64,000 bases of DNA, from the NCBI GenBank assembly GCA_000002435.2, contig CM018792.1; one strand, written 5' to 3'. Below are positions 1-64,000 of this stretch, piece by piece; positions within the stretch are counted from its first letter, which is position 1, and every line of letters starts with the position of its first letter. This stretch comes from Giardia intestinalis. Lineage: Eukaryota. Made by a program: the position numbers and the translations under genes. Under the pieces are notes generated by a model. The model was not told where the DNA came from and did not search any database. It saw only the letters and a list, made by a program, of their open reading frames with translations.

Positions 1-3000
1 TAAGTGGCTTATCTGCTTCTGTGGTCATGCTCATATAATAATCAGCTTTGTGGGAGAAGAAGTGCAGCCGAAGAGTATCACCAAGAGTGGCTTGGACAGA
101 GCCATCGGGGGATATGGAGATAGTGTCCAGCCCCGACTTAGAATCGTACATGACATTCATCTTACCGCACTCATCAAAGACTGCCATGAGACCAATAGGA
201 AGCTGGACAAATACGGTTGGTGTCTGTACAGATATGCGGGTGTCCTCTGTACAGAGCTTCTTCAGCGCCCTTACAAACCGAGATGGGTCCTCGTGAATGA
301 TTTGTTTGTCTATAGTAAATATGTTAGAAATGATATTCTCGAACCAATATTTATTGTCTAAATCTGTTAAGTCTTTGGATGTGCGAAGAATTTCGACGGC
401 GTCCTTGTGGATTAGACTGTCAGAAAGGTGAGCAATTGTCATGATATTCTTGAAAGAGCAATAGTGAAGCATGACGCGATCTGACGTGAAGATGTAAGGA
501 ATGATGGTAGGAAGATCGATCGTTGTAAGCTCATGACTTGCAACGAAATCATCGGGGTCAACCACCCGGGCGTGGATTCCTTTTGCATAGTAGATGTTGC
601 CCTTATTAAGAGGTTTGGTACCAGTGCATGGCATTGGTGGCTCTTTAAGCGTCTCGGCTCTAAATGGTTCATAGAATATGCTGGTTGGGCATGTGAAAAT
701 GACAAGAAACGATGTAGAGAATTGTCTAGAGAGCCTATCTGTCTGAGAAATAAACACCCCTTTGCGAGCGATGTCATCATACAAGTTAGTTTCGTCACCC
801 AGAGAAACGTCCTGAGCATTCTGAATGGAAGCCTTCGAGCTTGGATCTTCGAGCTGGGGTGGAGATGTAGCTTGTAAGTCGGAAACACCCGCCTTAGCTG
901 TATCTATCCCTTCCAAAGCATCTGGGATCGAAAATGTCTTCTCAGTAGGGTGAAGCATAGAGGATGCGGCTGAGTCCTGCTTGACTACTGACAAGATGCT
1001 AGCAGCATCCTCCTCGAGGTTTCCTGCCTCATCTAGGTCTACATACATTGCGTAATGACTAGCAGGAAATTCGGCATAGATACGCACCATATCTCTCCGC
1101 AACTCATATGACAGTCGTACTATGGGGAAACGGGTTGTCTTCCCCGTGTAGTGCTGCTTAAATTCGTGAAGAAGAGAGAGCCAGGGGTCGCTGTCGGCAG
1201 TAACCTCGAGCACATTGAAGTCAACGTCAAGAAAGATCTTGGTAAGCTTCAAGCGCTGCTGCCCTATGTACAAGAACATTAGAAGATCATGTCTATACTT
1301 GATGAGGACCTTACTTCCCATATAGGTGATATGAATGCCTCGTGATGCTAAGAACAAGTGCAGGTAGCTTGAGGTAGGCCGAGTGCCAAGCACAGAGGTC
1401 CCTGGAGCCGGTAGCGCACGTTCGCGCCGGGTCTTCTCCTCATCTACAAGGGTTTTTAGTTCAGTAAGCTTTCGCTTTCGACGCCTCCACTCTATTTGCT
1501 GCAAGGATTCACGCTCCCGATCTTTTTTGGTTTTGGCAGCGCCAACCGATCGCTGCATAGAGCTATCCGCTGTGCAAGGTTTTGAAGCCTCGTAAAATAT
1601 CCGTTCTATGTAACGCTCAGCATACTGCAAGTCTACTTCTGGTGTCGGAGAAAACGGTGTTGAGACCTGTCCAACAACCACAGTTGAGAGGTTGACAGGA
1701 CGAAGAGAAACTCGTATGCTCAAACCAGAACCGTTAACAATCTTGTGAAGAATAACGCCTGAGGCAGGTATGGATTCTACACAATGCATGGCACCGCCTC
1801 TGCTGTAATGGGCAACATATGCAGAGGTGTCTGCACTGCGCAAGTCGAACTGTGTTGCAAGAGTGTCAATACTAATATCAAAATCTGGCAAAACTGTTGT
1901 ATCTAACAATAAGGGTAACGCCTTCTTCTTATCGTCATCTTCATGGAGTTGTAGTTGCTCTGGCTCTTGTATGTACGCAGCCAAGAGCCGGTTAGGAACA
2001 TAAAGGACAGGGTCGGGTGCAGCTGGCTGTTCATGTACTGGTGATTCTGCCTCTGGTTCTACCTCATCTGCTTGTGGAGACCCAACTTGTTTGGTCCAGT
2101 AGTTAGATGCCAGTCCCACACTTCCGAAACACTCACTGAGCACCAAATTACTATTCAAAAAGTTGCCAGTGGAGCTTAGAAACATGTGAGTGGGGGGAGA
2201 AATTGGGCTGGTGTCAATGAATTCGGAGGCAAGGGGAAAGATGGGCCTAGTGTACTCGCTAAGAGATGGTAGTTCTTGGCGATCGTCTGCAAGGCTGAAG
2301 GAGTTTGCACAGGAGACATCGCGGAGTGATGAAGTAGCTTTAGTAGCAGGGTCTTTCTCCTTTCTTGCACCCGGCTTATCTGCTCTGACATCTCTGGATA
2401 GCACCACATTCTTAAGGCTGGAGACATGTGCTTCTGTGATGCTTTGTTCGGTTGCAGATGCTGGGTCATACAATATAGAGTTTCCCGTCTGGAAAGAAGA
2501 GGACTTATCTCCAGGAATGCGGTAGCGCCGGGTTAAAGGAATAATCGAAGGTAAAAGAGGAACATACTCAGTTAGATTTGGTTGGTTCTTGGAAGGCTCA
2601 GGCGGTTCCTCCCTTTGCACCAGGGTCTGCTTCTCTTCCTTAGACTTTCCCTGCTGCGTAGACTTTGATCGCTGCTCCACCTGCGCCTCTGTATAATACT
2701 GACTCCATATCTGAGGGTAATTATTCGATAAAAACGACTCATCAGTGAGTATGGATTGAATAAGAGGCGTGTTGATCCAGACTCCAAACATAGGGACAGT
2801 ATTGAAAAGGGAAAACAGATCGTCTTTGAATTGAGCTAGAAGATGTGCTTTGCTGTGTTGCAGCGGAACTACGTCTGAAGTGACCACCAGATTGACAGAC
2901 TTATTATCGACGTCAACGGAGATACTATACGTCGACATACTAGCAAGGGTGTCCAGCATCGTGGCATAGTCTAAGTCCTTGTGGGAAAACTCCATCACTA

Positions 3001-5698
3001 CAGCTCCAAGTGAGATGTTGACAACTGCATCAGGATGGATGCCATATGATCGGTCAGCTTGAGCCGCATGATCGAAAGATGAACCCTTCACCCCTTGGAT
3101 GGCAGAGGTAATTGCAGACTCCTTGACATGCATCTGGTAGTAATCGATTTGGTTTGCTTTCTCTCCGGATTCATTACTTGCTTCCTTAGAGCAAAACGTA
3201 GCTCCATTTTCTCCTGTAGAGTTACCATTCTCTTCCTTGCACGACCCATGGTCAGATGGTACTGGCTGTGATCTCCTTAGTTTATTCAAAAGAGACATAA
3301 GTGCCAAAAGGTCGTAACTGGCTGCCTTAAGACGGATATCATTGATGTGCTTTTCCCTCTCGACGGCCTCTGCTTCTACGTAATTTTCTACCCGAAAGGT
3401 AAATCCGCTCGAGACTCTAACCGTAGATTCATATGTTGTGGTTATCTTGTGCGGCATTACCCCGAAGAATGCATTCAGCAACGACGGTGCTAATTTGTTT
3501 GAGTTAATTGTGTGCTCAGCTTCGGAGTTCTGGAGCGTGTGGATAGTGAGAGAGGTGGCCCCCGTTGCTGCAGATATTATTGCAGATGATATTGAAATGA
3601 GCTCCTGCCGATTCGAAGTAGAGGTTTCGAGTAGCGCCATGAGTGGTTCTGTATAAAGAGATACCGGACGATTAATTCTAGCTGAAAAGTAAGTACCCAA
3701 TTGCTTGGATGAGTGGGCATCTTTCTCGCTGAAGCTATCTGCCGAACATTGTTGGTCATTGGCATGAGGTTCATCCTTCGGGTTGCCTTCTTCAGAAGTA
3801 GCAATCTTATCTCCTAACTCTGTGCTGAGAAGCATAGTATCAATGGCACTAATATCAAAGTGATTCTCCGCTAAGCTCTGTGTACTAAGATGTTGGACAA
3901 GAGCACTGAGGTCTGAGTGCCCCGCTTCGGTCACCGCCGGAGCATCGGGTGGTTGATTGGCAGTAGCCGTGGTAGCTCCCGCGGAGCTGCTGGCCTTGCT
4001 GCCAGATCGCTGGGCATGATTGCTTTTTGGTCTTGTAGAGATTACTGCTTGCTCTTCCACGAGTGCTTCCTGTGCTCGACGCTTCTGTTCATGACCCTTT
4101 TGAATCAGATCATCTAAGGCACTAAACTGCCGGAGCATACACTCCATAATAACGGAAACTCTATTCTGATCAGTAGCGGGCATTCTAGACACATCATCGA
4201 GATATCCGGAGAGTAGAAACGAAATCAGGGCACTTTGTTTAGTCTTTCCTTGAGGCGGTCCTAATGTTTCCTCAGGCAAGTCAACAGAGAGTATGTTTGA
4301 GTAGATATGTGCTGCAGATCCTTCGTCAGCCGATGAGCTAGTATACTGTCCTTGGAGAGGCCAGGGCTTGCAAACTGCTTCGTGGGCCAGTAGATCAACA
4401 CCCAGTCGTGAATGCAGATCATGAGAGAAAAACTCATTCATAAATGAACCATTATGCATTCGAGACAAGACCAAAAGCTTGTCTTCAAAGAAGTTTTCAA
4501 GTGTGGGCAAGATCACTGTGTCAGAGACCTCCTTCTGATCTTTTCCTGGCTTTTGTTGGGCTTTTGCTCCATCAGCAGGAACTGGAAATGTGTATATGCC
4601 TTCTACGGGAAGAAGGGCCTTACTTATTCTACGATAGCGTATGTGCTTCAGGCCCTGGGCATGCTTCTGACGATAGTACCCTTCACTACAGAAGTCGAGA
4701 TCCGACAGGTATGAAACGTGGTTACTTGTAAGCCAGTGTTGATAGAACTTTGGTGAAAGCAGGAGCGTGTTAATTATGCGTAGAAGGTCCTTCTGGATGA
4801 TGGAGCACGCTATCAACTGCTCGCTGAAACTATCCTTCACTCTCCCCAGAAAAGCTTTTTCATCCTTAGCCGGTATGGTAGAAATCTTGTCATGCTTCAT
4901 ATAAGCGATATAAAACTGCGTGTATTTGCCTTGATTCCTGATATGAAAGAATGGAATAGTCCTGATTCGAAGGTCAGCGTCGCAATGTTGGTAACGGTAT
5001 GAAAACAGATTATAGTTTGTAGTAAAGGGAGACACGCCCTTTGTATAATTGAGTGGGATGCCTAGCTTTAGAAGAAGATCTCTAAAATTAGAGTCAGTGA
5101 TCCACGTGGTGTTCATGTCTTCGTGAAGAATAAGGACTCCGCCGAAGCATACGCCAGCACGGGCACAGTCAAGAGCAAATTGTTCATGGGGCTGCACCTT
5201 TGGAGGCCCTTTTCTTTGGAGGATAACGCCTGGAGCGTCACCGTCCGGGGTGTTGTCTGTGGTCAGCTGAGAGTCAGCGATGTCTGTCTGCGAAGCATTT
5301 GCGACAGCATAGTGAGAGTAAAAGTGAAAGTTAGCAACAAGAACCACAATGTACTCCGCAACAAGTGCGGTGTCTGGGAGTGGATTGATAGTCTGCTTTC
5401 CTTGTTTCTTGGTATCAGGTGAAGACCGTTGAGACACAAGGGCACAGAAATCCCGCAGAAATAGAAGCTTATCAGTCGCAGTATTAGCGACAGGGTCGCC
5501 AAGCTGCAAGTGCCCAAGACTTGCAGGCTTCAGCTCTGGAGGAAGATCCCTTGCTAGAGTGGGATAGTTTAAAGAGTAGAGCCGCGGGACATAGCCAGAC
5601 GCTATCTGTGCTGACACGGGATCCCACAGCACATTGGAGTTCTGAAGCTCCACATGGATGAGTAGAACCCGGGGATCCATTCGACAAACACCAGCCAT
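1..5698 (-). CDS. Large hypothetical protein, 3'-truncated by the window edge (at least 1899 codons; N-terminus MAGVCRMDPRVLLIHVELQNS... at 5698)
   Basis: Not in the ORF track because it has no in-window stop. Every listed minus-strand ORF in 1-5700 falls in the two other frames (codon top coordinates congruent to 0 or 2 mod 3). The frame congruent to 1 mod 3 has none, as expected for one continuous open frame. I hand-translated minus-strand codons over 2-241 (80 codons, no tta/cta/tca on the + strand) and 5600-5698, and all were open. The ATG at 5696-5698 is preceded on the minus strand by AT-rich 'taaaatttactg'. No family was recognised. Confidence 0.55.
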   Translation of the reverse strand, partial: MAGVCRMDPRVLLIHVELQNSNVLWDPVSAQIASGYVPRLYSLNYPTLARDLPPELKPASLGHLQLGDPVANTATDKLLFLRDFCALVSQRSSPDTKKQGKQTINPLPDTALVAEYIVVLVANFHFYSHYAVANASQTDIADSQLTTDNTPDGDAPGVILQRKGPPKVQPHEQFALDCARAGVCFGGVLILHEDMNTTWITDSNFRDLLLKLGIPLNYTKGVSPFTTNYNLFSYRYQHCDADLRIRTIPFFHIRNQGKYTQFYIAYMKHDKISTIPAKDEKAFLGRVKDSFSEQLIACSIIQKDLLRIINTLLLSPKFYQHWLTSNHVSYLSDLDFCSEGYYRQKHAQGLKHIRYRRISKALLPVEGIYTFPVPADGAKAQQKPGKDQKEVSDTVILPTLENFFEDKLLVLSRMHNGSFMNEFFSHDLHSRLGVDLLAHEAVCKPWPLQGQYTSSSADEGSAAHIYSNILSVDLPEETLGPPQGKTKQSALISFLLSGYLDDVSRMPATDQNRVSVIMECMLRQFSALDDLIQKGHEQKRRAQEALVEEQAVISTRPKSNHAQRSGSKASSSAGATTATANQPPDAPAVTEAGHSDLSALVQHLSTQSLAENHFDISAIDTMLLSTELGDKIATSEEGNPKDEPHANDQQCSADSFSEKDAHSSKQLGTYFSARINRPVSLYTEPLMALLETSTSNRQELISISSAIISAATGATSLTIHTLQNSEAEHTINSNKLAPSLLNAFFGVMPHKITTTYESTVRVSSGFTFRVENYVEAEAVEREKHINDIRLKAASYDLLALMSLLNKLRRSQPVPSDHGSCKEENGNSTGENGATFCSKEASNESGEKANQIDYYQMHVKESAITSAIQGVKGSSFDHAAQADRSYGIHPDAVVNISLGAVVMEFSHKDLDYATMLDTLASMSTYSISVDVDNKSVNLVVTSDVVPLQHSKAHLLAQFKDDLFSLFNTVPMFGVWINTPLIQSILTDESFLSNNYPQIWSQYYTEAQVEQRSKSTQQGKSKEEKQTLVQREEPPEPSKNQPNLTEYVPLLPSIIPLTRRYRIPGDKSSSFQTGNSILYDPASATEQSITEAHVSSLKNVVLSRDVRADKPGARKEKDPATKATSSLRDVSCANSFSLADDRQELPSLSEYTRPIFPLASEFIDTSPISPPTHMFLSSTGNFLNSNLVLSECFGSVGLASNYWTKQVGSPQADEVEPEAESPVHEQPAAPDPVLYVPNRLLAAYIQEPEQLQLHEDDDKKKALPLLLDTTVLPDFDISIDTLATQFDLRSADTSAYVAHYSRGGAMHCVESIPASGVILHKIVNGSGLSIRVSLRPVNLSTVVVGQVSTPFSPTPEVDLQYAERYIERIFYEASKPCTADSSMQRSVGAAKTKKDRERESLQQIEWRRRKRKLTELKTLVDEEKTRRERALPAPGTSVLGTRPTSSYLHLFLASRGIHITYMGSKVLIKYRHDLLMFLYIGQQRLKLTKIFLDVDFNVLEVTADSDPWLSLLHEFKQHYTGKTTRFPIVRLSYELRRDMVRIYAEFPASHYAMYVDLDEAGNLEEDAASILSVVKQDSAASSMLHPTEKTFSIPDALEGIDTAKAGVSDLQATSPPQLEDPSSKASIQNAQDVSLGDETNLYDDIARKGVFISQTDRLSRQFSTSFLVIFTCPTSIFYEPFRAETLKEPPMPCTGTKPLNKGNIYYAKGIHARVVDPDDFVASHELTTIDLPTIIPYIFTSDRVMLHYCSFKNIMTIAHLSDSLIHKDAVEILRTSKDLTDLDNKYWFENIISNIFTIDKQIIHEDPSRFVRALKKLCTEDTRISVQTPTVFVQLPIGLMAVFDECGKMNVMYDSKSGLDTISISPDGSVQATLGDTLRLHFFSHKADYYMSMTTEADKPL

Positions 5699-5725
5699 CA
5701 GTAAATTTTACTTAAGATGAAGGCC

Positions 5726-6388
5726 TCACTTCTTAGACTTGGTTTTTGCATTCTTGGAGCTCTTCTTGGCCTTTACCTTTTTCAACTTGGACGTGAGATC
5801 CTCGGCACTAAAAAGTAGATTGCTTCGTATGTGATCCTCTCGAGTTTGCTTGGCCGCATGCCAATCATACTTGAGGGGCACCAACAGCTTCGCTATTTCG
5901 TCAGAGCGTTTCGAGACCGCTACCTGATAAGCAGACAACCCGGCGTCATTAAGGATCCGCATATCTGGATTGTACTTGAGAATGATCTGTACGATGTCAC
6001 CATGACCATGTTGGATTGCTTGATGAAGCGCAGTATTTCCAGAAGCATCGGTGGCATTGACATCAATTCCATGCTGCAAGGCTATACGTGCTATTTCTTC
6101 GGATCCATCGATTGCAGCGCGGTGTAAAATGGTGCCCCCGTTGCACGAGATATCAGGAGTTCCAACTGAGAACCCATTTCGCAGCAGAAAGTCCAGCACT
6201 GTGGAGTTTTTGGAGGCTGCACAAATGTGAATTGGCGGAACTTCATATTGATATGATGATAAAGCTGTGAGGGGAAAGCTTAGGAGCCGCTGTATTTCAG
6301 CTATATTAGAGCTAGAGATATAGGAAAGGAACAAGGAAACTGTATGCTGCTCCCTGTTATCTAATTCACGGCGACTGGCGAGGGTCAT
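5726..6388 (-). CDS. Ankyrin-repeat protein with Lys-rich C-terminal tail
   Basis: Three to four ankyrin repeats (TILHRAAIDGSEEIARIALQHGIDVNATDASGNTALHQAIQHGHGDIVQIIL). C-terminus KKVKAKKSSKNAKTKSKK. Lies 28 bp upstream of the start of the large gene at 5698. Confidence 0.8.
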   Translation of the reverse strand: MTLASRRELDNREQHTVSLFLSYISSSNIAEIQRLLSFPLTALSSYQYEVPPIHICAASKNSTVLDFLLRNGFSVGTPDISCNGGTILHRAAIDGSEEIARIALQHGIDVNATDASGNTALHQAIQHGHGDIVQIILKYNPDMRILNDAGLSAYQVAVSKRSDEIAKLLVPLKYDWHAAKQTREDHIRSNLLFSAEDLTSKLKKVKAKKSSKNAKTKSKK

Positions 6389-6394
6389 TTTTTG

Positions 6395-6985
6395 TCAGAC
6401 AAGATAGACATCCAAGACTTGAACGACGGGCTCGCCATCAACAAGACTTGCGAGCATCACACTCTTATGATACCGGTGTGCAAGCTCGCAGAGAGACGCT
6501 ACACCGGTAGACGTCCCCGTCACAACTTGGAGAAGGAAATCTGAGTGAGCTTGCTCGGGAGTTGGTACTCTATAAACGGTATAGTCACAGCCAAATTTAA
6601 TCCCATTACGGGGGTACAGACCATGGTTGAGGCGAAGTTGCTTGAAGATGATGTAATCAGCGAGGACGGTGTTCCAATCTTTGACCTGCACGGGGGCATT
6701 CAGGTCACACTGAAGCAGAAAGCCATCGTGTTCGACTGCAAAGCTCGCCTCGGAGGGCCGGAGAATAAGCTCTGTGTTGCCTGCGTCCCTACTGACATAT
6801 TGCCCGTATCCAGCTCTCCACAGAGCCTTAGCCATTGTCTCGTCCAAGACATAGATGGATCCTGCTCGAAGGGTAATAAGCTTCGGTGGGATGTTTCGGA
6901 TATTTATCGCTTCAGGCTCGACTTCCGTCGTTAGCGTTTCAGCAGGCCCGTCCTGGAAGGGTAATTCACCCAGGGAAAGAGCCAT
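6395..6985 (-). CDS. tRNA-intron (splicing) endonuclease catalytic-subunit-like protein (Sen2/Sen34/EndA family)
   Basis: The C-terminal half carries the EndA catalytic signature GIKFGCDYTVYRVPTPEQAHSDFLLQV (G-x-K-F-G-x-D-[FY]-x-V-Y ... H-S-[DE]-[FY]-L-V) and a downstream YHK lysine. The stop is only 6 bp from the start codon of the ankyrin gene. Confidence 0.5.
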   Translation of the reverse strand: MALSLGELPFQDGPAETLTTEVEPEAINIRNIPPKLITLRAGSIYVLDETMAKALWRAGYGQYVSRDAGNTELILRPSEASFAVEHDGFLLQCDLNAPVQVKDWNTVLADYIIFKQLRLNHGLYPRNGIKFGCDYTVYRVPTPEQAHSDFLLQVVTGTSTGVASLCELAHRYHKSVMLASLVDGEPVVQVLDVYLV

Positions 6986-7006
6986 AGTTTATTAAAATAA
7001 AGTGAA

Positions 7007-10000
7007 ATGCCCGTCACTGGCGTCAAGGTGGCCGTGCGCATTCGACCGCTCAACTCACGGGAGAAGGATATGAAGTCCAAGGTGTGCGTGGACACCCCGA
7101 CAGCAAACAGGGTAGTCATCTTTGACCCTAATGGTGATAAGAAGGCACACACGTTCATTTACGATTATGCGTACTGGTCATTGGATGGTCGGTATGAAAA
7201 AGCTACTCAGGACGTTGTCTATAGAGACCTAGGGGCTAATATTCTAAATAACGCCTTCGAAGGCTACAACTATACGATTTTTGCATATGGTCAGACAGGC
7301 TCTGGGAAATCATACACCATGATGGGATCGCTGCAGAATGAGACCGAAGCTGGCCTAATTCCTCGAGCCTGCAGGGAGCTATTTCAACGAATAGAAGCAT
7401 ACGAGGAGGCAGATCCTGCCCACACGACAGAGTTCCAGGTCTCCGTTTCCTACCTCGAAATTTACAATGAGAAACTAAAAGATCTGCTGACCTCAAAGAG
7501 TAAGCAGCGTGAGCTAAAGATCCGGCAGGATCCCAAGACCGGGGTCTTTGTGCAGGACCTCAGCCACCACGCAGTTCGCAGTGCCTTTGAGATACAGAGG
7601 CTGCTGGACATAGGCGATAAAAATAGAACGGTTGCATCAACTAATATGAATGCTACCAGCTCCCGCTCTCACTCAGTTTTTACAATCATGTTCAAGAAGA
7701 TAACTATTAAACACAATAGTTCGGGTAAGATATGTGGAAAGTCGCAGCTCTCCTCCACCATAAGTCTTGTCGACCTGGCTGGATCTGAAAGGCTTGCTTC
7801 AACGGGTTCTGTGGGCGCCCAATTTGTCGAGGGAGTGTCTATCAACCAATCTTTAACGACCCTTGGCATGGTCATTGAAGGGTTGGCCTACAATTCCAGC
7901 TGTGAGTCGAAGAAGAAGCACAAGTTCATTCCATATAGAGATTCACAACTCACATATCTTCTTCAGGATGCGCTGGGTGGGAACGCCATGACCTGCATGG
8001 TTGCTACCATCTCTCCAGCAAATATAAATTATGATGAATCTATCTCCACCCTACGGTATGCAGACAGAGCAAAGCACATTAAGAATGTCGTCCAGAAGAA
8101 CGAGACGGCACAAGAGCGTTACATTAAAGAACTGGAAGACCGTGTAAAGGAGTTGGAGAAGATGCTCATTAATGGCACGCACCCAGCTAACACCGCCGAC
8201 GCTGCTGGATCAACAGAGGGGGAGGCAGACATACGGGCCAAAATAGAGGAGTATGAGCGGCTACTTCAGGTGACGAACATCAATTATGAGAAGCAGCTCG
8301 AACAGTCTGCTCGCATTCAAAAGGATCTTGAAAAGAGACTAATTGAGATGGGAATAGAGCTCACGTACGGTGCTAAAGTTAATGTACCGTATATCTCAAA
8401 TCTGAACGCTGATTCAGCCATGTCGCACACGTTGCTATTTAAATTGGGGACCACAGAAGATCTCATGGCTCACACCGAAGTGACCACTGTTTGTGGCTTC
8501 AAAATGCAGGATACCATTCCAAGTACCTACCGAATCAAGTTGCCGTCTGTTTTGGGGGTTGCCCCGAGCCACTTTAAGGTTCGTAACACAAATAAGGTAA
8601 TAGCTATGGATAACCAGCAAGGCTATTGCCTGTATCCGAAGATGATTGCTGTCTATGTGAGTGTTCTGGATAGCAAGTACCCCATTTTCATCAACGGAGT
8701 AGAGCTCACAGTAGGCACTGAGCGGTTGCTTCAGCACGGGGATCGAATCCTCTGTGGGGCTTGTCTGGAATCCTCCTTCTTCTGCTACAATGACCCTATA
8801 GCAGTTAAGTATGCCAATGACAAGGCGAAAGCATCAAGCCTTACGTTTGTTCCGCCGGAGATCACGTGGGACATGGCTCACGAGGAGTATATGAAGCACC
8901 AAACAGGTGGAGACGACGTAGAGGAGGAGAACCCGTTGCGCGTCGAGGGAAGCTTTTTAGCATCTCCACAGACACACCAGGAGGACGGTGCAGATCTAGG
9001 CAAGGTGCCAGAGGCTAGGCGTGGAGCAGAGGATCATGCTTCAAAGGATGACCTCCGTACAGAGGGCGAGAAGAATGTGCACAGAGCTATCAAGAAAATG
9101 TACCCGTATATCTGCGAGGCCAATGCGCTTGCAGACTTTTTTGACTATCATACTCGTTTTTCTCTGGAGATCCGCAGTTTAATTGAGCCAGATCAGGAAT
9201 CCAATATGCGCCCCATCAGGAAGAACGCTATAGAGGTTGTGGTAACAGATATAGATGAAAATCCCAACACGGGGGAGGTTTCTGCTATCAAGCAGACGTG
9301 GAGTGTCAATAAGTTTATTCAGCGCTTTACAATTATGAAAAATATGTATGAACACGCCATCCAGTGCGACAGCAAGGAGATTGCCCTTGAGTATGCACGG
9401 GAGCGCTGTAATAGCGATGACTACACTGCAGACGAGTTCCCCTTTGACTTTGACGCGGTTGACGAGATCCGCTTCACTGCTCACCTCATAGGTACATGCC
9501 GTCTCTGCTTGAAAGATATCATCTTCAAGGATGTTCACGTTCAAGGTCGTCTCCAGTTCTCGGATTATCGTGGACGCCCAATGTCAGAAGTCGATTCAGA
9601 AGTGGACAGAGCTATTTCAAATGCAGATCACTACGACGACATTGCGCTGGACGATGTATCCAACGTCTCCATTCGCTTCCACTTTCACAAGGCTTACGGG
9701 GTCCCCGTTATTTACACCAAGAATGTGCATGTAGTGGTCCATTATCCCTCGTTCATGGCGAACTCTGAGAGGCCGGATTGCAGGCTTACAGAGGCCCAGG
9801 AAAACACATTTCGCCGGAAGCTTCTGGCAAACGACTGCGGGATAGCATCGAAGCCTAGCGTGGAGATCAGTATCAATCCCCTTCTTGACAGCATAGTCTA
9901 CATAGATATACCCGCTAAGTATTTCGCCGACCCCGCTGTCAAGGAATGGCTCCTAGACTCTAAGAATGGGATTCTTCTATCCTTGTATGGATACAACAGC

Positions 10001-10228
10001 AACATTTACGACACATCAACGCCTGTTTCACACATTGAAGCTCCTACACCAATCCATGAGATCCCAATTCAAAATGACGCCGATTCAGCCCAAAAAGGGA
10101 AGGTAACCATCAACGCCCGGAATGTAATTAAAACGCAGCAGATGCCCGACAAGGAAGAGGAGGCAGAGGATGGCTCAAAGATAATAGTTCGTCGGCAGAT
10201 ATTCTTCATAGACATCAATAAGAGGTAG
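7007..10228 (+). CDS. Kinesin-3 family motor protein (motor domain followed by an FHA-like domain), normal GC content
   Basis: Motor domain begins MPVTGVKVAVRIRPLN, with P-loop FAYGQTGSGKSYTM, switch motifs NMNATSSRSHSVF and VDLAGSER, and neck YIKELEDRVKELE. An FHA-like region (HFKVRNTN...INGVELT...HGDRI) lies downstream, as in Unc104/KIF1. The ATG follows an AT-rich 'ttattaaaataaagtgaa'. Confidence 0.9.
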   Translation: MPVTGVKVAVRIRPLNSREKDMKSKVCVDTPTANRVVIFDPNGDKKAHTFIYDYAYWSLDGRYEKATQDVVYRDLGANILNNAFEGYNYTIFAYGQTGSGKSYTMMGSLQNETEAGLIPRACRELFQRIEAYEEADPAHTTEFQVSVSYLEIYNEKLKDLLTSKSKQRELKIRQDPKTGVFVQDLSHHAVRSAFEIQRLLDIGDKNRTVASTNMNATSSRSHSVFTIMFKKITIKHNSSGKICGKSQLSSTISLVDLAGSERLASTGSVGAQFVEGVSINQSLTTLGMVIEGLAYNSSCESKKKHKFIPYRDSQLTYLLQDALGGNAMTCMVATISPANINYDESISTLRYADRAKHIKNVVQKNETAQERYIKELEDRVKELEKMLINGTHPANTADAAGSTEGEADIRAKIEEYERLLQVTNINYEKQLEQSARIQKDLEKRLIEMGIELTYGAKVNVPYISNLNADSAMSHTLLFKLGTTEDLMAHTEVTTVCGFKMQDTIPSTYRIKLPSVLGVAPSHFKVRNTNKVIAMDNQQGYCLYPKMIAVYVSVLDSKYPIFINGVELTVGTERLLQHGDRILCGACLESSFFCYNDPIAVKYANDKAKASSLTFVPPEITWDMAHEEYMKHQTGGDDVEEENPLRVEGSFLASPQTHQEDGADLGKVPEARRGAEDHASKDDLRTEGEKNVHRAIKKMYPYICEANALADFFDYHTRFSLEIRSLIEPDQESNMRPIRKNAIEVVVTDIDENPNTGEVSAIKQTWSVNKFIQRFTIMKNMYEHAIQCDSKEIALEYARERCNSDDYTADEFPFDFDAVDEIRFTAHLIGTCRLCLKDIIFKDVHVQGRLQFSDYRGRPMSEVDSEVDRAISNADHYDDIALDDVSNVSIRFHFHKAYGVPVIYTKNVHVVVHYPSFMANSERPDCRLTEAQENTFRRKLLANDCGIASKPSVEISINPLLDSIVYIDIPAKYFADPAVKEWLLDSKNGILLSLYGYNSNIYDTSTPVSHIEAPTPIHEIPIQNDADSAQKGKVTINARNVIKTQQMPDKEEEAEDGSKIIVRRQIFFIDINKR

Positions 10229-10242
10229 AACAACAGGTTGTC

Positions 10243-11991
10243 TTAGTGCATGTTATCGTTCCCCTCCTTCTTGGACTCAAAGACACAATCCATCCCCTTG
10301 AAGTTCCAAAGGGGCTTCCACTGGTCGATGATTGTACATGTTCCTTGAATATGCTTTGTGATGTGGGCCACGGGCTTATATGCATCCGGGGCCTCATCAA
10401 TAACCTCTTGCTGCAGGCATGTTGAGTAAATGCCCTTCATTTGCTCGATGACCGTTTCCAGCTTGATGCTCCGCTTTGCTGCTATGCGTGACATTATTCG
10501 ACCTGCGCCGTGGGGTGCCGTACAGTTCCAATCTGGGTTTCCTAAACCCTTGCAAACGAGGATACCATCTCGCATATTCATGGGGATAATAAGAATGTCG
10601 TCCTTGTTTGCTCGAATGGACCCCTTGCGCATTATTTTAGATTGTAAGTCAATGTAATTATGAATGCAATCTGTGTAAAATAGCGAATCCATGAATGTAG
10701 CAATTGCCTGAGCACGGATGCCAGGATCAAAGTCGTCGTCCCAAATTCCACGCGCCTGGACGGGTATACCAGAAAGAGAGCAATATATGTTAAAGGCTAT
10801 GACTAGACGGTTCAGCTTCGCAAACAATTGGCAAAACTTCATGGCGCGAAGATAGTCCTCGGCTCCTAAAGACTGGTAAAGACACGCGACATTAGGGTTC
10901 TTCACTAGTATCGCTTTGTACGCTTCTATGTCTTCTTCAGTAGTGCCTAAAGGAAAGACACTAAGGTAGTCGTATGAAGACGCAACGAGTTTGCAGCGGC
11001 TTAGATACTCCACAGCTCGGGCATTGATTCGGCGCGTGAGCTCGGCCTTGTACTCTTTGACAGGCAACGCTTGGGCGGAAGCATCCTGTTTTAGCTCCTC
11101 TTGGATCTCATCCCGCAACTTCAAATAGAATGCCTTTTTATCCTCAGCAGAAATAGGTAAGGTGAGACCGGGATTCTCGGCCGATAACTCAGTAGGCATC
11201 TTCTTCAATGCCTGAAGATTGTTGAACAGGAGCTTAAAGAAAGGGGATGTATCATTCACCAGGAGCTCAGCTGGCTCTATCCCCAAAAGAACCTTTGTGA
11301 CAATCTCCGCTGCAGATATGAACTTGGACGCGATGGCCCCGCCAAGACCTCTACTGCCAGAGTGGACAACTATGTAACCTTCACCGCTCTTTGCCGAATC
11401 AAGCTCGACAAAGTGGTTCCCAGAGCCTAAAGTCCCACAGCACTTCATCAAACTATGGAACGTAAACCTCAAGTCCAGATAGTCATGCCAGTATTCGAAT
11501 TCGGCAACAAAGTCGTCATAGCTAAGTAGTCCAGATGCCTCTGGACAGTATTTGGACAGGCACGGCAAGAGATGTGATAGCATTCGCTTAAACCGGGCTT
11601 CCGAAACGTCTTGATGGAATCCAGTGGGACCCCCAGGAACGGCATGTTTTCCATAATATCCTGCTGGGACTTCTTTGTGTACAATCTCATCTAAGTTCTT
11701 CAAGAACGATTGGTCACTGATCTTCCCCTCATATGGTTCTAATAGTTTATTGGGGAGCCGTATGACAAACATTCCACACCCTATATCGACGCCTATGATG
11801 CTAGGAATAATACAGGTATCGTAAGGCGCGGAGAATCCCACAATTGTTCCTTTGCCTGAATGACAATCCGGCATGACCCTTATCGGTTGGTTGACAAAAA
11901 AGGGGAGTTTCGCCAGTTCTTTCAACATTGCAATCGTGCCGTCCTCTGGCTGCTCGGCAAAGATCTTAACATTGGATGGTAGCGATGTCAT
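10243..11991 (-). CDS. rtcB: RNA-splicing ligase RtcB (tRNA ligase, 3'-phosphate/5'-OH type)
   Basis: RtcB metal and GTP-binding motifs are present: PDCHSGKG, GSGNHFVE, HSGSRGLG, and C-terminal PHGAGR. Convergent with the kinesin at 7007, with only 14 bp between the two stop codons. Confidence 0.8.
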   Translation of the reverse strand: MTSLPSNVKIFAEQPEDGTIAMLKELAKLPFFVNQPIRVMPDCHSGKGTIVGFSAPYDTCIIPSIIGVDIGCGMFVIRLPNKLLEPYEGKISDQSFLKNLDEIVHKEVPAGYYGKHAVPGGPTGFHQDVSEARFKRMLSHLLPCLSKYCPEASGLLSYDDFVAEFEYWHDYLDLRFTFHSLMKCCGTLGSGNHFVELDSAKSGEGYIVVHSGSRGLGGAIASKFISAAEIVTKVLLGIEPAELLVNDTSPFFKLLFNNLQALKKMPTELSAENPGLTLPISAEDKKAFYLKLRDEIQEELKQDASAQALPVKEYKAELTRRINARAVEYLSRCKLVASSYDYLSVFPLGTTEEDIEAYKAILVKNPNVACLYQSLGAEDYLRAMKFCQLFAKLNRLVIAFNIYCSLSGIPVQARGIWDDDFDPGIRAQAIATFMDSLFYTDCIHNYIDLQSKIMRKGSIRANKDDILIIPMNMRDGILVCKGLGNPDWNCTAPHGAGRIMSRIAAKRSIKLETVIEQMKGIYSTCLQQEVIDEAPDAYKPVAHITKHIQGTCTIIDQWKPLWNFKGMDCVFESKKEGNDNMH

Positions 11992-12356
11992 GGGAAATTG
12001 CTTTTTGTGAAATGATCTTTTACATAAAGCTTTTAGTCATGTGGGAGGGGCTACGGCACTATCGCACTCCACTAAGTCAAGAGGCATGTGTTCATGTCTA
12101 CCATAAATGGCGGAGTACATGGACATTTCAACTAGTATTTGTTACGCTGCTATCTTCTTCGTAGTTGCCATATTGTGAATAGCACAATCACTATTTACAC
12201 AAATGCTGTTTACTTCCCTACAAATTTGACATTTTATATGAAGGCGCAGATCAGCAATATTTTTCACCACATCTATTAAGCCATCGTCCCCTTTAGACAT
12301 AAGTGGAGTAGACACTCTCATTTGAACATGTCTTAAATGGCACAGGCTGGAGCTTT

Positions 12357-13541
12357 GACAAAAAAGAAATGCCGGTGACAGGGGTCAAGGTCGCGGTGCG
12401 CGTCCGGCCGTTCAACGCGCGCGAGAAGAAGGAGGCGGCGCGGCTCTGCGTCGACATGCCGGGCGGGGGGAAGGTCGTCCTCCGGGACGCAGACGCGAAG
12501 AAGCCCGACGCGGCGTTCGTCTACGACCACGCGTACTGGTCCCACGACGCGAGCCGCCCGTGCGCGACCCAGGACACGGTCTACGCAGACATCGGGCCGA
12601 GCGTCCTCGACAACGCGTTCGAGGGCTACAACTACACGCTCTTCGCGTACGGCCAGACGGGCTCCGGGAAGTCGTACTCGATGATGGGCGCGCCCGCGAG
12701 CGAGGCCGACGCAGGGATCATCCCGCGGGTCGGGCGCGAGCTCTTCCGCCGCGCCGCCGCCTCGCCCGCCGAGACGCAGGTCTCCGTCTCGTTCCTCGAG
12801 ATCTACAACGAGCGGCTCCGGGACCTCCTCGTCCCCGCCGCGGGCGCCCAGGAGCTCCGGATCCGCCAGGACCCCGCGGCGGGCGTCTTCGTCCAGAACC
12901 TCAGCCACCACGCGGTCGCCGACTACGACGCGATCCAGCGCCTGATCGAGCTCGGGGACCGGAACCGGACGGTCGCGGCGACGAACATGAACGCGACGAG
13001 CTCGCGCTCGCACTCCGTCTTCGCGATCGAGGTCGTCCAGACGGCGGTCCTCCGGAACGACGCGGGCGAGGAGGTCGGGCGCCACGTCAAGCGCGCCCGG
13101 GTGAGCCTCGTCGACCTCGCGGGGTCCGAGCGCCAGGGCAAGACGGGCGCGACGGGCGACCGCCTGACGGAGGGCATCAGCATCAACAAGTCCCTGACGA
13201 CCCTCGGGCGCGTCATCGAGGCGCTCGCGTACAACACGACCGCGGAGGGCCGCCGGAAGCCCCAGCACGTCCCGTACCGCGACTCCCAGCTGACGTACCT
13301 CCTCCAGCCCGCGCTCGGGGGCAACTCGATGACGTGCATGATCGCCGCGATCTCGCCTGCGTCGACGAACTACGACGAGAGCCTCTCGACCCTCCGCTAC
13401 GCAGACCGCGCCCACCAGATCGAGAACACCGTCACGAAGAACGAGTCTGCCCAGGAGAAGTACATCCGCGAGCTCGAGGACCGCGTCAAGGAGCTCGAGG
13501 CCCTCCTCGCCGGGGGCGCCCCCGCCGGGGACGCAGGTGCC
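12357..13541. repeat. Inverted repeat copy A (about 1.18 kb, ~75% GC), partner at 44303-45487
   Basis: By direct comparison, nucleotides 12369-13541 are the reverse complement of 45475-44303. The only difference I found is a/g at codon 21. Identity extends about 12 nt upstream of the ATG (aaaaagaaatg) and ends at ...gacgcaggtgc. Confidence 0.85.
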
Positions 13542-15449
13542 GGCAATGATGCGTCAAGCACTAACGTTTCCCAAATGCAGGATATCCTTGAAGAGTATAA
13601 GCGCATGCTTGACGAGGCAAACGTTGATAATGCAAAACGCCTCGAGGACGCAGAAAGAGAAAACAAGGCTTTGGAAGAAAGCCTCAACCAATTTGGTCTG
13701 TTAAAAGACTCTCCAACTCACTCCTACCTTCTCTCTCTTAATGAAGATCCTTTGCTTTCTGGCTTGCTGCGTTACAGAATCGTAGGAAAAGAGACAGACA
13801 AGAGTCATTACGTTGCTGTGTTCGGAAATCAAGAGACTGAAAACCCGAAGTTTGATGATTCCATCGTGCTTGCCAACAAGCTTGGCCTTGAATTCGAGCA
13901 TTTCACCATCACATATACAGCTACTGACAATAAGTATGTCCTTGCGTGCCTTTCTGAGACAGAACCTGTCATGCTTAATGGTGATTATCAGCTTCATGAC
14001 ATGGAGCCTGCTACTCTCTTCCACGGAGACTTCCTTAAGTGCGGAGATGGTAACGGAGCATACTACGTGTTTGTCGATCCTAAGCAACAAGAGGCCAATC
14101 CTCTTCAGATATCTCTGCTCTATGATGAGGCGGTCTCCCAGTTTGTTTCAAAGAATGGGACTATTAATCCATTGAACAAGCTTCCTGATCAATACACAGA
14201 GGAGGAGCAACACTCTACAGATGGCCAGCCTGCACAAGATGAACAGGTTTCACCGCCTTCCAGCTCCATCGATATAGAGCGCAATAAGCAGCGCCTCAAG
14301 GAAAAAGAGAAGTATCTACAGATACGTGATGAGATGCTTGATCTATTCCCCAAGCTTTGTGAGGCATCCCAGTTGGCTCGCTATTTCGGCCAGCAGATTG
14401 AGTATTCCATGGACTACGCCACTACCATTGAACAAACAAAGTCTGGATTTCCTAGTTTGAACTACGAGATATCAGTCCAGGCCTCCGTGCGGGTGTATAA
14501 TCCTGGGTTTGAAGAGTACACAAGTGATATCCACACGTGGTCGGTCACTAAGTTCCTGCGCAAGTATTCGGCACTACGTGCTCTCTTCTCCCACGCAGTG
14601 GAAATCAACGATAAGGCCAAGGCTATTGAAGACATGGAGCGTGAGCTCGCGAATGACCCGTGTCTTGGTCTTGATCATCCATTTAGGATGGATGAATCAG
14701 CCCTTCCGGAGTATGATGAATGGACACACTTCATTGGAGAGCTTCAGCTGAATATAGCAGACCTGTGCAAGACTTACACCATTTCTCGTAGACGCCTGCC
14801 AATCTTGAACCCTACTACCCGCGAGGTCATCAGCGATGTAGAATTAGAGGCCTGTATCCCTAATCCTTGCAAGCATGATGGATATGAATGTGAGGCCTTC
14901 GCCGATAGGGTCCTTAAAGTTGGGGAACCATGCTCCATATCAATCTATGTTCACAGGCTCTATGGCATCAAGCCTTTGTATAACGCCAATGTCCATGCCG
15001 TAGTTCACAAGCCGGCGTACTTGGGTATTCCTAACTCCACCCGTCCAAACCGAACGATGACGCCCCAGGAAGAGGACAGGTATCGTAATTTCATCCTGAG
15101 CACAAACCGAGCCGTAGCTTCAAACTGTTCGGGAGAGGTGTCGATAAATCCGCACGTTCGCTCGTGGGTTACTCTAGATCTACCTCCTATCAGTCAAGAA
15201 GGCTATGACTACTTCAGCAGCGGAAAGCCTCTCTATATCTCCTTCTACGGATACTACACCCAGGTCAAGAAGCAGATCCAGAATTCTGCTATTTATAACA
15301 CAAAGGAAAACACTCTTCACATCCATAAACGCAACATTATTGCAACGAAAATGGGTCCTGTGACCACCGAGGTCCGCGACGGAAAAGAGATCAAGACCAA
15401 GGCAGAATTTTATTTCATCGACATCAATGGACCCTGTGGGGCCGAGTAA
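12369..15449 (+). CDS. Kinesin-3 family motor protein (paralog A); the first ~1.17 kb encoding the motor domain is extremely GC-rich and duplicated in inverted orientation at 44303-45475
   Basis: Has the same kinesin-3 motifs (FAYGQTGSGKSYSMMG, NMNATSSRSHSVF, VDLAGSER) and an FHA-like region (HYVAVFGNQE...NGDYQL...HGDF). Codons 1-390 have G/C at almost every third position. Composition drops to about 45% GC abruptly after 13541. Confidence 0.9.
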   Translation: MPVTGVKVAVRVRPFNAREKKEAARLCVDMPGGGKVVLRDADAKKPDAAFVYDHAYWSHDASRPCATQDTVYADIGPSVLDNAFEGYNYTLFAYGQTGSGKSYSMMGAPASEADAGIIPRVGRELFRRAAASPAETQVSVSFLEIYNERLRDLLVPAAGAQELRIRQDPAAGVFVQNLSHHAVADYDAIQRLIELGDRNRTVAATNMNATSSRSHSVFAIEVVQTAVLRNDAGEEVGRHVKRARVSLVDLAGSERQGKTGATGDRLTEGISINKSLTTLGRVIEALAYNTTAEGRRKPQHVPYRDSQLTYLLQPALGGNSMTCMIAAISPASTNYDESLSTLRYADRAHQIENTVTKNESAQEKYIRELEDRVKELEALLAGGAPAGDAGAGNDASSTNVSQMQDILEEYKRMLDEANVDNAKRLEDAERENKALEESLNQFGLLKDSPTHSYLLSLNEDPLLSGLLRYRIVGKETDKSHYVAVFGNQETENPKFDDSIVLANKLGLEFEHFTITYTATDNKYVLACLSETEPVMLNGDYQLHDMEPATLFHGDFLKCGDGNGAYYVFVDPKQQEANPLQISLLYDEAVSQFVSKNGTINPLNKLPDQYTEEEQHSTDGQPAQDEQVSPPSSSIDIERNKQRLKEKEKYLQIRDEMLDLFPKLCEASQLARYFGQQIEYSMDYATTIEQTKSGFPSLNYEISVQASVRVYNPGFEEYTSDIHTWSVTKFLRKYSALRALFSHAVEINDKAKAIEDMERELANDPCLGLDHPFRMDESALPEYDEWTHFIGELQLNIADLCKTYTISRRRLPILNPTTREVISDVELEACIPNPCKHDGYECEAFADRVLKVGEPCSISIYVHRLYGIKPLYNANVHAVVHKPAYLGIPNSTRPNRTMTPQEEDRYRNFILSTNRAVASNCSGEVSINPHVRSWVTLDLPPISQEGYDYFSSGKPLYISFYGYYTQVKKQIQNSAIYNTKENTLHIHKRNIIATKMGPVTTEVRDGKEIKTKAEFYFIDINGPCGAE

Positions 15450-15502
15450 ACCTTTGATATCCAGCTGAGTGAGTTGTGGTCGGAGTTTCTTGTAACATTA
15501 AT

Positions 15503-18500
15503 ATGGGAAGTGAACGAAATCTAAAAAACGCGAATACGGAAATGGACGTTCTCAAGACGTGTCGCTATAATGACTCCTCCTACATAGGTAGTGGGGGACT
15601 TGGCGATGTATATCGGGCAACAAGCGCCAGTTCTGGTGTGAAGGTCGCGGTACGGAGGGTGGATATATCCAAGCTATCCAAAGAAGCCTGGGCAGAGCTT
15701 TCCACCATTTGTAAGCCCTACACCAATCTTATTCATCCGAACCTAGTAAGATACTATAGCGTAACCATAGAGCAGCCCTTCCAACAACTTCTTTTGGAAA
15801 TGGAACTATGTAACGGTGGCTCTCTTCAGGATGTAATCAAAAAGATGCGGTCCGATGGGACGTCGTTTGATGAGGAAACTGTTTGGAGCATAGCCTCACA
15901 GATTGCCGCCGGGCTTTCATGGCTCCACAGCCCATTCAATGGGGTGGGGGTTGTACCTCACTGTAATATAAAGCCCTCTAACATTCTTATAGGCAGTCAA
16001 GGCGTCTTTAAGTTGACTGATTTCGGTTTACAGCACGTGCCATTTAGCAGAACCATCCCCACAAGCCAATCAGGATCGGCGCTGTATCGTGCACCGGAAC
16101 TGCGGGACGGAGCCAGCGCACCGTCGATACGATCAGATATATGGTCGTTTGGTTTGCTTCTTTGGACAATGTGTACACTCCGCCACCCTCTATTTAATCT
16201 GGATGAAGTGACAGAGGAGCCTTCTATTCGTCTCCCAACATATTCCCAAGTACTCAATGATTTAATCGAGGGTTGCCTTCGTATCAACCCTACTAGTAGA
16301 CTTACAATTACCGAAGTGGTTTCGCGCATACGCGCTAACGTGCCAACTTCACACTCTAGATCCAGCTCTACTGCACGGGCTGATACACGGACTGCCTTTC
16401 AATATAAAAACACCAACAATCTACAACCTGAAATCACAAATGAAATAGTGTCTAACGCTACCTACCTAATGAGTAGTAGGCCACGCTCCGCAACTATGGC
16501 CAAGAAGAGCCGCGTTTTTGCTGATGATCCGACTGACCAATCCATCTCTACCCCTGTTACTGGCCCAGAGCAGAAGCTAACTTCCATTCGGCCCATGAGT
16601 GGTCGCGCCTCCACATTTTCCAGAAGCAACACAGATTTATCTGTCTCACAGCAGGTCGAATGCTCGGCTCTGTTAAAACAGGACCAGCTCCCAGTAGCTA
16701 CACCCAACGGGCCAGCTTCTCTCAACATCATGAGCCGCTCTCAGGCCCCTCGAGGCAATCATGATAAGTCGGGCATGCAAGCCATGGTATCCTCTACTGC
16801 TGAGGCTAGTGAGACAGTGATTCAGTCTCGGAATAAAAACCTGGCTGAATCCTTGCGCTTTCAAGGCGCATTTCCTGTTGCTCGAGAGCGACCGCTTCAA
16901 CCAGGTGTTGGCAGACCCGTACCTACTGTTTATAGTACTACGCCATCTCCCTCTTGTCCTGTGTCTGAGCCAATTGAAGATGGACTCCGAGGCGAAGAAG
17001 ACGCTCTCTACACGAGTGGAGCTGCCATTCCTCCTGCTGCTTCAAACGAGCCGCGTGCTGAAGTTAACGACCTGCCCCACACTTTACCTGAGCAGGACGT
17101 TCCACTGAGTCCTATTGTAGATAGCCTACTTATGGCCGCACAAAATTCGCGCTCTGCGTCTCGCGCAGATAGTCGCAGTGTAAAACGTGTGCCCAAGCAT
17201 ATGTCGACTACGGAGTCGTCTATAGTTCAGCAGCCATCTCTGAAAGAATCTTTGTCCGCACCTCAAGTTTCGGGGGCCTCCGATGACGAACTATCCCGGG
17301 CAATTCTCTCAAATGACTGCAACTACTTTTCGATCGTTTTGCAAAAGCTCTATGGTGACCTTTTATCCCAGGAACTTCTTGAGTCTTGTTTCAAGCAAGC
17401 TATAGCTTTCTCTGCTCACTTGGTGCTTCCAATTCTAGCAGAGAATCTCTTAGCAGCTGGAATAAAGATCAAGACCGGCTTTGGACTAGAATCGCGACAG
17501 GGCGTGGATGTAGATTTTCCCAGCGAGCTGATGATTGCCGCGCAAAAAGGTGACGCGGGATTGGTTCGTGCCAGCCTTCGTGACATGGGGCAAATCTACA
17601 AAAATCGGACAGCTCTAATGCTCGCTGCAGAACATGGCTCTGTTGAGTGCATCAAGCTATTGCTGGGAGAGTTGGCGATACAAAATTCAATGGGGGAGAC
17701 GGCTCTTGTTCTCGCAGCTAAGAAGGGGTACGTTGATTGCATCTCTCTCTTGCACGCAGAAGGAAATCTAACCTACTCGGAGTATGATAAGTTTTCTGAC
17801 GGCGCACTCGTCTCTGGATTGACGCCCCTTATGGCATCTATTCGAAGCGGCCAGAGACACTGCATTCATGAATTCCAATATCTTCTTAAGCGACAAGCAA
17901 GCAATGGAGCAACAAGTCTGATGTATGCTGTACTGGGCGAGCTGGATGCCTGCATACCATATTTGGTGGATGAGTGTCGGATCACCGATAACCTTGGCGA
18001 GTCAGCACTCATGAAAGCAGTCGATGGCCCAAGCATGCAGGTTGTCGAGTTCCTAAGCAAGTACGAAGGAGGAATCCAGGACATAGAAGGGAGAACGGCG
18101 CTTCTACGTGCTATTCAGAACAAGAATGTAACATATGTCAAGGCCATGCTTCGCATTCAGAAGCAGTCGTCGGAGCGTGACATAGGGCTGGTTGCAAACG
18201 ATGGGACCACGCTTTTCACTGCAGCAATCAAAAGTGGTTCAGAAAACCTTATTTATCTACTCAATGCCGAGGACATGTCTGCGTCAAAATATCTCCGTTC
18301 AGGTGCGCGTTCTGCAAACATACAGAATGTTCAGCAGTCAGGGTCGGTTATTAAACTAGAAAACCCCAGCGAAGACACAGCTCAGCAAGGATCTGTTCAA
18401 CACACGCCTCAGCAGACACACCAAACGTTGGCTGAGAGGCTACAAGCGGTCAACAATTCACTTGCATCAGCCCAGCCTTCCTTATCCAAAGAACTACTCG

Positions 18501-20035
18501 ATAAGCATCAGCACGACACTCTTTTTGCACTGCTCTCCGGCGATGTTTCTGTTGATGAACTCGACTTCAGCTGCTTCCGCTCCCTTGCAGGTAAAACAGA
18601 TAGAGATGGCTACACCGCTCTAATGATAGCTGCCATCAATGGCAATCAGGCCTTTGTAGAGAAAATTGTGAGCACACCAAGCATGCACGAGGAACTAGGG
18701 AAAGTTGATCGTGAAGGGCGTAGCGCACTAATACTTTCAATACTACACCAGCGGGTGGCCTGCGCGAAGATACTCGTGACAGTGCCAGGAGAACTCGGTT
18801 GTAGCATGCCCGACGGAGTCACCCCCTTGATTCTAGCGATTCAGAAGCGATTTTATAGCATTGTCCCTTCTCTCCTAGAAGTCTCAGGGCAGCGCACCAA
18901 GGAAGGAAAGAGCGCACTTATGATAGCGATGGAACTAAATGCGCCCCTGCGTTCATTGGGGAGCCTCCCAGAAAGAGAAGCAACCCTGTGCAATGCCTTA
19001 GGGGAAAATGCACTCTTTTACACTATCAGAAACAACAAGCATCTCTATCTAGCCCGGCTTGCCGAGGTTGCCAATAATCGCCCAAATGACGCTGGGCTTT
19101 ATGCGATCAACATTGCTGTAGAACAAGATTGCTGGCAATGTTTCAAAACCATGTATGAATATGAGGCCCGCGCTGTCATTGGAACGCGAGAGGCCATCGG
19201 AGCGCCGTTCAAGACGTTGATCTTATCCATACTGCGGAACAATAGCATCCGTATACTTGAAAATATGAGTGCCCTTCTCCGTACTAAGCCTTTCAGGGTC
19301 CAACTTCCATCTACACAAGTCTCCGTGCTCGACAGTCTATCCCCCACTATGCTGGCAGCCAGAGAAGGAAACGAGGCAGAACTTTGCGCGCTGATCTGTA
19401 ATCAGCGTTCAGGCTCTAAAGCAAATGCCCATATTGTCCAAGTGTACAACGGTAGGACCGCCCTGATGGAGGCCGCAGCACGGGGCTACGCTTCTTGTGT
19501 AAGGCTACTTCTAGGTGAGGTGGGGTTTCGAGATGAAAATGGCCGCACTGCGCTGATGCTTGCAGCACAGAATGGGCACCTTGAATGCGTCCATCTGCTA
19601 CTCATAGAAGCAGGCGTTAAGACGATAACCCGCGAAACGGCTCTAACTCTTGCAGTGGCCAACGATATGACAGAGTGTGCAGATGTCCTTCTATGTAGAG
19701 AGTATTGGCTATCTGGAACCTCCTCTATGCTGCCGTTCAGTTTGGGGATACAGCACTCAAAGGCGTGTGCAGAAGTTGTCTCGATTAAGCGGGTTGTGAG
19801 TCTGTATAGGACATACTACAAGGATTATGAGGCGCAGATCGGCCGATGCCACATATGCCTCGATGAACTGTGTACTGTCCGGTGTCTTCCATGCAGTCAT
19901 GATGTTGCATGCCCGTCCTGCGTGCGAGATATTCTGGAGGCAACGCGTGCAGGAAACACTAAACGCAATCGCTGCCCAATCTGTAGAGCAGAGATTGAAA
20001 ACTGGACACAAGTATTTGTTGAAAGCAGTCTTTAG
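15503..20035 (+). CDS. Multi-domain protein: degenerate protein-kinase domain (pseudokinase, NEK-like) + large ankyrin-repeat array + C-terminal C3HC4 RING finger
   Basis: Glycine loop IGSGGLGDVY. The catalytic loop is HCNIKPSN (HRD Asp replaced), and VAVRR replaces the VAIK lysine, so it is probably inactive. Many ANK repeats span roughly 17.5-19.7 kb (TALMLAAEHGSVECIKLLL, TALMIAAINGNQAFVEKIV, TALMLAAQNGHLECVHLLL). C-terminus is CHICLDELCTVRCLPCSHDVACPSCV...CPICR. The track start at 15476 is a GTG, and the first ATGs are at 15503 and 15542. Confidence 0.75.
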   Translation: MGSERNLKNANTEMDVLKTCRYNDSSYIGSGGLGDVYRATSASSGVKVAVRRVDISKLSKEAWAELSTICKPYTNLIHPNLVRYYSVTIEQPFQQLLLEMELCNGGSLQDVIKKMRSDGTSFDEETVWSIASQIAAGLSWLHSPFNGVGVVPHCNIKPSNILIGSQGVFKLTDFGLQHVPFSRTIPTSQSGSALYRAPELRDGASAPSIRSDIWSFGLLLWTMCTLRHPLFNLDEVTEEPSIRLPTYSQVLNDLIEGCLRINPTSRLTITEVVSRIRANVPTSHSRSSSTARADTRTAFQYKNTNNLQPEITNEIVSNATYLMSSRPRSATMAKKSRVFADDPTDQSISTPVTGPEQKLTSIRPMSGRASTFSRSNTDLSVSQQVECSALLKQDQLPVATPNGPASLNIMSRSQAPRGNHDKSGMQAMVSSTAEASETVIQSRNKNLAESLRFQGAFPVARERPLQPGVGRPVPTVYSTTPSPSCPVSEPIEDGLRGEEDALYTSGAAIPPAASNEPRAEVNDLPHTLPEQDVPLSPIVDSLLMAAQNSRSASRADSRSVKRVPKHMSTTESSIVQQPSLKESLSAPQVSGASDDELSRAILSNDCNYFSIVLQKLYGDLLSQELLESCFKQAIAFSAHLVLPILAENLLAAGIKIKTGFGLESRQGVDVDFPSELMIAAQKGDAGLVRASLRDMGQIYKNRTALMLAAEHGSVECIKLLLGELAIQNSMGETALVLAAKKGYVDCISLLHAEGNLTYSEYDKFSDGALVSGLTPLMASIRSGQRHCIHEFQYLLKRQASNGATSLMYAVLGELDACIPYLVDECRITDNLGESALMKAVDGPSMQVVEFLSKYEGGIQDIEGRTALLRAIQNKNVTYVKAMLRIQKQSSERDIGLVANDGTTLFTAAIKSGSENLIYLLNAEDMSASKYLRSGARSANIQNVQQSGSVIKLENPSEDTAQQGSVQHTPQQTHQTLAERLQAVNNSLASAQPSLSKELLDKHQHDTLFALLSGDVSVDELDFSCFRSLAGKTDRDGYTALMIAAINGNQAFVEKIVSTPSMHEELGKVDREGRSALILSILHQRVACAKILVTVPGELGCSMPDGVTPLILAIQKRFYSIVPSLLEVSGQRTKEGKSALMIAMELNAPLRSLGSLPEREATLCNALGENALFYTIRNNKHLYLARLAEVANNRPNDAGLYAINIAVEQDCWQCFKTMYEYEARAVIGTREAIGAPFKTLILSILRNNSIRILENMSALLRTKPFRVQLPSTQVSVLDSLSPTMLAAREGNEAELCALICNQRSGSKANAHIVQVYNGRTALMEAAARGYASCVRLLLGEVGFRDENGRTALMLAAQNGHLECVHLLLIEAGVKTITRETALTLAVANDMTECADVLLCREYWLSGTSSMLPFSLGIQHSKACAEVVSIKRVVSLYRTYYKDYEAQIGRCHICLDELCTVRCLPCSHDVACPSCVRDILEATRAGNTKRNRCPICRAEIENWTQVFVESSL

Positions 20036-20091
20036 TTTTATATTCTATTAAACAATCTGTAAATGCAATCTCCTCCTTGGTTATGCGAACT

Positions 20092-21138
20092 TTATGCGAA
20101 CTTCCCATAGATAGGTGTTCCACACTTTCCACAACAACCATCCTTAAGATTGCAAACCTTACCGTCAAAGCCTGTCATGCGAGAAATAAGCAGTTCGCCA
20201 CACTGGGGGCAGCTCGTATTCAAGTACGATGTATCCCGCACATTGCCAGCATAAAGATAGAGGAGCCCGGCCTCCTTGCCGAAGGCCAAGGCACGCTCTA
20301 GCGTTTCTGTCGGAGTTCGTTCTTTGTCCAGCATTTTGTAGTCAGGATGAAACGCAGAAACATGCCACGGAATGTCCTTTCCAACAGATGCGATGAAATT
20401 AGCTATATCCTGCAGCTCCTCGCCTGAATCATTCATGCCGGGAACAATCAGAGTCGTGACTTCAACTATGACTTTTTTCGTGCTATAGAGGAATTTAATT
20501 GTGTTCTTGACTGGCTCAAGACTACCGCCCATGATCTTTCTGTACGTTTCCTGTCGAAATGTCTTCAGATCGACGTTGATTGCCGAGATCATTCCCACCA
20601 ACGCATCCAGTTGCTCCTTGCTTTCAAACCCATTCGACACATAGACGTATGATATGCCTTCTTTGGCTGCTAAGCAAGCAATGTCATAAGAATACTCAAA
20701 CCATATGCTGGGCTCGTTGTAAGTGGCTGCAATATGTCTGATGCGTCTCCTCTTGCAAATAAGTATGATCTCATCCGGCGTTAGAATGCGCCCGTCAGAT
20801 CTCTCCAGACAATAGTCTTCGATATCCTGCACGTTAGGCTTGTCCATACTGATGCTCCAATTCTGGCAAAACTTGCATGAAAAGTTACAGCCTATGGTGC
20901 CTATACTTAGTATCGCCTCTCCGGGATAATAGTGATAGAGGGGTTTCTTTTCCATTGGGTCAACGTGGAGGGCGCTAGGCTTCCCCCAGACGGCCAAGTA
21001 CAGTTTTCCATTATCGTTATAACGGACACCGCAGATCCCCGATTTTCCTTCTCCAATGGTACAATAATGAGAACAACAAGTGCACTGAACGCTCCCGGGG
21101 GTCTTGCCTGGTCGGTAGAGAACACACTCACGCTTCAT
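20092..21138 (-). CDS. Radical SAM enzyme, AmmeMemoRadiSam-system / PFL-activase-like type (bacterial/archaeal-type)
   Basis: CxxxCxxC cluster motif GCNFSCKFCQNWSIS, preceded by a Cys-rich N-terminus (CTCCSHYC...GICGVRY) and EKKPLYHYYPG. This matches my recollection of the AmmeMemoRadiSam radical-SAM family. Confidence 0.7.
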   Translation of the reverse strand: MKRECVLYRPGKTPGSVQCTCCSHYCTIGEGKSGICGVRYNDNGKLYLAVWGKPSALHVDPMEKKPLYHYYPGEAILSIGTIGCNFSCKFCQNWSISMDKPNVQDIEDYCLERSDGRILTPDEIILICKRRRIRHIAATYNEPSIWFEYSYDIACLAAKEGISYVYVSNGFESKEQLDALVGMISAINVDLKTFRQETYRKIMGGSLEPVKNTIKFLYSTKKVIVEVTTLIVPGMNDSGEELQDIANFIASVGKDIPWHVSAFHPDYKMLDKERTPTETLERALAFGKEAGLLYLYAGNVRDTSYLNTSCPQCGELLISRMTGFDGKVCNLKDGCCGKCGTPIYGKFA

Positions 21139-21230
21139 TTTTTGCCAAGGAGTCGTTCCGTGCGTGGCTGTTTAAGGACACACTTAGGATTTTGAGGAAG
21201 TTAGTCGTTATCACAATATACTGTGACTAA

Positions 21231-23672
21231 ATGGAGCTTCTGGAATCCCTCATTGCACTCGCAGAGATGCGGCCACACCAGATCAGAGAGTACATATCTA
21301 CAGGCCGAAAACGGCTAATGGATGCAGTTCACGATGGCCTGACTCCGTATCAACGTACAGCAATCACAATCCAGATCGATGAACTACAAAGACACAGGCT
21401 TCGACAGTTTCGACTACTTGATTTCCTTCTTGGCTTATCGACAGCCGATTCCTCTGTCTCAACGGCACTTCCTATCTATGCTTATAATAACCTTGCTAAG
21501 AGCAGTATCGAAGCAAGCACAAGTAGGGAGCCGAGCGACCTTTCCTCGAGCAACGACTCTTTCTCGGACGTCTCTTTGAGTGTAGCAAACCAATACGTTA
21601 TGTTTAGATGCTTACGCAATGGCGTAACACACTACAGATCAGAGTACGTCCTGCATCTTCTGGGCAAGTCTGTCTCACTAAGAAGACGCTACGGACGGCG
21701 CTTTCTACTTCCTTATCGGTTTTTCTATAGCCAACACGAGGACACTGTCCATATGTTTCTTTCTTTACGGGATTACATGGTTCTTTTACCGTTAGAAGTT
21801 ATTCTAGAGAACTTTGCAATCGCACGCTACCACCTCTTTGCAAATCTGTTCTGCTTCTTTATCAAAGATCTCTTGGATGTGATGGCGCTTTTTCATGAGC
21901 ATGAGATTGTGCTCAGCGGGGATCTATCTCATCTATGCGTTGATAGACTCTCTGGGAGAATAAAGCTTAACCTGTGTACGTATTCTGTCCCAATACCTCG
22001 TAGTTATCATGCTGGAGTAGAAGAGGATCTGCGTGCCGTTGCCAACCTAATTCTTCGATACACCCATGACTCTACGCTTTATCCCATATCCGATGTGCAA
22101 AAGCAGTTACTCCAGATTGCCTATTCCATACATCAATCAGTAAGCCAAGATCACAGTGATCAGTTCCTTGTGATTCCTAATCTATCTGATGTCGCCAAAT
22201 GTCTAGCTCAGCACCCTGTGTTCTTTAGTAACGCGTATCCTTCGATCTCTATTATTAACACGGACGTAGTGGCGGTCTTTACTACTGCGCAAGAGCTCAG
22301 TAAGGAAATGCAGGTTGCCTCAATTGATGAAACTGCCGATTCTATCTATCCTTTAGCAGATAGCACCCCTAGGGCAGATGCTTCCCTGTCACGGTCACCA
22401 GGAAGTCAGCATGATTTTGATAACTGGTTTACTACTGCCTCTTATCAACCTCTGCCACCTATAGGCGCCATGCTTCTGGGAAGTAACGCTGCTGCTACAC
22501 CAGCCACGCGGTCACGTACACAGGGCCCTGAGTCTTTAGAAATAGAGATGCTTGGTGACAGCCCGGTACATTTCGAGAGCACGTCATCAACTATTGAGTC
22601 ATCAACTACCGGACTATCGCCTGAGCCTCGTCTGAATCTCGAGTTACAAGTAGGACCGCCTCCCCCTATTCTCTCGACAGCAATGCGAATCAGTGATCGC
22701 TATACGCACAGTTGGAGAACTGTAGAAAGACTTAAGAGGGAAACTACAAAGACCAACGTAGAAGAAAACAGAGAAGGGCCGCACAATATACACTGTTGCG
22801 CTAAGACTAGTGAACAGTGCCTACCACCAGGGAAGCTTTTTCCGGTAGCAGTGCCCCAATTCCCCGTATCTGCCATATCGATCATTCAGGCACCGTCTCC
22901 TCAGCCTCAACCTCTGCATCAACGAGCCGCCTCGAATCCACCACCTTCCAACACGATCACAAGACTCCAGATTGCAAATCCAAACACCAGTCCCATAAGT
23001 TGGTCTCATGTGCCTACCAATGTACCCCCTGGGAAAGGCAGAAAGGCATCGTTTGGAGGGAGTGTACTGACAACGAAGATCTCACGTGGTGAGCATAGAA
23101 GCAAAAGTCAGCCTACTCCGGCTATAGCGCCGATTTCGAGAACAATCTACACACTGAACATTGGAACAGAGGCACCAGCACGCAAACCAGCGCAATTCCT
23201 TCCTCTGAAACAATCTATTCCTATAGAAGCCCGGCCTGAGCCTCAGGCAAAAGGTATAGCTGGATTGACAACAGTGGCGCCCCCTGCGTTCCCGTCAGCT
23301 TCAGGACAAGCCTTTCGAAGACATTCTCATAGCGCAGCTCCACCTCTCTCACAAACTGAGGTTACCGAAAGCATTTCTAAAGCCCTAGGCCCAAAGGTAC
23401 CATATCAATATACGCGCAATCCGGTATCTGTAGCGCATCAGCCCACGCTCTCAAGGTCTCTCAGTGCTCAACCACGTGCAAGTACTACGGAAGACGTGGA
23501 AGACTATGACGTTCTATACTCACGGGTTACTCTTCATGCGCCAAAGTTCGCAGAACCTGTACGGCGTGTATTGATAGAGAGAAACTTCAGTATCGCCGCA
23601 TCTGCTCCAAAGGCCACCAAGGATATCAACCCAATCGAGGAGCTGAATCAGGCGCTTGTAAATTATTGGTGA
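21231..23672 (+). CDS. Hypothetical protein with Pro/Ser/Thr-rich low-complexity C-terminal half
   Basis: Long ATG-initiated ORF in a gene-dense context. No recognisable domain. The C-terminal ~400 aa are low-complexity (PQPQPLHQRAASNPPPSN...). Confidence 0.55.
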   Translation: MELLESLIALAEMRPHQIREYISTGRKRLMDAVHDGLTPYQRTAITIQIDELQRHRLRQFRLLDFLLGLSTADSSVSTALPIYAYNNLAKSSIEASTSREPSDLSSSNDSFSDVSLSVANQYVMFRCLRNGVTHYRSEYVLHLLGKSVSLRRRYGRRFLLPYRFFYSQHEDTVHMFLSLRDYMVLLPLEVILENFAIARYHLFANLFCFFIKDLLDVMALFHEHEIVLSGDLSHLCVDRLSGRIKLNLCTYSVPIPRSYHAGVEEDLRAVANLILRYTHDSTLYPISDVQKQLLQIAYSIHQSVSQDHSDQFLVIPNLSDVAKCLAQHPVFFSNAYPSISIINTDVVAVFTTAQELSKEMQVASIDETADSIYPLADSTPRADASLSRSPGSQHDFDNWFTTASYQPLPPIGAMLLGSNAAATPATRSRTQGPESLEIEMLGDSPVHFESTSSTIESSTTGLSPEPRLNLELQVGPPPPILSTAMRISDRYTHSWRTVERLKRETTKTNVEENREGPHNIHCCAKTSEQCLPPGKLFPVAVPQFPVSAISIIQAPSPQPQPLHQRAASNPPPSNTITRLQIANPNTSPISWSHVPTNVPPGKGRKASFGGSVLTTKISRGEHRSKSQPTPAIAPISRTIYTLNIGTEAPARKPAQFLPLKQSIPIEARPEPQAKGIAGLTTVAPPAFPSASGQAFRRHSHSAAPPLSQTEVTESISKALGPKVPYQYTRNPVSVAHQPTLSRSLSAQPRASTTEDVEDYDVLYSRVTLHAPKFAEPVRRVLIERNFSIAASAPKATKDINPIEELNQALVNYW

Positions 23673-23717
23673 TTAATTTGGGGCATCTTCGGCAATCCTT
23701 GGACGAAATTCAAAAAC

Positions 23718-26558
23718 ATGTCTGACGAGCAGCTAGGCGCGAAATATACGCGCCAGGATCTGATTCTAACTAGCGAACTGGCTTGTGTGTATCGTGTCTT
23801 TTACAGAGAGCTTGATATGCAGCTTCTGATGCATGAATATACCCTACAGGGTGCAAAGTACTCTGATGAGCTTCATGCCCATCTAGCCGCTATGCAGGAA
23901 TTAGATCACATCTACTTAGACTCCTTAGTTGATAGCATTTCTCTTGATAGCGGAATAAAGCTATGTGCTATTTACGATCTTCATGATCATGGGTCCATTT
24001 CACAGGTGATGTCAAGCTACACTGAGCAGAAGATACCGATCAATGAAAACATGGTCTGGGAAATCAGTGCACAAATCATCAGTGCGCTGCGGTATTTGCA
24101 CAGCCACTCTTCTGCGGCAAATAGAGGCCTCCCCTACACCCATGGCAATCTTCGGCCAAGCAACATCTTGGTGACAGATAGCAATAAGCTTGTTCTAACA
24201 GCATATGGTTTTTCGCTCAATGACCCACGGATTAAGCATCTCTGTGAACCCGACTGGCAGTATGCTGCCCCGGAGGTTCTTTCCAGTCAGTCCTCAGGTG
24301 ATTATATGCCCCATAGTGATATGTTTTCCCTTGGTCTTATCCTGTTAGAGATGTGCACTGGAACACCTGCTTCGTGTCAGCGTAGGGAGGATGCACTAGA
24401 TGTACTGAACAACTTGCAACTTCCACTTTCAATTAGCGGCTACTCTATTGATTTGCTAGAGTTCATCAAGAAGCTTTTACAAGTGGACCCTAGTTGTAGA
24501 ATGACTGCAGCGGAAGCAGCCAACCATCCTGGCATAATTGAGGGCCTCAATAGAGTTTCTACCAGTCGACACTGCAGTCTCGAAACTATTATTACACAAG
24601 AAGATTTACAGAATACGGAGCAGAGTGACATTTCCTTGGCCATACCTGAGAACCTGATGTCCAAACATCTATCTCTAGCACCAGAACCCGAAGACAGGAC
24701 AGACGAGATTGCTCAGCTGTTAGAACTTATTGCTAACGATAACCTAGAGAAGTTGCTTGTTTGCCAACAATTCAACAATGATTGCTTCGCTCAACATGAG
24801 CGTGTGACAACCTATTTAAAGACACCAGATGTCATATGCAGATTACTTACCTTAGCTTTTGTGCCAATAGAACAGTGTTCAGAAAAATCTGCTGAGAAAA
24901 TGACGGCTCTGGTGATGCACCAGCTTCAAGGAGAGGCTATCTCTGTTATACAAGAATGTGGGTACGGAGCCGTTGTTCTGGAGTCTCTACTGCTACACCC
25001 CTACTTGCTAAACATCCCTTTTAGCATGCTCTCCAAGTTTATTGAAGAATATGAAGCAGGTGTGCTGCCTCGGCGGCTAGTGTATAGCAAGTACGATATT
25101 ATTCTGTCATCGTTTAACAAGCTAATTCTCTCTATCATTTCTTCTCCGAGCCGATTGCCGGGACTGTTCAGCGCACTTTCTAATGAAAACACGTCATGGA
25201 TGAGTCTCTGGATCCAGGGCATAGTCAATCCGCATATAAATGAAGCGCTGCGGAAACTTCTGCTTGATCAGGAGTGTCGTCGCAATCTAACATACAAGAA
25301 GCTAGACGCCTTTGTAGGGGAATTAGATCTAATTGGGCGTCTGCTAAAGCATCTGATCACCAGTGATTCTATTGAGGCATATGCTAATCTTGAATCTGCA
25401 GCCCACATTCTCCTGCAAATATTAACAGCTAGGGTTCCTTTTTTAAATCTTCGGGTGCTTGCGGGAACAGAAGCAGTAATAGAGCGGGTTTTGTCCCCCA
25501 CCATGAACACACCGGAGGCCTATCCGAGATTGCTCATCCTTTTAGATTTCATAGTTTGCGTTACCAGCGTTGTTATCTGCAAGAGCACAGTCATATGCTT
25601 AAGGTCTCGGCAAAAAATCAATGATCTGCTTATGGACACTAATGCCGTCGGGATTGACAGCGCTATGCTGCTATCGTGCTTGGAGGCTAACGACCGGGCA
25701 GAGATGCAGCTCTTTTTAGGCACATTTTCGGCTATTGAAGGCCTTTTTGCGAGGATTGAAGACCTGCTCTCTACGGTGTCCAATCCAATGATTAACTATT
25801 TGTGGATTGATTTTGTAGCTCGGTCCTTACAAATTACTAACGACGTAAGAACAGAGATCTATAAGTACCAAAACAACTGCCTTCCCAATGATGGGATCGA
25901 CAGTGCTAGCTTCAACGTGCCCTATGCATACGGGCTTAAGCCCATAGGATATGGTATGCTCCTGGGGCCCAACTCTGTGGCGCGCACCGGCGCTTCTGGA
26001 GTAAGGAACACCGTTGGCCTTGATGACACCTTTCTGCTGGATGCCAATACTGTTATCTCTGTTTCGATATACACAATTTGCAAGAAACTAACAGAAACCA
26101 ATCTCCTCTATCTCTTTGCACAGCATGCGGCAGCCAATCCATCATTCACAATATACCATGTTCGGTTTGTTAAGATAATGCATCTAGTTTTTGAGTACGG
26201 ACGCATAGACTTCAGAGTACTAGATAATGGTCTCAAGCGGTCTCGTTTGTTTGGATTCTACGAGGCGATGTCCGGCCAATACTTACATAGGCAACAGCAG
26301 CGTCTACCAACCGATAAGATGCATTGTAGCTTTACCTGCCACCTAGTATTTTTTCTTCGACAGGTGATGAAGATTGCAACATTTGGATCGCAATACGCCT
26401 GGGAGGCTGAAGGCAAGTCAGACCAACTTCCTAAGAACCTTGCAGACTTGAAAAGACTATTGGCCAAAGTGGATGATGAAAACGCCGATAAGATAGGGCA
26501 GCTCCTTATAAGTAGTAACTTTCTTGAACGTTTCAGTTCAATCTTCCTTTCAAAATAA
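23718..26558 (+). CDS. Protein with N-terminal degenerate kinase domain (pseudokinase) and large uncharacterised C-terminal region
   Basis: Kinase-like HGNLRPSNILVTDSNKLVLTAYGFS (HRD Asp replaced by N, DFG replaced by AYG), followed by APEVL and DMFSLGLILLEMCTG. AT-rich 'aaattcaaaaac' precedes the ATG. The ORF is terminated by a single TAA that is followed by 98 in-frame sense codons (see findings). Confidence 0.65.
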   Translation: MSDEQLGAKYTRQDLILTSELACVYRVFYRELDMQLLMHEYTLQGAKYSDELHAHLAAMQELDHIYLDSLVDSISLDSGIKLCAIYDLHDHGSISQVMSSYTEQKIPINENMVWEISAQIISALRYLHSHSSAANRGLPYTHGNLRPSNILVTDSNKLVLTAYGFSLNDPRIKHLCEPDWQYAAPEVLSSQSSGDYMPHSDMFSLGLILLEMCTGTPASCQRREDALDVLNNLQLPLSISGYSIDLLEFIKKLLQVDPSCRMTAAEAANHPGIIEGLNRVSTSRHCSLETIITQEDLQNTEQSDISLAIPENLMSKHLSLAPEPEDRTDEIAQLLELIANDNLEKLLVCQQFNNDCFAQHERVTTYLKTPDVICRLLTLAFVPIEQCSEKSAEKMTALVMHQLQGEAISVIQECGYGAVVLESLLLHPYLLNIPFSMLSKFIEEYEAGVLPRRLVYSKYDIILSSFNKLILSIISSPSRLPGLFSALSNENTSWMSLWIQGIVNPHINEALRKLLLDQECRRNLTYKKLDAFVGELDLIGRLLKHLITSDSIEAYANLESAAHILLQILTARVPFLNLRVLAGTEAVIERVLSPTMNTPEAYPRLLILLDFIVCVTSVVICKSTVICLRSRQKINDLLMDTNAVGIDSAMLLSCLEANDRAEMQLFLGTFSAIEGLFARIEDLLSTVSNPMINYLWIDFVARSLQITNDVRTEIYKYQNNCLPNDGIDSASFNVPYAYGLKPIGYGMLLGPNSVARTGASGVRNTVGLDDTFLLDANTVISVSIYTICKKLTETNLLYLFAQHAAANPSFTIYHVRFVKIMHLVFEYGRIDFRVLDNGLKRSRLFGFYEAMSGQYLHRQQQRLPTDKMHCSFTCHLVFFLRQVMKIATFGSQYAWEAEGKSDQLPKNLADLKRLLAKVDDENADKIGQLLISSNFLERFSSIFLSK

Positions 26559-26852
26559 AACCTTCTTCATCAAAAGGCAACGAGGCAAGGATCTGCGATA
26601 GAGGCTAAGCGGGCAGACCGAGCGGCTGCTCTGGCGGCGATTAAAAACAGTAAATCCGAGAAAGCCCCGCAGAAAACCTTTAGTCAACCGACAAAACCTG
26701 AGGCCAGAAAGGTCGTCGTTGTCAATGCTGGGCAAAAGAAAATCGTCAACGCCGCGCCTTCCTCTGGTGCAGCTCCACGGGTGGCAAATACTCCACAAGC
26801 AAGGGGTGACTCTGGTCCTGCATCTAGGCGCTCCCCGACCCAGGCACAAGGA

Positions 26853-28970
26853 ATGCATGTGATCAAGTCATCTTTTCTTAATAGTATGCTTGGTAATAAT
26901 AGAAACGTTGACACCGGCGTAGTTTCTCAGGCTCGGGCCGTCGACCCAAATGAGTATGGAGAGAGTGTTTCTCTCGTGGACCAGAAAGATGACCAGCCAG
27001 CAAGGCTCCAAATGAGCGAGCAGACCGCAGCTACATTAGCACAGCTTAATCTTCAGCCACCTACGTTGTCTCATCAAGCAGCACATCAAGGGCAATTACA
27101 GCAGCAACAACAGTTACCACCCCGGCAGGTACAGCTACCCCCTGTGGATAATAGGTATTCCTCTGCAATTACTTCCATGTCTGACCCGTCAAACTGCAAT
27201 ATTCCGGGAATGGGCAGGGAGCCGATGCGTGTCTCTAAAACGCCTGCTACAGATGTTACGCATACAAGATCCAATCCCCCATTCACCGAGCCTGCCAAGC
27301 CGACGGTCAAGAAGAGCATAAACGAAATGACAGATGCCGAGTACGCTGAGTATTCTAACCAAAACATGAAGAAGTATCAAGCAAGCCTTTTGCACAAGCT
27401 ATTTGTCACAAAGACGTGCACAGCAATAGACAAGCAAGAGATTGATGACCTGGTCAAGATAGACAAGGAGTTCCGTGCTCAGTATCTCCAAATGAAGCAA
27501 GAGGCTGACCGAGAAGAGGAGGAGACACGACGACGTGCAAAGGCGGAGGAAGAGCGTCAGATTGCCGAAAGAATACAGATGGAACTGAACGCCAAGCAAG
27601 CAAAACTAGATAAAGTGTTGCACGCGCGCGCAGGTCATTTCGATGAAAGTGAGTTTGTCCCGGCTGAGCCTGCTCCCAGGACTAGATACATTCCTCAGGA
27701 CGAGCAGATGCCGGCAGCTAGTAGTGCACTTCTAGATAAGATGCAAACCGAGCTCTTATCTACGAAGTCACAGCTATCAAAGGCTCTAGATGAAATTGAA
27801 CGTTTAGAGATCGAAGTACGCAAGGAGCGGGAACAAAAGGATGCCTTGTCTGCCACTGTCGAGAGCTTGCGTAGGGAACTAGAAAAGGCCAGAAGTGCAA
27901 ACCAAGTTGTATCCACATCCTCCTCTGCAGTGCAAATGGAGCGCCCTATAGAGTCGCCCGGGAAGAGCTCGAGCATGCCTATCCACAATTCTCCTGGTAT
28001 CAGGCCTCCTTTGCACGTCGGCACTAACCGTACAACAGACTCCCAAAGCCGTCAGCCTGGCCAGTTCTCGGGACTTCCTCAACAGAAGGAGCAGCAGAAT
28101 GAAGAGACTTTCATGGATATCCTCAAGAGGAAGATAAGCACGACGCTGACTAACGTGGAATATGCTATTCCACTGAAGAAAAAGGATGGTACGGAGAGGC
28201 CAAGCAGTCCACGACGTATTTCACATGCTCCACCAGTGCCGCCTTCAGCACCAAATATTGGACAGGCCTCTAGTGGTATCACTAACAGCTCCGCTTTAAA
28301 TGACACCGTGTCGTTCCTAAATGCACAGGAGTCTATATTGCAGGTTAATGCGAACCAGGGCCCACAAGAGCCAGACGATGCTTCGCTGTACTCGATAAAG
28401 CAAAATACACTCAACCCTTATATGCAAACCCTTATTTGCGAGAACGATATTCTGCTGGTTGATTGTGACAACCAGAGTATGCAATCCACCGATGCCTTCA
28501 ACACCTCAACAATGTCGACCGGTAATATTCCGGAGAGCCTAATGCATGGCCCAAATGCTTCGTTTAACCACAGGATTCGCTCTATAGACCCGAGTGATCA
28601 TCATAACAGAACGCAAGAAACAGAGAATAGAGATGATAGTTTCCCCCTATATGTAGATTCATTGCCAACCAATAGCAATCTTAGTAATAGCCTTTTAACA
28701 ACTGAAGGACAGCAGAGTGCTGAAAACAACAAGCCCCAAACGAATTTCATAATGTCCGACGACGGTCTTGTGCAGCGTTCAGCAGATGAAGCAGCTGCGC
28801 GCTCAAGCAATATTCTTGGGCACCCCTTTACTGTGCGGCACGTCTTGCAAGATGGGTCCAGCACTCATTTTCTGACGCACAATAACCTACGAGGTCAAAT
28901 GATTTTCGATCACGATAGCGATAGCGACGGTTCTTTGCTGACAGAGAGCGTTCCTGACGAGCCTTCTTGA
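26853..28970 (+). CDS. Gln-rich / coiled-coil low-complexity protein (start uncertain; possibly the C-terminal part of a disrupted fusion with the upstream gene)
   Basis: The track start at 26781 is GTG and the first ATG is at 26853. A central charged coiled-coil segment (EEEETRRRAKAEEERQIAERIQMELNAKQAKLDKV...LEIEVRKEREQKD) is flanked by Q/S/N-rich regions. An AGTAAAC motif sits 7 nt after the stop. Confidence 0.5.
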   Translation: MHVIKSSFLNSMLGNNRNVDTGVVSQARAVDPNEYGESVSLVDQKDDQPARLQMSEQTAATLAQLNLQPPTLSHQAAHQGQLQQQQQLPPRQVQLPPVDNRYSSAITSMSDPSNCNIPGMGREPMRVSKTPATDVTHTRSNPPFTEPAKPTVKKSINEMTDAEYAEYSNQNMKKYQASLLHKLFVTKTCTAIDKQEIDDLVKIDKEFRAQYLQMKQEADREEEETRRRAKAEEERQIAERIQMELNAKQAKLDKVLHARAGHFDESEFVPAEPAPRTRYIPQDEQMPAASSALLDKMQTELLSTKSQLSKALDEIERLEIEVRKEREQKDALSATVESLRRELEKARSANQVVSTSSSAVQMERPIESPGKSSSMPIHNSPGIRPPLHVGTNRTTDSQSRQPGQFSGLPQQKEQQNEETFMDILKRKISTTLTNVEYAIPLKKKDGTERPSSPRRISHAPPVPPSAPNIGQASSGITNSSALNDTVSFLNAQESILQVNANQGPQEPDDASLYSIKQNTLNPYMQTLICENDILLVDCDNQSMQSTDAFNTSTMSTGNIPESLMHGPNASFNHRIRSIDPSDHHNRTQETENRDDSFPLYVDSLPTNSNLSNSLLTTEGQQSAENNKPQTNFIMSDDGLVQRSADEAAARSSNILGHPFTVRHVLQDGSSTHFLTHNNLRGQMIFDHDSDSDGSLLTESVPDEPS

Positions 28971-28976
28971 GAACCA

Positions 28977-28983
28977 AGTAAAC
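28977..28983 (+). promoter_or_regulatory. Putative polyadenylation/3'-processing signal AGTAAAC (AGTRAAY class)
   Basis: Located 7 nt after the stop of the 26853-28970 gene. Matches the diplomonad AGTPuAAPy consensus as I recall it. Confidence 0.3.
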
Positions 28984-29002
28984 ATAAAAACCATACTCTT
29001 CC

Positions 29003-32000
29003 ATGCTTAATCTTATCCCTCCCCGAAGCTTTGTGCTTCAGGAAACTATCCAGGAGATCACTGGTCTAGTTGCGCATGCGCAGGAGCTCACCACTCTATA
29101 CTTTAAGGCTCTTTGCGACTTCCATGTGTTGTTTCCTCTATTACAAGATATACGTTCTGTAGTTGCACAAATCAGTGCCCTCAGCTCCACTGTTCCGCTG
29201 GCAATGGATGGAGTTGTTGCCTGTTGCGTTTCCTCTGTTCTTGCCTGCCTCAAACGAGTTATAGAGGCCACTGTCACAATAGGAGAGTCATGTCTCTCTG
29301 CCATTACTCCAACATGGCAATGGAACGATCACATCTACGAAGTACTTCACTCAGCGTATGTCCAGACCGTGCTTGCCGTTAATGCAGCAAGATTTAAGCA
29401 CATATATAGCACCTTGCCTCTGAGCACCTCTCTCACGGTTAACTCCCTCTACATCATCATTTGCATATTCTGGGAGAACACTATCGGCTACAGGCCCACA
29501 GCGCCGGCGTCCGAAGTCCTCTCGTCTCTTCTCAATTGGCTGGACGCAAGAGGCTACTATGACAAAAGCACGTCCATCAATAAGACAGAGAAGAGTAGAG
29601 ACAGCTTCCTCGCAGATATCACTGGCGCCGTGCCGAACAGCGCTGTCACCCCGAATGACCTCTTTTGTTATGCGCACATCTTCAACTATTTTCTCTATGA
29701 AAGCCTTTGCACCAATCTACCAGGAGTATCTCTGGAGAGTCACCTCTACGAATTGGTTAAGGAGGCCAGATTGACGTTTATGGATAATGTTTTCCCCGGT
29801 ATTCTGCCACTCACCAACGTGACGAATCAGTCATACATCAATCCCTGCTATAACCTACCTTCGTTCGACACCTTTTGGCTCCAGTTTGATCTGTCTGCAT
29901 ATTCAAAATCAAGCTTGCCCCTCGCAATCGCCTTTCCCCGGCCCGAGTTTATTAAAGACACCGTGCGGTTTAGCGAGGAAAGTGTGTTGCTGAATGAAGA
30001 ATACATTAAGATATCTAATTGTCATGTCCTGGTGCAAAAGCTTAAGCTGAAGCTGAAGCCAATTGACGATGCCCACGATAGCACGCTCTCCAAGGTCTAT
30101 ACAGATCGTGCTACAAAGCTTCAGGATCTTTATGCTTCTATAACGCAAAAGCTTAATGGTGTAGATGCGACTAACATCTCTTCTATTCAGGACAGGTATC
30201 TGGCCAACTTGATAATACTGAGGCAGCTCAGTTTTTGCTATCTTCCATCAGACTTGAAGCATGAGCATCTCTCGTACTACACTTCTAGGCTTCCGGTCCC
30301 GATACTGGACCTGGGGATCATCTCTGTTCCGTATTTGGCGGAGTATCTCTTCCACATCTTGAGGCACAAGTCTCCTACAGAAAGCCCGATTGGGATCCCG
30401 GCAGACTTCGTAACACACGTGTGTGGTACGCGGGTCTTCTCGGATACAGCACCATCTGTGGGTACACGGCCACCGCAAAAGGACACCATCGAATACCTCC
30501 TTTTCTGTCTCAACCAAATACACCCGCATAAAGGCCTGCACATAGACTTGCACGCAGATGAGCATCTCCGCACAAATGTCGTACCAAGTAACTCGGGAAG
30601 GGACTACGAATTATCGCAAACGTTGTTACGCACGGTCAACGGGACTCCAATATTGATCCAACGGTATATGGAGCGAGAATGCAAGAAGGCCATGCTTTCT
30701 AATAAGATCAAGCTCACTGCAATGAAGCTACACCAAGTGCATCTTCTGGTCAAGCAGTCAATTGACTCTGTCATTAGCGATTGTGTGGACTCTATTAAGA
30801 CGCACAACACGACGTACAAGCACATGACCAAGGAGGATATAATCCAAGAACTTTTTAGTGCAAGCGAGATTGAGGGCTATGAAATGCTCACTAAAGAGAA
30901 GTCTATCGGGGATGAAAAGCCAACTGAGCCAGACAAACTCAACAAGCTAAACGATCATGTTTCGTTTATCGTTTCCAAGATGATAACCATATGCTTGAAT
31001 ACAGCCATAATTTGCGGGAGCGAGTTTGACAAAGAACTGACAAAGATTACTGGGTGCATACTTCCGTTTGGTGGCCTATCTTGTAGGTTGACTATGAGCT
31101 ATCTGAATAAGCTTTATAACAGATATAGCTCTATCTCAGAGCATCTCACGGAAGGAGTTATGGGGGCGATCTCGTCGCTTTGGGAAATAGTAGCGGCCAA
31201 AACAGGCTATTCTTCCGGGGCCTTGGATCGTATTTTGGTGTATAGAGGTCTGCACATTAAGCAATCTGCGATCACATCACCCGAGTTGATCCTTCCAAGC
31301 ATTTGCAAGAAGGACGATTCTCGCTTGAACTACCATTCGTCAAGGTTCCGGGACGAGCTCCTAGCAACATGCTCAGGGCGAAAAGAGTGTGACAGCCCCT
31401 ATTTGGGGGGCGGTCCTGAGTTTCATTTACATCGGAAGACACAGGAGAATGAGTACTTCAAAGGGCATAGAGGACGAGTCCTTTACCACGAGGCCGGGTA
31501 CCTGCCCCTTCGCACCTTTTCCCTAGCCATGGTTCAAATGGCTTCAAATTTAAAGTTTACTATCTATAACGATCTGTCTCTTTTAATCTTTATGTTCAAA
31601 CACCTTCCTATTTCTCTATCACGGTCTATTCTTATCTGCCAGCTATATTCTCAAGCGGTTCTCAACATTCCCAAGATTCTATCTGCATCTATAGCCTGTA
31701 CAGAGCTTTTAAAACTCAAGCTACACCCTTCCACGACTACCAGTTACATGAGCGCTTTCCCTCTACAGGAATCCTTTTGCGTTAAGGGCAGAGAGTTGTT
31801 GGATAAGCAGTCTATTGTTCCAGCTCTCCTTTCTGATTTAAACCAGCTAAAATTCAACATAGTTGTTTCAGGAACCCCCGGATCTGGGGTCACAACGTTG
31901 ATCAAATATCTCACACTTTCTCCATTGTTCCAGTATATAGAGCCGCTTTCGTCGGCAGCAGGAGAGCCAATCCTCTTCATGGAAAGTCACATGGTGTCAA

Positions 32001-34135
32001 CTGACAACAACGCAGACCGGCTTCCATGGTATTTCAATGCCGAGCAGCATGCAAGAAGGATACTTGCCAAGCGAAATTCCACAAAAGACTCCCTGTCAAT
32101 AGGCTCCTGGTTGTCCTGCGATAGTGGCTGTAGAAGCACTTCCTCTGCCGAGAAGACCGAAAGCGTTCAGAAGCAAGTCGAGAAGGAGGAAGTTTCAGCT
32201 AAAGATAGAACCGACACAGTAATTTGCCAGCTGCTGCAGGAGATCAAAGGCATTTCTCTGGTCTCTGGTGCTCTGGATCTTTTTAACATTGGACTGGATG
32301 ACGAGCTGAAGGTGGCAATGGAAGGCGGAAAGAATATATATGAATATGATGAGAATGGCACGGCTATTGTTACCTACAACCACGTGGCTATTAATGATAA
32401 CAGCCTCTTTGTTGCTACACCCCCAAAGCAGGTCTCCTACTCTCAAAGTAATGGCCTAGAAACGTGTGGTGGATATAGCAACTTCATGAGCTTGTTCAAT
32501 ACTGAGGCCACAGATTTTCGCCCTAAGGGGCTCATCGACTATGACTCGTCTTCTGACTATGTGTTTCACAATCGCTATGTTGGAGATGAAGCAGCAGATT
32601 CCTTTTCTGCCAATGCCCAGGCTATTAAACTTAGTGACCGTTTTGACCAAGCTGTTGCATCCTTACCAACCGTGCTTCACGCAGATATTTTCAAGGAAAT
32701 AGAGCGCGCAGGCAACAAGCAGGCAGAGAAGGATGTCCACAGCTATGCTACCGGCAAGGAAGCAACACAAGTTTTGAGGAAAAAGCTTCCGCTCATTGAC
32801 TTCAAAATGATTCGGCATGCATCTACTCTCGAGCCCATGGAACACTCTATTGATCTTCTTCCATTCTATTCTGGAATAAAACTTAATTTTATAGATGTGC
32901 CTCCTCTATATGCTTTTCCAGGAGCTAGGTTAAATGCGACAAATGGCTGCACCACCGAGGAACAAACACGCGAGGATCTTGAAAAACTAGAAAAGAATCT
33001 GGAGACATCCGTAGCAAGGCAAAGCAGTATGCATGCAGAGCTGTTGACTGCTGTTCAAGCCATCCATTCCATGTTTATGCCTCCAGGACCAAGTTATGTG
33101 CCTAGCGCAAATCAGATCTTTATTTCACCAGAGTTTCTTGCGGCTCAAAGAGAAACGGCAACAGCGCTAGTCAACCCACAAACTCGTCAAATACAGGCAA
33201 CAGCCCTCGAAAGGCTCATCGCAATAGTTTCTGAACAGCATACACGAGCCAGCCAACAGTTCGTTGCGGAAAATACTGTCATAGAGCAGTTTGTTGCCAC
33301 TCTGAAAGTACAATACGACAAATTGAGTCTCGAAAACCCTCCTCAGCAGCACCTTGTGGATGAATATAATCGTCAGCGCCAGCTTCTTGAGACCCGGAGA
33401 ACAGTGGGAATCTCGATCAGGAATCTCGTCGACAATCTGAATAAGGAACTGATCACATTGCAAAGAATCAAGGCACTGAGTTCAACTATTTTGTCGGTTG
33501 ACACGGAGATTCAAGCAAGCAAGCAGAAGATTGCTCAAGCAAGAGCTATGCAATCTGTGACAAGGGACACTGCGAACCAGATCAATCCAGTGCATCTGGA
33601 GCAGATTGGCACACTCATATCGAATGCAGAACTCTTTATTTATGTCTATGATTGTACATCATCCATCCACCAGTTCGGTGTGGATCAGCAAGTAGTGGAG
33701 AGCCTCGCCTCTTCATCCTTATCTCAAACATGCACACCACTCTATCGCTACGTACCCGAAAGCGTATATTCTGATCAAGTGATCACCATGTCTTCCATTT
33801 ACCAGAGGCTCTCTGCCATTGGGGCGACAGTTCCTGGCATTATAGTATGTAACAAATGCGACAATCTGGTGATAAACGGCTCAATAAAGACGCTTTGCTT
33901 TGGCCTCAGACTTGCGGAGCTCCTTGACTGGCCCCATATCTTTGCAAGCAGCCGCACCGGTGCATTTATCAACAGCGTACTTCGCCCAGTCATCCTGCAA
34001 AAAACGCGATCAATCGCTGGGATCCTTGAAGCCTATGGAGACTCTATTGCAAACATATATAGCACACCGTTTCCTTTACCCAACGTAATCCCCGCCGCAG
34101 TGCCAGAGTTCCTTTCTCTTCTGACCGACCACTAA
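29003..34135 (+). CDS. Very large hypothetical protein (1710 aa) with a degenerate P-loop-like motif
   Basis: Uninterrupted ATG-initiated ORF. Contains GTPGSGVTTLIKYL, Walker-A-like but lacking the lysine. No family assigned. Confidence 0.6.
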   Translation: MLNLIPPRSFVLQETIQEITGLVAHAQELTTLYFKALCDFHVLFPLLQDIRSVVAQISALSSTVPLAMDGVVACCVSSVLACLKRVIEATVTIGESCLSAITPTWQWNDHIYEVLHSAYVQTVLAVNAARFKHIYSTLPLSTSLTVNSLYIIICIFWENTIGYRPTAPASEVLSSLLNWLDARGYYDKSTSINKTEKSRDSFLADITGAVPNSAVTPNDLFCYAHIFNYFLYESLCTNLPGVSLESHLYELVKEARLTFMDNVFPGILPLTNVTNQSYINPCYNLPSFDTFWLQFDLSAYSKSSLPLAIAFPRPEFIKDTVRFSEESVLLNEEYIKISNCHVLVQKLKLKLKPIDDAHDSTLSKVYTDRATKLQDLYASITQKLNGVDATNISSIQDRYLANLIILRQLSFCYLPSDLKHEHLSYYTSRLPVPILDLGIISVPYLAEYLFHILRHKSPTESPIGIPADFVTHVCGTRVFSDTAPSVGTRPPQKDTIEYLLFCLNQIHPHKGLHIDLHADEHLRTNVVPSNSGRDYELSQTLLRTVNGTPILIQRYMERECKKAMLSNKIKLTAMKLHQVHLLVKQSIDSVISDCVDSIKTHNTTYKHMTKEDIIQELFSASEIEGYEMLTKEKSIGDEKPTEPDKLNKLNDHVSFIVSKMITICLNTAIICGSEFDKELTKITGCILPFGGLSCRLTMSYLNKLYNRYSSISEHLTEGVMGAISSLWEIVAAKTGYSSGALDRILVYRGLHIKQSAITSPELILPSICKKDDSRLNYHSSRFRDELLATCSGRKECDSPYLGGGPEFHLHRKTQENEYFKGHRGRVLYHEAGYLPLRTFSLAMVQMASNLKFTIYNDLSLLIFMFKHLPISLSRSILICQLYSQAVLNIPKILSASIACTELLKLKLHPSTTTSYMSAFPLQESFCVKGRELLDKQSIVPALLSDLNQLKFNIVVSGTPGSGVTTLIKYLTLSPLFQYIEPLSSAAGEPILFMESHMVSTDNNADRLPWYFNAEQHARRILAKRNSTKDSLSIGSWLSCDSGCRSTSSAEKTESVQKQVEKEEVSAKDRTDTVICQLLQEIKGISLVSGALDLFNIGLDDELKVAMEGGKNIYEYDENGTAIVTYNHVAINDNSLFVATPPKQVSYSQSNGLETCGGYSNFMSLFNTEATDFRPKGLIDYDSSSDYVFHNRYVGDEAADSFSANAQAIKLSDRFDQAVASLPTVLHADIFKEIERAGNKQAEKDVHSYATGKEATQVLRKKLPLIDFKMIRHASTLEPMEHSIDLLPFYSGIKLNFIDVPPLYAFPGARLNATNGCTTEEQTREDLEKLEKNLETSVARQSSMHAELLTAVQAIHSMFMPPGPSYVPSANQIFISPEFLAAQRETATALVNPQTRQIQATALERLIAIVSEQHTRASQQFVAENTVIEQFVATLKVQYDKLSLENPPQQHLVDEYNRQRQLLETRRTVGISIRNLVDNLNKELITLQRIKALSSTILSVDTEIQASKQKIAQARAMQSVTRDTANQINPVHLEQIGTLISNAELFIYVYDCTSSIHQFGVDQQVVESLASSSLSQTCTPLYRYVPESVYSDQVITMSSIYQRLSAIGATVPGIIVCNKCDNLVINGSIKTLCFGLRLAELLDWPHIFASSRTGAFINSVLRPVILQKTRSIAGILEAYGDSIANIYSTPFPLPNVIPAAVPEFLSLLTDH

Positions 34136-34170
34136 TACGGATATCTTTAGTTTACAAAAGATACGGACCT

Positions 34171-34968
34171 CTATGCCACCTGCGCAAAGAATGAGGACAG
34201 GATAGCATAGAGTACCTTACTAGCTACGTGTGTGCAGTATGCATCATAGTTGTCCAAACCATTACCGTCACAAAGGTCTGACACTATCCTGAGAGACACA
34301 AAGGGCTTAGACGCTTCGTAGCAGACCTGCCCCACAGCTCCGCCCTCCATCTCAATAACGAGTGCTGCAGGAATCCTTTTGATAAGCTCCATCTTCTCGT
34401 CTACATTTTCAAGGAACTTATCGCCGGAAATACTACACCCAACGTGGAGGCGTGGCCAGGAAAGACCGTGGGTCTCGCGCACACACGGGGGGACAATGGT
34501 AGAGTAATTCTTCTTTAGAAATTCCTCTGCAATTCCTTGCAAGGTTGTTGTGAGGGCTTTGTCTGCATGCATGACGTCTACGCCTATGTTGACGATAGTA
34601 TGGCGCGGGACAAACGGGTAGCAGTTGAAATCGTGTTGCATCACGGAATCGACGACAATAACATCTCCTATAGCGATACCCTCCTTGAGGCCGCCCGCAA
34701 CCCCGGCTGCGACGATAACATCGGCGTTGAAGTGGTCAAGGAGCACTACCGCCGCAGTGCCACTGCAGACTTTCCCTATTCCACACTCGCACAGGACGAG
34801 AGTGTACTTTTCGAAAAGCTTGGTAAAGTATTTCCTTCCGGCAATAACCTCCTCTTTATACGATTCTTTGTCGCCAAGTTGCAGCTTAAATGCATGGAAT
34901 TCTGTAGGCATGGGTATGATAACTCCAAAGACCGGGGCTGTCCGTCTTGCTTCCTTGGAGACGAGCAT
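34171..34968 (-). CDS. 5'-methylthioadenosine/S-adenosylhomocysteine nucleosidase (PNP/UDP phosphorylase fold, bacterial-type MTAN)
   Basis: Motifs ECGIGKVCSGTAAVVLLDHF, VIVAAGVAGGL and the catalytic VIEMEGGAVGQV correspond to MtnN/Pfs. Divergent from the gene at 35001 with a 32 bp AT-rich spacer. Confidence 0.75.
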   Translation of the reverse strand: MLVSKEARRTAPVFGVIIPMPTEFHAFKLQLGDKESYKEEVIAGRKYFTKLFEKYTLVLCECGIGKVCSGTAAVVLLDHFNADVIVAAGVAGGLKEGIAIGDVIVVDSVMQHDFNCYPFVPRHTIVNIGVDVMHADKALTTTLQGIAEEFLKKNYSTIVPPCVRETHGLSWPRLHVGCSISGDKFLENVDEKMELIKRIPAALVIEMEGGAVGQVCYEASKPFVSLRIVSDLCDGNGLDNYDAYCTHVASKVLYAILSSFFAQVA

Positions 34969-35000
34969 GGTGGAAGTAAATTTAATAATACAGGATTCTT

Positions 35001-35945
35001 ATGCAGAAAAGGCGGAAGGACGGGAATTTGAATCAGACCGTGTCCACGTACGCAGAACAAGTCATTCAGGATGGCGAATGCTCCAAAGAAAGGATCGAGC
35101 AGCTGGTCGGCAAGCTAAGGCCATGCGAGCTAGGGCTGCCGAAGCATTCAGAACAGGTCATGGCTCTTCAGGAGCTGGCTCAGGTTGCTGCCAGGGACCA
35201 AGAGGTTGCTGCATCCACAGGTACCAATGATGGAGTGTTCGATTCATCAGAGCACGTTGTGCAGGCCATAGTCGCTAATAACAAGATAGGATTGATCCTT
35301 GAGCTTCTGGGAGACACTCTTCGTGAACTCCCTACGGTGCCTGCAGAGTCCAATAGCCGGGTGCTTCTGTGCAGCGCCATCAAGAGTCTTCTGATTCTGG
35401 TGAAGTGCTGTTCAGATACATTGGATGTGTTCGAGATCTTCAACTATCAATCTTTCTTTACAGTCCTTTCGTATGTTAGCATCGTCACTGAGCTGGCAAA
35501 GCTGGATAGCTCCATTAGCGACTTCGCGTCCTTATGTGCAATACTTTACATATACTGTATTTACAATGCTGCCCGCCACGCAGATCACATGCAGATGGGC
35601 GTCTCCGATAAGCTCTTCAAGCTGATGGATACCCACAGATGTGTTGCAACAGCACTGAATTTATACACTGACGGTAATGTGAATCTTTCGGAAGACTGTA
35701 TCATAACACTGGCAGAGTTCCTAGCCGTCTTAGCCGAGTCGGAGATGTTTCTGGACCATGCGGATACACACTTTGACCAGGGCACAAGCGCTTTATTTCT
35801 GCAATTCTATGACAAAGAGATAAAGGGAGCAATGCAGAATCAGGAGGAGCGACGAAAGCTGCTGTCTCTTGAAGAAATAGTAAGTTTCATTGGAAGAGAG
35901 CTGCCGGACGTGTGGTCGGCCTGTGCTATTGAGGACAAACAATGA
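35001..35945 (+). CDS. Hypothetical protein (314 aa)
   Basis: ATG-initiated ORF after AT-rich 'aaatttaataata'. An AGTGAAC motif lies ~38 nt after the stop. No domain recognised. Confidence 0.5.
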   Translation: MQKRRKDGNLNQTVSTYAEQVIQDGECSKERIEQLVGKLRPCELGLPKHSEQVMALQELAQVAARDQEVAASTGTNDGVFDSSEHVVQAIVANNKIGLILELLGDTLRELPTVPAESNSRVLLCSAIKSLLILVKCCSDTLDVFEIFNYQSFFTVLSYVSIVTELAKLDSSISDFASLCAILYIYCIYNAARHADHMQMGVSDKLFKLMDTHRCVATALNLYTDGNVNLSEDCIITLAEFLAVLAESEMFLDHADTHFDQGTSALFLQFYDKEIKGAMQNQEERRKLLSLEEIVSFIGRELPDVWSACAIEDKQ

Positions 35946-35982
35946 AAAGTGGCCTGGCAATACCCTGCTCCATAATTTCGGT

Positions 35983-35989
35983 AGTGAAC
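35983..35989 (+). promoter_or_regulatory. Putative polyadenylation signal AGTGAAC
   Basis: Located ~38 nt after the stop of the 35001-35945 gene. Confidence 0.3.
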
Positions 35990-36066
35990 CTGGTTTTAGA
36001 TGTCCCAGAGCCTGTCCATGTCCGCCATAATAAGACGATCTCAAAATTAAAATAAATTAAAAACCT

Positions 36067-39000
36067 ATGGCCAGCGCCTTGTCTATTAATGAGCTGTTCA
36101 CCTTGCGTGACGCGCAGGTTCCCGAGGGGTCCTGCTCCCCTGAGCACTTGACTGTGTCGTCGTCTTCTGGGATCTGTGTATGCGTGACCACTGGGGAGGC
36201 AGCAAATTTAACTGTTGTTAACACGGTTAACCCACAGGCCACAAAGACTTTCCCCATTCAAGCACAGCACGCGATCCAGCACAGGAAGAACCCCAACATC
36301 GTGGTCTTGCGCACGCCAGTCCTGCTCCAGACCCTCGATGTTTCCACTATGACCCCTTATGGACGTTTTGACTTTCCGAACCCCATTGGAGTGGACTACT
36401 GGGGCTGGGCCACGGACGAGAAGCTGGCACTCGTCTGCCCCGATGCCGTCTACTTCTGGAATTGCATGACGGGAGAGTTTTCCCCAGGGTTCGCGCGGGA
36501 CGTGAGCTTGACGAGCACCTACAGTAACTCGCGCATCACTGACCTAGCCGTCTCGTCTGACGCAGACTGGGTCGCAATCACTGCGCTGGGCACGGACCAG
36601 GCAAACCACACACAGGGAATGATCCAGCTCTACTGCTTTAGCAGGGCATATACCCGTATGCTTTCAGGGCAGTGCGTGACTTTTGTTGACTGGCAGCTCG
36701 ATGCGACAAGGCCGAAAACCACTCTTCTGGCGTATGCACACAAGCCTACTGGGTCGCAGGAGATCACAATTAACATAATGGAACCTGCACCACAGGTTGG
36801 GGCTGACGGCGCCTCTATCTCTGGCTTCACAACGAAGGCCGTTCAGGCCACCGTGAGCGCCGCGCTTGTAGGCGTGGATCATCCTCTGTTCTTGAGGGGA
36901 AAGGAGAAATACGGTTTTCTTTACATGTTTTCCAAGCAGGGCAACGTTACCTTGGTGGATATCTACAGCGGCCTCTTGATCTATCAGGGCCCCATTTCGG
37001 GGGAGATGGTCTTTGCTATCGGAACGTGTTACGAAGGTGGGACTTTTTCTGATACCCATGACTTTATAGGCATCACCACCGATGGCCGGTGCTATGGGAT
37101 TGGGGTGGATAAGATCAATCTGGTGAACTATGTCATGACTAAGCGTGGCCAGCCGGACGTTGCCTACGCCATCGCCTTGCGCACGGGGATCCGGGGCGCC
37201 GACTCTTTATTCCAACAGAAGCTAGATGGCTATCTTGGTCAGTACCAGTGGAGCGAGGCTGCTGAGCTTGTTAAGATAGCTCCAGCAGGTGTCCTTCGCA
37301 CAAAGGCCACAATAGATCGTTTTCTAGCTGGTGCTGCGTTCACTGCACCAGGCGCACCAACGCCAATCATGATCTATCTTACGCGGATGCTGGAGAACGA
37401 TGGCAAGCTAGCTATTGAAGAGGAGTCGATGGAGTTGGCGAAGTTCCTTGTTCAGACTTCTAATGTGAGTACCATCGAGACGTACATTAAGGAGAAGCGC
37501 TTTTTTGCAACCGAAGGGTTGGGCGACTACTTGGCGTCTGTGGGTCTCGAGCAACCGTCGTTCACCACGTATGCTAACGCTGGGTGCCACGAGAAGGCCA
37601 TTGCCTGGCTCATTGCGCACAACCAATACGCTATCATCCCACAGTATGCACAGAAGTTCCCAGAGTACACGCCAGACTATCCACGTATTATAAGCCAGGC
37701 ACTAAAGCAGGCGGAGCAGAGACCTGATGGCGCATCCACCATAGAGAGCATATACCAGTTTTCGCTTAGCATCACCCAGGCACTTGATGCGACCACAGAC
37801 GGAGATAAGATTCTAGATATTGCAGATTGCTTCGCTGACATAGGGAGGGTGAACGAGGCTACAACAATCCTCCTGGAAGTTTGCAAGCGCTACAACTACT
37901 CCGACGATACCGTTATCTACCAGTCGATGGTTATTGAGCTCAACAGAGGGGTGAACCAGGCAGTCGTGGATGCCATACAGGCTAAGGGCGTGCTTGCAAG
38001 AATTAACCGGGCAGAGATAACTAAACGCAGCGAGGAGAGCGGACTTTATCAGCGGGCGTTTGAATTCTGTGATTCCGACGCAGAATGTCGGCGCATCGCA
38101 TCAACCTATGCTGCAAAGCTAGGGAAGTCAATCTTCTCGTCACCACGGTGGTATGGCGCGTATATCAAACGTGCATCGCGCTTTTCAAATCCAACCGACG
38201 ATGTTATTAAGAGTCTTTTTGCCTTTCAGCAGCAAATGCTTGAAATAACAATAGGCGGGGAGCGCATCTACGCTGACCATGTTGCCATGGGCTTTGCTCT
38301 CTCTCCGATCGTTGTTTCTAACGTCAGTCTGTGTGTTACTGTTGTCAAGGTCTTTGAGAAATATGGAATGGGTAACTCCGAAGCCCTCTACCTTTTCTTG
38401 TCCATGATTGCGCCCACGTGCCTGGATTCGTCCATCCACAACTTCCTTCTCCGCACAATTCTTCAGCTGGATTCAAAGACTCTTGAACTCACACACATAG
38501 TCGCTGAAGATCAGTATCTGGACCCGAATGAGTGCTTCACCATAATGACTACCACGACCCCTGCAAGCCCGGACGCCTTCCTCCAGGCTTTCCTTACTTT
38601 TTGCGAGCGGTTCCATCTCGGCAAGAAACTGGGTTTGTTCCTAACAGACTCCATCACCAACAAGGTTCTAGGGAAAGACACGTTCTTTACACTGAACGCA
38701 GCAACGATTGTAGAGGCGTTCATCGGTGGACATGGAGTTGCGCAGGCGCATGACCTCCTCTTCGGTCTGTTCGAAGGAGGAGTGCTGGCAGTTCCAGAGA
38801 GGCCTGCCCTAGACGCCGTTTTTTCAGCAGACATGCTCAGCAAGCTGATGGAAAAGCCTGCAGTTCAGGCTGGTTGTGATATCAATAAGGTTGTGGATGC
38901 CTGCTTCACAAGCTCTCGAACTCTTAAAGTCGGGCGCTCACTTCTCGAGAAGCGTCTAGCATCCGGGACAACAGACACGTTTGTCCACACTGCGTTTGCG

Positions 39001-41682
39001 AAGCTACACATGGAAGAGCGCAACGGCAATGCTAAGCGCCTCCTCATGGAGGACCCTTACATCGACCACGCGCTCATAGGAACCTTCATTCTGGAGTCTC
39101 CGACACACCGGACCGATGACTTTTTAGTCGATCTTGCAATGACATCGCTGACCATCGGGGCTTTTGGACCAACGACTGCAGGCGCTGATTTTTCTGACCA
39201 CATTATTAACGGAGAATGCGCCAGGATGCTGGTCTTAGTTGCCTACGCAGGGAGTGCTTACAAGGAGCTGGCTGAGAGGCTCCTCTTGCACAAGTGTAGT
39301 GAGCTTTGGCAGCTGGCTCTTGTCGGAGTTATGAACGAGGACCCAGCTTCCGACGTCATCAAAGCAATCACGCAGGGTGGGATGCGTCCGATGAGCATGC
39401 ACAGGGACATGCTCTTGCAGGTCTTGGCGCACAGCCCGCCAATTCCTCTCGACACGCTCAGCGATGCACAAATTTTCGTTCTATCTTCGTCTATTCTTGC
39501 CATTAAGAATGAGAGCGATGCAATTCCAAGATATCTACAGGCGATACTAGAAAAGATCATCACTTCTCCGGGCTCTGTGCACGCAAGCAATCCGGGCATG
39601 CAGAATCTTCTCATCGTTACCGCCCTAAATACAAAGGACTATCCTAAGGTGTCGGCCCTTATTCGCTCTGCAGACATGTGCTATGACCAGGACGTAATTG
39701 CAAAGGCTTGCGTGGAAACGGCAAAGAAGAACGAGTACCCGCCTCTCTACGAGGACGCCTTTGAGGTTTTCCACCGCGCCGGGCGTCCCATTGATGCCAT
39801 TCGAGTACTTTTGGACAACATCTCCATAGACCGTGGGATCACTTACGCTAACTCTGTGGGCCTTCCTGAAGTGTGGTCCTTAGTTGGATCGGCCCAGCTC
39901 GAAAAGGCAAGTGCTTATGCATCCGAGGATAATGGGCGCTTCGCGTTGAAATTTGCTTGTGACGCAATAGCATCGTATTTGACCGGAAGATGGACCGCTG
40001 ACTACCGTAATCTTATAATCACGTCATTCAAGGTTTCAAAGGCGTTTATGCACACGCACTCTGTTGAGGTTCGGAGTGAGCTGGCCGCTTTGCTGGAGTA
40101 TTTAAGGATGGCTCGTGTTGTGGTGGCACAGAAGGGGGAGACGTCTTCCCAAGCAGAGATAGATACCGCAGTCATGTATTGCCTGGCCAGGCTGGATGAC
40201 TATGGTGCCCTCAGCGAGTTTCTGGAGTCAGTCAATCCACGCGATAGTACTGTGATACCGAATCGCGGAGGAATAAAGGAGGTCGGAGAGAAGTGCTTTG
40301 CTGAGGAGCATTACAAGGCTGCAAAGTACTTCTTTGAGTTTGTCGGTGACTGGTCACGACTATCTCTTACGTTGGTCAAGCTTCGCTGCTTGAAAGAGGC
40401 GGTGGAGGCTGCTACACGCGCCGCAGATCCTGAGTGCTGGAAGGCGGTAGCTGCAGAGTGCCTGGAGATCCGCGATTTTGAGCTTGCAAAGTCAGTCTTC
40501 CTCAACCTCGTCCTCGTAGAGTCTGAGCTTCCGTCGATAGTGCAATATTATGAGGAGTATGGTTTTATTGAGGAGCTCCTCGAGGTCCTGGAGGCAGGCG
40601 CCGAACAGCCGCAAGCAGCCACATACACCTCTATGGAGACGAATATATTCACCATCCTGGCAATACTTTACTGTAAGTACATGTGGATTGTTCGCAAGAC
40701 AGACCCCCAGCGTCTACAAACGTATATCAAGACGCACGGAAACAAAATCCATATCCCGACTCTTCTGCACTGGACCCGTGAGACAAGGCTCTGGGGAGAG
40801 TACGCGTATCTGCTGGCAGCGTCCCGTGACTTCGACAAGGCTGTCGTTGAGATGATAGCCCATCCCCCGTCGTCTTTCAATCATGATGTTATGAAGAAGG
40901 TGATAGGACGGGTCTCAAATCCTGAGTTGGTTGCCCAAGTCGTAAGCTTCTATATTGAGTACTCCCCAGAGTATCTCTGCGACTTCTTAAAGGCTTGTCA
41001 GCTCGGGGTTCCAAATGCCGACGGCTCTCCAGGGATCCCTGCTGCCTTGGATCCTATTCGAGTGATTGCTATGGTGAGATCCTACGATTGCGTCCCTATG
41101 ATTAAGTCGTACCTGGAATTGTTTGTAGGTGCGCACAACCAGGAAATTAACGAGACCTTGATAAAGATTTACCTTGAGAGCTATGACGACGAAGGCCTGA
41201 GGAGACTTATTGCCGCAACGACTGCCTATGATGCACACGCACTCTTAGACAATTTGGTATCGGAGGATCAGACAGATGACATGCGGAAGCTTGCGGTAGG
41301 GCTCTATGGACGCCTGAATCGATACGACGAGGGCATCAAATTTGGTCTTCAGAATTGGTTTTATGAGGACGCTGCGGAGTGTGCAGCGGACTCGGGACAG
41401 ATCGAGCACTGCGAGGCATTGCTACGCTTAGTCTGCAGCTCGCAGTTCCCCACGCCGAAGATCAGAAAGGAGGTCTTTGCTGTCATTCTCATTCGCTGCG
41501 GCCACTGCATCAGGCCCGACGTAGTCATGGAGTTGGCCTGGGTCAACAGAATGACAGACTACATGATGCCATACATGATCTCCACGTTGCAACGCTACGG
41601 GTCTGCAGTCCGCACACTTGCGGGGTCGATTGCAGAAGCAAGAGGCATGATTCCGGCGCAGCAAGCACCCCAACAACACTAG
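36067..41682 (+). CDS. CHC: Clathrin heavy chain (divergent), 1871 aa
   Basis: The N-terminus aligns to the CHC propeller start pattern (INELFTLRDAQVPEGS...LTVSSSSGICVCV...GEAANLTVVNTVNP, compare IRFQEHLQLQNLGIN...LTMESDKFICIRE...GEQAQVVIIDMNDP). The size and the long alpha-solenoid CHCR-like remainder fit. An AT-rich 'aaaattaaaataaattaaaaacct' precedes the ATG. Confidence 0.7.
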   Translation: MASALSINELFTLRDAQVPEGSCSPEHLTVSSSSGICVCVTTGEAANLTVVNTVNPQATKTFPIQAQHAIQHRKNPNIVVLRTPVLLQTLDVSTMTPYGRFDFPNPIGVDYWGWATDEKLALVCPDAVYFWNCMTGEFSPGFARDVSLTSTYSNSRITDLAVSSDADWVAITALGTDQANHTQGMIQLYCFSRAYTRMLSGQCVTFVDWQLDATRPKTTLLAYAHKPTGSQEITINIMEPAPQVGADGASISGFTTKAVQATVSAALVGVDHPLFLRGKEKYGFLYMFSKQGNVTLVDIYSGLLIYQGPISGEMVFAIGTCYEGGTFSDTHDFIGITTDGRCYGIGVDKINLVNYVMTKRGQPDVAYAIALRTGIRGADSLFQQKLDGYLGQYQWSEAAELVKIAPAGVLRTKATIDRFLAGAAFTAPGAPTPIMIYLTRMLENDGKLAIEEESMELAKFLVQTSNVSTIETYIKEKRFFATEGLGDYLASVGLEQPSFTTYANAGCHEKAIAWLIAHNQYAIIPQYAQKFPEYTPDYPRIISQALKQAEQRPDGASTIESIYQFSLSITQALDATTDGDKILDIADCFADIGRVNEATTILLEVCKRYNYSDDTVIYQSMVIELNRGVNQAVVDAIQAKGVLARINRAEITKRSEESGLYQRAFEFCDSDAECRRIASTYAAKLGKSIFSSPRWYGAYIKRASRFSNPTDDVIKSLFAFQQQMLEITIGGERIYADHVAMGFALSPIVVSNVSLCVTVVKVFEKYGMGNSEALYLFLSMIAPTCLDSSIHNFLLRTILQLDSKTLELTHIVAEDQYLDPNECFTIMTTTTPASPDAFLQAFLTFCERFHLGKKLGLFLTDSITNKVLGKDTFFTLNAATIVEAFIGGHGVAQAHDLLFGLFEGGVLAVPERPALDAVFSADMLSKLMEKPAVQAGCDINKVVDACFTSSRTLKVGRSLLEKRLASGTTDTFVHTAFAKLHMEERNGNAKRLLMEDPYIDHALIGTFILESPTHRTDDFLVDLAMTSLTIGAFGPTTAGADFSDHIINGECARMLVLVAYAGSAYKELAERLLLHKCSELWQLALVGVMNEDPASDVIKAITQGGMRPMSMHRDMLLQVLAHSPPIPLDTLSDAQIFVLSSSILAIKNESDAIPRYLQAILEKIITSPGSVHASNPGMQNLLIVTALNTKDYPKVSALIRSADMCYDQDVIAKACVETAKKNEYPPLYEDAFEVFHRAGRPIDAIRVLLDNISIDRGITYANSVGLPEVWSLVGSAQLEKASAYASEDNGRFALKFACDAIASYLTGRWTADYRNLIITSFKVSKAFMHTHSVEVRSELAALLEYLRMARVVVAQKGETSSQAEIDTAVMYCLARLDDYGALSEFLESVNPRDSTVIPNRGGIKEVGEKCFAEEHYKAAKYFFEFVGDWSRLSLTLVKLRCLKEAVEAATRAADPECWKAVAAECLEIRDFELAKSVFLNLVLVESELPSIVQYYEEYGFIEELLEVLEAGAEQPQAATYTSMETNIFTILAILYCKYMWIVRKTDPQRLQTYIKTHGNKIHIPTLLHWTRETRLWGEYAYLLAASRDFDKAVVEMIAHPPSSFNHDVMKKVIGRVSNPELVAQVVSFYIEYSPEYLCDFLKACQLGVPNADGSPGIPAALDPIRVIAMVRSYDCVPMIKSYLELFVGAHNQEINETLIKIYLESYDDEGLRRLIAATTAYDAHALLDNLVSEDQTDDMRKLAVGLYGRLNRYDEGIKFGLQNWFYEDAAECAADSGQIEHCEALLRLVCSSQFPTPKIRKEVFAVILIRCGHCIRPDVVMELAWVNRMTDYMMPYMISTLQRYGSAVRTLAGSIAEARGMIPAQQAPQQH

Positions 41683-41710
41683 GCCCTGTTCTGGATTTCA
41701 GAGCAAACAA

Positions 41711-42172
41711 CTACTCTTGTAAATTTGACGTCTTCGATGCTTTCTCTGTTTCGAGCTTGGATTCTAGTCGCCGGCGAGCCCTCCAAAGAACTTTGCGGCT
41801 GACCGAGCAACGAAGAAGTGTGGAGACTATGCTGTAGTAGTGGGCTAACGGGAGATTAGGGGCCTCCCTAAGAACAGCTGCAGCCACGTTATCCACATGG
41901 GCAAGAAGGGGGAAAGGACTTTCGTCGGTGTGGAGAACATGGTGCAGAGCAGCCTCGTCGGCAATGACTGAGCCGTCTACTCGTATGGAAATTCGTACAG
42001 ATGCGGAGCAGCCTGCAGATTTGCAGATAAGATGAATACGTCGAGCATCTGCTTTTAGGACTCGCCAGCGGGACCCTCTTGTGACGATATGGTCCGAGTA
42101 ATACCTAAGAGCGTCGTCCTTCGAGCAGAAGCGCCTCTGCGAATCAAGCTGCTGAACAACAGCTGCAGACAT
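41711..42172 (-). CDS. WRKY-like zinc-finger DNA-binding protein (WRKY-GCM1 superfamily)
   Basis: GSRWRVLKADARRIHLICKSAGCSASVRISIRVDGSVIADEAALHHVLH matches WRKY architecture: a WRKYGQK-like strand, then C-x4-C-x21-H-x-H with the SAGC core as in plant WRKY (YRCTSAGCPVRK...HNH). The track start at 42187 is GTG, and the first ATG is at 42172, 15 bp from the kinesin-B stop. Confidence 0.55.
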   Translation of the reverse strand: MSAAVVQQLDSQRRFCSKDDALRYYSDHIVTRGSRWRVLKADARRIHLICKSAGCSASVRISIRVDGSVIADEAALHHVLHTDESPFPLLAHVDNVAAAVLREAPNLPLAHYYSIVSTLLRCSVSRKVLWRARRRLESKLETEKASKTSNLQE

Positions 42173-42187
42173 GGGAAATTTGTTCAC

Positions 42188-45100
42188 TTAGTGTCCAGTA
42201 TCTGTTTTCGTCTGATCCACGAAAATAAACTTCTTTATAATAAGAACTTGCTCTCCGTTGATCTCCTTGAATCCATCCTCCTTGGTCTGGGTCCTGACGA
42301 TGTTTGTGCTAACAATAGCGACCTTCTTCTTGGACGGATCGGGGAGCGCGCTGTCTTTGATCTCGGGCACAAGGGAGTCGGCATAGGCCGAGGTGTACCC
42401 ATAAAGACTGACCTCTAAGCCGGTCCCACTAGTGCGCAGCCATTCCAAGACATCGTCCTGCTTAAAGTAGCTCGTCTTAAGATCCATGTAAATAGTTGAG
42501 TCGAGCGCAGGGTTTGGCGAGAGGTCTGAACTAGAGGCTGTCTGAAAGGTATAGCCCATGTCCAGTAACCTTCGGCGAAACTCATTTTCTTGATAAACGG
42601 AGAGGCGTTTTCCCTTCGGACGTCCAGCGTCCGGGTTGACAAACCATGGCATATGAATCACAGCGTGAACCTTCTTGCAGCACTGGGTGGGTACATTGTA
42701 CGCCTTCTTGAAGTAAGCAGCAATGGTCGTTACAGGGCTTTCGTTCTGAACCAAATTTGCAACATCACATGCGAGGCACTCGGCTCCGTGGTGTGAATAC
42801 CCCGAGCCCAGAAGTGAGAGCGATACATCAATGCTAGTGGCTGCCTTACCCGAGTAGTCATAAATCGGAACGGAAAAGACATCCGTCTCACACGTCTCGA
42901 GAAGACCCGACAGAGGGATACGCCCAACCCCGATAAGGTGAGTTAGGGTCTGGTTATAGATATCTGCCTCCAGATCGAAAGGAAACTCGTCATCATCCTC
43001 TAGATCCCTGTCTGCACTCTCATGTGCCCTGCGCACAGCCTCTTCCTTACCAAGAGTCATCGCAAGTCCGTACATGCGCCTCATGCCGGAGAGTCGCAGC
43101 CCAAATTTCTCTAGTGCCCAGACCTGTCTGATAAGCTTGCGATCCCTGGTTTTGCTGGGGGCAGCCGTGGCCGTCACCAAAATCTCTACGAGTATACCAC
43201 TCAGATCGTCATCAATCTGATCCGCTCGTAAGTCCTTCGTCATTGGATGATTTTTGGACATATTGCGAATGGTCTGACATCGAGCAGCCTGGCGTAGAGA
43301 CGTCGGACTGATAGATGTACGAGCTTGTGCAGCAAAGCGAATGTCATAACAAAAGTACTCTGCTATGGAATTCGCCTCGCAGATAAATGGATAGAGCTGA
43401 CGCAGCACCTCGTGAACCTTCTTTTCATAGGTGGTCCGCTCATCATCGTTTCCAAAATCTGCATAAAAGCTTTCATTGATGTCTGTCTGCACGTTATCTA
43501 AGCCAGGCGTAATTCCAAATGCATCGTCCATGGTAACGGAAACATTCTCCTTAGACACAGGATCATCTCCTATAGGTCTCTGTGCAGTGTCCTTCCCAGA
43601 GCTCTGATAATACGTGTATTCACGTAGTGCAAGATCATACGTTATCTCTGGCTCTACGTAGTCGTAATCCTGTTCCAGAGACTGTTTGACTGCAGCCGCA
43701 CGTGCAGGAGGATCGTAGTAACGATAGAAGGATGACTGGGCCGCAGACCCGCACTTGATACGGTCGCCGTGACGGAGCTGGTGAGTAGAACCAGCAGCTA
43801 TCTGCCTTCCATTGATGTAGAGAGCCCCTTTCGCGCTGAGGGGCCTTATAGTGGCTTCAGTGACTTTGGGAAAGATAGGATTAGCGGTTGAGTCAACGAC
43901 TTTGCCTGTCAAGGAAATAATAAAGTGCTCACCAAGCACACCGAGTTTGCTGACAAGGGCTATCCTGCACTGGCACTCTGTCGGCCCACTATCATCTGCA
44001 CCAACGACAACAGTAACAGGACGAGCATCTTTAAGATCATTCTCAGAACATAACGTATAAATTAGCTGGCCATTATCAGAAGCATTTGAGCTCAAATTGG
44101 ATATATACGGAGTGGTAATTTCTGACCCAAAAGCTGCCGCGAGGCCCATCTTTTTGAGCTTATCTTGTAGCTCTTGTCTGTTCTGCTCCGCTCTGGCTAG
44201 CTTCTCCTCTAGAGATTGATTCCCTTCCTTAAGAAGTCTGTCATACTCGGCTATCTTTGCTTCTAATTCTAAGCGCTCAGCATCAGACAGGCCTGGTTCT
44301 ACAGCACCTGCGTCCCCGGCGGGGGCGCCCCCGGCGAGGAGGGCCTCGAGCTCCTTGACGCGGTCCTCGAGCTCGCGGATGTACTTCTCCTGGGCAGACT
44401 CGTTCTTCGTGACGGTGTTCTCGATCTGGTGGGCGCGGTCTGCGTAGCGGAGGGTCGAGAGGCTCTCGTCGTAGTTCGTCGACGCAGGCGAGATCGCGGC
44501 GATCATGCACGTCATCGAGTTGCCCCCGAGCGCGGGCTGGAGGAGGTACGTCAGCTGGGAGTCGCGGTACGGGACGTGCTGGGGCTTCCGGCGGCCCTCC
44601 GCGGTCGTGTTGTACGCGAGCGCCTCGATGACGCGCCCGAGGGTCGTCAGGGACTTGTTGATGCTGATGCCCTCCGTCAGGCGGTCGCCCGTCGCGCCCG
44701 TCTTGCCCTGGCGCTCGGACCCCGCGAGGTCGACGAGGCTCACCCGGGCGCGCTTGACGTGGCGCCCGACCTCCTCGCCCGCGTCGTTCCGGAGGACCGC
44801 CGTCTGGACGACCTCGATCGCGAAGACGGAGTGCGAGCGCGAGCTCGTCGCGTTCATGTTCGTCGCCGCGACCGTCCGGTTCCGGTCCCCGAGCTCGATC
44901 AGGCGCTGGATCGCGTCGTAGTCGGCGACCGCGTGGTGGCTGAGGTTCTGGACGAAGACGCCCGCCGCGGGGTCCTGGCGGATCCGGAGCTCCTGGGCGC
45001 CCGCGGCGGGGACGAGGAGGTCCCGGAGCCGCTCGTTGTAGATCTCGAGGAACGAGACGGAGACCTGCGTCTCGGCGGGCGAGGCGGCGGCGCGGCGGAA

Positions 45101-45475
45101 GAGCTCGCGCCCGACCCGCGGGATGATCCCTGCGTCGGCCTCGCTCGCGGGCGCGCCCATCATCGAGTACGACTTCCCGGAGCCCGTCTGGCCGTACGCG
45201 AAGAGCGTGTAGTTGTAGCCCTCGAACGCGTTGTCGAGGACGCTCGGCCCGATGTCTGCGTAGACCGTGTCCTGGGTCGCGCACGGGCGGCTCGCGTCGT
45301 GGGACCAGTACGCGTGGTCGTAGACGAACGCCGCGTCGGGCTTCTTCGCGTCTGCGTCCCGGAGGACGACCTTCCCCCCGCCCGGCATGTCGACGCAGAG
45401 CCGCGCCGCCTCCCTCTTCTCGCGCGCGTTGAACGGCCGGACGCGCACCGCGACCTTGACCCCTGTCACCGGCAT
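42188..45475 (-). CDS. Kinesin-3 family motor protein (paralog B); N-terminal ~390 codons are the GC-rich inverted copy of 12369-13541
   Basis: First ~383 aa are identical to paralog A except K21R. The tail then diverges (coiled coil, FHA-like ...INGRQIAAGSTHQLRHGDRI...) and has normal GC. Confidence 0.9.
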   Translation of the reverse strand: MPVTGVKVAVRVRPFNAREKREAARLCVDMPGGGKVVLRDADAKKPDAAFVYDHAYWSHDASRPCATQDTVYADIGPSVLDNAFEGYNYTLFAYGQTGSGKSYSMMGAPASEADAGIIPRVGRELFRRAAASPAETQVSVSFLEIYNERLRDLLVPAAGAQELRIRQDPAAGVFVQNLSHHAVADYDAIQRLIELGDRNRTVAATNMNATSSRSHSVFAIEVVQTAVLRNDAGEEVGRHVKRARVSLVDLAGSERQGKTGATGDRLTEGISINKSLTTLGRVIEALAYNTTAEGRRKPQHVPYRDSQLTYLLQPALGGNSMTCMIAAISPASTNYDESLSTLRYADRAHQIENTVTKNESAQEKYIRELEDRVKELEALLAGGAPAGDAGAVEPGLSDAERLELEAKIAEYDRLLKEGNQSLEEKLARAEQNRQELQDKLKKMGLAAAFGSEITTPYISNLSSNASDNGQLIYTLCSENDLKDARPVTVVVGADDSGPTECQCRIALVSKLGVLGEHFIISLTGKVVDSTANPIFPKVTEATIRPLSAKGALYINGRQIAAGSTHQLRHGDRIKCGSAAQSSFYRYYDPPARAAAVKQSLEQDYDYVEPEITYDLALREYTYYQSSGKDTAQRPIGDDPVSKENVSVTMDDAFGITPGLDNVQTDINESFYADFGNDDERTTYEKKVHEVLRQLYPFICEANSIAEYFCYDIRFAAQARTSISPTSLRQAARCQTIRNMSKNHPMTKDLRADQIDDDLSGILVEILVTATAAPSKTRDRKLIRQVWALEKFGLRLSGMRRMYGLAMTLGKEEAVRRAHESADRDLEDDDEFPFDLEADIYNQTLTHLIGVGRIPLSGLLETCETDVFSVPIYDYSGKAATSIDVSLSLLGSGYSHHGAECLACDVANLVQNESPVTTIAAYFKKAYNVPTQCCKKVHAVIHMPWFVNPDAGRPKGKRLSVYQENEFRRRLLDMGYTFQTASSSDLSPNPALDSTIYMDLKTSYFKQDDVLEWLRTSGTGLEVSLYGYTSAYADSLVPEIKDSALPDPSKKKVAIVSTNIVRTQTKEDGFKEINGEQVLIIKKFIFVDQTKTDTGH

Positions 45476-45487
45476 TTCTTTTTTTAC
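44303..45487. repeat. Inverted repeat copy B (partner of 12357-13541)
   Basis: See copy A. The outer end coincides with the kinesin-B start codon (45475). The (TAGGG)3 tract lies 45 bp beyond it. Confidence 0.85.
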
Positions 45488-45519
45488 TGGTTCTAGTATA
45501 GGATGGTGTATAGGTCATG

Positions 45520-45534
45520 TAGGGTAGGGTAGGG
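45520..45534. repeat. Interstitial telomere-like repeat (TAGGG)x3 within a degenerate TAGG-rich tract (about 45496-45536)
   Basis: The sequence is tagtataggatggtgtataggtcatgTAGGGTAGGGTAGGGta. TAGGG is the pentameric telomere unit reported for Giardia (from memory). Confidence 0.6.
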
Positions 45535-45566
45535 TAAACACTTACCTCTAGACTACGATGCTCCAT

Positions 45567-45605
45567 ACTAGAGAGCTCGGATCCAAAAAATAGAATTCGA
45601 GCTCT
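45567..45605. repeat. Imperfect palindrome (13-bp arms agagctcggatcc / gaattcgagctct, 8-bp A-rich spacer), dense in 6-cutter sites, immediately 5' of the ATG at 45608
   Basis: XbaI tctaga at 45547. SacI gagctc at 45573 and 45599. BamHI ggatcc at 45579. EcoRI gaattc at 45593. The arms match at 11 of 13 positions. Confidence 0.6.
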
Positions 45606-45607
45606 TG

Positions 45608-48205
45608 ATGACAAGCGCGCTTCCCCGAACACCAGACCTAGCGTATCTTTCTGCAGATGCTCCCCGATCTGTTGAACGATTTCCAACTACTCAGGAGCCT
45701 CCCGAAAATCAGGCTATGAGGCAGTCGTCCAGTACACTTGTTGGTGGTCTCAATGCCAACGACTCAATGGCACGCAGCTCGACGAACTACATGGGAGAGT
45801 CTCAGCTGAATACTATTGAAAGTCTTCAGATGGAGGCACAGCGAAAGGACAAGCTTCTAGAGAAGCTCAACATACAGCTCAGAGAACGCGAAGAGCAACA
45901 TGACAGAGACATGGAGGCATTATCTGAAATGCAAGAGCTATTGGACAAGAAAGAAGAGCAAATAAGCGAGCTAGCTCTCGCTGTTAGCCAAAGAATGGAG
46001 GTACAGGCAGATAATGCATTGACAGAGAGTCTTACACTTAATGGCTGGGACATGCTTGATACAAATGATGGAGTGAAGGACCCCACCAATCAGGGCACAC
46101 AGAATCTTGGTGATAGCCTGGATCTGACTGTCAGTACTCCGCACTCTGCCCGCTCGGCAGGGCCACTAGAGGCAGACGCATTAAGGCACTCTATACGCAA
46201 ACTTCAGTTTCAGCTTACTCAACGCGATCGTCTGCACCTAGATACTGAGATTTCTAATCAAACTTATCGTGACGAGATCCAGCATTTAAAGGACGAAAAT
46301 TCCCAATATCAAACGCTGATCACCTCACAGGCCGATGAAATACAGATGCTACGCGAACAGCAGATAGGCGAGACAGAAGAACTAGCAGCAATGGAAGAAG
46401 AAATCTCTGTTCTTCGTACCACTCTAGCAGAGAAGCTGCAGCTCATAGAGTCCTTGACCGCTGAGGCGCAAGTTTCTAAGACGCAGCTCCTAGAAATGAA
46501 GGATGCTACGCTTCTCGTTCAGCATTCCGCAGATGTTGCCACAGCAGAAATAGAGACCGCAACAGAAGAAATCACGACCCTCCGCGTGGAGCTAGAGGCT
46601 GAGCGGCAAAAGGTAATTGATTTACAAGCTGCGCTTGACCACGAAAAGTTTGCATCCAAGCAGAAAACGCATGAATACACTGAGGTACTTACCAATCTTT
46701 CCCACTCTCACGGTGTTGTTAACTCTCTGGAAACGCAAATACAAGACATGGAGACACACGCTAGAATAAAGGACGAAGAGATTGAAGCCCTGCAGCTTAA
46801 GTGTAGGTCGCTTCAGCTGGAATTGGACGATACTCGCGCTCAACTAGAGAAGGCCATGAACAACGTAACAACCTTGGTACCAAACCTGTCTCCAGATGAG
46901 CTTGCAACAATATTGTCTGACAACAATAGGATGCTCAATATGCTCACAGACAATGCATCAGAAACAGAGGCATTGCTGGCTGCCAATGAGAAGCTTCAGG
47001 CTTCAAATGGAGAGCTAAAGAAGATGAATGCAGAACTTGTCGCCAGAATGGAGCATCTTTCAATTATGGATTCTGCAGAAACTTCGGAAGCAGCATCGAA
47101 TCAAGCCGCGCTTCTGGACGCAAAAAACAAAATGATCAATAAGTTAGAGGTAGAGCTGGACTCACTACGTCAGAAGTACCACTTGATGGAAAAATCCCTC
47201 AACGAACAGTTAGAGGCCGTCACTGTGGCCAAGGTGACACTGGATGCAGAGAATTCAAGGCTACGCACAGAGCTACAGAGCGTTGAGCCTCAGACCATGA
47301 GTAGTATGAACAGCGCCACAAGCATTAGCATTGCTGGGGGCCACTCCCCAGGCCGTGCTGGTAGCATATCATCACAGGTTATGGGATTGAACTCAGATAT
47401 TACACGCCTGCAAAATGAACTACGCCGCAAGGATGCTGAGATGGACAATATGAGTACGCAAATAGCAACCATCATGGAGGAAATACTATCGGTCCGCCAG
47501 GCCAACATGTCTCTGGAACAGGACGTGCAAGCCTTATCGCAAGAAGCTGAGTATCACAAAGGTCAGGCGTCCATGTTAGAGAAGACGCTTGCTCAGACAC
47601 GCGAGGAGCTCCGCATAACCTTGGACAAGACTCGCGTGGGAGAACTCATTGAGGCACTGAATGGGAAGACAGCAGAAGTCACTAAATTGATTCGCGTAAT
47701 CGAAGAAAAGAACTCGCAGATAAAGGACATGCAAATAGAGCTTGATGGAAGGGTACTAAGTGGTACGACCGGTAAGGTTATGCAGGCAACAATCAAGAAC
47801 CTTGAAGAAGAAATTCTGCGCCTCAACCAAGAATTGGAGCTTGTTGTTATCTCCAATGAAAGCCTGGAAAGCCGTCTACATAGCATGGGTGGGAGTATTG
47901 GACAGCCCCAGCCTCAGACACTGGCGGCCAAGATGCCTGTCAATTCAACTACAAATTTCCATGAGCGTGAAGACCATCTAGGCAGCGATGCATCCTCCGT
48001 CTCAGCAACCATAAGGATGCGTCAGCTCTCTGAAGAGGTGTTATCTCTCAAGGACACCATCGCTAATCTCACAACCACGCTGAAGCAGAAGGATGCACGC
48101 CTAGAAGAGGTATCGTCCGAGCTTTCAGTCAAGTATGTGGAGCTAGATAACATGAGGGGGCTTATTAAAAAGAAGAACGAACAACTTATGCAGCTGATGA
48201 AGTAA
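45608..48205 (+). CDS. Long coiled-coil protein (about 865 aa)
   Basis: Heptad-rich, E/K/L/Q-dominated sequence throughout. The track start at 45605 is TTG, and the ATG is at 45608 directly after GAATTCGAGCTC. First of four tandem same-strand coiled-coil genes. Confidence 0.7.
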   Translation: MTSALPRTPDLAYLSADAPRSVERFPTTQEPPENQAMRQSSSTLVGGLNANDSMARSSTNYMGESQLNTIESLQMEAQRKDKLLEKLNIQLREREEQHDRDMEALSEMQELLDKKEEQISELALAVSQRMEVQADNALTESLTLNGWDMLDTNDGVKDPTNQGTQNLGDSLDLTVSTPHSARSAGPLEADALRHSIRKLQFQLTQRDRLHLDTEISNQTYRDEIQHLKDENSQYQTLITSQADEIQMLREQQIGETEELAAMEEEISVLRTTLAEKLQLIESLTAEAQVSKTQLLEMKDATLLVQHSADVATAEIETATEEITTLRVELEAERQKVIDLQAALDHEKFASKQKTHEYTEVLTNLSHSHGVVNSLETQIQDMETHARIKDEEIEALQLKCRSLQLELDDTRAQLEKAMNNVTTLVPNLSPDELATILSDNNRMLNMLTDNASETEALLAANEKLQASNGELKKMNAELVARMEHLSIMDSAETSEAASNQAALLDAKNKMINKLEVELDSLRQKYHLMEKSLNEQLEAVTVAKVTLDAENSRLRTELQSVEPQTMSSMNSATSISIAGGHSPGRAGSISSQVMGLNSDITRLQNELRRKDAEMDNMSTQIATIMEEILSVRQANMSLEQDVQALSQEAEYHKGQASMLEKTLAQTREELRITLDKTRVGELIEALNGKTAEVTKLIRVIEEKNSQIKDMQIELDGRVLSGTTGKVMQATIKNLEEEILRLNQELELVVISNESLESRLHSMGGSIGQPQPQTLAAKMPVNSTTNFHEREDHLGSDASSVSATIRMRQLSEEVLSLKDTIANLTTTLKQKDARLEEVSSELSVKYVELDNMRGLIKKKNEQLMQLMK

Positions 48206-48289
48206 ATGCATAGAGCTGAGAGCTGTGTCTGATGCTTTAAATACCATTTATTCAGTTCAAAAATCTATTTTGGGAGTTGGCTAGATACC

Positions 48290-50722
48290 ATGAACGAGCC
48301 TCTCCGCGCGGCAGTTGATGCGGCCAATAAGTCAAGCATGACTCTTACCCTTAGCACAGACGATAATACTGAAGAGGCTACCTCAGAACACAGCTTCCCA
48401 GGATCAGTGCGCAGTGTAGAAAATCTCTTACTTAAGAGTCCAAAACATGGCAATCCAGATAGTGACGACCTCTCTCTTTCGCATCTTGAAGGCCACATTT
48501 TAAACTCCGAGCAGAAGGTTTCAGTCATACACTCTAGCTCTGGTGATAACAATAGTATCAATAATAGCGTAGGAGAGCGCTCAGAAGCTAACAGGGCCCC
48601 CGCAATTTTCAGCAATATTGAAGTAATTGAAGAAATTCATAGAAAAGCGCAGTCTACCCTTCTAAAATGTCTTCGAAGGGAAAATTCCTTTCTTAGAGTT
48701 GCCGCCTCACAACACCAAGAGTTTCATGGATGTAAGTCGCACTCTGAGCCTCAAGTATCAATGTCTAATGAGGCTGGACCTCTAGCTGATTGCTCAGAAT
48801 CCAAGAGGTCCTTGCAGACCAGCATGACGAAGAGCGCCATGCTTGCAGCATTGCAGGAGGAGCTAGAGGCTCTCTCTGCTTCTGCAAATCTATACAGACA
48901 AAAAGCAGTGCGCGCAGAAGAGCAGAGACGCCTTGCAGTTGCCGATCTGAACAAAGAAACAGGGAAACTAAAGATGCTAGAACAGGTCGTATTAGATAAA
49001 GACGCGGAAATACACAGACTGCTGGCTGAAAACCTAGAGGCTTCGAGGTTTATATCTGCAACCTCCAAGGGCATCCAAAAGAGCCCTTCAGTGTCCATGT
49101 CGACTACTAGTGCTCTTTCGTTGAACTCCACATCTCTAGACAAGCAGCTAGAAGCAGTCACACGGTACTCCAGTAAGATAGAAGACCAGCTACGCAATGC
49201 AGAGACAGAGCTCAAACTATATCGAGACTCAATAGAAGAGAAGGACCAGAAGATACTCGAGCTTAGCACCCTTGTTCAGCAGAAAACCGCCGAGGCGGAT
49301 GTGGTAAAAGAACAGCTTTTATCAGCTGAGGATCTCTTACGGGATCAGAAAGAAGCTGCAGCCAATTATAAAAATCTTTTCAGAGATAGATCTCGCGCTT
49401 TAGAGAAAACAACTTTTTTGTTGAATAGCAAGACTAATGAGCTTGATGTCGCAATGTCTCTGGCTTCAGAAATACAGAGAGATACAAATAACATAGCAGC
49501 CACCCTCACCTCCAAAGACCAACAGATTACAGAGCTGGAGGCACAGCTGTCCAAGGCATCCCGGGATTCCAAAGCACTTAAGGTGATGCAGCTCACATTA
49601 GCTAGCCAAGAGCGGCAGCTGAAGGCAAATGATGAGAGCATCAGCAATTTGGAGGCCCAAATCCTAGCCAAGAACAACCTTATCCGCACGCTGACGAGTA
49701 CAGTTGATGCGCGAGACGCCTCCATAAAGGATCTTGAGCAGCGGCTATTAACTATGCACTCGTCCGCCACATCCTCTAGCCTTGCAATTGTTTCAGCAGA
49801 AAAGCAGTCCCTAGAGTATAAGCAACATGTAGACAAGCTCGTAGAAGAAATCAAGACATATAAGGAAGAGCTACGGAAGCAACAGGAGGAGAATACGCTC
49901 CTTAAGCGACAGCTTAGTGAAATCGACCAGCTAGAAGAGCAGCGCTTAAAGCAATCTTCACAATTAATTGTGGCATATAAAAGAAAAGAGGACGACTTGG
50001 CCACAGTGCTTCAAGCTCTAGCTGATTTTGAGAAGAAGTACGCTGATGTAGCACTGCTGGCAGCAGAGCGAGACGCGGAGGTGCAGCGTTTAAAGCAATT
50101 AGTTTTAGAGAAGGATAGTGAAATTGTAGAGTTAGTGGCCAACAATGGGCTGACCCAGCTCGAGGCTTCACGACTCCAGACCGAAATAGCTGCTTTAAGG
50201 GGAGCGGCAGAAGAAGTTCGACGGTGTAACACTATTTCTGAACTGTTTTGTGAGCGCATATCTCGTATTTCCAGGGTCCTTTCGGTCTCCCAGTCAGCTG
50301 AGGCATTTCTGACCTCGAAGCCCCTCCAGGATGAGACGGAAAACCCCAATTCAGGTGCTTCGTTGGCCCTAGCACCAATTAACGAACTGACTGCAGCCAT
50401 AACAGCGTTCGTGCAGCGAATTCAGAAAGAGTTTTCTCAATCTTTGTCCACTATCGATGTTAAATCTGTTGCTCAGATTGATGCCTGCGTTAACACAATA
50501 ACCGACACCCCTGTGCAACAGACCTGTCCCATACGCTGCTCCACAGAGGAGCGGGGCGTCCAAAGTATGGCTCCCAGTTCTCCTTGTATCCGAGACAATA
50601 GTGAGCTGGAACGCCTTTTGTGTGTCATTAGTGAGAAAGATAGAGAACTGGTATCTCTTAGAGACATAATAATATGCAAGAATGAACAGATTCGACGCCT
50701 TTTAGAGGATGCTGAGTATTAG
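48290..50722 (+). CDS. Long coiled-coil protein (810 aa)
   Basis: Coiled-coil composition (LEAQLSKASRDSKALKVMQLTLASQERQLKANDESISNLEAQI...). Ser-rich N- and C-terminal ends. Confidence 0.7.
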   Translation: MNEPLRAAVDAANKSSMTLTLSTDDNTEEATSEHSFPGSVRSVENLLLKSPKHGNPDSDDLSLSHLEGHILNSEQKVSVIHSSSGDNNSINNSVGERSEANRAPAIFSNIEVIEEIHRKAQSTLLKCLRRENSFLRVAASQHQEFHGCKSHSEPQVSMSNEAGPLADCSESKRSLQTSMTKSAMLAALQEELEALSASANLYRQKAVRAEEQRRLAVADLNKETGKLKMLEQVVLDKDAEIHRLLAENLEASRFISATSKGIQKSPSVSMSTTSALSLNSTSLDKQLEAVTRYSSKIEDQLRNAETELKLYRDSIEEKDQKILELSTLVQQKTAEADVVKEQLLSAEDLLRDQKEAAANYKNLFRDRSRALEKTTFLLNSKTNELDVAMSLASEIQRDTNNIAATLTSKDQQITELEAQLSKASRDSKALKVMQLTLASQERQLKANDESISNLEAQILAKNNLIRTLTSTVDARDASIKDLEQRLLTMHSSATSSSLAIVSAEKQSLEYKQHVDKLVEEIKTYKEELRKQQEENTLLKRQLSEIDQLEEQRLKQSSQLIVAYKRKEDDLATVLQALADFEKKYADVALLAAERDAEVQRLKQLVLEKDSEIVELVANNGLTQLEASRLQTEIAALRGAAEEVRRCNTISELFCERISRISRVLSVSQSAEAFLTSKPLQDETENPNSGASLALAPINELTAAITAFVQRIQKEFSQSLSTIDVKSVAQIDACVNTITDTPVQQTCPIRCSTEERGVQSMAPSSPCIRDNSELERLLCVISEKDRELVSLRDIIICKNEQIRRLLEDAEY

Positions 50723-51258
50723 ACGCACTTAGAACTCTCGGATTCCGACCTCTCAAATTATTGTCGAAGCTATGTGCTTAACTTTTATGACGTAGATTGG
50801 CACATGGCTTCTCAACTTTATGGATAAAAATATACAATCCTTCTCTAAACTACTTGGACTATGTACTTTAGGCATCCAGCACACGATCAATCTAGGATCA
50901 GATGCAGGTAGGTGCATGGACTTCATCGCAGCGCTCACCAAGAAGGGCCAAGTTGAAGGCGGTGTGTAACCTCTAATTTTATTTTTCAAATCTCTTTTAT
51001 GACTTTAGTTTTTTAAATCGACTAGTGTAAATTAGTATAGGAAATCAGAGTATTATCGACGCAAGGCACCTCCTCCGTATCTACGTTGTACTATGAAAGA
51101 CAATGCACTCTGTACAGTTTGTCATAAAGCGAGCACCTCATCCGCAAGCAGTATCTCCTCACAGGTGTACCTTTCTATTACAATGGTGTTGTCACGAAAG
51201 ACCTTCTCGATAACATATAATATTCGTTGACCGAGTTCTATAAAGATAAAAGAGTGTA

Positions 51259-54200
51259 ATGCCTTTAGCAGACTCCTCTCCCGCGGCCCCCATGGCCACT
51301 GATATTAGCCGGAAGGACCGGGAGATCGCTCGTCTCTCACATGAGGTGACAACGCTAACGCTCACTGTCATGCATCTGCAGTCAGACATCGATGTCCGAG
51401 ACGCCCAGATTAGAACTTTGAAGAGCTCGTCCGGGGGCTCCTCCACTGACGATGAGGTCAAGGAGCTTATGGAGCTCCTTGGTGGGCTTCAGCAAGAGAC
51501 CCAGCTTCTGAGACAGCAACTGGCTCAAAAGGATGCATTGGTAGATGCTCTCAGTGCAAAGGTGGAGGGCCGGGTGATAGACTTCGTAGCCGTTGTGAAA
51601 GAGAAAGACCTAGAGATTGCAGAGCTGCATGCAGATCTCTCAAGACTTCGGGCAGACCACATACGGACTAAGCGGACACAAGACGGGACAGGCTCCGGGG
51701 CCAAAACCCCAACTACACCTGTTTCTATTAAGCGGTCCTCACTTAGAGAGTCCTTTGGCAATACGCTTGAGTTCAATAAGCTGAACGATGATCTCGCTAG
51801 CCGAGACGAGGAAATAGCGCAGTTGACAACCAGTGTTGCTCGATACCGACGTGAGCTAGAGGAGATTCAGGCAGCAGACGATAGCAAAGCCAGAGAGCTC
51901 CTGGAAAAAGATCGCGAAATTGAGGCCTTCAAGCAATCGATAGAGATCATGGCCAATGATTTGGATCGTAAATCTACCGAGATTGCAAAGCTTACAGAGC
52001 AGTGCAAGACTTTAGAGGCTGAATTGGTGAAGCTCTCGGAGGCGACGCAGAATAATTTGCGATCGTCCAGAACCCTCGAGGGTAAGGTTGAGGAGTTAGA
52101 AGAGCTGAACATGAACCTAGATTTACAACTCTCGCAGGCCAAAGATGATTATGCATCCATGAATTCTTCGATTACTGCAGAGCTCACACAGAGGTGTAGC
52201 GAGCTAGAGCTTCTCAGAAAAGAGGTAGACTCTCTTAAGGAGATTAACAAAACACAGGCTAGTGAAGTCGACACTCTTCTAAGTGACACTAGCGTCTTGC
52301 GGAAGAACAACGAGCAGCTGCAATTGAAGTTGAGAGATTCACTCACAAGACTTGATTCTCAACAGGATCATATTGCAGCGATTAGCGCAGAAAAGCAAGC
52401 AAGTGATGAAGAAATGGCCCTAGTAAAAGCCCAGCTGAACAGTCTTCAAGCCCAAGAAATAGACAATAGAAACGAAATTACCAGTCTTTCCTCTTCGTTA
52501 AACAAAAAAGACGAGCAAATAGCGGTACTTCAAAAACAGGTCGAGGTAATACCAAGCCTTCTAGCAGAGAAGGAAGGCCTGGCCCTTGACCTACGAAAAT
52601 CCACAGATTCACTAAAGGCGGCCACTGACACTATTGATCGTCTCACAGAGGAACTTGTTGACAAAAAGAATAAGATTTGTGCATACAAACATGATAATGA
52701 ATCAATGTTTGAGGATCTTAGAATGCGCAATAACTCTATGGCCCAACTCCAAAATGACCTCAAGAGGCTCAGCGAGAGCGCGTCCCAGCGCGAGGCAGAC
52801 CTGGCCGAACAAGCTCAGAAGCTTAAGGCCGCACTGTCTGATGGAGAGCATCTGACTTGCATCAACATAGGACTCACAGAGGACCTCCAAGCCAAAACAG
52901 AACAGGTGGAAAAACTAGAAAATAATCTGACTGCTGAGAAAGCTATAACATTAGAAAAGAGTCAAGAGTTGGAAAGGGTCTCTGCGCTGCTTGATCAACG
53001 AGAGCATGATCTGGAGGTTGCAGCAGAAACGATTTCCACCATGAAGAGTACCACTGATTCACTAGAAAAGAAGGCTAATGGCCACGAGACCAGAGTTCTT
53101 GAGCTTACTGTCGAAAATGACAGGCTAATGCGGGAACTGACGGAGTGTAGAGGAACATTAGAACAAGCAGAGCAACAGATTCGTGAATTGGAGATTGCAC
53201 AAGCGGCTAAGCATGAAAAGATAGACACACTTGAGAAGGAGTTGCAGCGCTCTACGGAGCTATATTCAAGCAAGGATGCTGAGCTTTTGCACGCTAGCCA
53301 GCGCCTTTCTTCACTCGAGGAAGAAAACAAGGCACTGGAAGCTACAGCCAAGGACTCGTTAAATCAGGTGGCAGCAAAAACCGAGCAGCTCGACGCCTTA
53401 CAACGTAGTGTGGCCGAGTATGATCGGAGCGCACGCGAAAGGGACTTAGAACTAGAAGCTTTAAAGAATGAAGCAGAGGTGTCCAGCACCAGGCTGGCGA
53501 GCTTATTGGCTCAAGAGAACAGCAACAATGACCTTATCGAGGGGCTCAAAAGGCAGGTCAATGAGTTCAGCAACAAGCTTCTGGAAGCCAAGCAGGCACA
53601 ACAGGAGTCCTCTCGACGCTGTGCTGAGCTAGAGACAGACTACTATACCCTACAATGTTCACTAGAGGAAAAGCAGGCCAGCCTCCAATTAGAGACAGAA
53701 AAGTGTACGAACATGGCCCACAAACTCTCGGAGGCCACTTACTTAGCAGAAAAGTACGAGGGGGAGAAGGCCCAGCTTATCTCCCAATTGCAGCAGACCC
53801 GAGAAGACCTTAAGGAGGCCGAGAAGGAAGCTGAATTGGTGAGAACCAACCTTAAAGAGAAAATAACAGAGTGTGATGGCCTTGCAGTCAAACTGTCACT
53901 TCTAGAAGACGAGCACGAGGTTCTCAAGGTCAACTATGCCCGTGATAAGGGTGAGCTTAAGGAAAAGGAAAGGCAAATGGAGGACCTTGAGAATGAGCTA
54001 CTGGTCGCTGAGGACAATGTTCGAGAGCTCACAAACGAAATGGATGAGATGCGGCGCCAGCTTGAAAGTGTCCTCCATGAAAAGCAGCTACAGGAGGTCG
54101 AAGTTAATAGAGTCACTAATACCCTCAACGTGACAACTGATACGATGAAAAAGCAATCTGCGGAACGAACCTTGCTTATGGAGAAACTCCGATTGAAAGA

Positions 54201-54366
54201 GGAGGAATACCGTATACCACAAGAATCGCTGATCAAGATGGCGTTCTATCTCCGTGAAAAAGGCGATGAAGTAACCAAGTTAAACGAATTGTTAGCCGAA
54301 AAACAGAAAACTATAGATGACCTTTTGTTACGAATAGAAACGACAAACGATCCTGCAATTGCTTAA
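51259..54366 (+). CDS. Long coiled-coil protein (1035 aa), SMC/myosin-tail-like
   Basis: Near-continuous heptad coiled coil. An AGTGAAT motif lies 15 nt after the stop. Confidence 0.7.
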   Translation: MPLADSSPAAPMATDISRKDREIARLSHEVTTLTLTVMHLQSDIDVRDAQIRTLKSSSGGSSTDDEVKELMELLGGLQQETQLLRQQLAQKDALVDALSAKVEGRVIDFVAVVKEKDLEIAELHADLSRLRADHIRTKRTQDGTGSGAKTPTTPVSIKRSSLRESFGNTLEFNKLNDDLASRDEEIAQLTTSVARYRRELEEIQAADDSKARELLEKDREIEAFKQSIEIMANDLDRKSTEIAKLTEQCKTLEAELVKLSEATQNNLRSSRTLEGKVEELEELNMNLDLQLSQAKDDYASMNSSITAELTQRCSELELLRKEVDSLKEINKTQASEVDTLLSDTSVLRKNNEQLQLKLRDSLTRLDSQQDHIAAISAEKQASDEEMALVKAQLNSLQAQEIDNRNEITSLSSSLNKKDEQIAVLQKQVEVIPSLLAEKEGLALDLRKSTDSLKAATDTIDRLTEELVDKKNKICAYKHDNESMFEDLRMRNNSMAQLQNDLKRLSESASQREADLAEQAQKLKAALSDGEHLTCINIGLTEDLQAKTEQVEKLENNLTAEKAITLEKSQELERVSALLDQREHDLEVAAETISTMKSTTDSLEKKANGHETRVLELTVENDRLMRELTECRGTLEQAEQQIRELEIAQAAKHEKIDTLEKELQRSTELYSSKDAELLHASQRLSSLEEENKALEATAKDSLNQVAAKTEQLDALQRSVAEYDRSARERDLELEALKNEAEVSSTRLASLLAQENSNNDLIEGLKRQVNEFSNKLLEAKQAQQESSRRCAELETDYYTLQCSLEEKQASLQLETEKCTNMAHKLSEATYLAEKYEGEKAQLISQLQQTREDLKEAEKEAELVRTNLKEKITECDGLAVKLSLLEDEHEVLKVNYARDKGELKEKERQMEDLENELLVAEDNVRELTNEMDEMRRQLESVLHEKQLQEVEVNRVTNTLNVTTDTMKKQSAERTLLMEKLRLKEEEYRIPQESLIKMAFYLREKGDEVTKLNELLAEKQKTIDDLLLRIETTNDPAIA

Positions 54367-54380
54367 TCTTAGATCTTAGT

Positions 54381-54387
54381 AGTGAAT
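54381..54387 (+). promoter_or_regulatory. Putative polyadenylation signal AGTGAAT
   Basis: Located 15 nt after the stop of the 51259-54366 gene. Confidence 0.3.
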
Positions 54388-54490
54388 AGTGCCAGTTTCT
54401 CTTGAACATCTCTTGAACACGGTTTGTGAGCATTTGTCAGATTTTCGGCAAAAAACGTTGTAGTAGAAACTATCCTGAGACTCTCGCCAC

Positions 54491-57385
54491 ATGGAGGCCT
54501 CGGGGACAGCTTGTGAGCATCTCGACTGCCGGGTGGAGACGCTAAACTTCATCAGTGACCTTGTTGAGCTGGTGGGACACTATGAAGAGGTGGTTGTTAC
54601 TAATCTGCAAAGTAGGAACGATGCTATGGAAGTAGAGGTTCAGGACTTACGCTTAAGGCTTGAAGAAGCAATATCAACTGGCCAAGCCGTGGAAGCCCGG
54701 ACGGCTGAGGCCATCTTTTTAGCCATGACGTCGATGATCAAAGAATTGTCACTTCAGGAAGAGAAGAACATTGAATTGGATGTACCCAATCAGGACCTAT
54801 CCTCCTCGCTGCATGCAATGATTGCAGATAAAGTTAGCGCCTACAAACTCCAGCTTGCAGAGGACGCCAAGGCTATGAGGGAGAAGTTTGAATCGGTGTC
54901 ATCGAAGAATCGAGCTCTAGAGCAACGCATAGCTGAAGTCACTGCCACTTTACGCGCAATCGGAGAGGAGCTAGTGTCTTCTGTGACCCATAGTTCTTCA
55001 CAGGCCTCTGAACTTAGTTCTTCCACGGCCAATCTCACCTTCTTCATGGATGACGGTGCAGCGCTCTCGACAGTGCTTGCAGACCTTGCTGGTGCAGTGA
55101 AGGTGGTCTCAGAACACAATGCACAGACGTGTGCCAAGCTCTTGCAGGCAGAGAGCGAGTTGTTGTTTTACAAGACACAGGCACAAACGCGAGCAGATAG
55201 TGAGCAGAAGGCACTGGAAAGTTTGTCCAACCAAGTAGCCGAAGGCGAAAAACTCAAGAGGGAGACTAGTGATGCTCTCAACTTGATCTCAGACTTGCAG
55301 ATGGGGCTATATGCGAAGAACTCCGAAATATCTGAGCTTCAGAAGGAGCTCAAAAGCCTGTCAGACATGCTCAAAGTGGAGGAGGTGAAAACTGCCGATC
55401 TTAATAGAGAGCTCCTCTCCACGCAGAAGGTCTTGGCAGAGACGCGGTCCAACCTTCTTACAGAACAAGCACGAGTCTCAGCCATGAGTGGTGCTTCACT
55501 GCAACTTGAACAAGCACAGAAAGATTTGCGTACTGCCGAGCTGACCATTGCAAAGCTCAAGACCGAGCACCAAGACATGGAGCAGGCAATGGTTCTACAA
55601 ACAGATACCATTAAACAGCTGAATGCGACATTACATGACACTCTTGAAGACAAATCCAGACTCGATGCAAAATTATGTGAGGATGCCACCACAAGACAAA
55701 ACGCTACACAGGAGCTTTATCGGAGGCTCGACGAGTTGTCTTTGCAAAATGCAGAGCTACATGCTCGTGTTGTTTCCCTTGAGCAGGAATTAGGAGAGAC
55801 CACAGAGCGGTTATCAAAGGCCCTGAAGGCTGCAGAAGCTCAAGCAGAAAAAGCGATCTCAGAAAATAAGGCAGCAAGCAGTCGGATTTTGAAGTTAGAG
55901 GAGACGGAGCAAATTTTGACAGAAAATCTAAAGGATTGTGAATTAGAGTTGGCGCGTGTGCACGAGGCTAACATTGCGTTACAAACAGACATCGTAGAGA
56001 TATCTCAAGAAAAGGAACAAGTCAAGGAGCAATCCTCCGCTAATGAAAGACTGGTGCACGAGCGCCTTGAACGGACTGAGCAGATCATGTCAGAAATGGC
56101 TGCCGAAATGGACTCTCTTAAGCAACAAATAGAGAATCTGACAACAGATATTCACATCAGAGAGGAAATGATAGCGAACTGTGAAGAGGAGATTGGCAGA
56201 TTAGACGCCTTGCATGCAGCAACGACAGAGGAGCTCCAAAGGATAAACCATCAAAAAGAGAGCCTAGAAGACGAACTGGCGCAGAAAGATTTGCAGCTGG
56301 AAAAGGCAAACTTTAGCTTAGTCAGTGCTACCAGTGATATGCAGACTGCTTTAAAGTCTGCAGAGGATGCTTTCACAGATAGATACCTGAAAGCACTTGA
56401 AGATCTTAAGGTCGCAAGGGCGGGCTCTGTGGAGCTAGAGGAGAGACTAGCCAATCTCCGATCAGAATTACAATCAGCACATCTTCGTCTTGATGAAAAG
56501 AATGCTGAACTAGAAGTCTTGCTGTTACAAAATGATGCCACGTTCAAGGACAAACTGGCCATCATTGAGGAACTCCAGGCCAACTTGGCACAGCGAGATG
56601 GCTCTATCGAGGCCTTATCGTCACAAAATGATTGCCTACTGGGTACTGTGCAGGAACTCAACACACGAGTTCGTGAGCTAGAAGACGAGCTTGAAGTTAC
56701 AACAAGAATAACTGCAGAGCAGGAGGATCAGCTGCAGCGTCTGCTGATTAATGGTTCCGATTTGCAGAAGGATCAACTAGCAGAGCAAACGACTTTGCTA
56801 TCACAGCAAGATGCAAGGATCAGTACCCTCAGGAACGATCTGTCTAACATAGAGCAACGTCTTTTTGAACTGGTCGATGCCGCTAATAGGATATTCGAGC
56901 TCCTGACAGAGTTAGCAGAAAATAGTAACCAAAGTATGGTAGAGCTTTCTAAGGTAGGCTCGAGGAGCGTGTCGCGGGCCGCATCTGTCGCAGAGTCGCT
57001 TGCTCTATCCACTCTTTCTACCGCAAAATCTATTGGACCTGCTCGTTTGTTAGTTGAGACCACCATGCAGCAAAAGGATTCAGAGGCTGCACTAGCTATT
57101 GAACGCATGACACGGCTGGAAGCAACCATGACGTCTATTCGTGAAAGTGTTGTCGGCATCATCACGCTTACAAAGCAGCGTCTTGAGGAAGTTGTAGCGC
57201 TTCAAGAGCGCATCAGTGTGAAGGAGAAGGAGGTGAATTTGCTCCTCGATCTAACAAAATCTCGTGAGGATCGAATTAACGTCTTGCTTGAAGAGATAAG
57301 CAACAAAGGTGTAACGATTTCCGAGCAGGCAGAAGTCATTGACAAAATGGTGAAGGATTTAGAAGCACTTCGCGGAGCCTTATAG
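54491..57385 (+). CDS. Long coiled-coil protein (964 aa)
   Basis: Near-continuous heptad coiled coil. Convergent with the transporter gene, 105 bp between stops. Confidence 0.7.
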   Translation: MEASGTACEHLDCRVETLNFISDLVELVGHYEEVVVTNLQSRNDAMEVEVQDLRLRLEEAISTGQAVEARTAEAIFLAMTSMIKELSLQEEKNIELDVPNQDLSSSLHAMIADKVSAYKLQLAEDAKAMREKFESVSSKNRALEQRIAEVTATLRAIGEELVSSVTHSSSQASELSSSTANLTFFMDDGAALSTVLADLAGAVKVVSEHNAQTCAKLLQAESELLFYKTQAQTRADSEQKALESLSNQVAEGEKLKRETSDALNLISDLQMGLYAKNSEISELQKELKSLSDMLKVEEVKTADLNRELLSTQKVLAETRSNLLTEQARVSAMSGASLQLEQAQKDLRTAELTIAKLKTEHQDMEQAMVLQTDTIKQLNATLHDTLEDKSRLDAKLCEDATTRQNATQELYRRLDELSLQNAELHARVVSLEQELGETTERLSKALKAAEAQAEKAISENKAASSRILKLEETEQILTENLKDCELELARVHEANIALQTDIVEISQEKEQVKEQSSANERLVHERLERTEQIMSEMAAEMDSLKQQIENLTTDIHIREEMIANCEEEIGRLDALHAATTEELQRINHQKESLEDELAQKDLQLEKANFSLVSATSDMQTALKSAEDAFTDRYLKALEDLKVARAGSVELEERLANLRSELQSAHLRLDEKNAELEVLLLQNDATFKDKLAIIEELQANLAQRDGSIEALSSQNDCLLGTVQELNTRVRELEDELEVTTRITAEQEDQLQRLLINGSDLQKDQLAEQTTLLSQQDARISTLRNDLSNIEQRLFELVDAANRIFELLTELAENSNQSMVELSKVGSRSVSRAASVAESLALSTLSTAKSIGPARLLVETTMQQKDSEAALAIERMTRLEATMTSIRESVVGIITLTKQRLEEVVALQERISVKEKEVNLLLDLTKSREDRINVLLEEISNKGVTISEQAEVIDKMVKDLEALRGAL

Positions 57386-57490
57386 GTTTCTGTCGGTAAT
57401 GTGCAAACGGCACTAAGTCGCATAAGTACACTGTTCACTAGTGAGGCTGAGTCCCTGGCGTGCATTAGGAGACGGGCTAGTGAAGATAAT

Positions 57491-59800
57491 TTAGAAGATC
57501 CATTTAAATGTATCCGTGTTGACAAATGTGGAGAGGAAAAAGGCAGTCAAGTTCATGACAACAATCACGCATGCACTGCAGATAATGGTAACTTTTCTGC
57601 ACTTGGTCATCTTCTTCAGCAACGCGACACGCCACGGATCCGTCATGTCAGGCTCGGGATACTCTTCACTGGGAGCCTCCAATGTGCCTCCATTCTGCTC
57701 TAGCTCAGCAGCCACTTCCAAAGCAATACGCATGTCCTCCGGCAAATTAGGATCTGCAAGTAAAGAAGCGTTGTGTATATTGGTCTGTTCAGTTAAGAGA
57801 TCGAACGTATGTGTTGGCTTAGAGTCTGCAATGGACATTGCCCTGTAGCGATTTGCAGTGGCTACTGCCAGTGCGCTTTCTGAGGTAGGCGCAGGTGCTG
57901 GGAAAGCACGTTGGCTCAGCCGTCTAGGAACAGGAAGGCTAGGCTTTTCTTCTGGCTTGGGGGGCCCTGTGCAAGCTGTGTGAGCAAGTGTAGGCGCAGG
58001 TGCAGATGTAGAAGGCATACTGGGATCTACAGACTGACCAGACGTCTGCCAAATGTTATGAGACGATCCGCCCACTTCTTCTATCCCAGATCTCACGACG
58101 CAGGGAGCCAACTCATTTGCTGATGACTCCTGTGTCCTTGTTTGCGAACTGTACCCTTTAATGGACAAAATGGATGCCACCTCGGCCTTTTGGGGAGCTG
58201 CCAGTGTTGCCGCACGGTTGCGCGTCTCATTAGCCCGTTGCTCCGTTCTAATTTGAGATCGTGACCTTTCTCTGTTGTTTATGGAGCGTTCTCGAACGAA
58301 AACCTTGCTCATCGTACGCGCCTGGCCCATGGTCATCCCCAAAAATGCAAAGGCGCCAACGGCAACAGAGTCGGTCCTACCTCTCTTCAGGACAGTGTCC
58401 CTTCTGTGAGGCTCTGGGAGAGCCTCAGGGTTTACGTACCCTACTTCATCATCGTCGTCTGTGTGAGGTATGCGTGAGTGAGCTGCAATTTCAGGAACCT
58501 TCCACCGGATGAACAATGGGACAAGCCAGTATACTGCTATACCAAATAGCGCAGCTATTGCATTAAAGACTGTGTCTATTGAAGGAATGAATGTTGACAT
58601 TAGTACGGCCACAACGGTAAGGGACACTCCGATTGTAATAAAGATAATGTGACCTTTCCGCGTCTGTTTATCTATGTTCCACCACGACATGATGATTACT
58701 CGAATTGGAAACATGATAATTGCAAACGATAAAGCAACCACGAAAGCGTAAAGAAGGCGAATAACAGTCATGTAGATATTGGACGGGGGGAAGGAGATGA
58801 GTACGTTTGCTTGTATGACTTGACTAAACATAAGTGCAGACCCAATCCCATTGAGGAGATATAGGATCAAGCTGACTGTGATAGCGATAGTAATTGCCTT
58901 CTTCAAGAGAAGACGACGTTTGTTTGGGGTACCCTGAAGCTCAGAGAGGAGCGGGGCAATACTCGCATGGCACCCAAACAGTGGCATGAAGACAGAAACA
59001 CGTCTGACAATTTCGAGAAACGCCATCCACGGGACAGTGTGTGCAGGGGCGTAGATGAACATAGGATTGGGAAAGGGTTTCCATGATCCGATGGTGGAGT
59101 CCTGCGACGGCCCAGCAAACCCATTGCTCAGAGCTTTCTTGTAGAGAGAGCTTTCGGTGATTCCTGCAACGTTGCATGCCACCTCCTTTTTAACTAATCC
59201 AGCGATGAAGTAGCCAAAGACAGAGAGAACAGTGATCAGTATAAAGAGGATACAGAAGCCAGAGATGTTGCTGAGAGCGGCGGGAGACTTCAATATTGTT
59301 GTAGGGATCAACAGAACTCCGATGATTACCTTGATATACTCCAATCTAAAAGAGGCTTTTCCGTGTGAGAATCCCGTGATACACGCGCTGATGTATTCTC
59401 CGCAAATAGAGATGTAGACGACTAAGAGCCCGGTGTACATTAGGACAATGCAGACGTCCATCGCCATTGCTATCTTGTTCCCAAACATGGCAACTACACA
59501 ACCCCGCAGCGTCCGAGATTGTGTGAAATGGGCTGTGTCAATGATTGCATAAAATCCAAAAAGACTGTAGGTAAATGCAAATGCCATGATGAATAGCGCC
59601 ACGACCCACCCGAGGCGCACAATGGTAAATGGAAGAGAAAGGAGAGCAGCCCCGACCATCGTATTGGAGAGGGTTAGGGCTGTGCCATATGTGGCCAAAA
59701 AGTCACTCTGCTCCTTTTTGACCTTTGCCGAGCCAGCAGAGACCTTTACAGCATCCCCAGAAAGTGACTCGAGTGCTTTCCTGTCGCTCCTACGCACCAT
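57491..59800 (-). CDS. Amino-acid permease (AAAP / Aa_trans family, SLC38-like) with ~330-aa hydrophilic C-terminal extension and a terminal TM helix
   Basis: N-terminal transporter core motif TMVGAALLSLPFTIVRLGWVVALFIMAFAF plus about 11 predicted TM segments, typical of PF01490 transporters. Followed by a charged, Ser/Arg-rich extension. Confidence 0.75.
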   Translation of the reverse strand: MVRRSDRKALESLSGDAVKVSAGSAKVKKEQSDFLATYGTALTLSNTMVGAALLSLPFTIVRLGWVVALFIMAFAFTYSLFGFYAIIDTAHFTQSRTLRGCVVAMFGNKIAMAMDVCIVLMYTGLLVVYISICGEYISACITGFSHGKASFRLEYIKVIIGVLLIPTTILKSPAALSNISGFCILFILITVLSVFGYFIAGLVKKEVACNVAGITESSLYKKALSNGFAGPSQDSTIGSWKPFPNPMFIYAPAHTVPWMAFLEIVRRVSVFMPLFGCHASIAPLLSELQGTPNKRRLLLKKAITIAITVSLILYLLNGIGSALMFSQVIQANVLISFPPSNIYMTVIRLLYAFVVALSFAIIMFPIRVIIMSWWNIDKQTRKGHIIFITIGVSLTVVAVLMSTFIPSIDTVFNAIAALFGIAVYWLVPLFIRWKVPEIAAHSRIPHTDDDDEVGYVNPEALPEPHRRDTVLKRGRTDSVAVGAFAFLGMTMGQARTMSKVFVRERSINNRERSRSQIRTEQRANETRNRAATLAAPQKAEVASILSIKGYSSQTRTQESSANELAPCVVRSGIEEVGGSSHNIWQTSGQSVDPSMPSTSAPAPTLAHTACTGPPKPEEKPSLPVPRRLSQRAFPAPAPTSESALAVATANRYRAMSIADSKPTHTFDLLTEQTNIHNASLLADPNLPEDMRIALEVAAELEQNGGTLEAPSEEYPEPDMTDPWRVALLKKMTKCRKVTIICSACVIVVMNLTAFFLSTFVNTDTFKWIF

Positions 59801-59890
59801 GGGGAAATGCTTCCTGTCGATACCAAAACCTTCAAAAAAAATCTGCGTTTCAAAAAAATACTGATAACCCCTTGCTCATCAACTGTCAGA

Positions 59891-60523
59891 ATGAATGCCA
59901 TCCTGATCGGTCGCCTGAACGGGGCAGTAGTCCTCTGCTACAAGGAGCTGAAGCCTGCTGCGGCTGCGAATCTCGGTGCTCATATGCGGGGTGTTCTGGA
60001 GCAGCTCACTCCCGGTTCTCCGCCGCGGCAGTCATACTCGGACGAGGGCATAAACATCCACTACTCCATATTATCTGGCGTCGTTTATATGGCTGCTGCA
60101 GGAAAGGGCGTCTCTGTCACGGCGGCCATGAGCTTCTTGCAGAGCATGGCCGGGCTTTTCTCGGTGAAGTTCTCGCCCAACACCATCTCCGTGGCTACAA
60201 GCGAAGCCCCCTTCTCCTCCTTCATCCCGGAGATCGAGAAGCTTGCCCGTGATGCAGACACGCGGTCTGCTATGCTTCAGCTTCAAACAGAGACGCAAGA
60301 GATCAAATCACAGGTCATGCAGTCAGTGGAGAGCATACTGAACAGGGGGAACAAGCTCAGTGACATAGAGACACAGGCCGCAGATCTGCTGACTCGCGCA
60401 AAGGACATAATGGGAGATGCCCAGCAGATGAATCGCGAAGCCTTTTGGCGTCAGTACAGCGTTTTCATCGTCATAGGGGCGATTGTCGTACTCTTCATTC
60501 TCCTAAAGATTTTCTTCAGGTAA
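59891..60523 (+). CDS. Longin-domain R-SNARE (Sec22/VAMP7/Ykt6-like)
   Basis: N-terminal longin-like fold (MNAILIGRLNGAVVLCY...), SNARE heptads with the zero-layer Arg (SVESILNRGNKLSDIETQAADLLTRAKDIMGDAQQMN), and a C-terminal TM anchor (SVFIVIGAIVVLFILLKIFFR). The track start at 59807 is in frame. I prefer the ATG at 59891, which follows an A-rich tract. Confidence 0.6.
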   Translation: MNAILIGRLNGAVVLCYKELKPAAAANLGAHMRGVLEQLTPGSPPRQSYSDEGINIHYSILSGVVYMAAAGKGVSVTAAMSFLQSMAGLFSVKFSPNTISVATSEAPFSSFIPEIEKLARDADTRSAMLQLQTETQEIKSQVMQSVESILNRGNKLSDIETQAADLLTRAKDIMGDAQQMNREAFWRQYSVFIVIGAIVVLFILLKIFFR

Positions 60524-60660
60524 ATGGACTCGATGCTCTTGTTCCCAAATGCGAATTTGCAGCACGGAAGTCCGTATGGAGGCCGATTGCGGGAGACCGA
60601 CCGATTCCAGCTGTCTACTAATTATTTAGCCATAGTCGTTAAAATTAAAATTAGTTTTCA

Positions 60661-63438
60661 ATGGGACATGTCTCTTCGAAAATCATCTTATCCGAGGCAG
60701 AGCGGGTGTATAACAGCCTCGATGTGAAGAATCGCGGTTACATTACGGTCATGGACCTGATGCTGTATCACCACGGGGCTAACAAGCGCAAGGCCAAATT
60801 TCTGCAAAAGGTCTTGCAGCACATATACTCAGAGTCCATGACAAAGGAGTATAAGCTTCCGAAACAAGACTTTCTGAAGCTATTTGTAGCAAAAGCTACT
60901 AGTGAGAAAAAGCTGTCTAATAGAGCCATCCTCTGCGATCGATTTACTGAAAACTTTAATCGCAGCGTTAAGAAATCCAGGCCCACAGCACATGCTGATA
61001 CCGACCTCAGCTCTTTGTGGTCTTACTACACAGATAATGGAAGCGTCTCAGCTAATATTGTCCACCGCATTAGGAGCGTTGCTTCAGATACAACTAATAA
61101 AGAAGCAGGGATGCTTTCGCAATTTGGGCTAAACTCTCGGTCTTCTCTCCATGTCATTTATAGACCTGAATTCTTTACTGAAACAGTCACAAAGCAATTT
61201 GCCACCGGAGACGATCTCTCCCGGATCATTGATTACCTCTCTGCGGCAGGCATTGACGTGGGGCTCACACTGGGCTCTTCGTTCAGAGACATGATCCATC
61301 CCCCTGAGCTCGACTGTGGGCAAACCCCCAAGGAAGCAGACACCAAAGATAAAGAGGAGGACAAAGAGCACCATGTAGCCTCGTTGGTCATGCGCGAATA
61401 TGATTACACCAATACAGGATACTTGAATGAGCACGAATTCAGCCATTTCATCCAGGAAATTCGTCGAGAGGTCGAGGCCCATCAGGTCTTTCTGGGTACA
61501 AACATACGTTATGTAGGTCAATACATTACAGGGAAGACATTGGGATTTGGAAGAGGAGGGATTGTTAAGATAGCCATTCACAGAAGCTTCTTGACCGCAG
61601 ATAAGGCCGGACGTTTTCCATCTACAAGAAAGGGGGCACTAGGTCCAGAGGCAGGGATGACAATTAGCAAAAACTATGCATCAGCAAAGAGCTTGAGTGC
61701 ATACATCCCTACTAGGAGTGCAGGGATGGTAGAGGCGGAGCTGCGACCTCGGAGTAGAGCAAAGCCTGGCCGCAAGCAAAGCAACAGAAAATCGGACGTG
61801 TCTACACACTCATATGCTAAGTCATCTGCCGAAAATGTATTTGATGTGCCTTCTGTGACACTAGATGTCGAAAAGACGCAGTCAGAGGCTATGTCTACCA
61901 ATCTCCAGATGCCAACTGTGTCCACTAGCGAGTTTGTCACTACTCAGCCCCCTCAGCCAATCAATCAGGATGACGTGCCAGCCTCAGTGCAGGTTGCATT
62001 AAAGCTCATTCCTAGCAAACCAGTGTCTAGCTTGCTTTCCACTCTAGCCCCAACTGTGATGCGGAAGAAGACGGCAACTAGGAAAAATAGAGTCGTGTCC
62101 TCGGATACGAAGACAGAAACTGATGGAAGTTCTACCGAGTGTAAAGATTCCTCTACTAACTTCGACACCTCTCGTGAGGCAGTTCCTTGTCCGGAACCAG
62201 TTGCACTGGAGCGCCTCACAGGGCATCAGAACATCGTCGAGCTGATGGACAAGTTCGTGTACGTTGATATGAAGGGTAACGAGTGGGAGGCTATGGCACT
62301 GACGCTTTGCGGCGGCGGGTCGCTCAAAGAATATCGAGCGAACACAGTGGTGACAGAGCCAATGGCACGGTACTTCTTTTCGCAAATAATGTCTGCCGTT
62401 CTTTATATGCACCTGCACGGGGTGGCACACATGGATCTCCGACTGGAGAACTGTCTACTCGATAATAATGGATGTGTGCGGCTTTGTGACTTCGGCAATG
62501 CAATGTCCTTTAGTATGGACGAGGAATCGAAGCAGGCTATAGACACTGTTCGCAGGGGTATGGTGGCCGGTACCCTCGCCCACATGCCGCCCGAAATGCT
62601 GCTCCTGCAATCTGACTACTCGGCAAGGAAGGTGGACATCTGGTGCTGTGGGCTGATACTCTATGAGCTCCTCACTGCAAAGCCTGCGTTTACTGTCGCC
62701 AAGTCTATGGATGGGTGTCACTCAGACACCGAACTTAGCAAGAAGCTCTGCTCCAATATTTGTAGCATGAACTACGAGGCTTTGGGGTTCAATTATAGCG
62801 CAGAAGCCCGGGATCTCTGCTCCAGAATGATGTCTTATGACGCTTTGGAGAGACCAGACGCCTACGAGATACTGCTACACCCATGGCTTCAACAGGAGAT
62901 GATCAAACCAGCCCTTGCAAAGGGAATATTGATCCTTGATCCTGCACCTCCAGTTGTAAAAGTGCAGCAACATCTAGAACAGCTTTTGTCCCTTGAGAAT
63001 ATTGAAGCGAAGAAACCCAAGGATAAGAAGCAAAATCAACAACCTATACGACTTATATGTTCTCACAAAGCAACGTCTGTCGTCTTCCTCATCTCGGGGG
63101 AGACGATACACTCATCCGACAAGCTTAACAATGATGACATTGAACTGGGGTATTTGTATGATATAATGCAGTCTGCCTCCGGAGGAACGGTAGCAGAGAA
63201 TGAGTACATACGCCGCATTCAGACTCACGAGACTGTCTTCAAACTCACTTTCTATTTGAAGGCAGGACTCATATGGGAGTTTCAGCGCCTTTTTCGACGA
63301 ATAAGATACTGCATGCTGAACGCCTTTGCCAGCACGGCTACAGACGATAAAGCCAATACCAACTCCGTGACATCGTCTGCAGTCGACGATACTCCTGTCT
63401 GTGTGCGGATAGATGGGCGAGGAGGATTCGTCTCCTGA
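60661..63438 (+). CDS. Protein with N-terminal EF-hand-like loops and a C-terminal atypical Ser/Thr kinase domain
   Basis: EF-hand-like loops DVKNRGYITVMDL and DYTNTGYLNEHEF. Kinase catalytic loop HMDLRLENCLL, DFGNA, and activation segment GTLAHMPPE. No clear glycine loop was found, so the N-lobe is atypical. Confidence 0.7.
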   Translation: MGHVSSKIILSEAERVYNSLDVKNRGYITVMDLMLYHHGANKRKAKFLQKVLQHIYSESMTKEYKLPKQDFLKLFVAKATSEKKLSNRAILCDRFTENFNRSVKKSRPTAHADTDLSSLWSYYTDNGSVSANIVHRIRSVASDTTNKEAGMLSQFGLNSRSSLHVIYRPEFFTETVTKQFATGDDLSRIIDYLSAAGIDVGLTLGSSFRDMIHPPELDCGQTPKEADTKDKEEDKEHHVASLVMREYDYTNTGYLNEHEFSHFIQEIRREVEAHQVFLGTNIRYVGQYITGKTLGFGRGGIVKIAIHRSFLTADKAGRFPSTRKGALGPEAGMTISKNYASAKSLSAYIPTRSAGMVEAELRPRSRAKPGRKQSNRKSDVSTHSYAKSSAENVFDVPSVTLDVEKTQSEAMSTNLQMPTVSTSEFVTTQPPQPINQDDVPASVQVALKLIPSKPVSSLLSTLAPTVMRKKTATRKNRVVSSDTKTETDGSSTECKDSSTNFDTSREAVPCPEPVALERLTGHQNIVELMDKFVYVDMKGNEWEAMALTLCGGGSLKEYRANTVVTEPMARYFFSQIMSAVLYMHLHGVAHMDLRLENCLLDNNGCVRLCDFGNAMSFSMDEESKQAIDTVRRGMVAGTLAHMPPEMLLLQSDYSARKVDIWCCGLILYELLTAKPAFTVAKSMDGCHSDTELSKKLCSNICSMNYEALGFNYSAEARDLCSRMMSYDALERPDAYEILLHPWLQQEMIKPALAKGILILDPAPPVVKVQQHLEQLLSLENIEAKKPKDKKQNQQPIRLICSHKATSVVFLISGETIHSSDKLNNDDIELGYLYDIMQSASGGTVAENEYIRRIQTHETVFKLTFYLKAGLIWEFQRLFRRIRYCMLNAFASTATDDKANTNSVTSSAVDDTPVCVRIDGRGGFVS

Positions 63439-63608
63439 CCGAGGATGTACTTTACCCTCTTTTATACCCTCTATTTATATAAACTTGTAGCTTTGTATCT
63501 AATGCCTAAATTCATAATTCTATAATTCTGTTCTCTTTAATGTTTAAAATCATTCACGCGTAATTGTTGAGCCTATCCAACTTAATTTCTAAAAAACAAA
63601 TCTCCAAA

Positions 63609-64000
63609 ATGTGCCCCCCTAGCCCAGAGCCTTATCAGCAGGGCTGTGAGCTGGGCGTGGGGAGCGTGGTTAGAAATCCGCATGGCAAGGAGCACTATAC
63701 TCTCTTGCATTGCATTGGGTCTGGATGCTACGGAGCAGTTTTTGTAGCCATCGATAACACACGAAGCTGTTTCTATGCTTTGAAGCAGATACGTTTTCAG
63801 AGGTTTACCAATCCACTGTCAGAATTGTCTGGAGGCAAGGAAGCTGCTCCCTGCCAAAGAGAGATGCATGCAAGTACCAACACAGAGGTCTGCGCTCTGC
63901 GACACCTCAATACAAGACCTCACTCCAGCATACCAATGTTCCATCACGCATTTAATGTTGATGAAAGCCTCTACATCGTCATGGAATTTAGCTCTGGATC
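63609..64000 (+). CDS. Protein kinase (NEK-like), 5' part only, truncated by the window end
   Basis: Glycine loop IGSGCYGAVF and VAIK-type lysine in YALKQI. The ATG is preceded by 170 bp of AT-rich spacer. Not in the ORF track because it has no in-window stop. Confidence 0.6.
   Translation, partial: MCPPSPEPYQQGCELGVGSVVRNPHGKEHYTLLHCIGSGCYGAVFVAIDNTRSCFYALKQIRFQRFTNPLSELSGGKEAAPCQREMHASTNTEVCALRHLNTRPHSSIPMFHHAFNVDESLYIVMEFSSG

Follow-up and report, generated by a model that had tools for sequence, protein, structure and literature searches.

In Salmonella and E. coli, one chromosome carries tufA and tufB as an inverted pair of nearly identical coding sequences, which RecA-type gene conversion reportedly keeps alike, and crossovers between them are said to invert the intervening segment. 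The human Y-chromosome palindromes are likewise reported to have inverted arms held at >99.9% identity by GC-biased arm-to-arm conversion, with a spacer that can invert. Inversions by non-allelic homologous recombination between inverted repeats are known from the FLNA-EMD region of the eutherian X and from F8 int22h, where breakage falls within the inverted homologous arms without gain or loss of sequence, and orientation varies by lineage. In the bacterial invertible promoter and shufflon switches (Hin, Fim), inversion at inverted repeats re-pairs regulatory with coding DNA. Mammalian Hsp70 and histone genes are said to be concerted, converting paralogs whose GC3 lies above that of the rest of the genome, which is attributed to GC-biased gene conversion. 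GC enrichment of rDNA has been viewed in the same way (Escobar 2011, via PMC10123126), and the GC-rich Giardia rDNA has also been discussed along these lines.

The window analyzed here, a 64-kb stretch of the Giardia intestinalis WB genome, contains a locus with features of each of these systems (Table 1). A repeat search of the window returned one inverted pair, whose arms belong to the kinesin-3 paralogs kinA and kinB, and no further long repeat, which excludes chance as the source of the pairing. Base-by-base comparison of the arms revealed 1 mismatch over 1181 nt. The near-identical GC-rich inverted repeat that an earlier note had described was thus confirmed, together with its coordinates and its K21/R21 difference. 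Each arm runs from 9 nt 5' of the ATG to codon 391, and beyond either end the similarity is immediately random. The repeat encodes a kinesin motor domain (aa 11-351; Pfam PF00225, E = 5e-106), the neck linker, the neck coil and the first part of a Gly/Ala linker.

Table 1. Coordinates of the kinesin locus and its neighbours in the 64-kb window.
Feature	Position	Strand	Remarks
kinC	7007..10228	+	Third kinesin-3 paralog, XP_001709734, 1073 aa; outside conversion tract
Left 5' flank	11992..12359	+	Intergenic, RtcB to head
Left arm	12360..13540	+	9-nt 5' leader and kinA codons 1-391; GC 0.70, GC3 0.98
kinA	12369..15449	+	Kinesin-3, GL50803_102101 / XP_001709737, 1026 aa
Sole arm difference	12430	+	A (AAG, Lys21) in kinA, ancestral; G at 45414 (AGG, Arg21) in kinB, derived
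Block between arms	13541..44303	.	30,763 nt; inverted in assemblage B relative to the WB window
Tails of kinA and kinB	within 13541..44303		One at either end of the block content
Kinase-ankyrin-RING gene	15476..20035		In block
Radical SAM	20092..21138	-	In block
813-aa ORF			In block, between radical SAM and kinase
Kinase	23718..26558		In block
729-aa ORF, 1710-aa ORF			In block, after kinase, before MTA/SAH nucleosidase
MTA/SAH nucleosidase	34171..34968	-	In block
314-aa ORF			In block, between MTA/SAH nucleosidase and clathrin heavy chain
Clathrin heavy chain	36067..41682		In block
158-aa ORF			In block, after clathrin heavy chain
kinB	42188..45475	-	Kinesin-3, XP_001709752, 1095 aa
Right arm	44304..45484	-	Same 1181 nt, kinB head; one base differs from left arm
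Right 5' flank	45485..45604	-	120-nt divergent intergenic region, common to kinB and an 866-aa gene

The arms stand apart in base composition, with a GC content of 0.69-0.71 in 500-nt windows versus 0.43-0.55 across the rest of the 64 kb (about 0.47 outside the arms, with GC3 about 0.51). Across codons 1-390 of the head, no 30-codon window has a GC3 outside 0.93-1.00; from codon 391 the value is down to 0.3-0.6, which is the sharp drop at the repeat end that had been noted earlier. A or T occupies the third position in just 7 of 385 head codons, and in 0 of the 139 two-fold ones; in windows of 385 codons, GC3 of the other genes is 0.509 +/- 0.053 (maximum 0.675), placing the arms about 9 SD out. 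All three codon positions are shifted (GC1/2/3 of 0.67/0.47/0.98 in the head versus 0.54/0.35/0.52 in the tail). kinC, which had been described as compositionally normal and served as the internal control for head comparisons, has a head GC3 of 0.55 and shares 62% amino-acid identity with the A/B head. Relative to kinC, the amino-acid content of the A/B head has moved toward Ala and Arg: the GARP amino acids account for 33% of its residues versus 21% in the kinC head, and the K/R counts are 14/32 versus 30/21. A compositional step is also present in G. muris (GC3 0.88 in heads, 0.63 in tails).

Comparison among lineages indicates that the two heads evolve in concert. Within WB, DH, GS/BAH15c1 and G. 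muris they share 99-100% identity (in the last, 100% from nt -9 to +1165), but between G. muris and G. duodenalis only 76-78%. In P15 (assemblage E) they are identical where both are known, the second copy comprising 386 nt only. Identity of the tails, in contrast, is 22-30% for paralogs and 44-46% for orthologs, and the tails are older than the G. muris / G. duodenalis split: the kinA tail (aa ~392-1026), of ordinary composition, is orthologous to that of G. muris P0003, and the kinB tail, which has a marginal FHA match and 22% identity with the kinA tail, to that of P0005. Among seven duodenalis heads, essentially all of the 71 variable sites sort by lineage and 0 by paralog. Lineage-specific substitutions are common to both copies in A1, A2, B and G. 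muris, and in E over 386 nt; lineage-specific residues extend to the same boundary in both paralogs (GGAPAGDAGA in A, GGAPVEDADA in E). The tract ends nearly coincide in all lineages examined, with the assemblage B tract ~12 nt longer at its upstream end. An ancient GC-rich head without duplication, which the earlier note had considered, does not fit these data, since the orthologs are duplicated too. Identical motor-domain DNA is therefore very probably kept by repeated copying between kinA and kinB. Arm-to-arm differences number 4 in DH and 1 in WB, so that homogenization is not faster than A1/A2 divergence, and conversion is ongoing on that time scale. As the derived G of the K21/R21 site sits in both DH copies, this site is a W->S change caught part-way to homogenization. 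Here and below, we infer conversion and inversion events from comparisons throughout.

The substitution spectrum points to a G/C bias in this copying. Between WB and GS, dS is 0.10 in the head and >3 in the tails. At 4-fold sites, W<->S differences amount to 3.7% in the head and 45.4% in controls (p = 1e-37), and W<->S synonymous differences between assemblages are about 12-fold fewer than in controls. G<->C differences, on the other hand, build up at a roughly normal rate (A vs E: 4.8% in the head, 3.4% in controls; A vs B: 7.2% versus 15.6%, the latter saturated). Recombination-associated mutation, in which error-prone repair synthesis makes G/C without any fixation preference, would also be limited to the recombining tract, as the enrichment is, and mutational and fixation bias predict the same equilibrium composition. 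However, the nine youngest, copy-specific and non-homogenized changes comprise 8 S->W (G->A or C->T) and 1 W->S, which indicates that mutational input in the tract is AT-biased. Among the A-branch changes carried to fixation in both copies, 5 are W->S, 6 S<->S and 1 S->W, i.e., W->S or S<->S by 11:1 (young versus fixed, Fisher p = 0.011). The polarized set is small (21 changes), and the 'within-B' young changes compare kinA from one isolate with kinB from another. Fixation in the heads thus appears to favor G/C, and a purely mutational origin is improbable. The suggestion that conversion is recent or ongoing and possibly GC-biased gains support from this fixation bias together with the shared lineage-specific substitutions.

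Selection on translation deserves equally little, though some, credence. Under this explanation, the motor domain was recoded to optimal codons ending in G/C, and the identity of the copies is incidental to selection plus conversion. In highly expressed Giardia genes every optimal codon (26/26) is G/C-ending, codon adaptation tracks GC3s, and gene GC3s reaches 99% in the genome (PMC8393687); selection on codon usage could therefore add to the head GC3 signal. Yet the transition from GC3 0.98 to ~0.5 occurs within a few codons of one mRNA, exactly at the repeat end, and the step is found in both G. duodenalis and G. muris. kinC, far more strongly conserved across assemblages, lacks such GC3. 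Head dN reaches four times the value in the kinC head, the opposite of highly expressed, translationally selected genes. Moreover, codon positions 1 and 2 and the amino acids (K->R) are shifted too, and G- and C-ending codons swap at about a neutral rate.

The block between the arms is reversed in assemblage B relative to A, with breakpoints inside the arms. Among short-read contigs, that of GS reads rc(right flank)-head-tailA and that of BAH15c1 left flank-head-tailB-clathrin, and the published nanopore BGS assembly reads 102110(-), kinA(+), clathrin(+), 102096(-), whereas the AWB and beaver nanopore assemblies are arranged as in the WB window (PMC7048089 supplements). Orientation is uniform across 3/3 assemblage A genomes (WB, beaver, DH). 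The left flank precedes head+tailA in A and head+tailB in B; the right flank precedes head+tailB in A and head+tailA in B. In G. muris, head+tailA is preceded by orthologs of the four right-flank genes, through which this arrangement is known, and head+tailB by kinC. With these B-type junctions in G. muris, the assemblage A orientation is derived. P15 also has the right flank before head+tailA, as read from a 454 contig in which the flank spans just 58 nt. The proposal that the 30.7-kb block could flip therefore holds on the evolutionary scale; within a population no evidence for it was found, the A genomes being uniform. The suggestion that the flip could be silent is correct for the proteins, both of which are unchanged, but not in full. 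Since identity begins only 9 nt before the ATG, and the left and right flanks are unrelated upstream of -9, the flip exchanges the kinA and kinB 5' flanks and, with them, the promoters.

A working genetic switch, in which frequent clonal flipping atop conversion swaps the promoters of two cargo-specific kinesin-3 isoforms, has slightly poorer prospects than the two compositional alternatives. Both block orientations occur in nature, the promoters lie outside the repeat so that a flip would re-wire expression, the inverted geometry has been kept from G. muris to G. duodenalis despite other rearrangements, and nanopore data suggest many intra-isolate inversions in Giardia (PMC7048089). But the 3/3 A genomes agree, as do all B assemblies, and one fixed event suffices; no recombinase or switch machinery is evident among the Pfam hits available for the genes of the block, and transcript-like contigs from two runs contain the left flank-head-tailA junction only.

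A foreign or subtelomeric GC-rich donor that recently overwrote both heads, or introgression between assemblages, is very unlikely. Such an event would account for the low divergence, in that the A and B heads share 95% nucleotide identity against 72-80% in the flanks, and conversion of GC-rich genes between sub-assemblages has been proposed for Giardia (PMC12669663). Nevertheless, no third GC-rich head was found among the annotated Giardia proteomes, the locus lies >200 kb inside contigs, hundreds of kb from their ends, and the head descends from a Giardia kinesin-3, judged by its identity to kinC and to the G. muris heads. Silent G<->C differences between assemblages are at about the control rate, so the heads are as old as the assemblages and only the W<->S changes are missing. 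The donor, raised in the earlier note, was rejected on these grounds. The chimeric assembly that it also considered, with a single real head duplicated or mis-joined in WB, has a negligible chance of being correct: although near-perfect 1.2-kb repeats are classic mis-assembly spots and the P15 and GS short-read contigs break inside the head, it is refuted by recurrence of the structure in seven independent assemblies, PacBio and nanopore included, with both full-length genes bearing the same head in WB Sanger and PacBio models, on one DH contig, in GS and BAH15c1, on the PacBio G. muris chromosome and in three nanopore hybrid assemblies, and by an arm SNP that is real and differs in state among isolates.

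Gene conversion between the heads with a GC bias, plus rare crossover inversion, is thus the explanation that we consider highly likely. kinA and kinB are ancient Giardia kinesin-3 paralogs, inverted on one chromosome. A break or stalled fork in one head may be repaired by homologous recombination templated by the other, and non-crossover outcomes (gene conversion) would preserve identity across the 1.18-kb motor-plus-neck segment. Further extension would be impossible for the tract because homology ends ~9-22 nt before the ATG on one side and, on the other, in the linker past the neck coil. Differences between copies would be resolved in favor of the G/C allele, with mismatch repair as the presumed source of the bias, which for ectopic conversion at the heads would have to be far stronger than for allelic conversion elsewhere in the genome. 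In the long term this would have driven silent sites to ~98% G/C and the protein toward Ala, Gly, Arg and Pro, e.g., by K->R. A rare crossover would invert everything between the arms; at least one inversion took place, on the lineage of assemblage A, exchanging promoters, possibly with an effect on expression, while keeping both proteins.

Together, conversion, GC bias and inversion at the kinesin heads are a clean new example of already known processes. The Hin and Fim switches use short repeats, a dedicated site-specific recombinase and high-frequency flipping, whereas the Giardia arms are 1.18 kb of coding sequence with no evident recombinase, known here from fixed orientations between lineages. 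At FLNA-EMD and F8 int22h most arms are non-coding DNA or duplicates of whole genes; the Giardia arms form the 5' half of each of two expressed genes, whose promoters are exchanged and whose ORFs stay intact. Y palindromes have arms of tens of kb to Mb, short spacers and whole gene copies, in contrast to arms that are parts of two different genes 31 kb apart. In tufA/tufB whole genes are homogenized and the proteins are functionally the same, while in Giardia, a tetraploid eukaryote, homogenization is confined to the N-terminal 391 codons, ahead of unrelated tails; the two genes are spaced 31 kb apart, and the GC shift of the tract is extreme. Compared with Hsp70, histone genes and rDNA, the kinesin heads offer a two-copy, domain-limited tract with a GC3 step from 0.98 to 0.5 inside single ORFs, an adjoining unconverted paralog as control, and orthologous pairs in several lineages.

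A repeat search of the window returned a single long repeat, an inverted pair of 1181 nt at 12360-13540 and 44304-45484 with 30,763 nt between the arms. Compared base by base, the arms differ at one position only (12430, A versus G on the other arm), and similarity collapses directly beyond either arm end. Each arm starts 9 nt 5' of the ATG of a kinesin open reading frame (ORF), kinA on one side and kinB on the other. GC content is 0.69-0.71 in the arms versus 0.43-0.55 in all remaining 500-nt windows of the 64 kb, and GC3 in windows of 30 codons stays at 0.93-1.00 up to codon 390, then falls to 0.3-0.6. In the head, as we call the repeated part of the coding sequence, 7 of 385 codons end in A or T; for the other genes of the window, 385-codon windows gave a GC3 of 0.509 +/- 0.053 with a maximum of 0.675. 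The earlier note had described a near-identical, GC-rich inverted repeat that encodes two kinesin motor domains and ends in a sharp compositional step; its account of the repeat, the coordinates and the GC step agrees in every detail with the repeat search, the base comparison and the GC and GC3 windows.

Scanned for Rfam families, tRNAs and tandem repeats, the window gave no matches, which rules out an RNA gene or a satellite as the source of the GC islands. The arms also contain ORFs of 329-467 aa in other frames or on the other strand, which could be mis-annotated as genes. We rejected them as real genes; they are most likely by-products of stop-codon scarcity in 70% GC DNA.

Window coordinates of the three kinesin-3 genes and of the additional ORFs in the repeat arms
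Feature	Coordinates	Strand	Record
kinA	12369-15449	plus	Kinesin-3 XP_001709737 / GL50803_102101
kinB	45475-42188	minus	XP_001709752
kinC	7007-10228		XP_001709734
Other-frame/strand ORF in arm	12333-13415	minus	
Other-frame/strand ORF in arm	12560-13549	plus	
Other-frame/strand ORF in arm	44429-45496	plus	
Other-frame/strand ORF in arm	44283-45686	minus	

The window derives from Giardia intestinalis WB clone C6, and the source records name its kinesins Kinesin-3; the nearest matches outside Giardia are of the KIF13, KIF28 and unc-104 types. The Pfam kinesin motor (PF00225) spans aa 11-351 in kinA and kinB (E about 1e-106) and aa 11-358 in kinC, the third paralog. Since the arm comprises codons 1-391, it covers the motor, the neck linker and the neck coil, and it ends in a Gly/Ala-rich linker. 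After the neck, a Pfam search gave a marginal FHA match in kinB (22.8 bits, cut-off 20.7), a score just under the cut-off in kinC (20.4 bits) and no FHA match in kinA at E <= 0.01. In loop 12, before the PYRDS motif, kinC reads ESKKKHK, and the converted heads read AEGRRKPQ in G. duodenalis and PAGQKKPQ in G. muris; their K-loop keeps its positive charge in part, as Arg. The kinC protein is 97-99% identical between assemblages and 82-84% identical to its G. muris counterpart, with a dN of 0.007-0.017 between WB and assemblage B. The tails of kinA and kinB (13541-15449 and 42188-44303) evolve fast, at about 85% identity between assemblages and 44-46% to G. muris. Judged by these divergences, the three clustered kinesin-3 genes are under very different constraint.

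The first 30 codons of kinC (7007-7096) have a GC3 of 0.83 versus about 0.5 in the remainder of the gene. The peptide MPVTGVKVAVR near this end is common to all three paralogs and to G. muris, but its silent bases differ, and the 5' end of kinC is therefore not a conversion tract. As a conversion partner of the heads kinC was rejected too, sharing with them this peptide in other silent bases and only a 65-nt stretch at 78%. A kinC-like, Ala/Pro-rich kinesin-3 of a Giardia-like organism (P0006; L010 10001-13249, Logan SRR31929897), 39% identical to kinA, was considered as a source for a third species, but its 48.5-kb contig carries one kinesin only and was uninformative.

The kinA tail and the kinB tail are 22-30% identical, and each has a clear G. 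muris ortholog at 44-46%; the genes were therefore duplicated before G. muris and G. duodenalis parted. In the heads the pattern is reversed. Within a lineage (WB, DH, assemblage B isolates, G. muris), the paralogous heads are 99-100% identical, as they are in the assemblage E isolate P15 over the available part; a G. muris head compared with one of G. duodenalis is only 76-78% identical. Paralogous heads have a dS of 0.000, and on the PacBio chromosome of G. muris every base of the two heads is identical from -9 to +1165. Among seven duodenalis heads, the 71 variable sites sort essentially all by lineage and 0 by paralog. Even at the 3' boundary both paralogs share lineage-specific residues, GGAPAGDAGA in assemblage A and GGAPVEDADA in E.

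The end-points of the tract are nearly conserved, although not fixed: they lie abruptly at -9 and +1172 in WB, at -9 and +1165 in G. muris, and at about -22 on the 5' side in assemblage B. There, the last ~22 nt of the left flank before the ATG match the right-flank type (TATACCCGAACGAAAAAAGAA; L007 9975-10000 and L006 9975-10000 versus window 12340-12368), and the assemblage B conversion tract takes in about 12 nt more of the promoter than those of A and E do. At the 3' edge, the DH kinA arm lacks 15 nt, five codons within LAGGAPAGDAG, that are intact in the DH kinB arm (L005 about 11145-11160 versus window 13513-13527), so the tract edge is less efficiently homogenised than its interior. The arms differ at four positions in DH and at one in WB, which places the last homogenisation about as recently as the A1/A2 split. 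Taken from these alignments, concerted evolution of the heads by ectopic gene conversion appears to be both old and still running.

Composition and divergence point to a directional bias in this process. GC1/2/3 are 0.67/0.47/0.98 in the head; the tails have 0.54/0.35/0.52 and the kinC head 0.50/0.38/0.55. For G. muris, GC3 is 0.88 in the heads versus 0.63 in the tails. The GC step lies at the repeat end. Head dS is 0.10 in the comparison of assemblages A and B, in which the tails have reached saturation (pS 0.74), and 0.065 versus 0.62 in the tails for A versus E. At 4-fold sites, differences between A/T (W) and G/C (S) amount to 3.7% in the head versus 45.4% in controls (p = 1e-37), and in the A versus E comparison W/S differences amount to 3.1% versus 29%. 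Exchanges between G and C behave otherwise: per 4-fold site with S in both sequences they reach 4.8% in the head versus 3.4% in controls between A and E, and at 4-fold sites 7.2% versus a saturated control of 15.6% between A and B, so that G/C exchanges in the head run at about the control rate. Missing W/S differences together with near-control G/C exchanges argue against recent introgression and against a general constraint on the nucleotide sequence. The pattern fits a process that prefers G or C over A or T and is blind to G versus C.

The direction of change can be read from its age. Changes present in one copy only, and hence young, comprise 8 S-to-W and 1 W-to-S, whereas those that both copies have fixed along the assemblage A branch comprise 5 W-to-S, 6 S-to-S and 1 S-to-W. 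The latter were polarised by agreement of E with B, and the contrast of young with fixed (Fisher p = 0.011) rests on small numbers, 21 changes in all, with part of the young class coming from a comparison of different assemblage B isolates. The young S-to-W excess and the fixed W-to-S changes thus indicate that mutation in the tract is AT-biased and fixation GC-biased, and they speak for biased gene conversion rather than for GC-biased mutagenesis. The bias extends to the protein. GARP residues make up 33% of the head versus 21% of the kinC head, K/R counts are 14/32 versus 30/21, Ala counts 52 versus 28, and dN in the head is fourfold the kinC value. Several of the W-to-S changes fixed on the A branch are K-to-R replacements, and the sole WB arm difference, K21/R21, is another, already present in both copies of DH. 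By comparison with kinC, the K-loop ESKKKHK appears to have become AEGRRKPQ in the heads.

Other origins of the GC-rich heads fit these data less well. GC-biased mutation is disfavoured by the S-to-W spectrum of the young changes. A GC-rich donor or introgression is likewise disfavoured: no third head copy is found among the annotated proteins, G/C divergence is near-normal, and the locus is internal on the chromosome. Translational selection has a precedent in that all optimal Giardia codons end in G or C and gene GC3s values reach 99% (PMC8393687), but it cannot explain a GC3 step located within one mRNA at the repeat end, and it leaves the amino-acid shift, the raised head dN and the low GC3 of kinC unaccounted for. 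An assembly artefact is excluded by the presence of the structure in seven independent assemblies.

The assemblages differ in how the heads are joined to their surroundings. When contigs were matched to the window by blastn, the GS contig (assemblage B) ran from the reverse-complemented right flank (window 55623-45485) through a head into tailA, and the BAH15c1 contig (assemblage B) from the left flank (window 2427-11975) through a head into tailB and clathrin. On the DH contig, the gene order is that of WB. In the first GS assembly, kinC (EET02137) and kinB (EET02139) also lie close together by protein accession order. Gene coordinates in the nanopore assemblies agree as independent long-read evidence: in the draft annotations of PMC7048089, the hybrid AWB and beaver assemblies carry 102096, kinA, clathrin and 102110 on one strand with the window's spacings, and BGS carries 102110(-) at 785.7 kb, kinA(+) at 790.8 kb, clathrin(+) at 814.4 kb and 102096(-) at 831.4 kb. 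Orientation is uniform, with all assemblage A genomes agreeing and all assemblage B genomes agreeing. These junctions show that A and B differ by a clean inversion: the breakpoints fall inside the arms, the segment between the heads is turned round, and the two flanks keep their places.

In G. muris, the orthologs of the four right-flank genes lie colinear upstream of the head joined to tailA, and kinC lies directly upstream of the head joined to tailB, followed by clathrin. These junctions are of the B type, and the B-type arrangement is therefore ancestral and the assemblage A orientation derived. The orientation of P15 looks B-type as well, on weak evidence from a 454 contig with only 58 nt of flank and heads that are identical where both are known. 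The kinesin genes of G. muris are divergent, with 21.6 kb between heads that are still in inverted orientation. A simple inversion was rejected as the sole difference from G. muris, since the genes are divergent and the block of radical SAM, 813-aa and 946-aa genes is locally inverted; further rearrangements must have occurred.

The locally inverted block is the radical-SAM / 813-aa / 946-aa kinase group 3' of kinA (L001 13127-21122 in G. muris versus window 15476-26558), and for the 1519-aa kinase-ankyrin-RING gene no clear counterpart is seen in G. muris downstream of kinA in L001 13127-21122. In every G. duodenalis assemblage, an RtcB tRNA-ligase gene (10243-11991, minus strand) separates kinC from the neighbouring head, with annotated lengths of 582, 627 and 478 aa across assemblies; G. 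muris lacks RtcB at that position, and its kinC and kinB stand directly in tandem with a 52-nt spacer (L002 9948-10001). On the other side, 45605-57385 holds four consecutive same-strand genes of 866, 810, 1035 and 964 aa with an A-rich coding strand (AT skew 0.2-0.3), colinear with four G. muris genes at ~31% identity. They match no Pfam family, a faint CCDC39-like match being found in G. muris, and they probably encode fast-evolving coiled-coil proteins.

Homologous-recombination repair between the two heads is the simplest account of these observations. Non-crossover products would homogenise the tract, W/S differences would be resolved in favour of G or C and GC would rise, while rare crossover products would invert the block. 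If the repeats were direct, a crossover would cost about 30 kb of genes, and for this reason it may be that no arrangement other than the inverted one survives. In Giardia, a short AT-rich element that lies no more than a few tens of nucleotides from the start codon serves as promoter. Because head identity begins just 9-22 nt upstream of the ATG, an inversion is expected to exchange promoters. In assemblage A the left flank (11992-12359) serves tailA, in B it serves tailB, and the right flank does the reverse. On this arrangement, the flip would swap putative promoters and leave both proteins unchanged. Two 3.2-kb Logan contigs (L003 and L004; SRR2642194 and SRR2642197) cross the whole repeat, from about 150-160 nt 5' of kinA to 10 nt beyond its stop. 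Since a repeat of this kind should interrupt k-mer assembly, they may derive from transcripts in which kinA far outnumbers kinB.

A more ambitious proposal would see in the locus not just a passive tract for conversion but a maintained recombination device, with one shared motor 'cassette' for two cargo tails and crossovers that flip the 31-kb block appreciably often in clonal populations, swapping the promoters of the isoforms. If true, homologous recombination would drive a promoter-exchange switch in a eukaryote, one that is almost free of introns. We consider it very improbable, as nothing supports a frequently flipping switch and orientation is uniform within A and within B. Programmed switches use a dedicated site-specific recombinase and short sites, whereas the arms here are 1181 nt long and no recombinase is evident; none occurs among the Pfam matches for genes in or beside the block (kinases, radical SAM, nucleosidase, clathrin, RtcB), in a scan that covered part of the ORFs, several of them being without a Pfam match.

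Giardia has two nuclei, is tetraploid and shows very low heterozygosity in assemblage A; its sexuality is disputed, and whether and how it recombines is a long-standing question. With repair between the heads as the working account, the locus would be a natural record of ectopic homologous recombination, comprising conversion and crossover, active across the genus, with a GC bias sufficient to fix G or C at 98% of silent sites and to remodel a motor protein (K to R, more Ala). It also offers a ready-made assay, in which junction PCR or long reads would report orientation and marked silent sites the rate and bias of conversion, and block orientation provides a fixed structural marker of assemblage A versus B. 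Silent-site divergence in such 'frozen' GC-rich tracts is 10-30 times slower, and they may mimic recent introgression or inter-lineage conversion in genome scans. A further possibility is that the GC-rich rDNA and part of the correlation between GC3 and expression in Giardia reflect biased conversion, not selection.

Biased conversion has been suggested for the GC-rich Giardia rDNA (PMC10123126), GC-rich genes were reported to be enriched among putative AI:AII conversion events (PMC12669663), and an earlier duplication survey stated conversion in Giardia as unresolved (PMC2829556). The genes of the kinesin locus are absent among the entries listed in the structural-variant table of PMC7048089. 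Our literature searches found no account of the locus, of its concerted evolution, of domain-limited homogenisation or of the A/B inversion. Inverted paralogs under concerted evolution, with inversion as a by-product, are known from tufA/tufB, and inverted repeats are known to mediate inversions. Converting paralogs are GC-enriched in Hsp70, histone and rDNA genes, and the arms of Y palindromes undergo GC-biased conversion with each other. Set against these systems, we rate the Giardia kinesin-3 locus as an unusually clean new example whose component processes are already well known.

What the first reader, a model, noticed from the sequence alone, without database searches (positions are those of the whole stretch)
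26556..26853. Two large ORFs separated by a single in-frame TAA followed by 98 stop-free codons: disrupted fusion gene, sequencing error or readthrough
The 946-aa ORF (23718-26558) and the downstream 729-aa open frame share a reading frame. I translated 26559-26780 codon by codon. There is no stop and no ATG, GTG or TTG before 26781. The first ATG is at 26853, which lacks the AT-rich context seen before other starts here. Ninety-eight sense codons after a stop has about a 1% chance expectation. In a genome where true spacers are typically 15-120 bp, this looks like one ancestral ~1750-aa gene (pseudokinase + unknown domain + Q-rich coiled coil) split by a nonsense change. Alternatively it could be a base-call error, or a site of stop-codon readthrough. 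The ORF at 21231-23672 upstream is in the same frame but is separated by TGA plus only 15 codons, which is not significant.
Basis: seen in the sequence. Interest (0 to 1): 0.55.

Follow-up and report, generated by a model that had tools for sequence, protein, structure and literature searches.

The report
Hidden ATG-less start of Giardia gene
The 294-base "spacer" after the stop codon of a Giardia kinase gene is really a conserved, protein-coding front end of the next gene (GL50803_14933). It contains no ATG in any Giardia duodenalis lineage, so this gene probably starts translation at a non-ATG codon and is not a broken fusion gene or a readthrough site.

Summary
The window is Giardia duodenalis WB. 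In detail: TAA at 26556-26558 is followed by 98 in-frame sense codons with no ATG before 26853 (chance about 0.2-2%).

- The kinase stop is conserved in all five G. duodenalis lineages fetched (946 aa each). The G. muris orthologue ends at the same place.
- Ten independent assemblies, two from confirmed RNA-seq runs, are identical to the window here, so it is not a base-call error.
- In assemblage B and two more divergent lineages, small indels just after the stop put the downstream frame at +1 or +2. Readthrough or an ancestral fusion is therefore excluded.

From about 26574-26580 to 26852 the downstream frame is open in every lineage, lacks ATG, and is under strong purifying selection:
- dN/dS is 0.05-0.12.
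- Variable sites at codon positions 1/2/3 number 17/15/66, p = 8e-12.

The stretch is therefore a mis-annotated N-terminal extension of about 91 aa of GL50803_14933.

Best explanation (inferred): an independent mRNA starts at the invariant AT-rich element overlapping the kinase stop, and translation starts at a near-cognate codon, most likely the invariant ACG at 26580.

No canonical Giardia splice signal, RNA structure or outside homologue was found. No cellular non-AUG start in Giardia turned up in the literature searched.

The parts
23718..26558 (+). NEK-family kinase-domain gene (946 aa; annotated 'Kinase, NEK', XP_001709741). It is probably a pseudokinase (HGN in place of HRD, YGF in place of DFG). 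Its genuine stop is TAA at 26556-26558.
   Evidence: Pfam Pkinase 8e-24. Name from the cluster look-up. The 946-aa length and TAA are conserved in all lineages. The G. muris orthologue ends at the equivalent position. The catalytic-motif substitutions were read directly from the translation.
26529..26561 (+). Nucleotide-level conservation peak containing the invariant AT-rich element TTTCAAAATAAAA(C/T) (26548-26561), which overlaps the kinase stop. Inferred to be the initiator-type promoter or transcription start region of GL50803_14933. It could also, or instead, be an AATAAA-like 3'-end signal of the kinase.
   Evidence: 80-87% of columns are invariant here, against 27-40% further upstream. 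Wobble-site invariance is 50% against 14%. It resembles the A/T-rich elements found 0-20 nt upstream of other ATGs in the window, for example CATAAAAACC before 29003. The function is inferred, not shown.
26559..26573 (+). Short variable segment carrying the lineage-specific 1-2-nt indels that change the frame relation to the kinase stop. Inferred to be an untranslated leader or gap.
   Evidence: Alignment of 7 loci. It is the lowest-conservation block (47% invariant) and has no 3-nt periodicity, with variable sites 3/4/4.
26580..26582 (+). Invariant in-frame ACG, the best candidate for a near-cognate start codon. It has a purine at -3 in all lineages. Other in-frame near-cognates nearby are AAG 26574, AGG 26583 and ATA 26598.
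   Evidence: Amino-acid conservation becomes strict from this codon on (T1-K28 almost invariant). The three codons before it (26568, 26571 and 26577) show non-synonymous differences. Its use as a start codon is inferred only.
26580..26852 (+). ATG-less, conserved coding extension (91 codons) of GL50803_14933: TRQGSAIEAKRADRAAALAAIKNSKSEK...KVVVVNAGQKKIVNA...RRSPTQAQG.
   Evidence: The frame is open in all 5 lineages with no in-frame ATG. dN/dS is 0.05-0.12 in this frame and above 1 in the other two frames and on the antisense strand. Variable sites number 17/15/66 by codon position, p = 8e-12. The first 28 residues are the most conserved stretch of the whole protein.
26649..26655 (+). AGTAAAT, invariant including its wobble sites. 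It is a candidate Giardia-type polyadenylation signal for the kinase mRNA, embedded in the extension.
   Evidence: Alignment. Giardia poly(A) signals of the AGTRAA/UAAA type and a median 3' UTR of 80 nt are reported in PMC3610916. Inferred.
26853..28970 (+). Currently annotated CDS of GL50803_14933 (705 aa; hypothetical, Q-rich and coiled-coil, no Pfam family). It begins at an internal conserved Met.
   Evidence: 100% match to P0001, XP_001709743 / KAE8303815. No family or solved-structure match.
26550..26858 (-). Antisense 102-aa ORF in exact antisense register. It is a by-product of the sense coding sequence and not a gene.
   Evidence: Listed. It is interrupted by stops in assemblage B and in L007, its ATG is not conserved, and its dN/dS is 1.4-3.5.

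Best explanation
Shown: the 294 nt between the kinase stop and the annotated ATG of GL50803_14933 are not a spacer. From about 26574-26580 onward they encode a conserved N-terminal extension of about 91 aa of GL50803_14933. The gene is evolutionarily independent of the upstream NEK (pseudo)kinase gene, whose TAA is an old, genuine stop. No ATG exists in this extension in any G. duodenalis lineage examined.

Inferred mechanism: the invariant AT-rich element TTTCAAAATAAAA overlapping the kinase stop acts as the Giardia initiator-type promoter. It would produce an mRNA with a leader of about 15-30 nt, which is the variable, indel-bearing 26559-26579. Translation would begin at a near-cognate codon, most likely the invariant ACG at 26580, giving a protein of about 796 aa instead of the annotated 705 aa. 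The kinase mRNA probably ends inside the extension (invariant AGTAAAT at 26649), so the two transcripts would overlap.
For: Independence from the kinase:
- Identity of the locus and lengths of the orthologues.
- Five lineages fetched. The stop is conserved. The gap from the kinase stop to the ATG aligned with WB 26853 is 294 nt (A, E), 295 (B), 296 (L007) and 295 (L006/L008), so the frame relation is not conserved.

The extension is coding:
- The extension frame is open and ATG-less in all lineages.
- dN/dS is 0.05-0.12 and substitutions show 3-nt periodicity, p = 8e-12.
- The N-terminal 28 residues are almost invariant.

The stop is genuine and old:
- The G. muris kinase ends at the same position and is followed by an unrelated gene.

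Transcription and promoter:
- RNA-seq-derived contigs are collinear, with TAA and ACG unchanged and no splice. Contigs break before the kinase TSS and after the 14933 poly(A) region, but none of those inspected breaks inside 26559-26852.
- A conservation peak lies on the AT-rich element, followed by a dip that carries the indels.
- Similar A/T-rich elements precede other starts in the window.
- This gene is the only credible one in the window with more than 25 ATG-less leading codons.
Against: - No direct evidence for the transcription start or the translation start.
- Giardia mRNAs are reported to have 1-14-nt leaders and no scanning (PMC3610916). The inferred leader to ACG (about 20-29 nt) is longer than that.
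- No cellular non-AUG start in Giardia turned up in the literature searched. The only proposal found concerns the Giardiavirus capsid IRES (PMC8230311).
- The AT-rich element also reads AATAAA and could be the kinase's 3'-end signal instead of a promoter.
- No outgroup homologue of the extension was found, so the ancestral start cannot be seen.
- No downstream hairpin or other RNA structure that would favour near-cognate initiation.
Confidence: 0.58

Rival explanations
1. An unrecognised, non-canonical cis- or trans-splicing event joins a short AUG-bearing first exon located elsewhere to an acceptor around 26575-26580. The extension would then be the 5' part of exon 2. This would resemble Giardia HSP90, where the sequence upstream of the annotated HspC ORF contributes a junctional peptide.
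For: An ATG-less, conserved in-frame region upstream of an annotated ORF is the signature seen at trans-spliced Giardia genes (abstract of PMC4006730). Known Giardia introns cluster right after start codons (PMC10711314). A conserved AG is present at 26575-26576.
Against: No match to the extended Giardia 3' splice signal CT[AG]ACACACAG within about 1.2 kb upstream of the extension start (nearest 25287; next 28872, far downstream). The window-wide count of matches is at chance level. The sequence upstream of the extension is kinase coding sequence with its own wobble pattern. Transcriptome-wide screens report five trans-spliced and 42 cis candidates. The cis list does not include 14933, and the trans-splicing screen describes dynein heavy chain, HSP90 and p68 cases only. 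RNA-seq-derived contigs are collinear with the genome, and no protein with a different N-terminus exists among the cluster members.
Confidence: 0.12
2. Translation of the extension is coupled to the kinase ORF on a bicistronic transcript. After terminating at TAA the ribosome either reinitiates a few codons downstream without an AUG, or bypasses 18-20 nt from the Lys codon AAA at 26553 to the conserved in-frame Lys codon (AAG/AAA) at 26574. This would give either a separate ~800-aa product or a kinase-14933 fusion, independent of the frame relation.
For: Conserved coding begins only 15-21 nt after the stop in every lineage. TCAAAA occurs at both the take-off site (26550-55) and the landing site (26569-74), and an in-frame Lys codon is conserved at the landing site. 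RNA-seq contigs run continuously from the kinase into 14933. The last ~36 nt of the kinase ORF are unusually conserved at wobble sites.
Against: To my knowledge, neither mechanism is known for cytoplasmic genes of eukaryotic cells with non-AUG restart (background knowledge, not tested here). Lys codons and A-runs are common. In G. muris the kinase is followed by a different gene, so there is no ancestral functional linkage. No RNA structure was detected. Short gene spacing is normal in this genome. Continuous contigs are equally explained by overlapping transcripts.
Confidence: 0.12
3. The annotated ATG 26853 is the only start. The upstream 270 nt are an untranslated region conserved for DNA- or RNA-level reasons such as a promoter, the kinase 3' UTR or a regulatory RNA.
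For: This matches the current annotation in all deposited genomes. Wobble-site invariance is raised in the first ~90 nt (8/15 and 6/15 against about 2/15 later), which shows some nucleotide-level constraint.
Against: Substitutions are concentrated 4:1 at third codon positions (p = 8e-12). dN/dS is about 0.05-0.12, the same as or lower than in the annotated CDS. The frame stays stop-free in five lineages at dS of about 0.3-1.2. No conserved or stable RNA structure. There is no AT-rich element before 26853.
Confidence: 0.08
4. One reading: a recently nonsense-split ~1750-aa fusion gene, a sequencing error at 26556-26558, or programmed readthrough of the TAA.
For: In assemblages A and E the two ORFs are in frame, separated by a single TAA.
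Against: The stop is conserved in all lineages, and the G. muris orthologue ends at the equivalent position. The frame is offset in B, L007 and L006/L008. The sequence is identical in 10 independent DNA and RNA assemblies. The context is TAA-A. The segment right after the stop is the least conserved and contains indels.
Confidence: 0.03

Closest known systems
Evolutionarily conserved non-AUG-initiated N-terminal extensions of eukaryotic proteins, as catalogued comparatively for human genes by Ivanov et al. 2011 (recalled from my own knowledge). Yeast ALA1 (ACG) and GRS1 (UUG) are examples that surfaced.
   Same: The diagnostic signature is the same: an in-frame, stop-free, ATG-less region upstream of the annotated AUG, under protein-level purifying selection across lineages, bounded 5' by a conserved near-cognate codon (here ACG).
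   Different: In those cases a scanning ribosome meets the near-cognate codon on a long leader and usually also uses the downstream AUG. Giardia is reported to have 1-14-nt leaders and no scanning. Here the non-AUG codon would be the leader-proximal and probably the only start. No experimental evidence exists for this gene.
Giardia trans-spliced genes (HSP90 HspN/HspC, dynein heavy chains, p68 helicase)
   Same: The annotated downstream ORF starts at an internal ATG, and conserved coding sequence lies upstream of it without an ATG (abstract of PMC4006730).
   Different: The defining signals are missing here: GTATGT(T), CT[AG]ACACACAG and intron complementarity. No junction is reported or seen in RNA-derived contigs.
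Proposed non-AUG, IRES-driven start of the Giardiavirus capsid protein (PMC8230311)
   Same: It is the only proposal found in the searched literature of non-AUG initiation by Giardia ribosomes.
   Different: It concerns a viral RNA with a structured IRES. No comparable structure is predicted here, and this is a chromosomal gene.
Programmed stop-codon readthrough extensions
   Same: In assemblages A and E a single stop separates two long in-frame ORFs.
   Different: The frame relation is not conserved, the stop context is TAA-A, and conservation does not begin at the stop.

Membership tests
Conserved non-AUG-initiated N-terminal extension | In-frame, stop-free region upstream of the annotated AUG that contains no AUG, in all orthologues | tested here: met
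   91-98 codons are open and ATG-less in 5 lineages.
Conserved non-AUG-initiated N-terminal extension | Protein-level purifying selection in the extension | tested here: met
   dN/dS is 0.05-0.12. Variable sites number 17/15/66 by codon position, p = 8e-12. Other frames and the antisense strand have dN/dS above 1.
Conserved non-AUG-initiated N-terminal extension | Conserved near-cognate codon at the 5' edge of conservation, in a favourable context | tested here: inconclusive
   ACG 26580 is invariant, with a purine at -3 and an A at +4. The edge of constraint cannot be placed more precisely than 26565-26580, and favourable contexts in Giardia are unknown.
Conserved non-AUG-initiated N-terminal extension | Direct evidence of initiation: initiating-ribosome footprints, an N-terminal peptide, or mutagenesis | not testable with these tools
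   No ribosome-profiling or proteogenomic study of Giardia was found.
Programmed stop-codon readthrough | The downstream ORF is in frame with the stop in orthologues | tested here: not met
   The offset is +1, +2 and +1 in B, L007 and L006/L008.
Programmed stop-codon readthrough | Leaky stop context and conservation starting immediately 3' of the stop | tested here: not met
   The context is TAA-A. The first ~15 nt after the stop are the least conserved and carry the indels.
Nonsense-disrupted gene / pseudogene / assembly error | The stop is absent from relatives or from independent reads, and constraint downstream is relaxed | tested here: not met
   The stop is present in all lineages, and the G. 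muris orthologue ends at the equivalent position. Ten assemblies are identical, including RNA-seq contigs. Constraint downstream is strong.
Giardia spliceosomal (cis or trans) intron-containing gene | Extended 3' splice signal CT[AG]ACACACAG directly upstream of the downstream exon | tested here: not met
   No match with up to 2 mismatches between 25297 and 28872. Motif definition from PMC5224939.
Giardia spliceosomal (cis or trans) intron-containing gene | Spliced junction present in RNA | tested here: inconclusive
   RNA-seq-derived contigs are collinear with the genome. The gene is absent from the cis-intron candidate list, and the trans-splicing screen reports only dynein, HSP90 and p68 cases. 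No read-level analysis was possible.
Termination-reinitiation / translational bypass | Restart or landing codon close to the stop on a shared transcript, with a dedicated upstream RNA element | tested here: inconclusive
   The distance is 15-21 nt and contigs are continuous. There is no AUG, no detectable structure, and rRNA complementarity was not tested.

The most novel reading that the evidence does not exclude
GL50803_14933 is an obligately non-AUG-initiated cellular gene, with ACG as start codon on a short leader, in Giardia. This eukaryote is thought to lack scanning and to need an AUG within a few nucleotides of the cap. That would make it the first cellular example and a natural reporter for how Giardia ribosomes choose start sites. 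A more exotic variant is AUG-independent restart or bypass coupled to termination of the upstream kinase ORF (about 0.1 on its own).
Probability: 0.5. Interest if true: 0.68.

Novelty: new member of a known kind. Interest (0 to 1): 0.55.

Why it matters
- It corrects a gene model that has carried through every deposited Giardia annotation found here (705/703 aa in WB, P15 and GS, and again in the newer GL50803_00-series WB entry). The correction adds the most conserved 28 residues of the protein.
- It shows that a single in-frame stop between two ORFs is not evidence of a split gene here.
- It provides a concrete, strongly supported case of a Giardia protein-coding region with no available AUG. 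Giardia's initiation machinery is minimal and start-site selection is thought to depend on cap proximity. A conserved AUG-less gene is therefore a direct handle for testing whether near-cognate initiation, or something stranger, operates there.
- The comparative signature used could be applied genome-wide to find further cases. That signature is a frame kept open across assemblages even though indels change the frame relation to the upstream stop.

Tried and rejected
- **Alternative genetic code (TAA as a sense codon, as in hexamitid diplomonads).** Rejected: 10 of 23 large ORFs in the window end in TAA, and Gln is encoded by CAA/CAG.
- **Antisense 102-aa ORF as the conserved element.** Rejected: it has stops in two lineages and dN/dS above 1.
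- **C-to-U editing of ACG to AUG.** RNA-seq-derived contigs still read ACG.
- **Canonical intron or trans-intron signals.** None near the extension. The near-match to the RNA-processing motif at 26676 is at chance level.
- **Conserved RNA structure near the putative start.** None: z = +1.2 and no covariation.
- **Outgroup.** Exhaustive HMMER with the N-terminal 217 aa found only the WB protein itself. A word-index search found only G. duodenalis orthologues. The syntenic G. muris locus, reached through the neighbouring radical-SAM gene, has the kinase but a different downstream gene. A second Giardia-like contig (L012) is not syntenic.
- **Function of the protein.** No Pfam, PDB or other family. 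There are only weak coiled-coil-type hits.
- **Literature.** The gene ID appears in no paper searched. No Giardia ribosome-profiling, proteogenomic or TSS resource was found. The Franzén supplement contained no entry for the gene.
Full report
**Identity of the locus.**
The window is a gene-dense, intron-poor region of about 47% GC with no tRNA genes. The ORF downstream of the finding is 100% identical to GL50803_14933 of Giardia duodenalis WB, assemblage A (705 aa, hypothetical protein). The upstream ORF is the annotated 'Kinase, NEK'.

The kinase has a Pfam Pkinase domain (8e-24). It reads HGN where HRD is expected and YGF where DFG is expected.

**Check of the observation.**
- TAA lies at 26556-26558 and is followed by 98 in-frame sense codons (26559-26852). 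There is no ATG, GTG or TTG until GTG 26781. One CTG occurs at 26631. The first ATG is at 26853.
- The probability of 98 stop-free codons is 0.24% from the off-frame stop frequency of local genes, or 1.9% from shuffles.
- Every other credible gene in the window has at most 25 ATG-less codons between the upstream stop and its ATG.

**Comparative test.**
I fetched the orthologous locus from five lineages:

| Lineage | Locus |
|---|---|
| WB (assemblage A) | the window |
| P15 (assemblage E) | L001 |
| GS/ATCC 50581 (assemblage B) | L005, plus a B-like Logan contig L010 |
| More divergent lineage 1 | L007 |
| More divergent lineage 2 | L006/L008 |

Three results follow.

1. The kinase orthologue is exactly 946 aa and ends in TAA at the aligned position in all of them.
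2. The distance from the kinase stop to the ATG aligned with WB 26853 is 294 nt in A and E, 295 in B, 296 in L007 and 295 in L006/L008. (For L006/L008 and L010 the gene caller chose other starts, TTG and GTG, so the gaps printed differ.) The differences come from 1-2-nt indels confined to WB 26562-26567. The 'same frame' relation therefore holds only in A and E.
3. The frame of the downstream gene is nevertheless open in every lineage from the indel site to the ATG. It contains no ATG in any lineage. It encodes a nearly identical peptide...TRQGSAIEAKRADRAAALAAVKNSKSEK...KVVVVNAGQKKIVNA...RRSPTQ..GMHVIKSS.

**Selection.**
Over 26580-26852, variable alignment columns fall 17/15/66 on codon positions 1/2/3 (chi-square p = 8e-12). 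Nei-Gojobori dN/dS against WB is 0.05-0.12 in this frame. That is comparable to the annotated CDS (0.05-0.12) and lower than the kinase C-terminus (0.05-0.40). It is 1.3-8 in the other two frames.

The antisense ORF at 26550-26858 lies in exact antisense register. It has dN/dS of 1.4-3.5, loses its ATG, and is interrupted by stops in two lineages. The 'spacer' is therefore translated in the frame of GL50803_14933. Its first 28 residues are the most conserved part of the whole protein.

**What this excludes.**
- *Sequencing error.* Ten independent Logan assemblies are identical to the window over 26353-29470. Two are from runs identified as RNA-seq in PMC5224939 (SRR2642198, SRR2642200).
- *Recent nonsense split of a fusion gene.* The stop is shared by all lineages. 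In G. muris the kinase orthologue (890 aa, 33% identity) aligns to WB residue 945 of 946. It is followed 24 nt later by a different gene, a paralogue of the kinase's own C-terminal domain. No 14933 homologue lies nearby.
- *Readthrough.* The frames differ in three lineages, the stop context is TAA-A, and the 15 nt after the stop are the least conserved block (47% invariant) and carry the indels.
- *Frameshifting.* A different shift would be needed in each lineage.
- *Alternative genetic code.* TAA ends 10 of 23 large ORFs here.

**Anatomy around the junction.**
- The last ~30 nt of the kinase ORF and its stop (26529-26558) are 80-87% invariant. Wobble-site invariance is 50%, against 14% further upstream. 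The invariant AT-rich string TTTCAAAATAAAA lies here.
- A variable, indel-bearing segment follows (26559-26573).
- Conserved coding then begins. In-frame codons are CTT-CAT-CAA-AAG-GCA-ACG-AGG-CAA-GGA... Non-synonymous differences occur at the CAT, CAA and GCA codons. Only synonymous differences occur from ACG (26580) onward.
- In-frame near-cognate codons are AAG 26574, ACG 26580 (invariant, purine at -3), AGG 26583 and ATA 26598 (invariant).
- AGTAAAT at 26649-26655 is invariant, including its wobble sites. It fits the Giardia poly(A) signal type, at a distance typical of Giardia 3' UTRs (median 80 nt; PMC3610916).

**Mechanism.**
The best-supported model is an independent GL50803_14933 mRNA. 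Its initiator-type promoter would be the AT-rich element overlapping the kinase stop. Similar A/T-rich elements lie 0-20 nt upstream of most ATGs in this window, for example CATAAAAACC before 29003. The leader would be short, and translation would start at a near-cognate codon, most likely ACG 26580. The product would be about 796 aa.

RNA-seq-derived contigs are consistent with transcription across the whole 'spacer'. They start about 30 nt before the kinase ATG, or end about 30 nt after the 14933 stop. None of those inspected breaks within 26559-26852. They show no splice and no ACG-to-AUG change. The steps 'promoter here' and 'ACG is the start' are inferred, not shown.

**Rival explanations.**
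- *An AUG-bearing exon supplied by splicing.* This is the Giardia precedent for ATG-less coding sequence upstream of an annotated ORF (HSP90). The extended 3' splice signal is absent. Published transcriptome-wide screens do not list this gene. No alternative N-terminus exists among the proteins predicted from the roughly 130 contigs in the cluster.
- *Coupling to kinase termination, by reinitiation or bypass between the conserved Lys codons at 26553 and 26574.* This cannot be excluded. It has no precedent that I know of and no supporting RNA structure. The G. muris gene order argues against a functional link.
- *An untranslated conserved region.* This is contradicted by the codon periodicity.

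**Comparison with known systems.**
The signature matches that of conserved non-AUG-initiated N-terminal extensions described in animals, plants and fungi (my own knowledge; yeast ALA1 and GRS1 examples surfaced).

The host biology is unusual. Giardia leaders are reported as 1-14 nt with no scanning. The only non-AUG proposal found in the literature searched concerns the Giardiavirus capsid IRES. I found no report of a cellular non-AUG start, no paper mentioning this gene, and no ribosome-profiling or proteogenomic resource for Giardia.

The protein itself has no detectable family, solved-structure relative, or homologue outside G. duodenalis.

**Verdict.**
- The finding is a mis-annotated, AUG-less, strongly conserved N-terminal extension of GL50803_14933.
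- That the stretch is coding and independent of the kinase is near-certain (about 0.9). Non-AUG initiation as the mechanism is the leading but unproven explanation (about 0.5-0.6).
- Interest is moderate. The gene has unknown function, but it is a clean and testable exception to how Giardia is thought to select start codons.

Noticed in passing
window 12369-13540 (+) and 44304-45475 (-): Two kinesin genes (12369-15449 + and 42188-45475 -) share a 1172-nt 5' part (motor domain) that is 99.9% identical, in inverted orientation about 30 kb apart. These segments are about 59-61% GC against about 47% background and carry long shadow ORFs. This suggests a recent duplication or ongoing gene conversion.
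   Followed up: partly
window 20092-21138 (-): Radical-SAM 'pyruvate formate-lyase activating enzyme', labelled a lateral-transfer candidate in one deposited annotation. Outside diplomonads and a related protist, the named hits listed at about 50% identity are archaeal and bacterial AmmeMemoRadiSam-type enzymes.
   Followed up: no
L011:3082-4986 (-), G. muris: The gene directly downstream of the G. muris kinase orthologue is a 634-aa paralogue of the kinase's own non-kinase C-terminal domain (24% identity over 550 aa). It is not a 14933 homologue. The gene content downstream of the kinase therefore differs between G. muris and G. duodenalis.
   Followed up: partly
window ~23687-23730, ~15512-15537 and ~29000: Ends of Logan contigs coincide with gene boundaries. 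Some contigs begin about 30 nt before the kinase ATG, some begin near the start of the 1519-aa NEK gene, and some end about 30 nt after the 14933 stop next to AGTAAAC. Two of these contigs are from confirmed RNA-seq runs; the type of the other runs is unverified. Such ends could serve as rough TSS and poly(A) markers.
   Followed up: partly
window 26554-26559 and 26676-26687: A canonical AATAAA overlaps the kinase stop codon. ACCTTTAGTCAA inside the extension resembles the Giardia 12-nt RNA-processing motif TCCTTTACTCAA with 2 mismatches, but matches of that quality occur at chance frequency in the window (8 found against 5.8 expected).
   Followed up: partly
window 26550-26858 (-): The RefSeq and UniProt accession numbers of the kinase (XP_001709741, A8B503) and of 14933 (XP_001709743, A8B507) are not consecutive, whereas the newer KAE8303814 and KAE8303815 are. 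This hints that the older annotation placed an ORF between them, possibly the antisense 102-aa ORF. Not verified.
   Followed up: no
window 15503-20035 (+): 1510-aa protein (first ATG at 15503; the 1519-aa ORF listed from GTG 15476 was the one scanned) combining a kinase domain, many ankyrin repeats and a C-terminal RING finger. The G. duodenalis lineage in L008 has a 1560-aa counterpart.
   Followed up: no

Follow-up and report, generated by a model that had tools for sequence, protein, structure and literature searches.

A telomere-like (TAGGG)3 tract and a restriction-site-rich palindrome in a probable compact divergent promoter of Giardia intestinalis

Between two head-to-head genes of Giardia intestinalis, and directly beside one arm of a long inverted repeat, lies a short spacer that holds both exact copies of a telomere-like unit and an imperfect palindrome crowded with restriction sites. 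Is this spacer the scar of a broken or fused chromosome, a remnant of a cloning vector, a cruciform-forming element, or ordinary promoter DNA in which such motifs happen to occur? We addressed this in a stretch of 64,000 nucleotides (the window), which is part of a 2.76-Mb chromosome contig of the WB isolate, whose reference is a PacBio assembly (PMC7000408); three of three proteins from the window match WB proteins exactly. The relevant features are collected in Table 1. We consider it probable that the spacer is a natural compact divergent promoter serving kinesin-3 'B' and GL50803_0014963, and that the tract and the palindrome within it are coincidental.

Table 1. Coordinates of the spacer, its elements and the adjoining genes (positions are those of the window).
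Feature	Position	Strand	Basis or remark
Kinesin-3 paralogue 'B' (XP_001709752.1), 1095 aa	42188-45475	-	ORF and gene identity
Inverted-repeat arm B, 1181 nt (kinesin-3 motor domain plus 9-nt leader)	44304-45484	-	Partner arm 12360-13540
Intergenic spacer, head-to-head, 132 bp	45476-45607	.	ORFs, gene identities and five-lineage alignment
A-rich initiator-like TAAAAAAAGAA, -11 to -1 from kinesin-3 'B' ATG	45476-45486	-	Element class as in PMC1885649, PMC3792122
Two degenerate 12-nt unit copies, GTATAGGATGGT / GTATAGGTCATG	45496-45519	+	Each with TAGG
(TAGGG)3.6 telomere-like tract	45519-45536	+	TRF: 3.6 copies, 100% matches
TACT box, invariant (TTTACT in non-A lineages)	45566-45569	+	About 40 nt upstream of ATG
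Imperfect palindrome; 8-nt loop between 13-nt arms that match at 11 of 13 positions	45572-45605	.	Assemblage-A specific
AAAAATAGAATTC, 13 invariant bases, -22 to -10 from ATG	45586-45598	+	Invariance in alignment
GL50803_0014963, coiled-coil hypothetical protein, 865 aa, without Pfam domain	45608-48205	+	ORF, identity and Pfam

The surroundings of the spacer are those of a core housekeeping region: Pfam and the source annotation place kinesins, RtcB, kinases, a radical SAM protein, clathrin and an amino-acid transporter around it, and none of the sequence classes that mark Giardia subtelomeres (VSP genes, rDNA, GilM/GilT retrotransposons) was found by the same means among the neighboring genes. 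An Rfam scan of 45300-45800 matched no family at E <= 1. We aligned the orthologous spacer in seven sequences from five Giardia lineages, and found that its head-to-head arrangement is kept across lineages; the initial annotation was probably right in taking this for promoter DNA. Invariant in the alignment are AAAAATAGAATTC, the TACT box and the ATG at 45608, the last unchanged in all 7 sequences. Giardia promoters are known for an AT-rich initiator located at the start site near the ATG and for short 5' UTRs (PMC1885649; PMC3792122), with AT-rich 11-mers such as AATTCAAAAAA reported as start-site consensus (PMC3792122). Similar to these, both genes at the spacer have an A/T-rich block within less than about 25 nt of their start codon, the ATCCAAAAAAT seen here resembles the reported 11-mers AATTCAAAAAA and ATTTCAAAAAA, and the very short spacer between head-to-head genes is what has been described for the compact bidirectional promoters of this organism. 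Most genes of the window have a comparable A-rich element in front of them. Unlike the published initiators, which are described as degenerate, the putative one at GL50803_0014963 keeps 13 bases invariant over five lineages. On the published model of Giardia promoters, the coiled-coil gene would most likely be transcribed from within AAAAATAGAATTC, which by this analysis is its likely AT-rich initiator, and the kinesin gene most likely from within TAAAAAAAGAA, whose proximal 9 nt fall inside the inverted repeat. The conserved TACT box may be an upstream promoter element. With its invariance in five lineages, the 13-base initiator block is a clean candidate for promoter dissection.

Five 6-bp restriction sites (XbaI at 45547, SacI at 45573, BamHI at 45579, EcoRI at 45593 and SacI at 45599) and the palindrome are present before the ATG as first described, the latter composed of AGAGCTCGGATCC (45572-45584), the loop AAAAAATA (45585-45592) and GAATTCGAGCTCT (45593-45605). 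Such a cluster had raised the suspicion of a cloning vector, a linker or an engineered junction, and there is some resemblance: 12 nt agree with the pUC19 polylinker at its start (GAATTCGAGCTC) and 13 nt with the pcDNA3.1 polylinker (GAGCTCGGATCCA), and these are the longest matches. Both consist of two adjacent 6-bp sites, however, and stop there, and a search of 45536-45612 against 72,556 plasmids in distant mode returned two chance-level matches (E = 7). The junction moreover recurs, identical or almost so, in 14 independent assemblies of assemblage A, which come from different projects. Besides GenBank DH (AHGT01000029) they represent no fewer than 13 run or assembly accessions; nearly all are named as short-read or metagenome assemblies, and 1 of the 14 has an A-run one base shorter. 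The search of independent isolates suggested at the outset thus identifies the junction as natural sequence. The shotgun assemblies that contain it are uncloned and represent many isolates, and the junction reaches, in part, into other assemblages: assemblage E keeps GGATCCAAAAAATAGAATTCGAGCTCTT, and assemblage B keeps ATCCAAAAAATAGAATTC. We regard the chance of a vector or engineered origin as practically nil.

If natural, the palindrome could still be a conserved cruciform or hairpin that regulates GL50803_0014963 from its start. Palindromes of equal quality (arms of 13 nt with 11 or more matches and a loop of at most 12 nt) number 5 in the window, compared to 6.2 +/- 2.7 in shuffles, and at least five palindromic hexamers per 59 nt are reached at 17 start positions in the window, while the maximum was five or more in 200 of 200 shuffles. 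Because both match shuffled sequence, palindrome and site density are chance, arisen around the conserved A-rich initiator; AAAAATAGAATTC itself contains the EcoRI site and the palindrome loop. The WB palindrome does fold as an 11-bp DNA hairpin of -7.9 kcal/mol with z = -3.6 against local shuffles, but this z-score is inflated since the region was picked after the palindrome had been seen. The arms are not conserved, the assemblage B orthologue is unfolded (z-score +0.27; four mismatches and two wobbles in 11 pairs), and across lineages no pair changed on both sides, with pairing no better than in column shuffles. In addition, a transcript that begins in the A-run would not include the left arm. 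A cruciform-forming element, as had been offered for this site, is therefore very improbable. In the account that we favor, the loop and the EcoRI half-arm would by coincidence be the conserved initiator, and the SacI and BamHI arms would derive from substitutions specific to A or to A and E, without compensatory pattern. As the locus demonstrates, chance can produce a palindrome rich in restriction sites around a conserved initiator of Giardia.

The telomere-like tract calls for a different treatment. As first noted, a perfect (TAGGG)3 is present at 45520-45534, and TAGGG is the Giardia telomere unit (PMC10999387; PMC7000408), which upholds the earlier identification. The 15-mer occurs a single time in the window, shuffles yield 0.04 matches even when up to 2 mismatches are allowed, and in a random-sequence model one would hardly expect 18 nt of exact repeats of the telomere unit of this very species. 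With exact tandem units at a non-terminal position, internal to the contig and with housekeeping genes on both sides, the tract was rightly called an interstitial telomeric sequence (ITS); long ITS are reported to be absent from Giardia (PMC10999387, citing Uzlikova 2017). The 'degenerate flanking units' that had been read as TAGGG pentamers were rejected: the flank is not in register with them and is instead a degenerate 12-nt repeat.

With the end of the 1181-nt inverted repeat 35 nt away, the telomere-unit tract could mark a place where a chromosome broke, healed or fused in connection with the inverted duplication, as initially proposed. Comparison with relatives argues otherwise. The kinesin start and the ATG are retained, with 127-131 bp of spacer between them, in assemblage B and two deeper lineages (82-83% protein identity), yet at the tract position these have one GTAGG or nothing, and the palindrome is likewise absent; the assemblage B sequence there is GAGATGTAGGAAGC. 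There is no break in gene order at the tract relative to these tract-less lineages, and because the gene order predates the tract we reject the scar. The tract is furthermore only 3.6 units long, subtelomeric content is absent among the neighboring genes, and the inverted repeat is a gene-conversion tract of old paralogues rather than a recent palindromic duplication, which leaves a scar exceedingly unlikely. This region of the reference genome is thereby cleared of both the suspected vector contamination and the supposed chromosome rearrangement.

How then did the tract arise? It is fixed, with constant copy number, in 15 of 15 assemblage-A sequences (the window plus the 14 assemblies), and from the lineages aligned (TAGGG)3 appears to be specific to one Giardia lineage, assemblage A. 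Measured from a conserved ATG trinucleotide within the spacer (45517-45519 in WB) to a conserved TTAC, the distance is 9 nt in assemblage B (TAGGAAGCA), 15 nt in assemblage E (AGGTATAG followed by AAAACGC), and 22 nt in assemblage A (TAGGGTAGGGTAGGGTAAACAC), and this series suggests stepwise growth. The assemblage E value holds only if two contigs of P15, the sole representative of this assemblage in the protein cluster, abut: ACVC01000073 and ACVC01000133 break exactly at the tract edges, with ends GAGGTATAG and AAAACGC, and the gap might hide a longer TAGGG run. In both B and E the site is occupied by diverged TAGG-containing sequence, split over the two contigs in E, and no empty site is seen. 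Two metagenome scans for further Giardia lineages with GGATCCAAAAAATAGAATTCGAGCTCTT and CCAAAAAATAGAATTCNNGNTNNTNATG gave no match to any, and two unrelated AT-rich matches.

In the model that we favor, the two initiators are separated by a fast-evolving G/T-rich spacer, and a TAGG-containing stretch of it would have become three perfect TAGGG units in assemblage A, most likely through point changes followed by replication slippage. Local slippage is invoked since it can be seen to have duplicated the neighboring 12-nt unit in part of the A isolates: its copy number varies from 2 to 3 among them, with DH and SRR3177750 each having one additional perfect copy. The constant TAGGG copy number fits a repeat too short for slippage, but also a weak constraint. 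The match to the telomere unit would then be a short-microsatellite coincidence and no relic of a chromosome end.

Another route to the same tract is a telomerase-templated patch, in which the assemblage-A ancestor suffered a double-strand break in this spacer, telomerase added a few TAGGG units there and the ends were joined again. Short ITS of vertebrates have been proposed to form in this way, and the Giardia tract resembles them in having a few exact telomere units at an internal position, in gene-rich DNA that lacks subtelomeric flanks. A run of three perfect telomere units of the organism itself, single in the window, is what such a patch would leave, and telomerase activity is constitutive in Giardia (PMC10999387). 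Also, just upstream of the tract A has less sequence (ATAGGT-C-ATG) than B and E (ATAGGTTATAC...ATG), which fits a small accompanying deletion. However, there is hardly any net insertion, the spacer being 132 bp in assemblage A and 127 bp in assemblage B, and unlike the vertebrate cases the tract of 3.6 units stands at no clear insertion relative to the assemblage B site. The TAGG or AGGTATAG that stands at the corresponding place in B and E would have provided a seed for growth in situ, making slippage at least as likely as telomerase, and the adjacent 12-mer shows slippage at work in this very spacer. By sequence alone, a tract grown by slippage would look the same as one patched in by telomerase together with a small deletion; weighing these points we hold the patch to be rather unlikely. 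If true, it would be direct evidence of Giardia telomerase acting at internal breaks.

Whatever its origin, the tract might have acquired a function, with its G-rich strand and the GG runs upstream bound by the Giardia TATA-binding protein gTBP in its G-tract/G-quadruplex mode or by a telomere-repeat-binding factor, and so tuning one or both genes in assemblage A. gTBP binds G-rich single strands, and Giardia telomere oligonucleotides compete for it in vitro (PMC12209930). The tract sits upstream of both start codons, by 45-59 nt for the kinesin gene and by 74-88 nt for the coiled-coil gene, its fixation in assemblage A would agree with such a role, and the sequence at 45501-45524 can be read as a two-tetrad G4 motif. 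A telomere-unit sequence inside a promoter also recalls the plant telo-box and the yeast Tbf1 sites. Differing from all of these systems, however, the tract is limited to one assemblage, and its G runs are too few for a canonical G4. Assemblage B and the two deeper lineages manage with the same genes and initiators but no tract, the published binding mode of gTBP needs 4-6 consecutive G (PMC12209930), and a TSS-seq study saw no conserved upstream motif in Giardia promoters (PMC3792122). We rejected a canonical intramolecular three-tetrad quadruplex outright because there are just three GGG runs, and a motif of four runs of at least three G spaced 1-7 nt apart was found nowhere in the window on either strand. 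A cis-regulatory role consequently seems to us a slim prospect. More broadly, the view that (TAGGG)3 is not passive, being either a telomerase-templated repair patch or a new promoter module bound by TBP in its G-tract mode, is one we find fairly improbable next to the favored coincidental growth of a microsatellite in a divergent promoter. Should either be true, assemblages A and B would offer a natural allele pair for the effects of telomere motifs on divergent-promoter transcription.

The neighboring inverted repeat merits a description of its own. Its two arms differ at a single base (12430/45414), and in the tails of the two kinesin-3 genes about 60 of 100 aligned positions differ between the paralogues. 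GC3 is 0.96-1.00 in the motor domains that form the arms but about 0.5 in the tails of these genes, a pattern that resembles GC-biased gene conversion, of which the kinesin-3 motor domains are an unusually sharp apparent example. Lying in inverted orientation, the motor domains may also mediate inversion; the segment between them spans 30.7 kb (13541-44303).

The flagged region is an ordinary Giardia divergent promoter with two incidental features, a telomere-like microsatellite and a palindrome, and it lies in the head-to-head spacer between kinesin-3 'B' and the coiled-coil gene GL50803_0014963 (see table). The three window proteins that we tested are exact matches to proteins of Giardia intestinalis WB (ATCC 50803), on a 2.76-Mb contig. 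The initial annotation had noted a telomere-like (TAGGG)3, and this stands, TAGGG being the Giardia telomere repeat (PMC10999387; PMC7000408). Tandem Repeats Finder places an array at 45519-45536 (period 5, 3.6 copies, 100% matches), the only site in the window, both strands checked, with at least two consecutive TAGGG units. Shuffled sequence yields 0.04 matches to the 15-mer with up to 2 mismatches permitted, and the match to the telomere unit is no random-sequence event. The supposed degenerate flanking units are out of register with the pentamer; what lies there is a 12-nt unit in two degenerate copies.

Features of the spacer and of the associated kinesin genes (WB coordinates)
Feature	Position	Strand	Remark
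Third kinesin-3-type gene	7007-10228		2 kb upstream of paralogue A; Kinesin motor, weak FHA and Kinesin_assoc
Kinesin-3 paralogue A	12369-15449	+	exact WB protein match
Kinesin-3 paralogue 'B'	42188-45475	-	exact WB protein match
GL50803_0014963, coiled-coil protein	45608-48205	+	exact WB protein match
Inverted repeat, 1181 nt	12360-13540 / 44304-45484		motor domain of an old pair of kinesin-3 paralogues
Extra-frame ORFs	44429-45496; 44283-45686; 12333-13415; 12560-13549	+; -; -; +	also L001 (compared locus) 3-1193
Head-to-head spacer, 132 bp	45476-45607		contains flagged bases
12-nt unit, two degenerate copies	45496-45519		GTATAGGATGGT / GTATAGGTCATG
(TAGGG)3	45520-45534		read from sequence
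Restriction sites	45547; 45573; 45579; 45593; 45599		XbaI; SacI; BamHI; EcoRI; SacI
Invariant TACT	45566-45569		lineage alignment
Palindrome left arm	45572-45584		AGAGCTCGGATCC
Palindrome loop	between the arms		AAAAAATA
Palindrome right arm	45593-45605		GAATTCGAGCTCT
Invariant block	45586-45598		AAAAATAGAATTC; lineage alignment; includes EcoRI site and palindrome loop
Anchor-to-anchor stretch, B			9 nt; TAGGAAGCA
Anchor-to-anchor stretch, E			15 nt; AGGTATAG then AAAACGC, only if the ends of ACVC01000073 and ACVC01000133 abut between them
Anchor-to-anchor stretch, A			22 nt; TAGGGTAGGGTAGGGTAAACAC

A vector or linker junction, which had also been suggested, is excluded. Looking up exact matches to the coiled-coil protein, and to near-identical members of its cluster, gave contigs from many independent runs and assemblies (including SRR2642205, SRR3602131, SRR3177751, SRR13990249, SRR18693200, ERZ27317378, ERZ19219916, SRR3177750, SRR3177753, SRR21529643, SRR21529626 and GenBank DH, assemblage A2, AHGT01000029), and in 14/14 assemblage-A sequences this spacer recurs, with (TAGGG)3 at precisely that copy number and with the palindrome, so that the junction sought in other isolates is found there and is natural. 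Matches to pUC- and pcDNA-type polylinkers reach no further than 12-13 nt, equal to two adjacent sites, and 72,556 plasmids searched in distant mode gave only chance-level matches (E = 7). The WB reference was assembled from PacBio reads (PMC7000408). The 14 spacers differ only by an extra perfect copy of GTATAGGATGGT in DH (L006 2883-2918) and SRR3177750 (L015; window 45496-45519), a small length polymorphism of possible use for typing within assemblage A, and by an initiator A-run of A5 not A6 in SRR13990249 (L004 ~104-110; window 45585-45590), either a true variant or a sequencing error in the homopolymer.

We then read and aligned the DNA upstream of homologues from P15 (assemblage E, 95%), assemblage B (87%, a cluster including the GS and BAH15c1 proteins) and two deeper lineages (82-83%). 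All aligned lineages share the start codons of both genes, kinesin and coiled-coil, with a 127-132-bp spacer between them, and the gene junction is therefore older than the TAGGG tract; the genes around it are core housekeeping genes with no subtelomeric content among them. Both points speak against a scar of chromosome breakage, healing or fusion, a reading that is not supported. Besides the two invariant blocks in the table the alignment has a third, the coiled-coil ATG, and the remainder of the spacer is lineage-specific, with GAGATGTAGGAAGC at the tract position in assemblage B. Between a conserved ATG trinucleotide within the spacer (45517-45519 in WB) and a conserved TTAC, the lengths of 9 nt in B, 15 nt in E (if the two contig ends abut) and 22 nt in A suggest that a TAGG seed already in place would have grown stepwise in situ into the assemblage-A tract. 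Slippage acts in this spacer, since the neighbouring 12-mer is visibly duplicated, and the near absence of net length gain in the A spacer over that of B counts toward in-situ growth. Less probably, the tract may be a telomerase-templated patch with a small deletion: opposite ATAGGTTATAC…ATG of B and E, the A spacer reads ATAGGT-C-ATG. The tract is an assemblage-A-specific short telomere-like microsatellite, incidental in the promoter. The P15 contigs ACVC01000133.1 (L005 position 1) and ACVC01000073.1 (L020 position 1) break off precisely where the tract would begin and finish, on both sides of window ~45519-45536; possibly a repeat boundary of P15 sits there, a longer TAGGG run is concealed in the gap, or the coincidence is a property of that assembly.

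The palindrome with its clustered restriction sites is present as described, its arms matched at 11/13 positions, but neither property is commoner than in shuffles: the window holds five palindromes of equal quality versus 6.2 +/- 2.7 in shuffles, at least five palindromic hexamers fall within 59 nt at 17 start positions, and the hexamer-density maximum is at least five in every shuffle. Both are at chance level. The WB palindrome folds at -7.9 kcal/mol (z = -3.6, for a region picked after the palindrome was seen), while the assemblage B orthologue has no fold (z = +0.27). Across lineages 0 hairpin pairs changed on both sides and pairing shows no excess over column shuffles, which together argue against a cruciform element. 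At the left SacI arm E has GAGTTT and B has GAGTTC; at the right one B has ACGCTC and the two deeper lineages have GGGTTT. The XbaI site is lost in E. The palindrome is incidental, of chance frequency, and wrapped round a strongly conserved putative initiator.

Giardia core promoters have an AT-rich initiator that holds the start site near the ATG, accompanied ~30 bp upstream by a looser AT-rich element; their 5' UTRs are very short, their output is often bidirectional, and start-site 11-mers include AATTCAAAAAA (PMC1885649; PMC3792122). As most genes of the window also have an A-rich block within ~30 nt of the ATG, we infer two initiators: GL50803_0014963 would initiate in CCAAAAAATAGAATTC, leaving a 5' UTR some 15-25 nt long, and kinesin-3 B in TAAAAAAAGAA. 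The putative GL50803_0014963 initiator block, in which the start-site position is a predicted one, is invariant across the lineage alignment. The variable G/T-rich middle, TAGGG tract included, is most simply spacer, and the region has no match to Rfam families. Regulation by the tract through the Giardia TBP has low probability: telomere oligonucleotides do compete in vitro for the G-rich single-strand binding of gTBP (PMC12209930), but the published binding mode requires 4-6 consecutive G (PMC12209930), the tract has just three GGG runs and hence no canonical G4 motif, and other lineages lack it.

The most notable by-products lie outside the flagged finding, in the kinesin-3 motor domains. 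The arms of the inverted repeat differ at 1/1181 bases and the gene tails at ~60/100 aligned positions, and the repeat ends 9 nt upstream of the kinesin ATG and 35 nt from the TAGGG tract, with identical boundaries in DH; near-identical arms, old diverged tails and shared boundaries indicate a gene-conversion tract, and rule out a recent palindromic duplication or breakage product. The inverted copies have 71% GC and a GC3 of 0.96-1.00, against ~0.5 in the non-repeated tails (13541-15449 and 42188-44303) and 0.55 in the motor domain of the third paralogue (7007-8178), the step being sharp at the repeat edge, likewise in DH and P15. This looks like strong GC-biased gene conversion limited to the ectopic conversion tract; our literature search found no published description of the step. 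The third gene stands outside the conversion group, because it has only a 65-nt stretch, 78% identical, in common with the other two. Other frames and the opposite strand of the GC-rich motor domains contain long ORFs of 329-467 aa, one of which a public assembly annotates as a gene of 396 aa; these ORFs are most likely by-products of extreme GC3, not genes. Compared with window 12369-15449 and 42188-45533, P15 contig ACVC01000073.1 (L020 1-3139) joins the B-type upstream 58 nt and the common motor domain to an A-type kinesin tail; it could be the expected product of inverted-repeat recombination flipping the 30.7-kb segment between the repeats, but an assembly chimera from collapsed repeats, or a conversion tract extending to -58 in P15, would explain it equally well.
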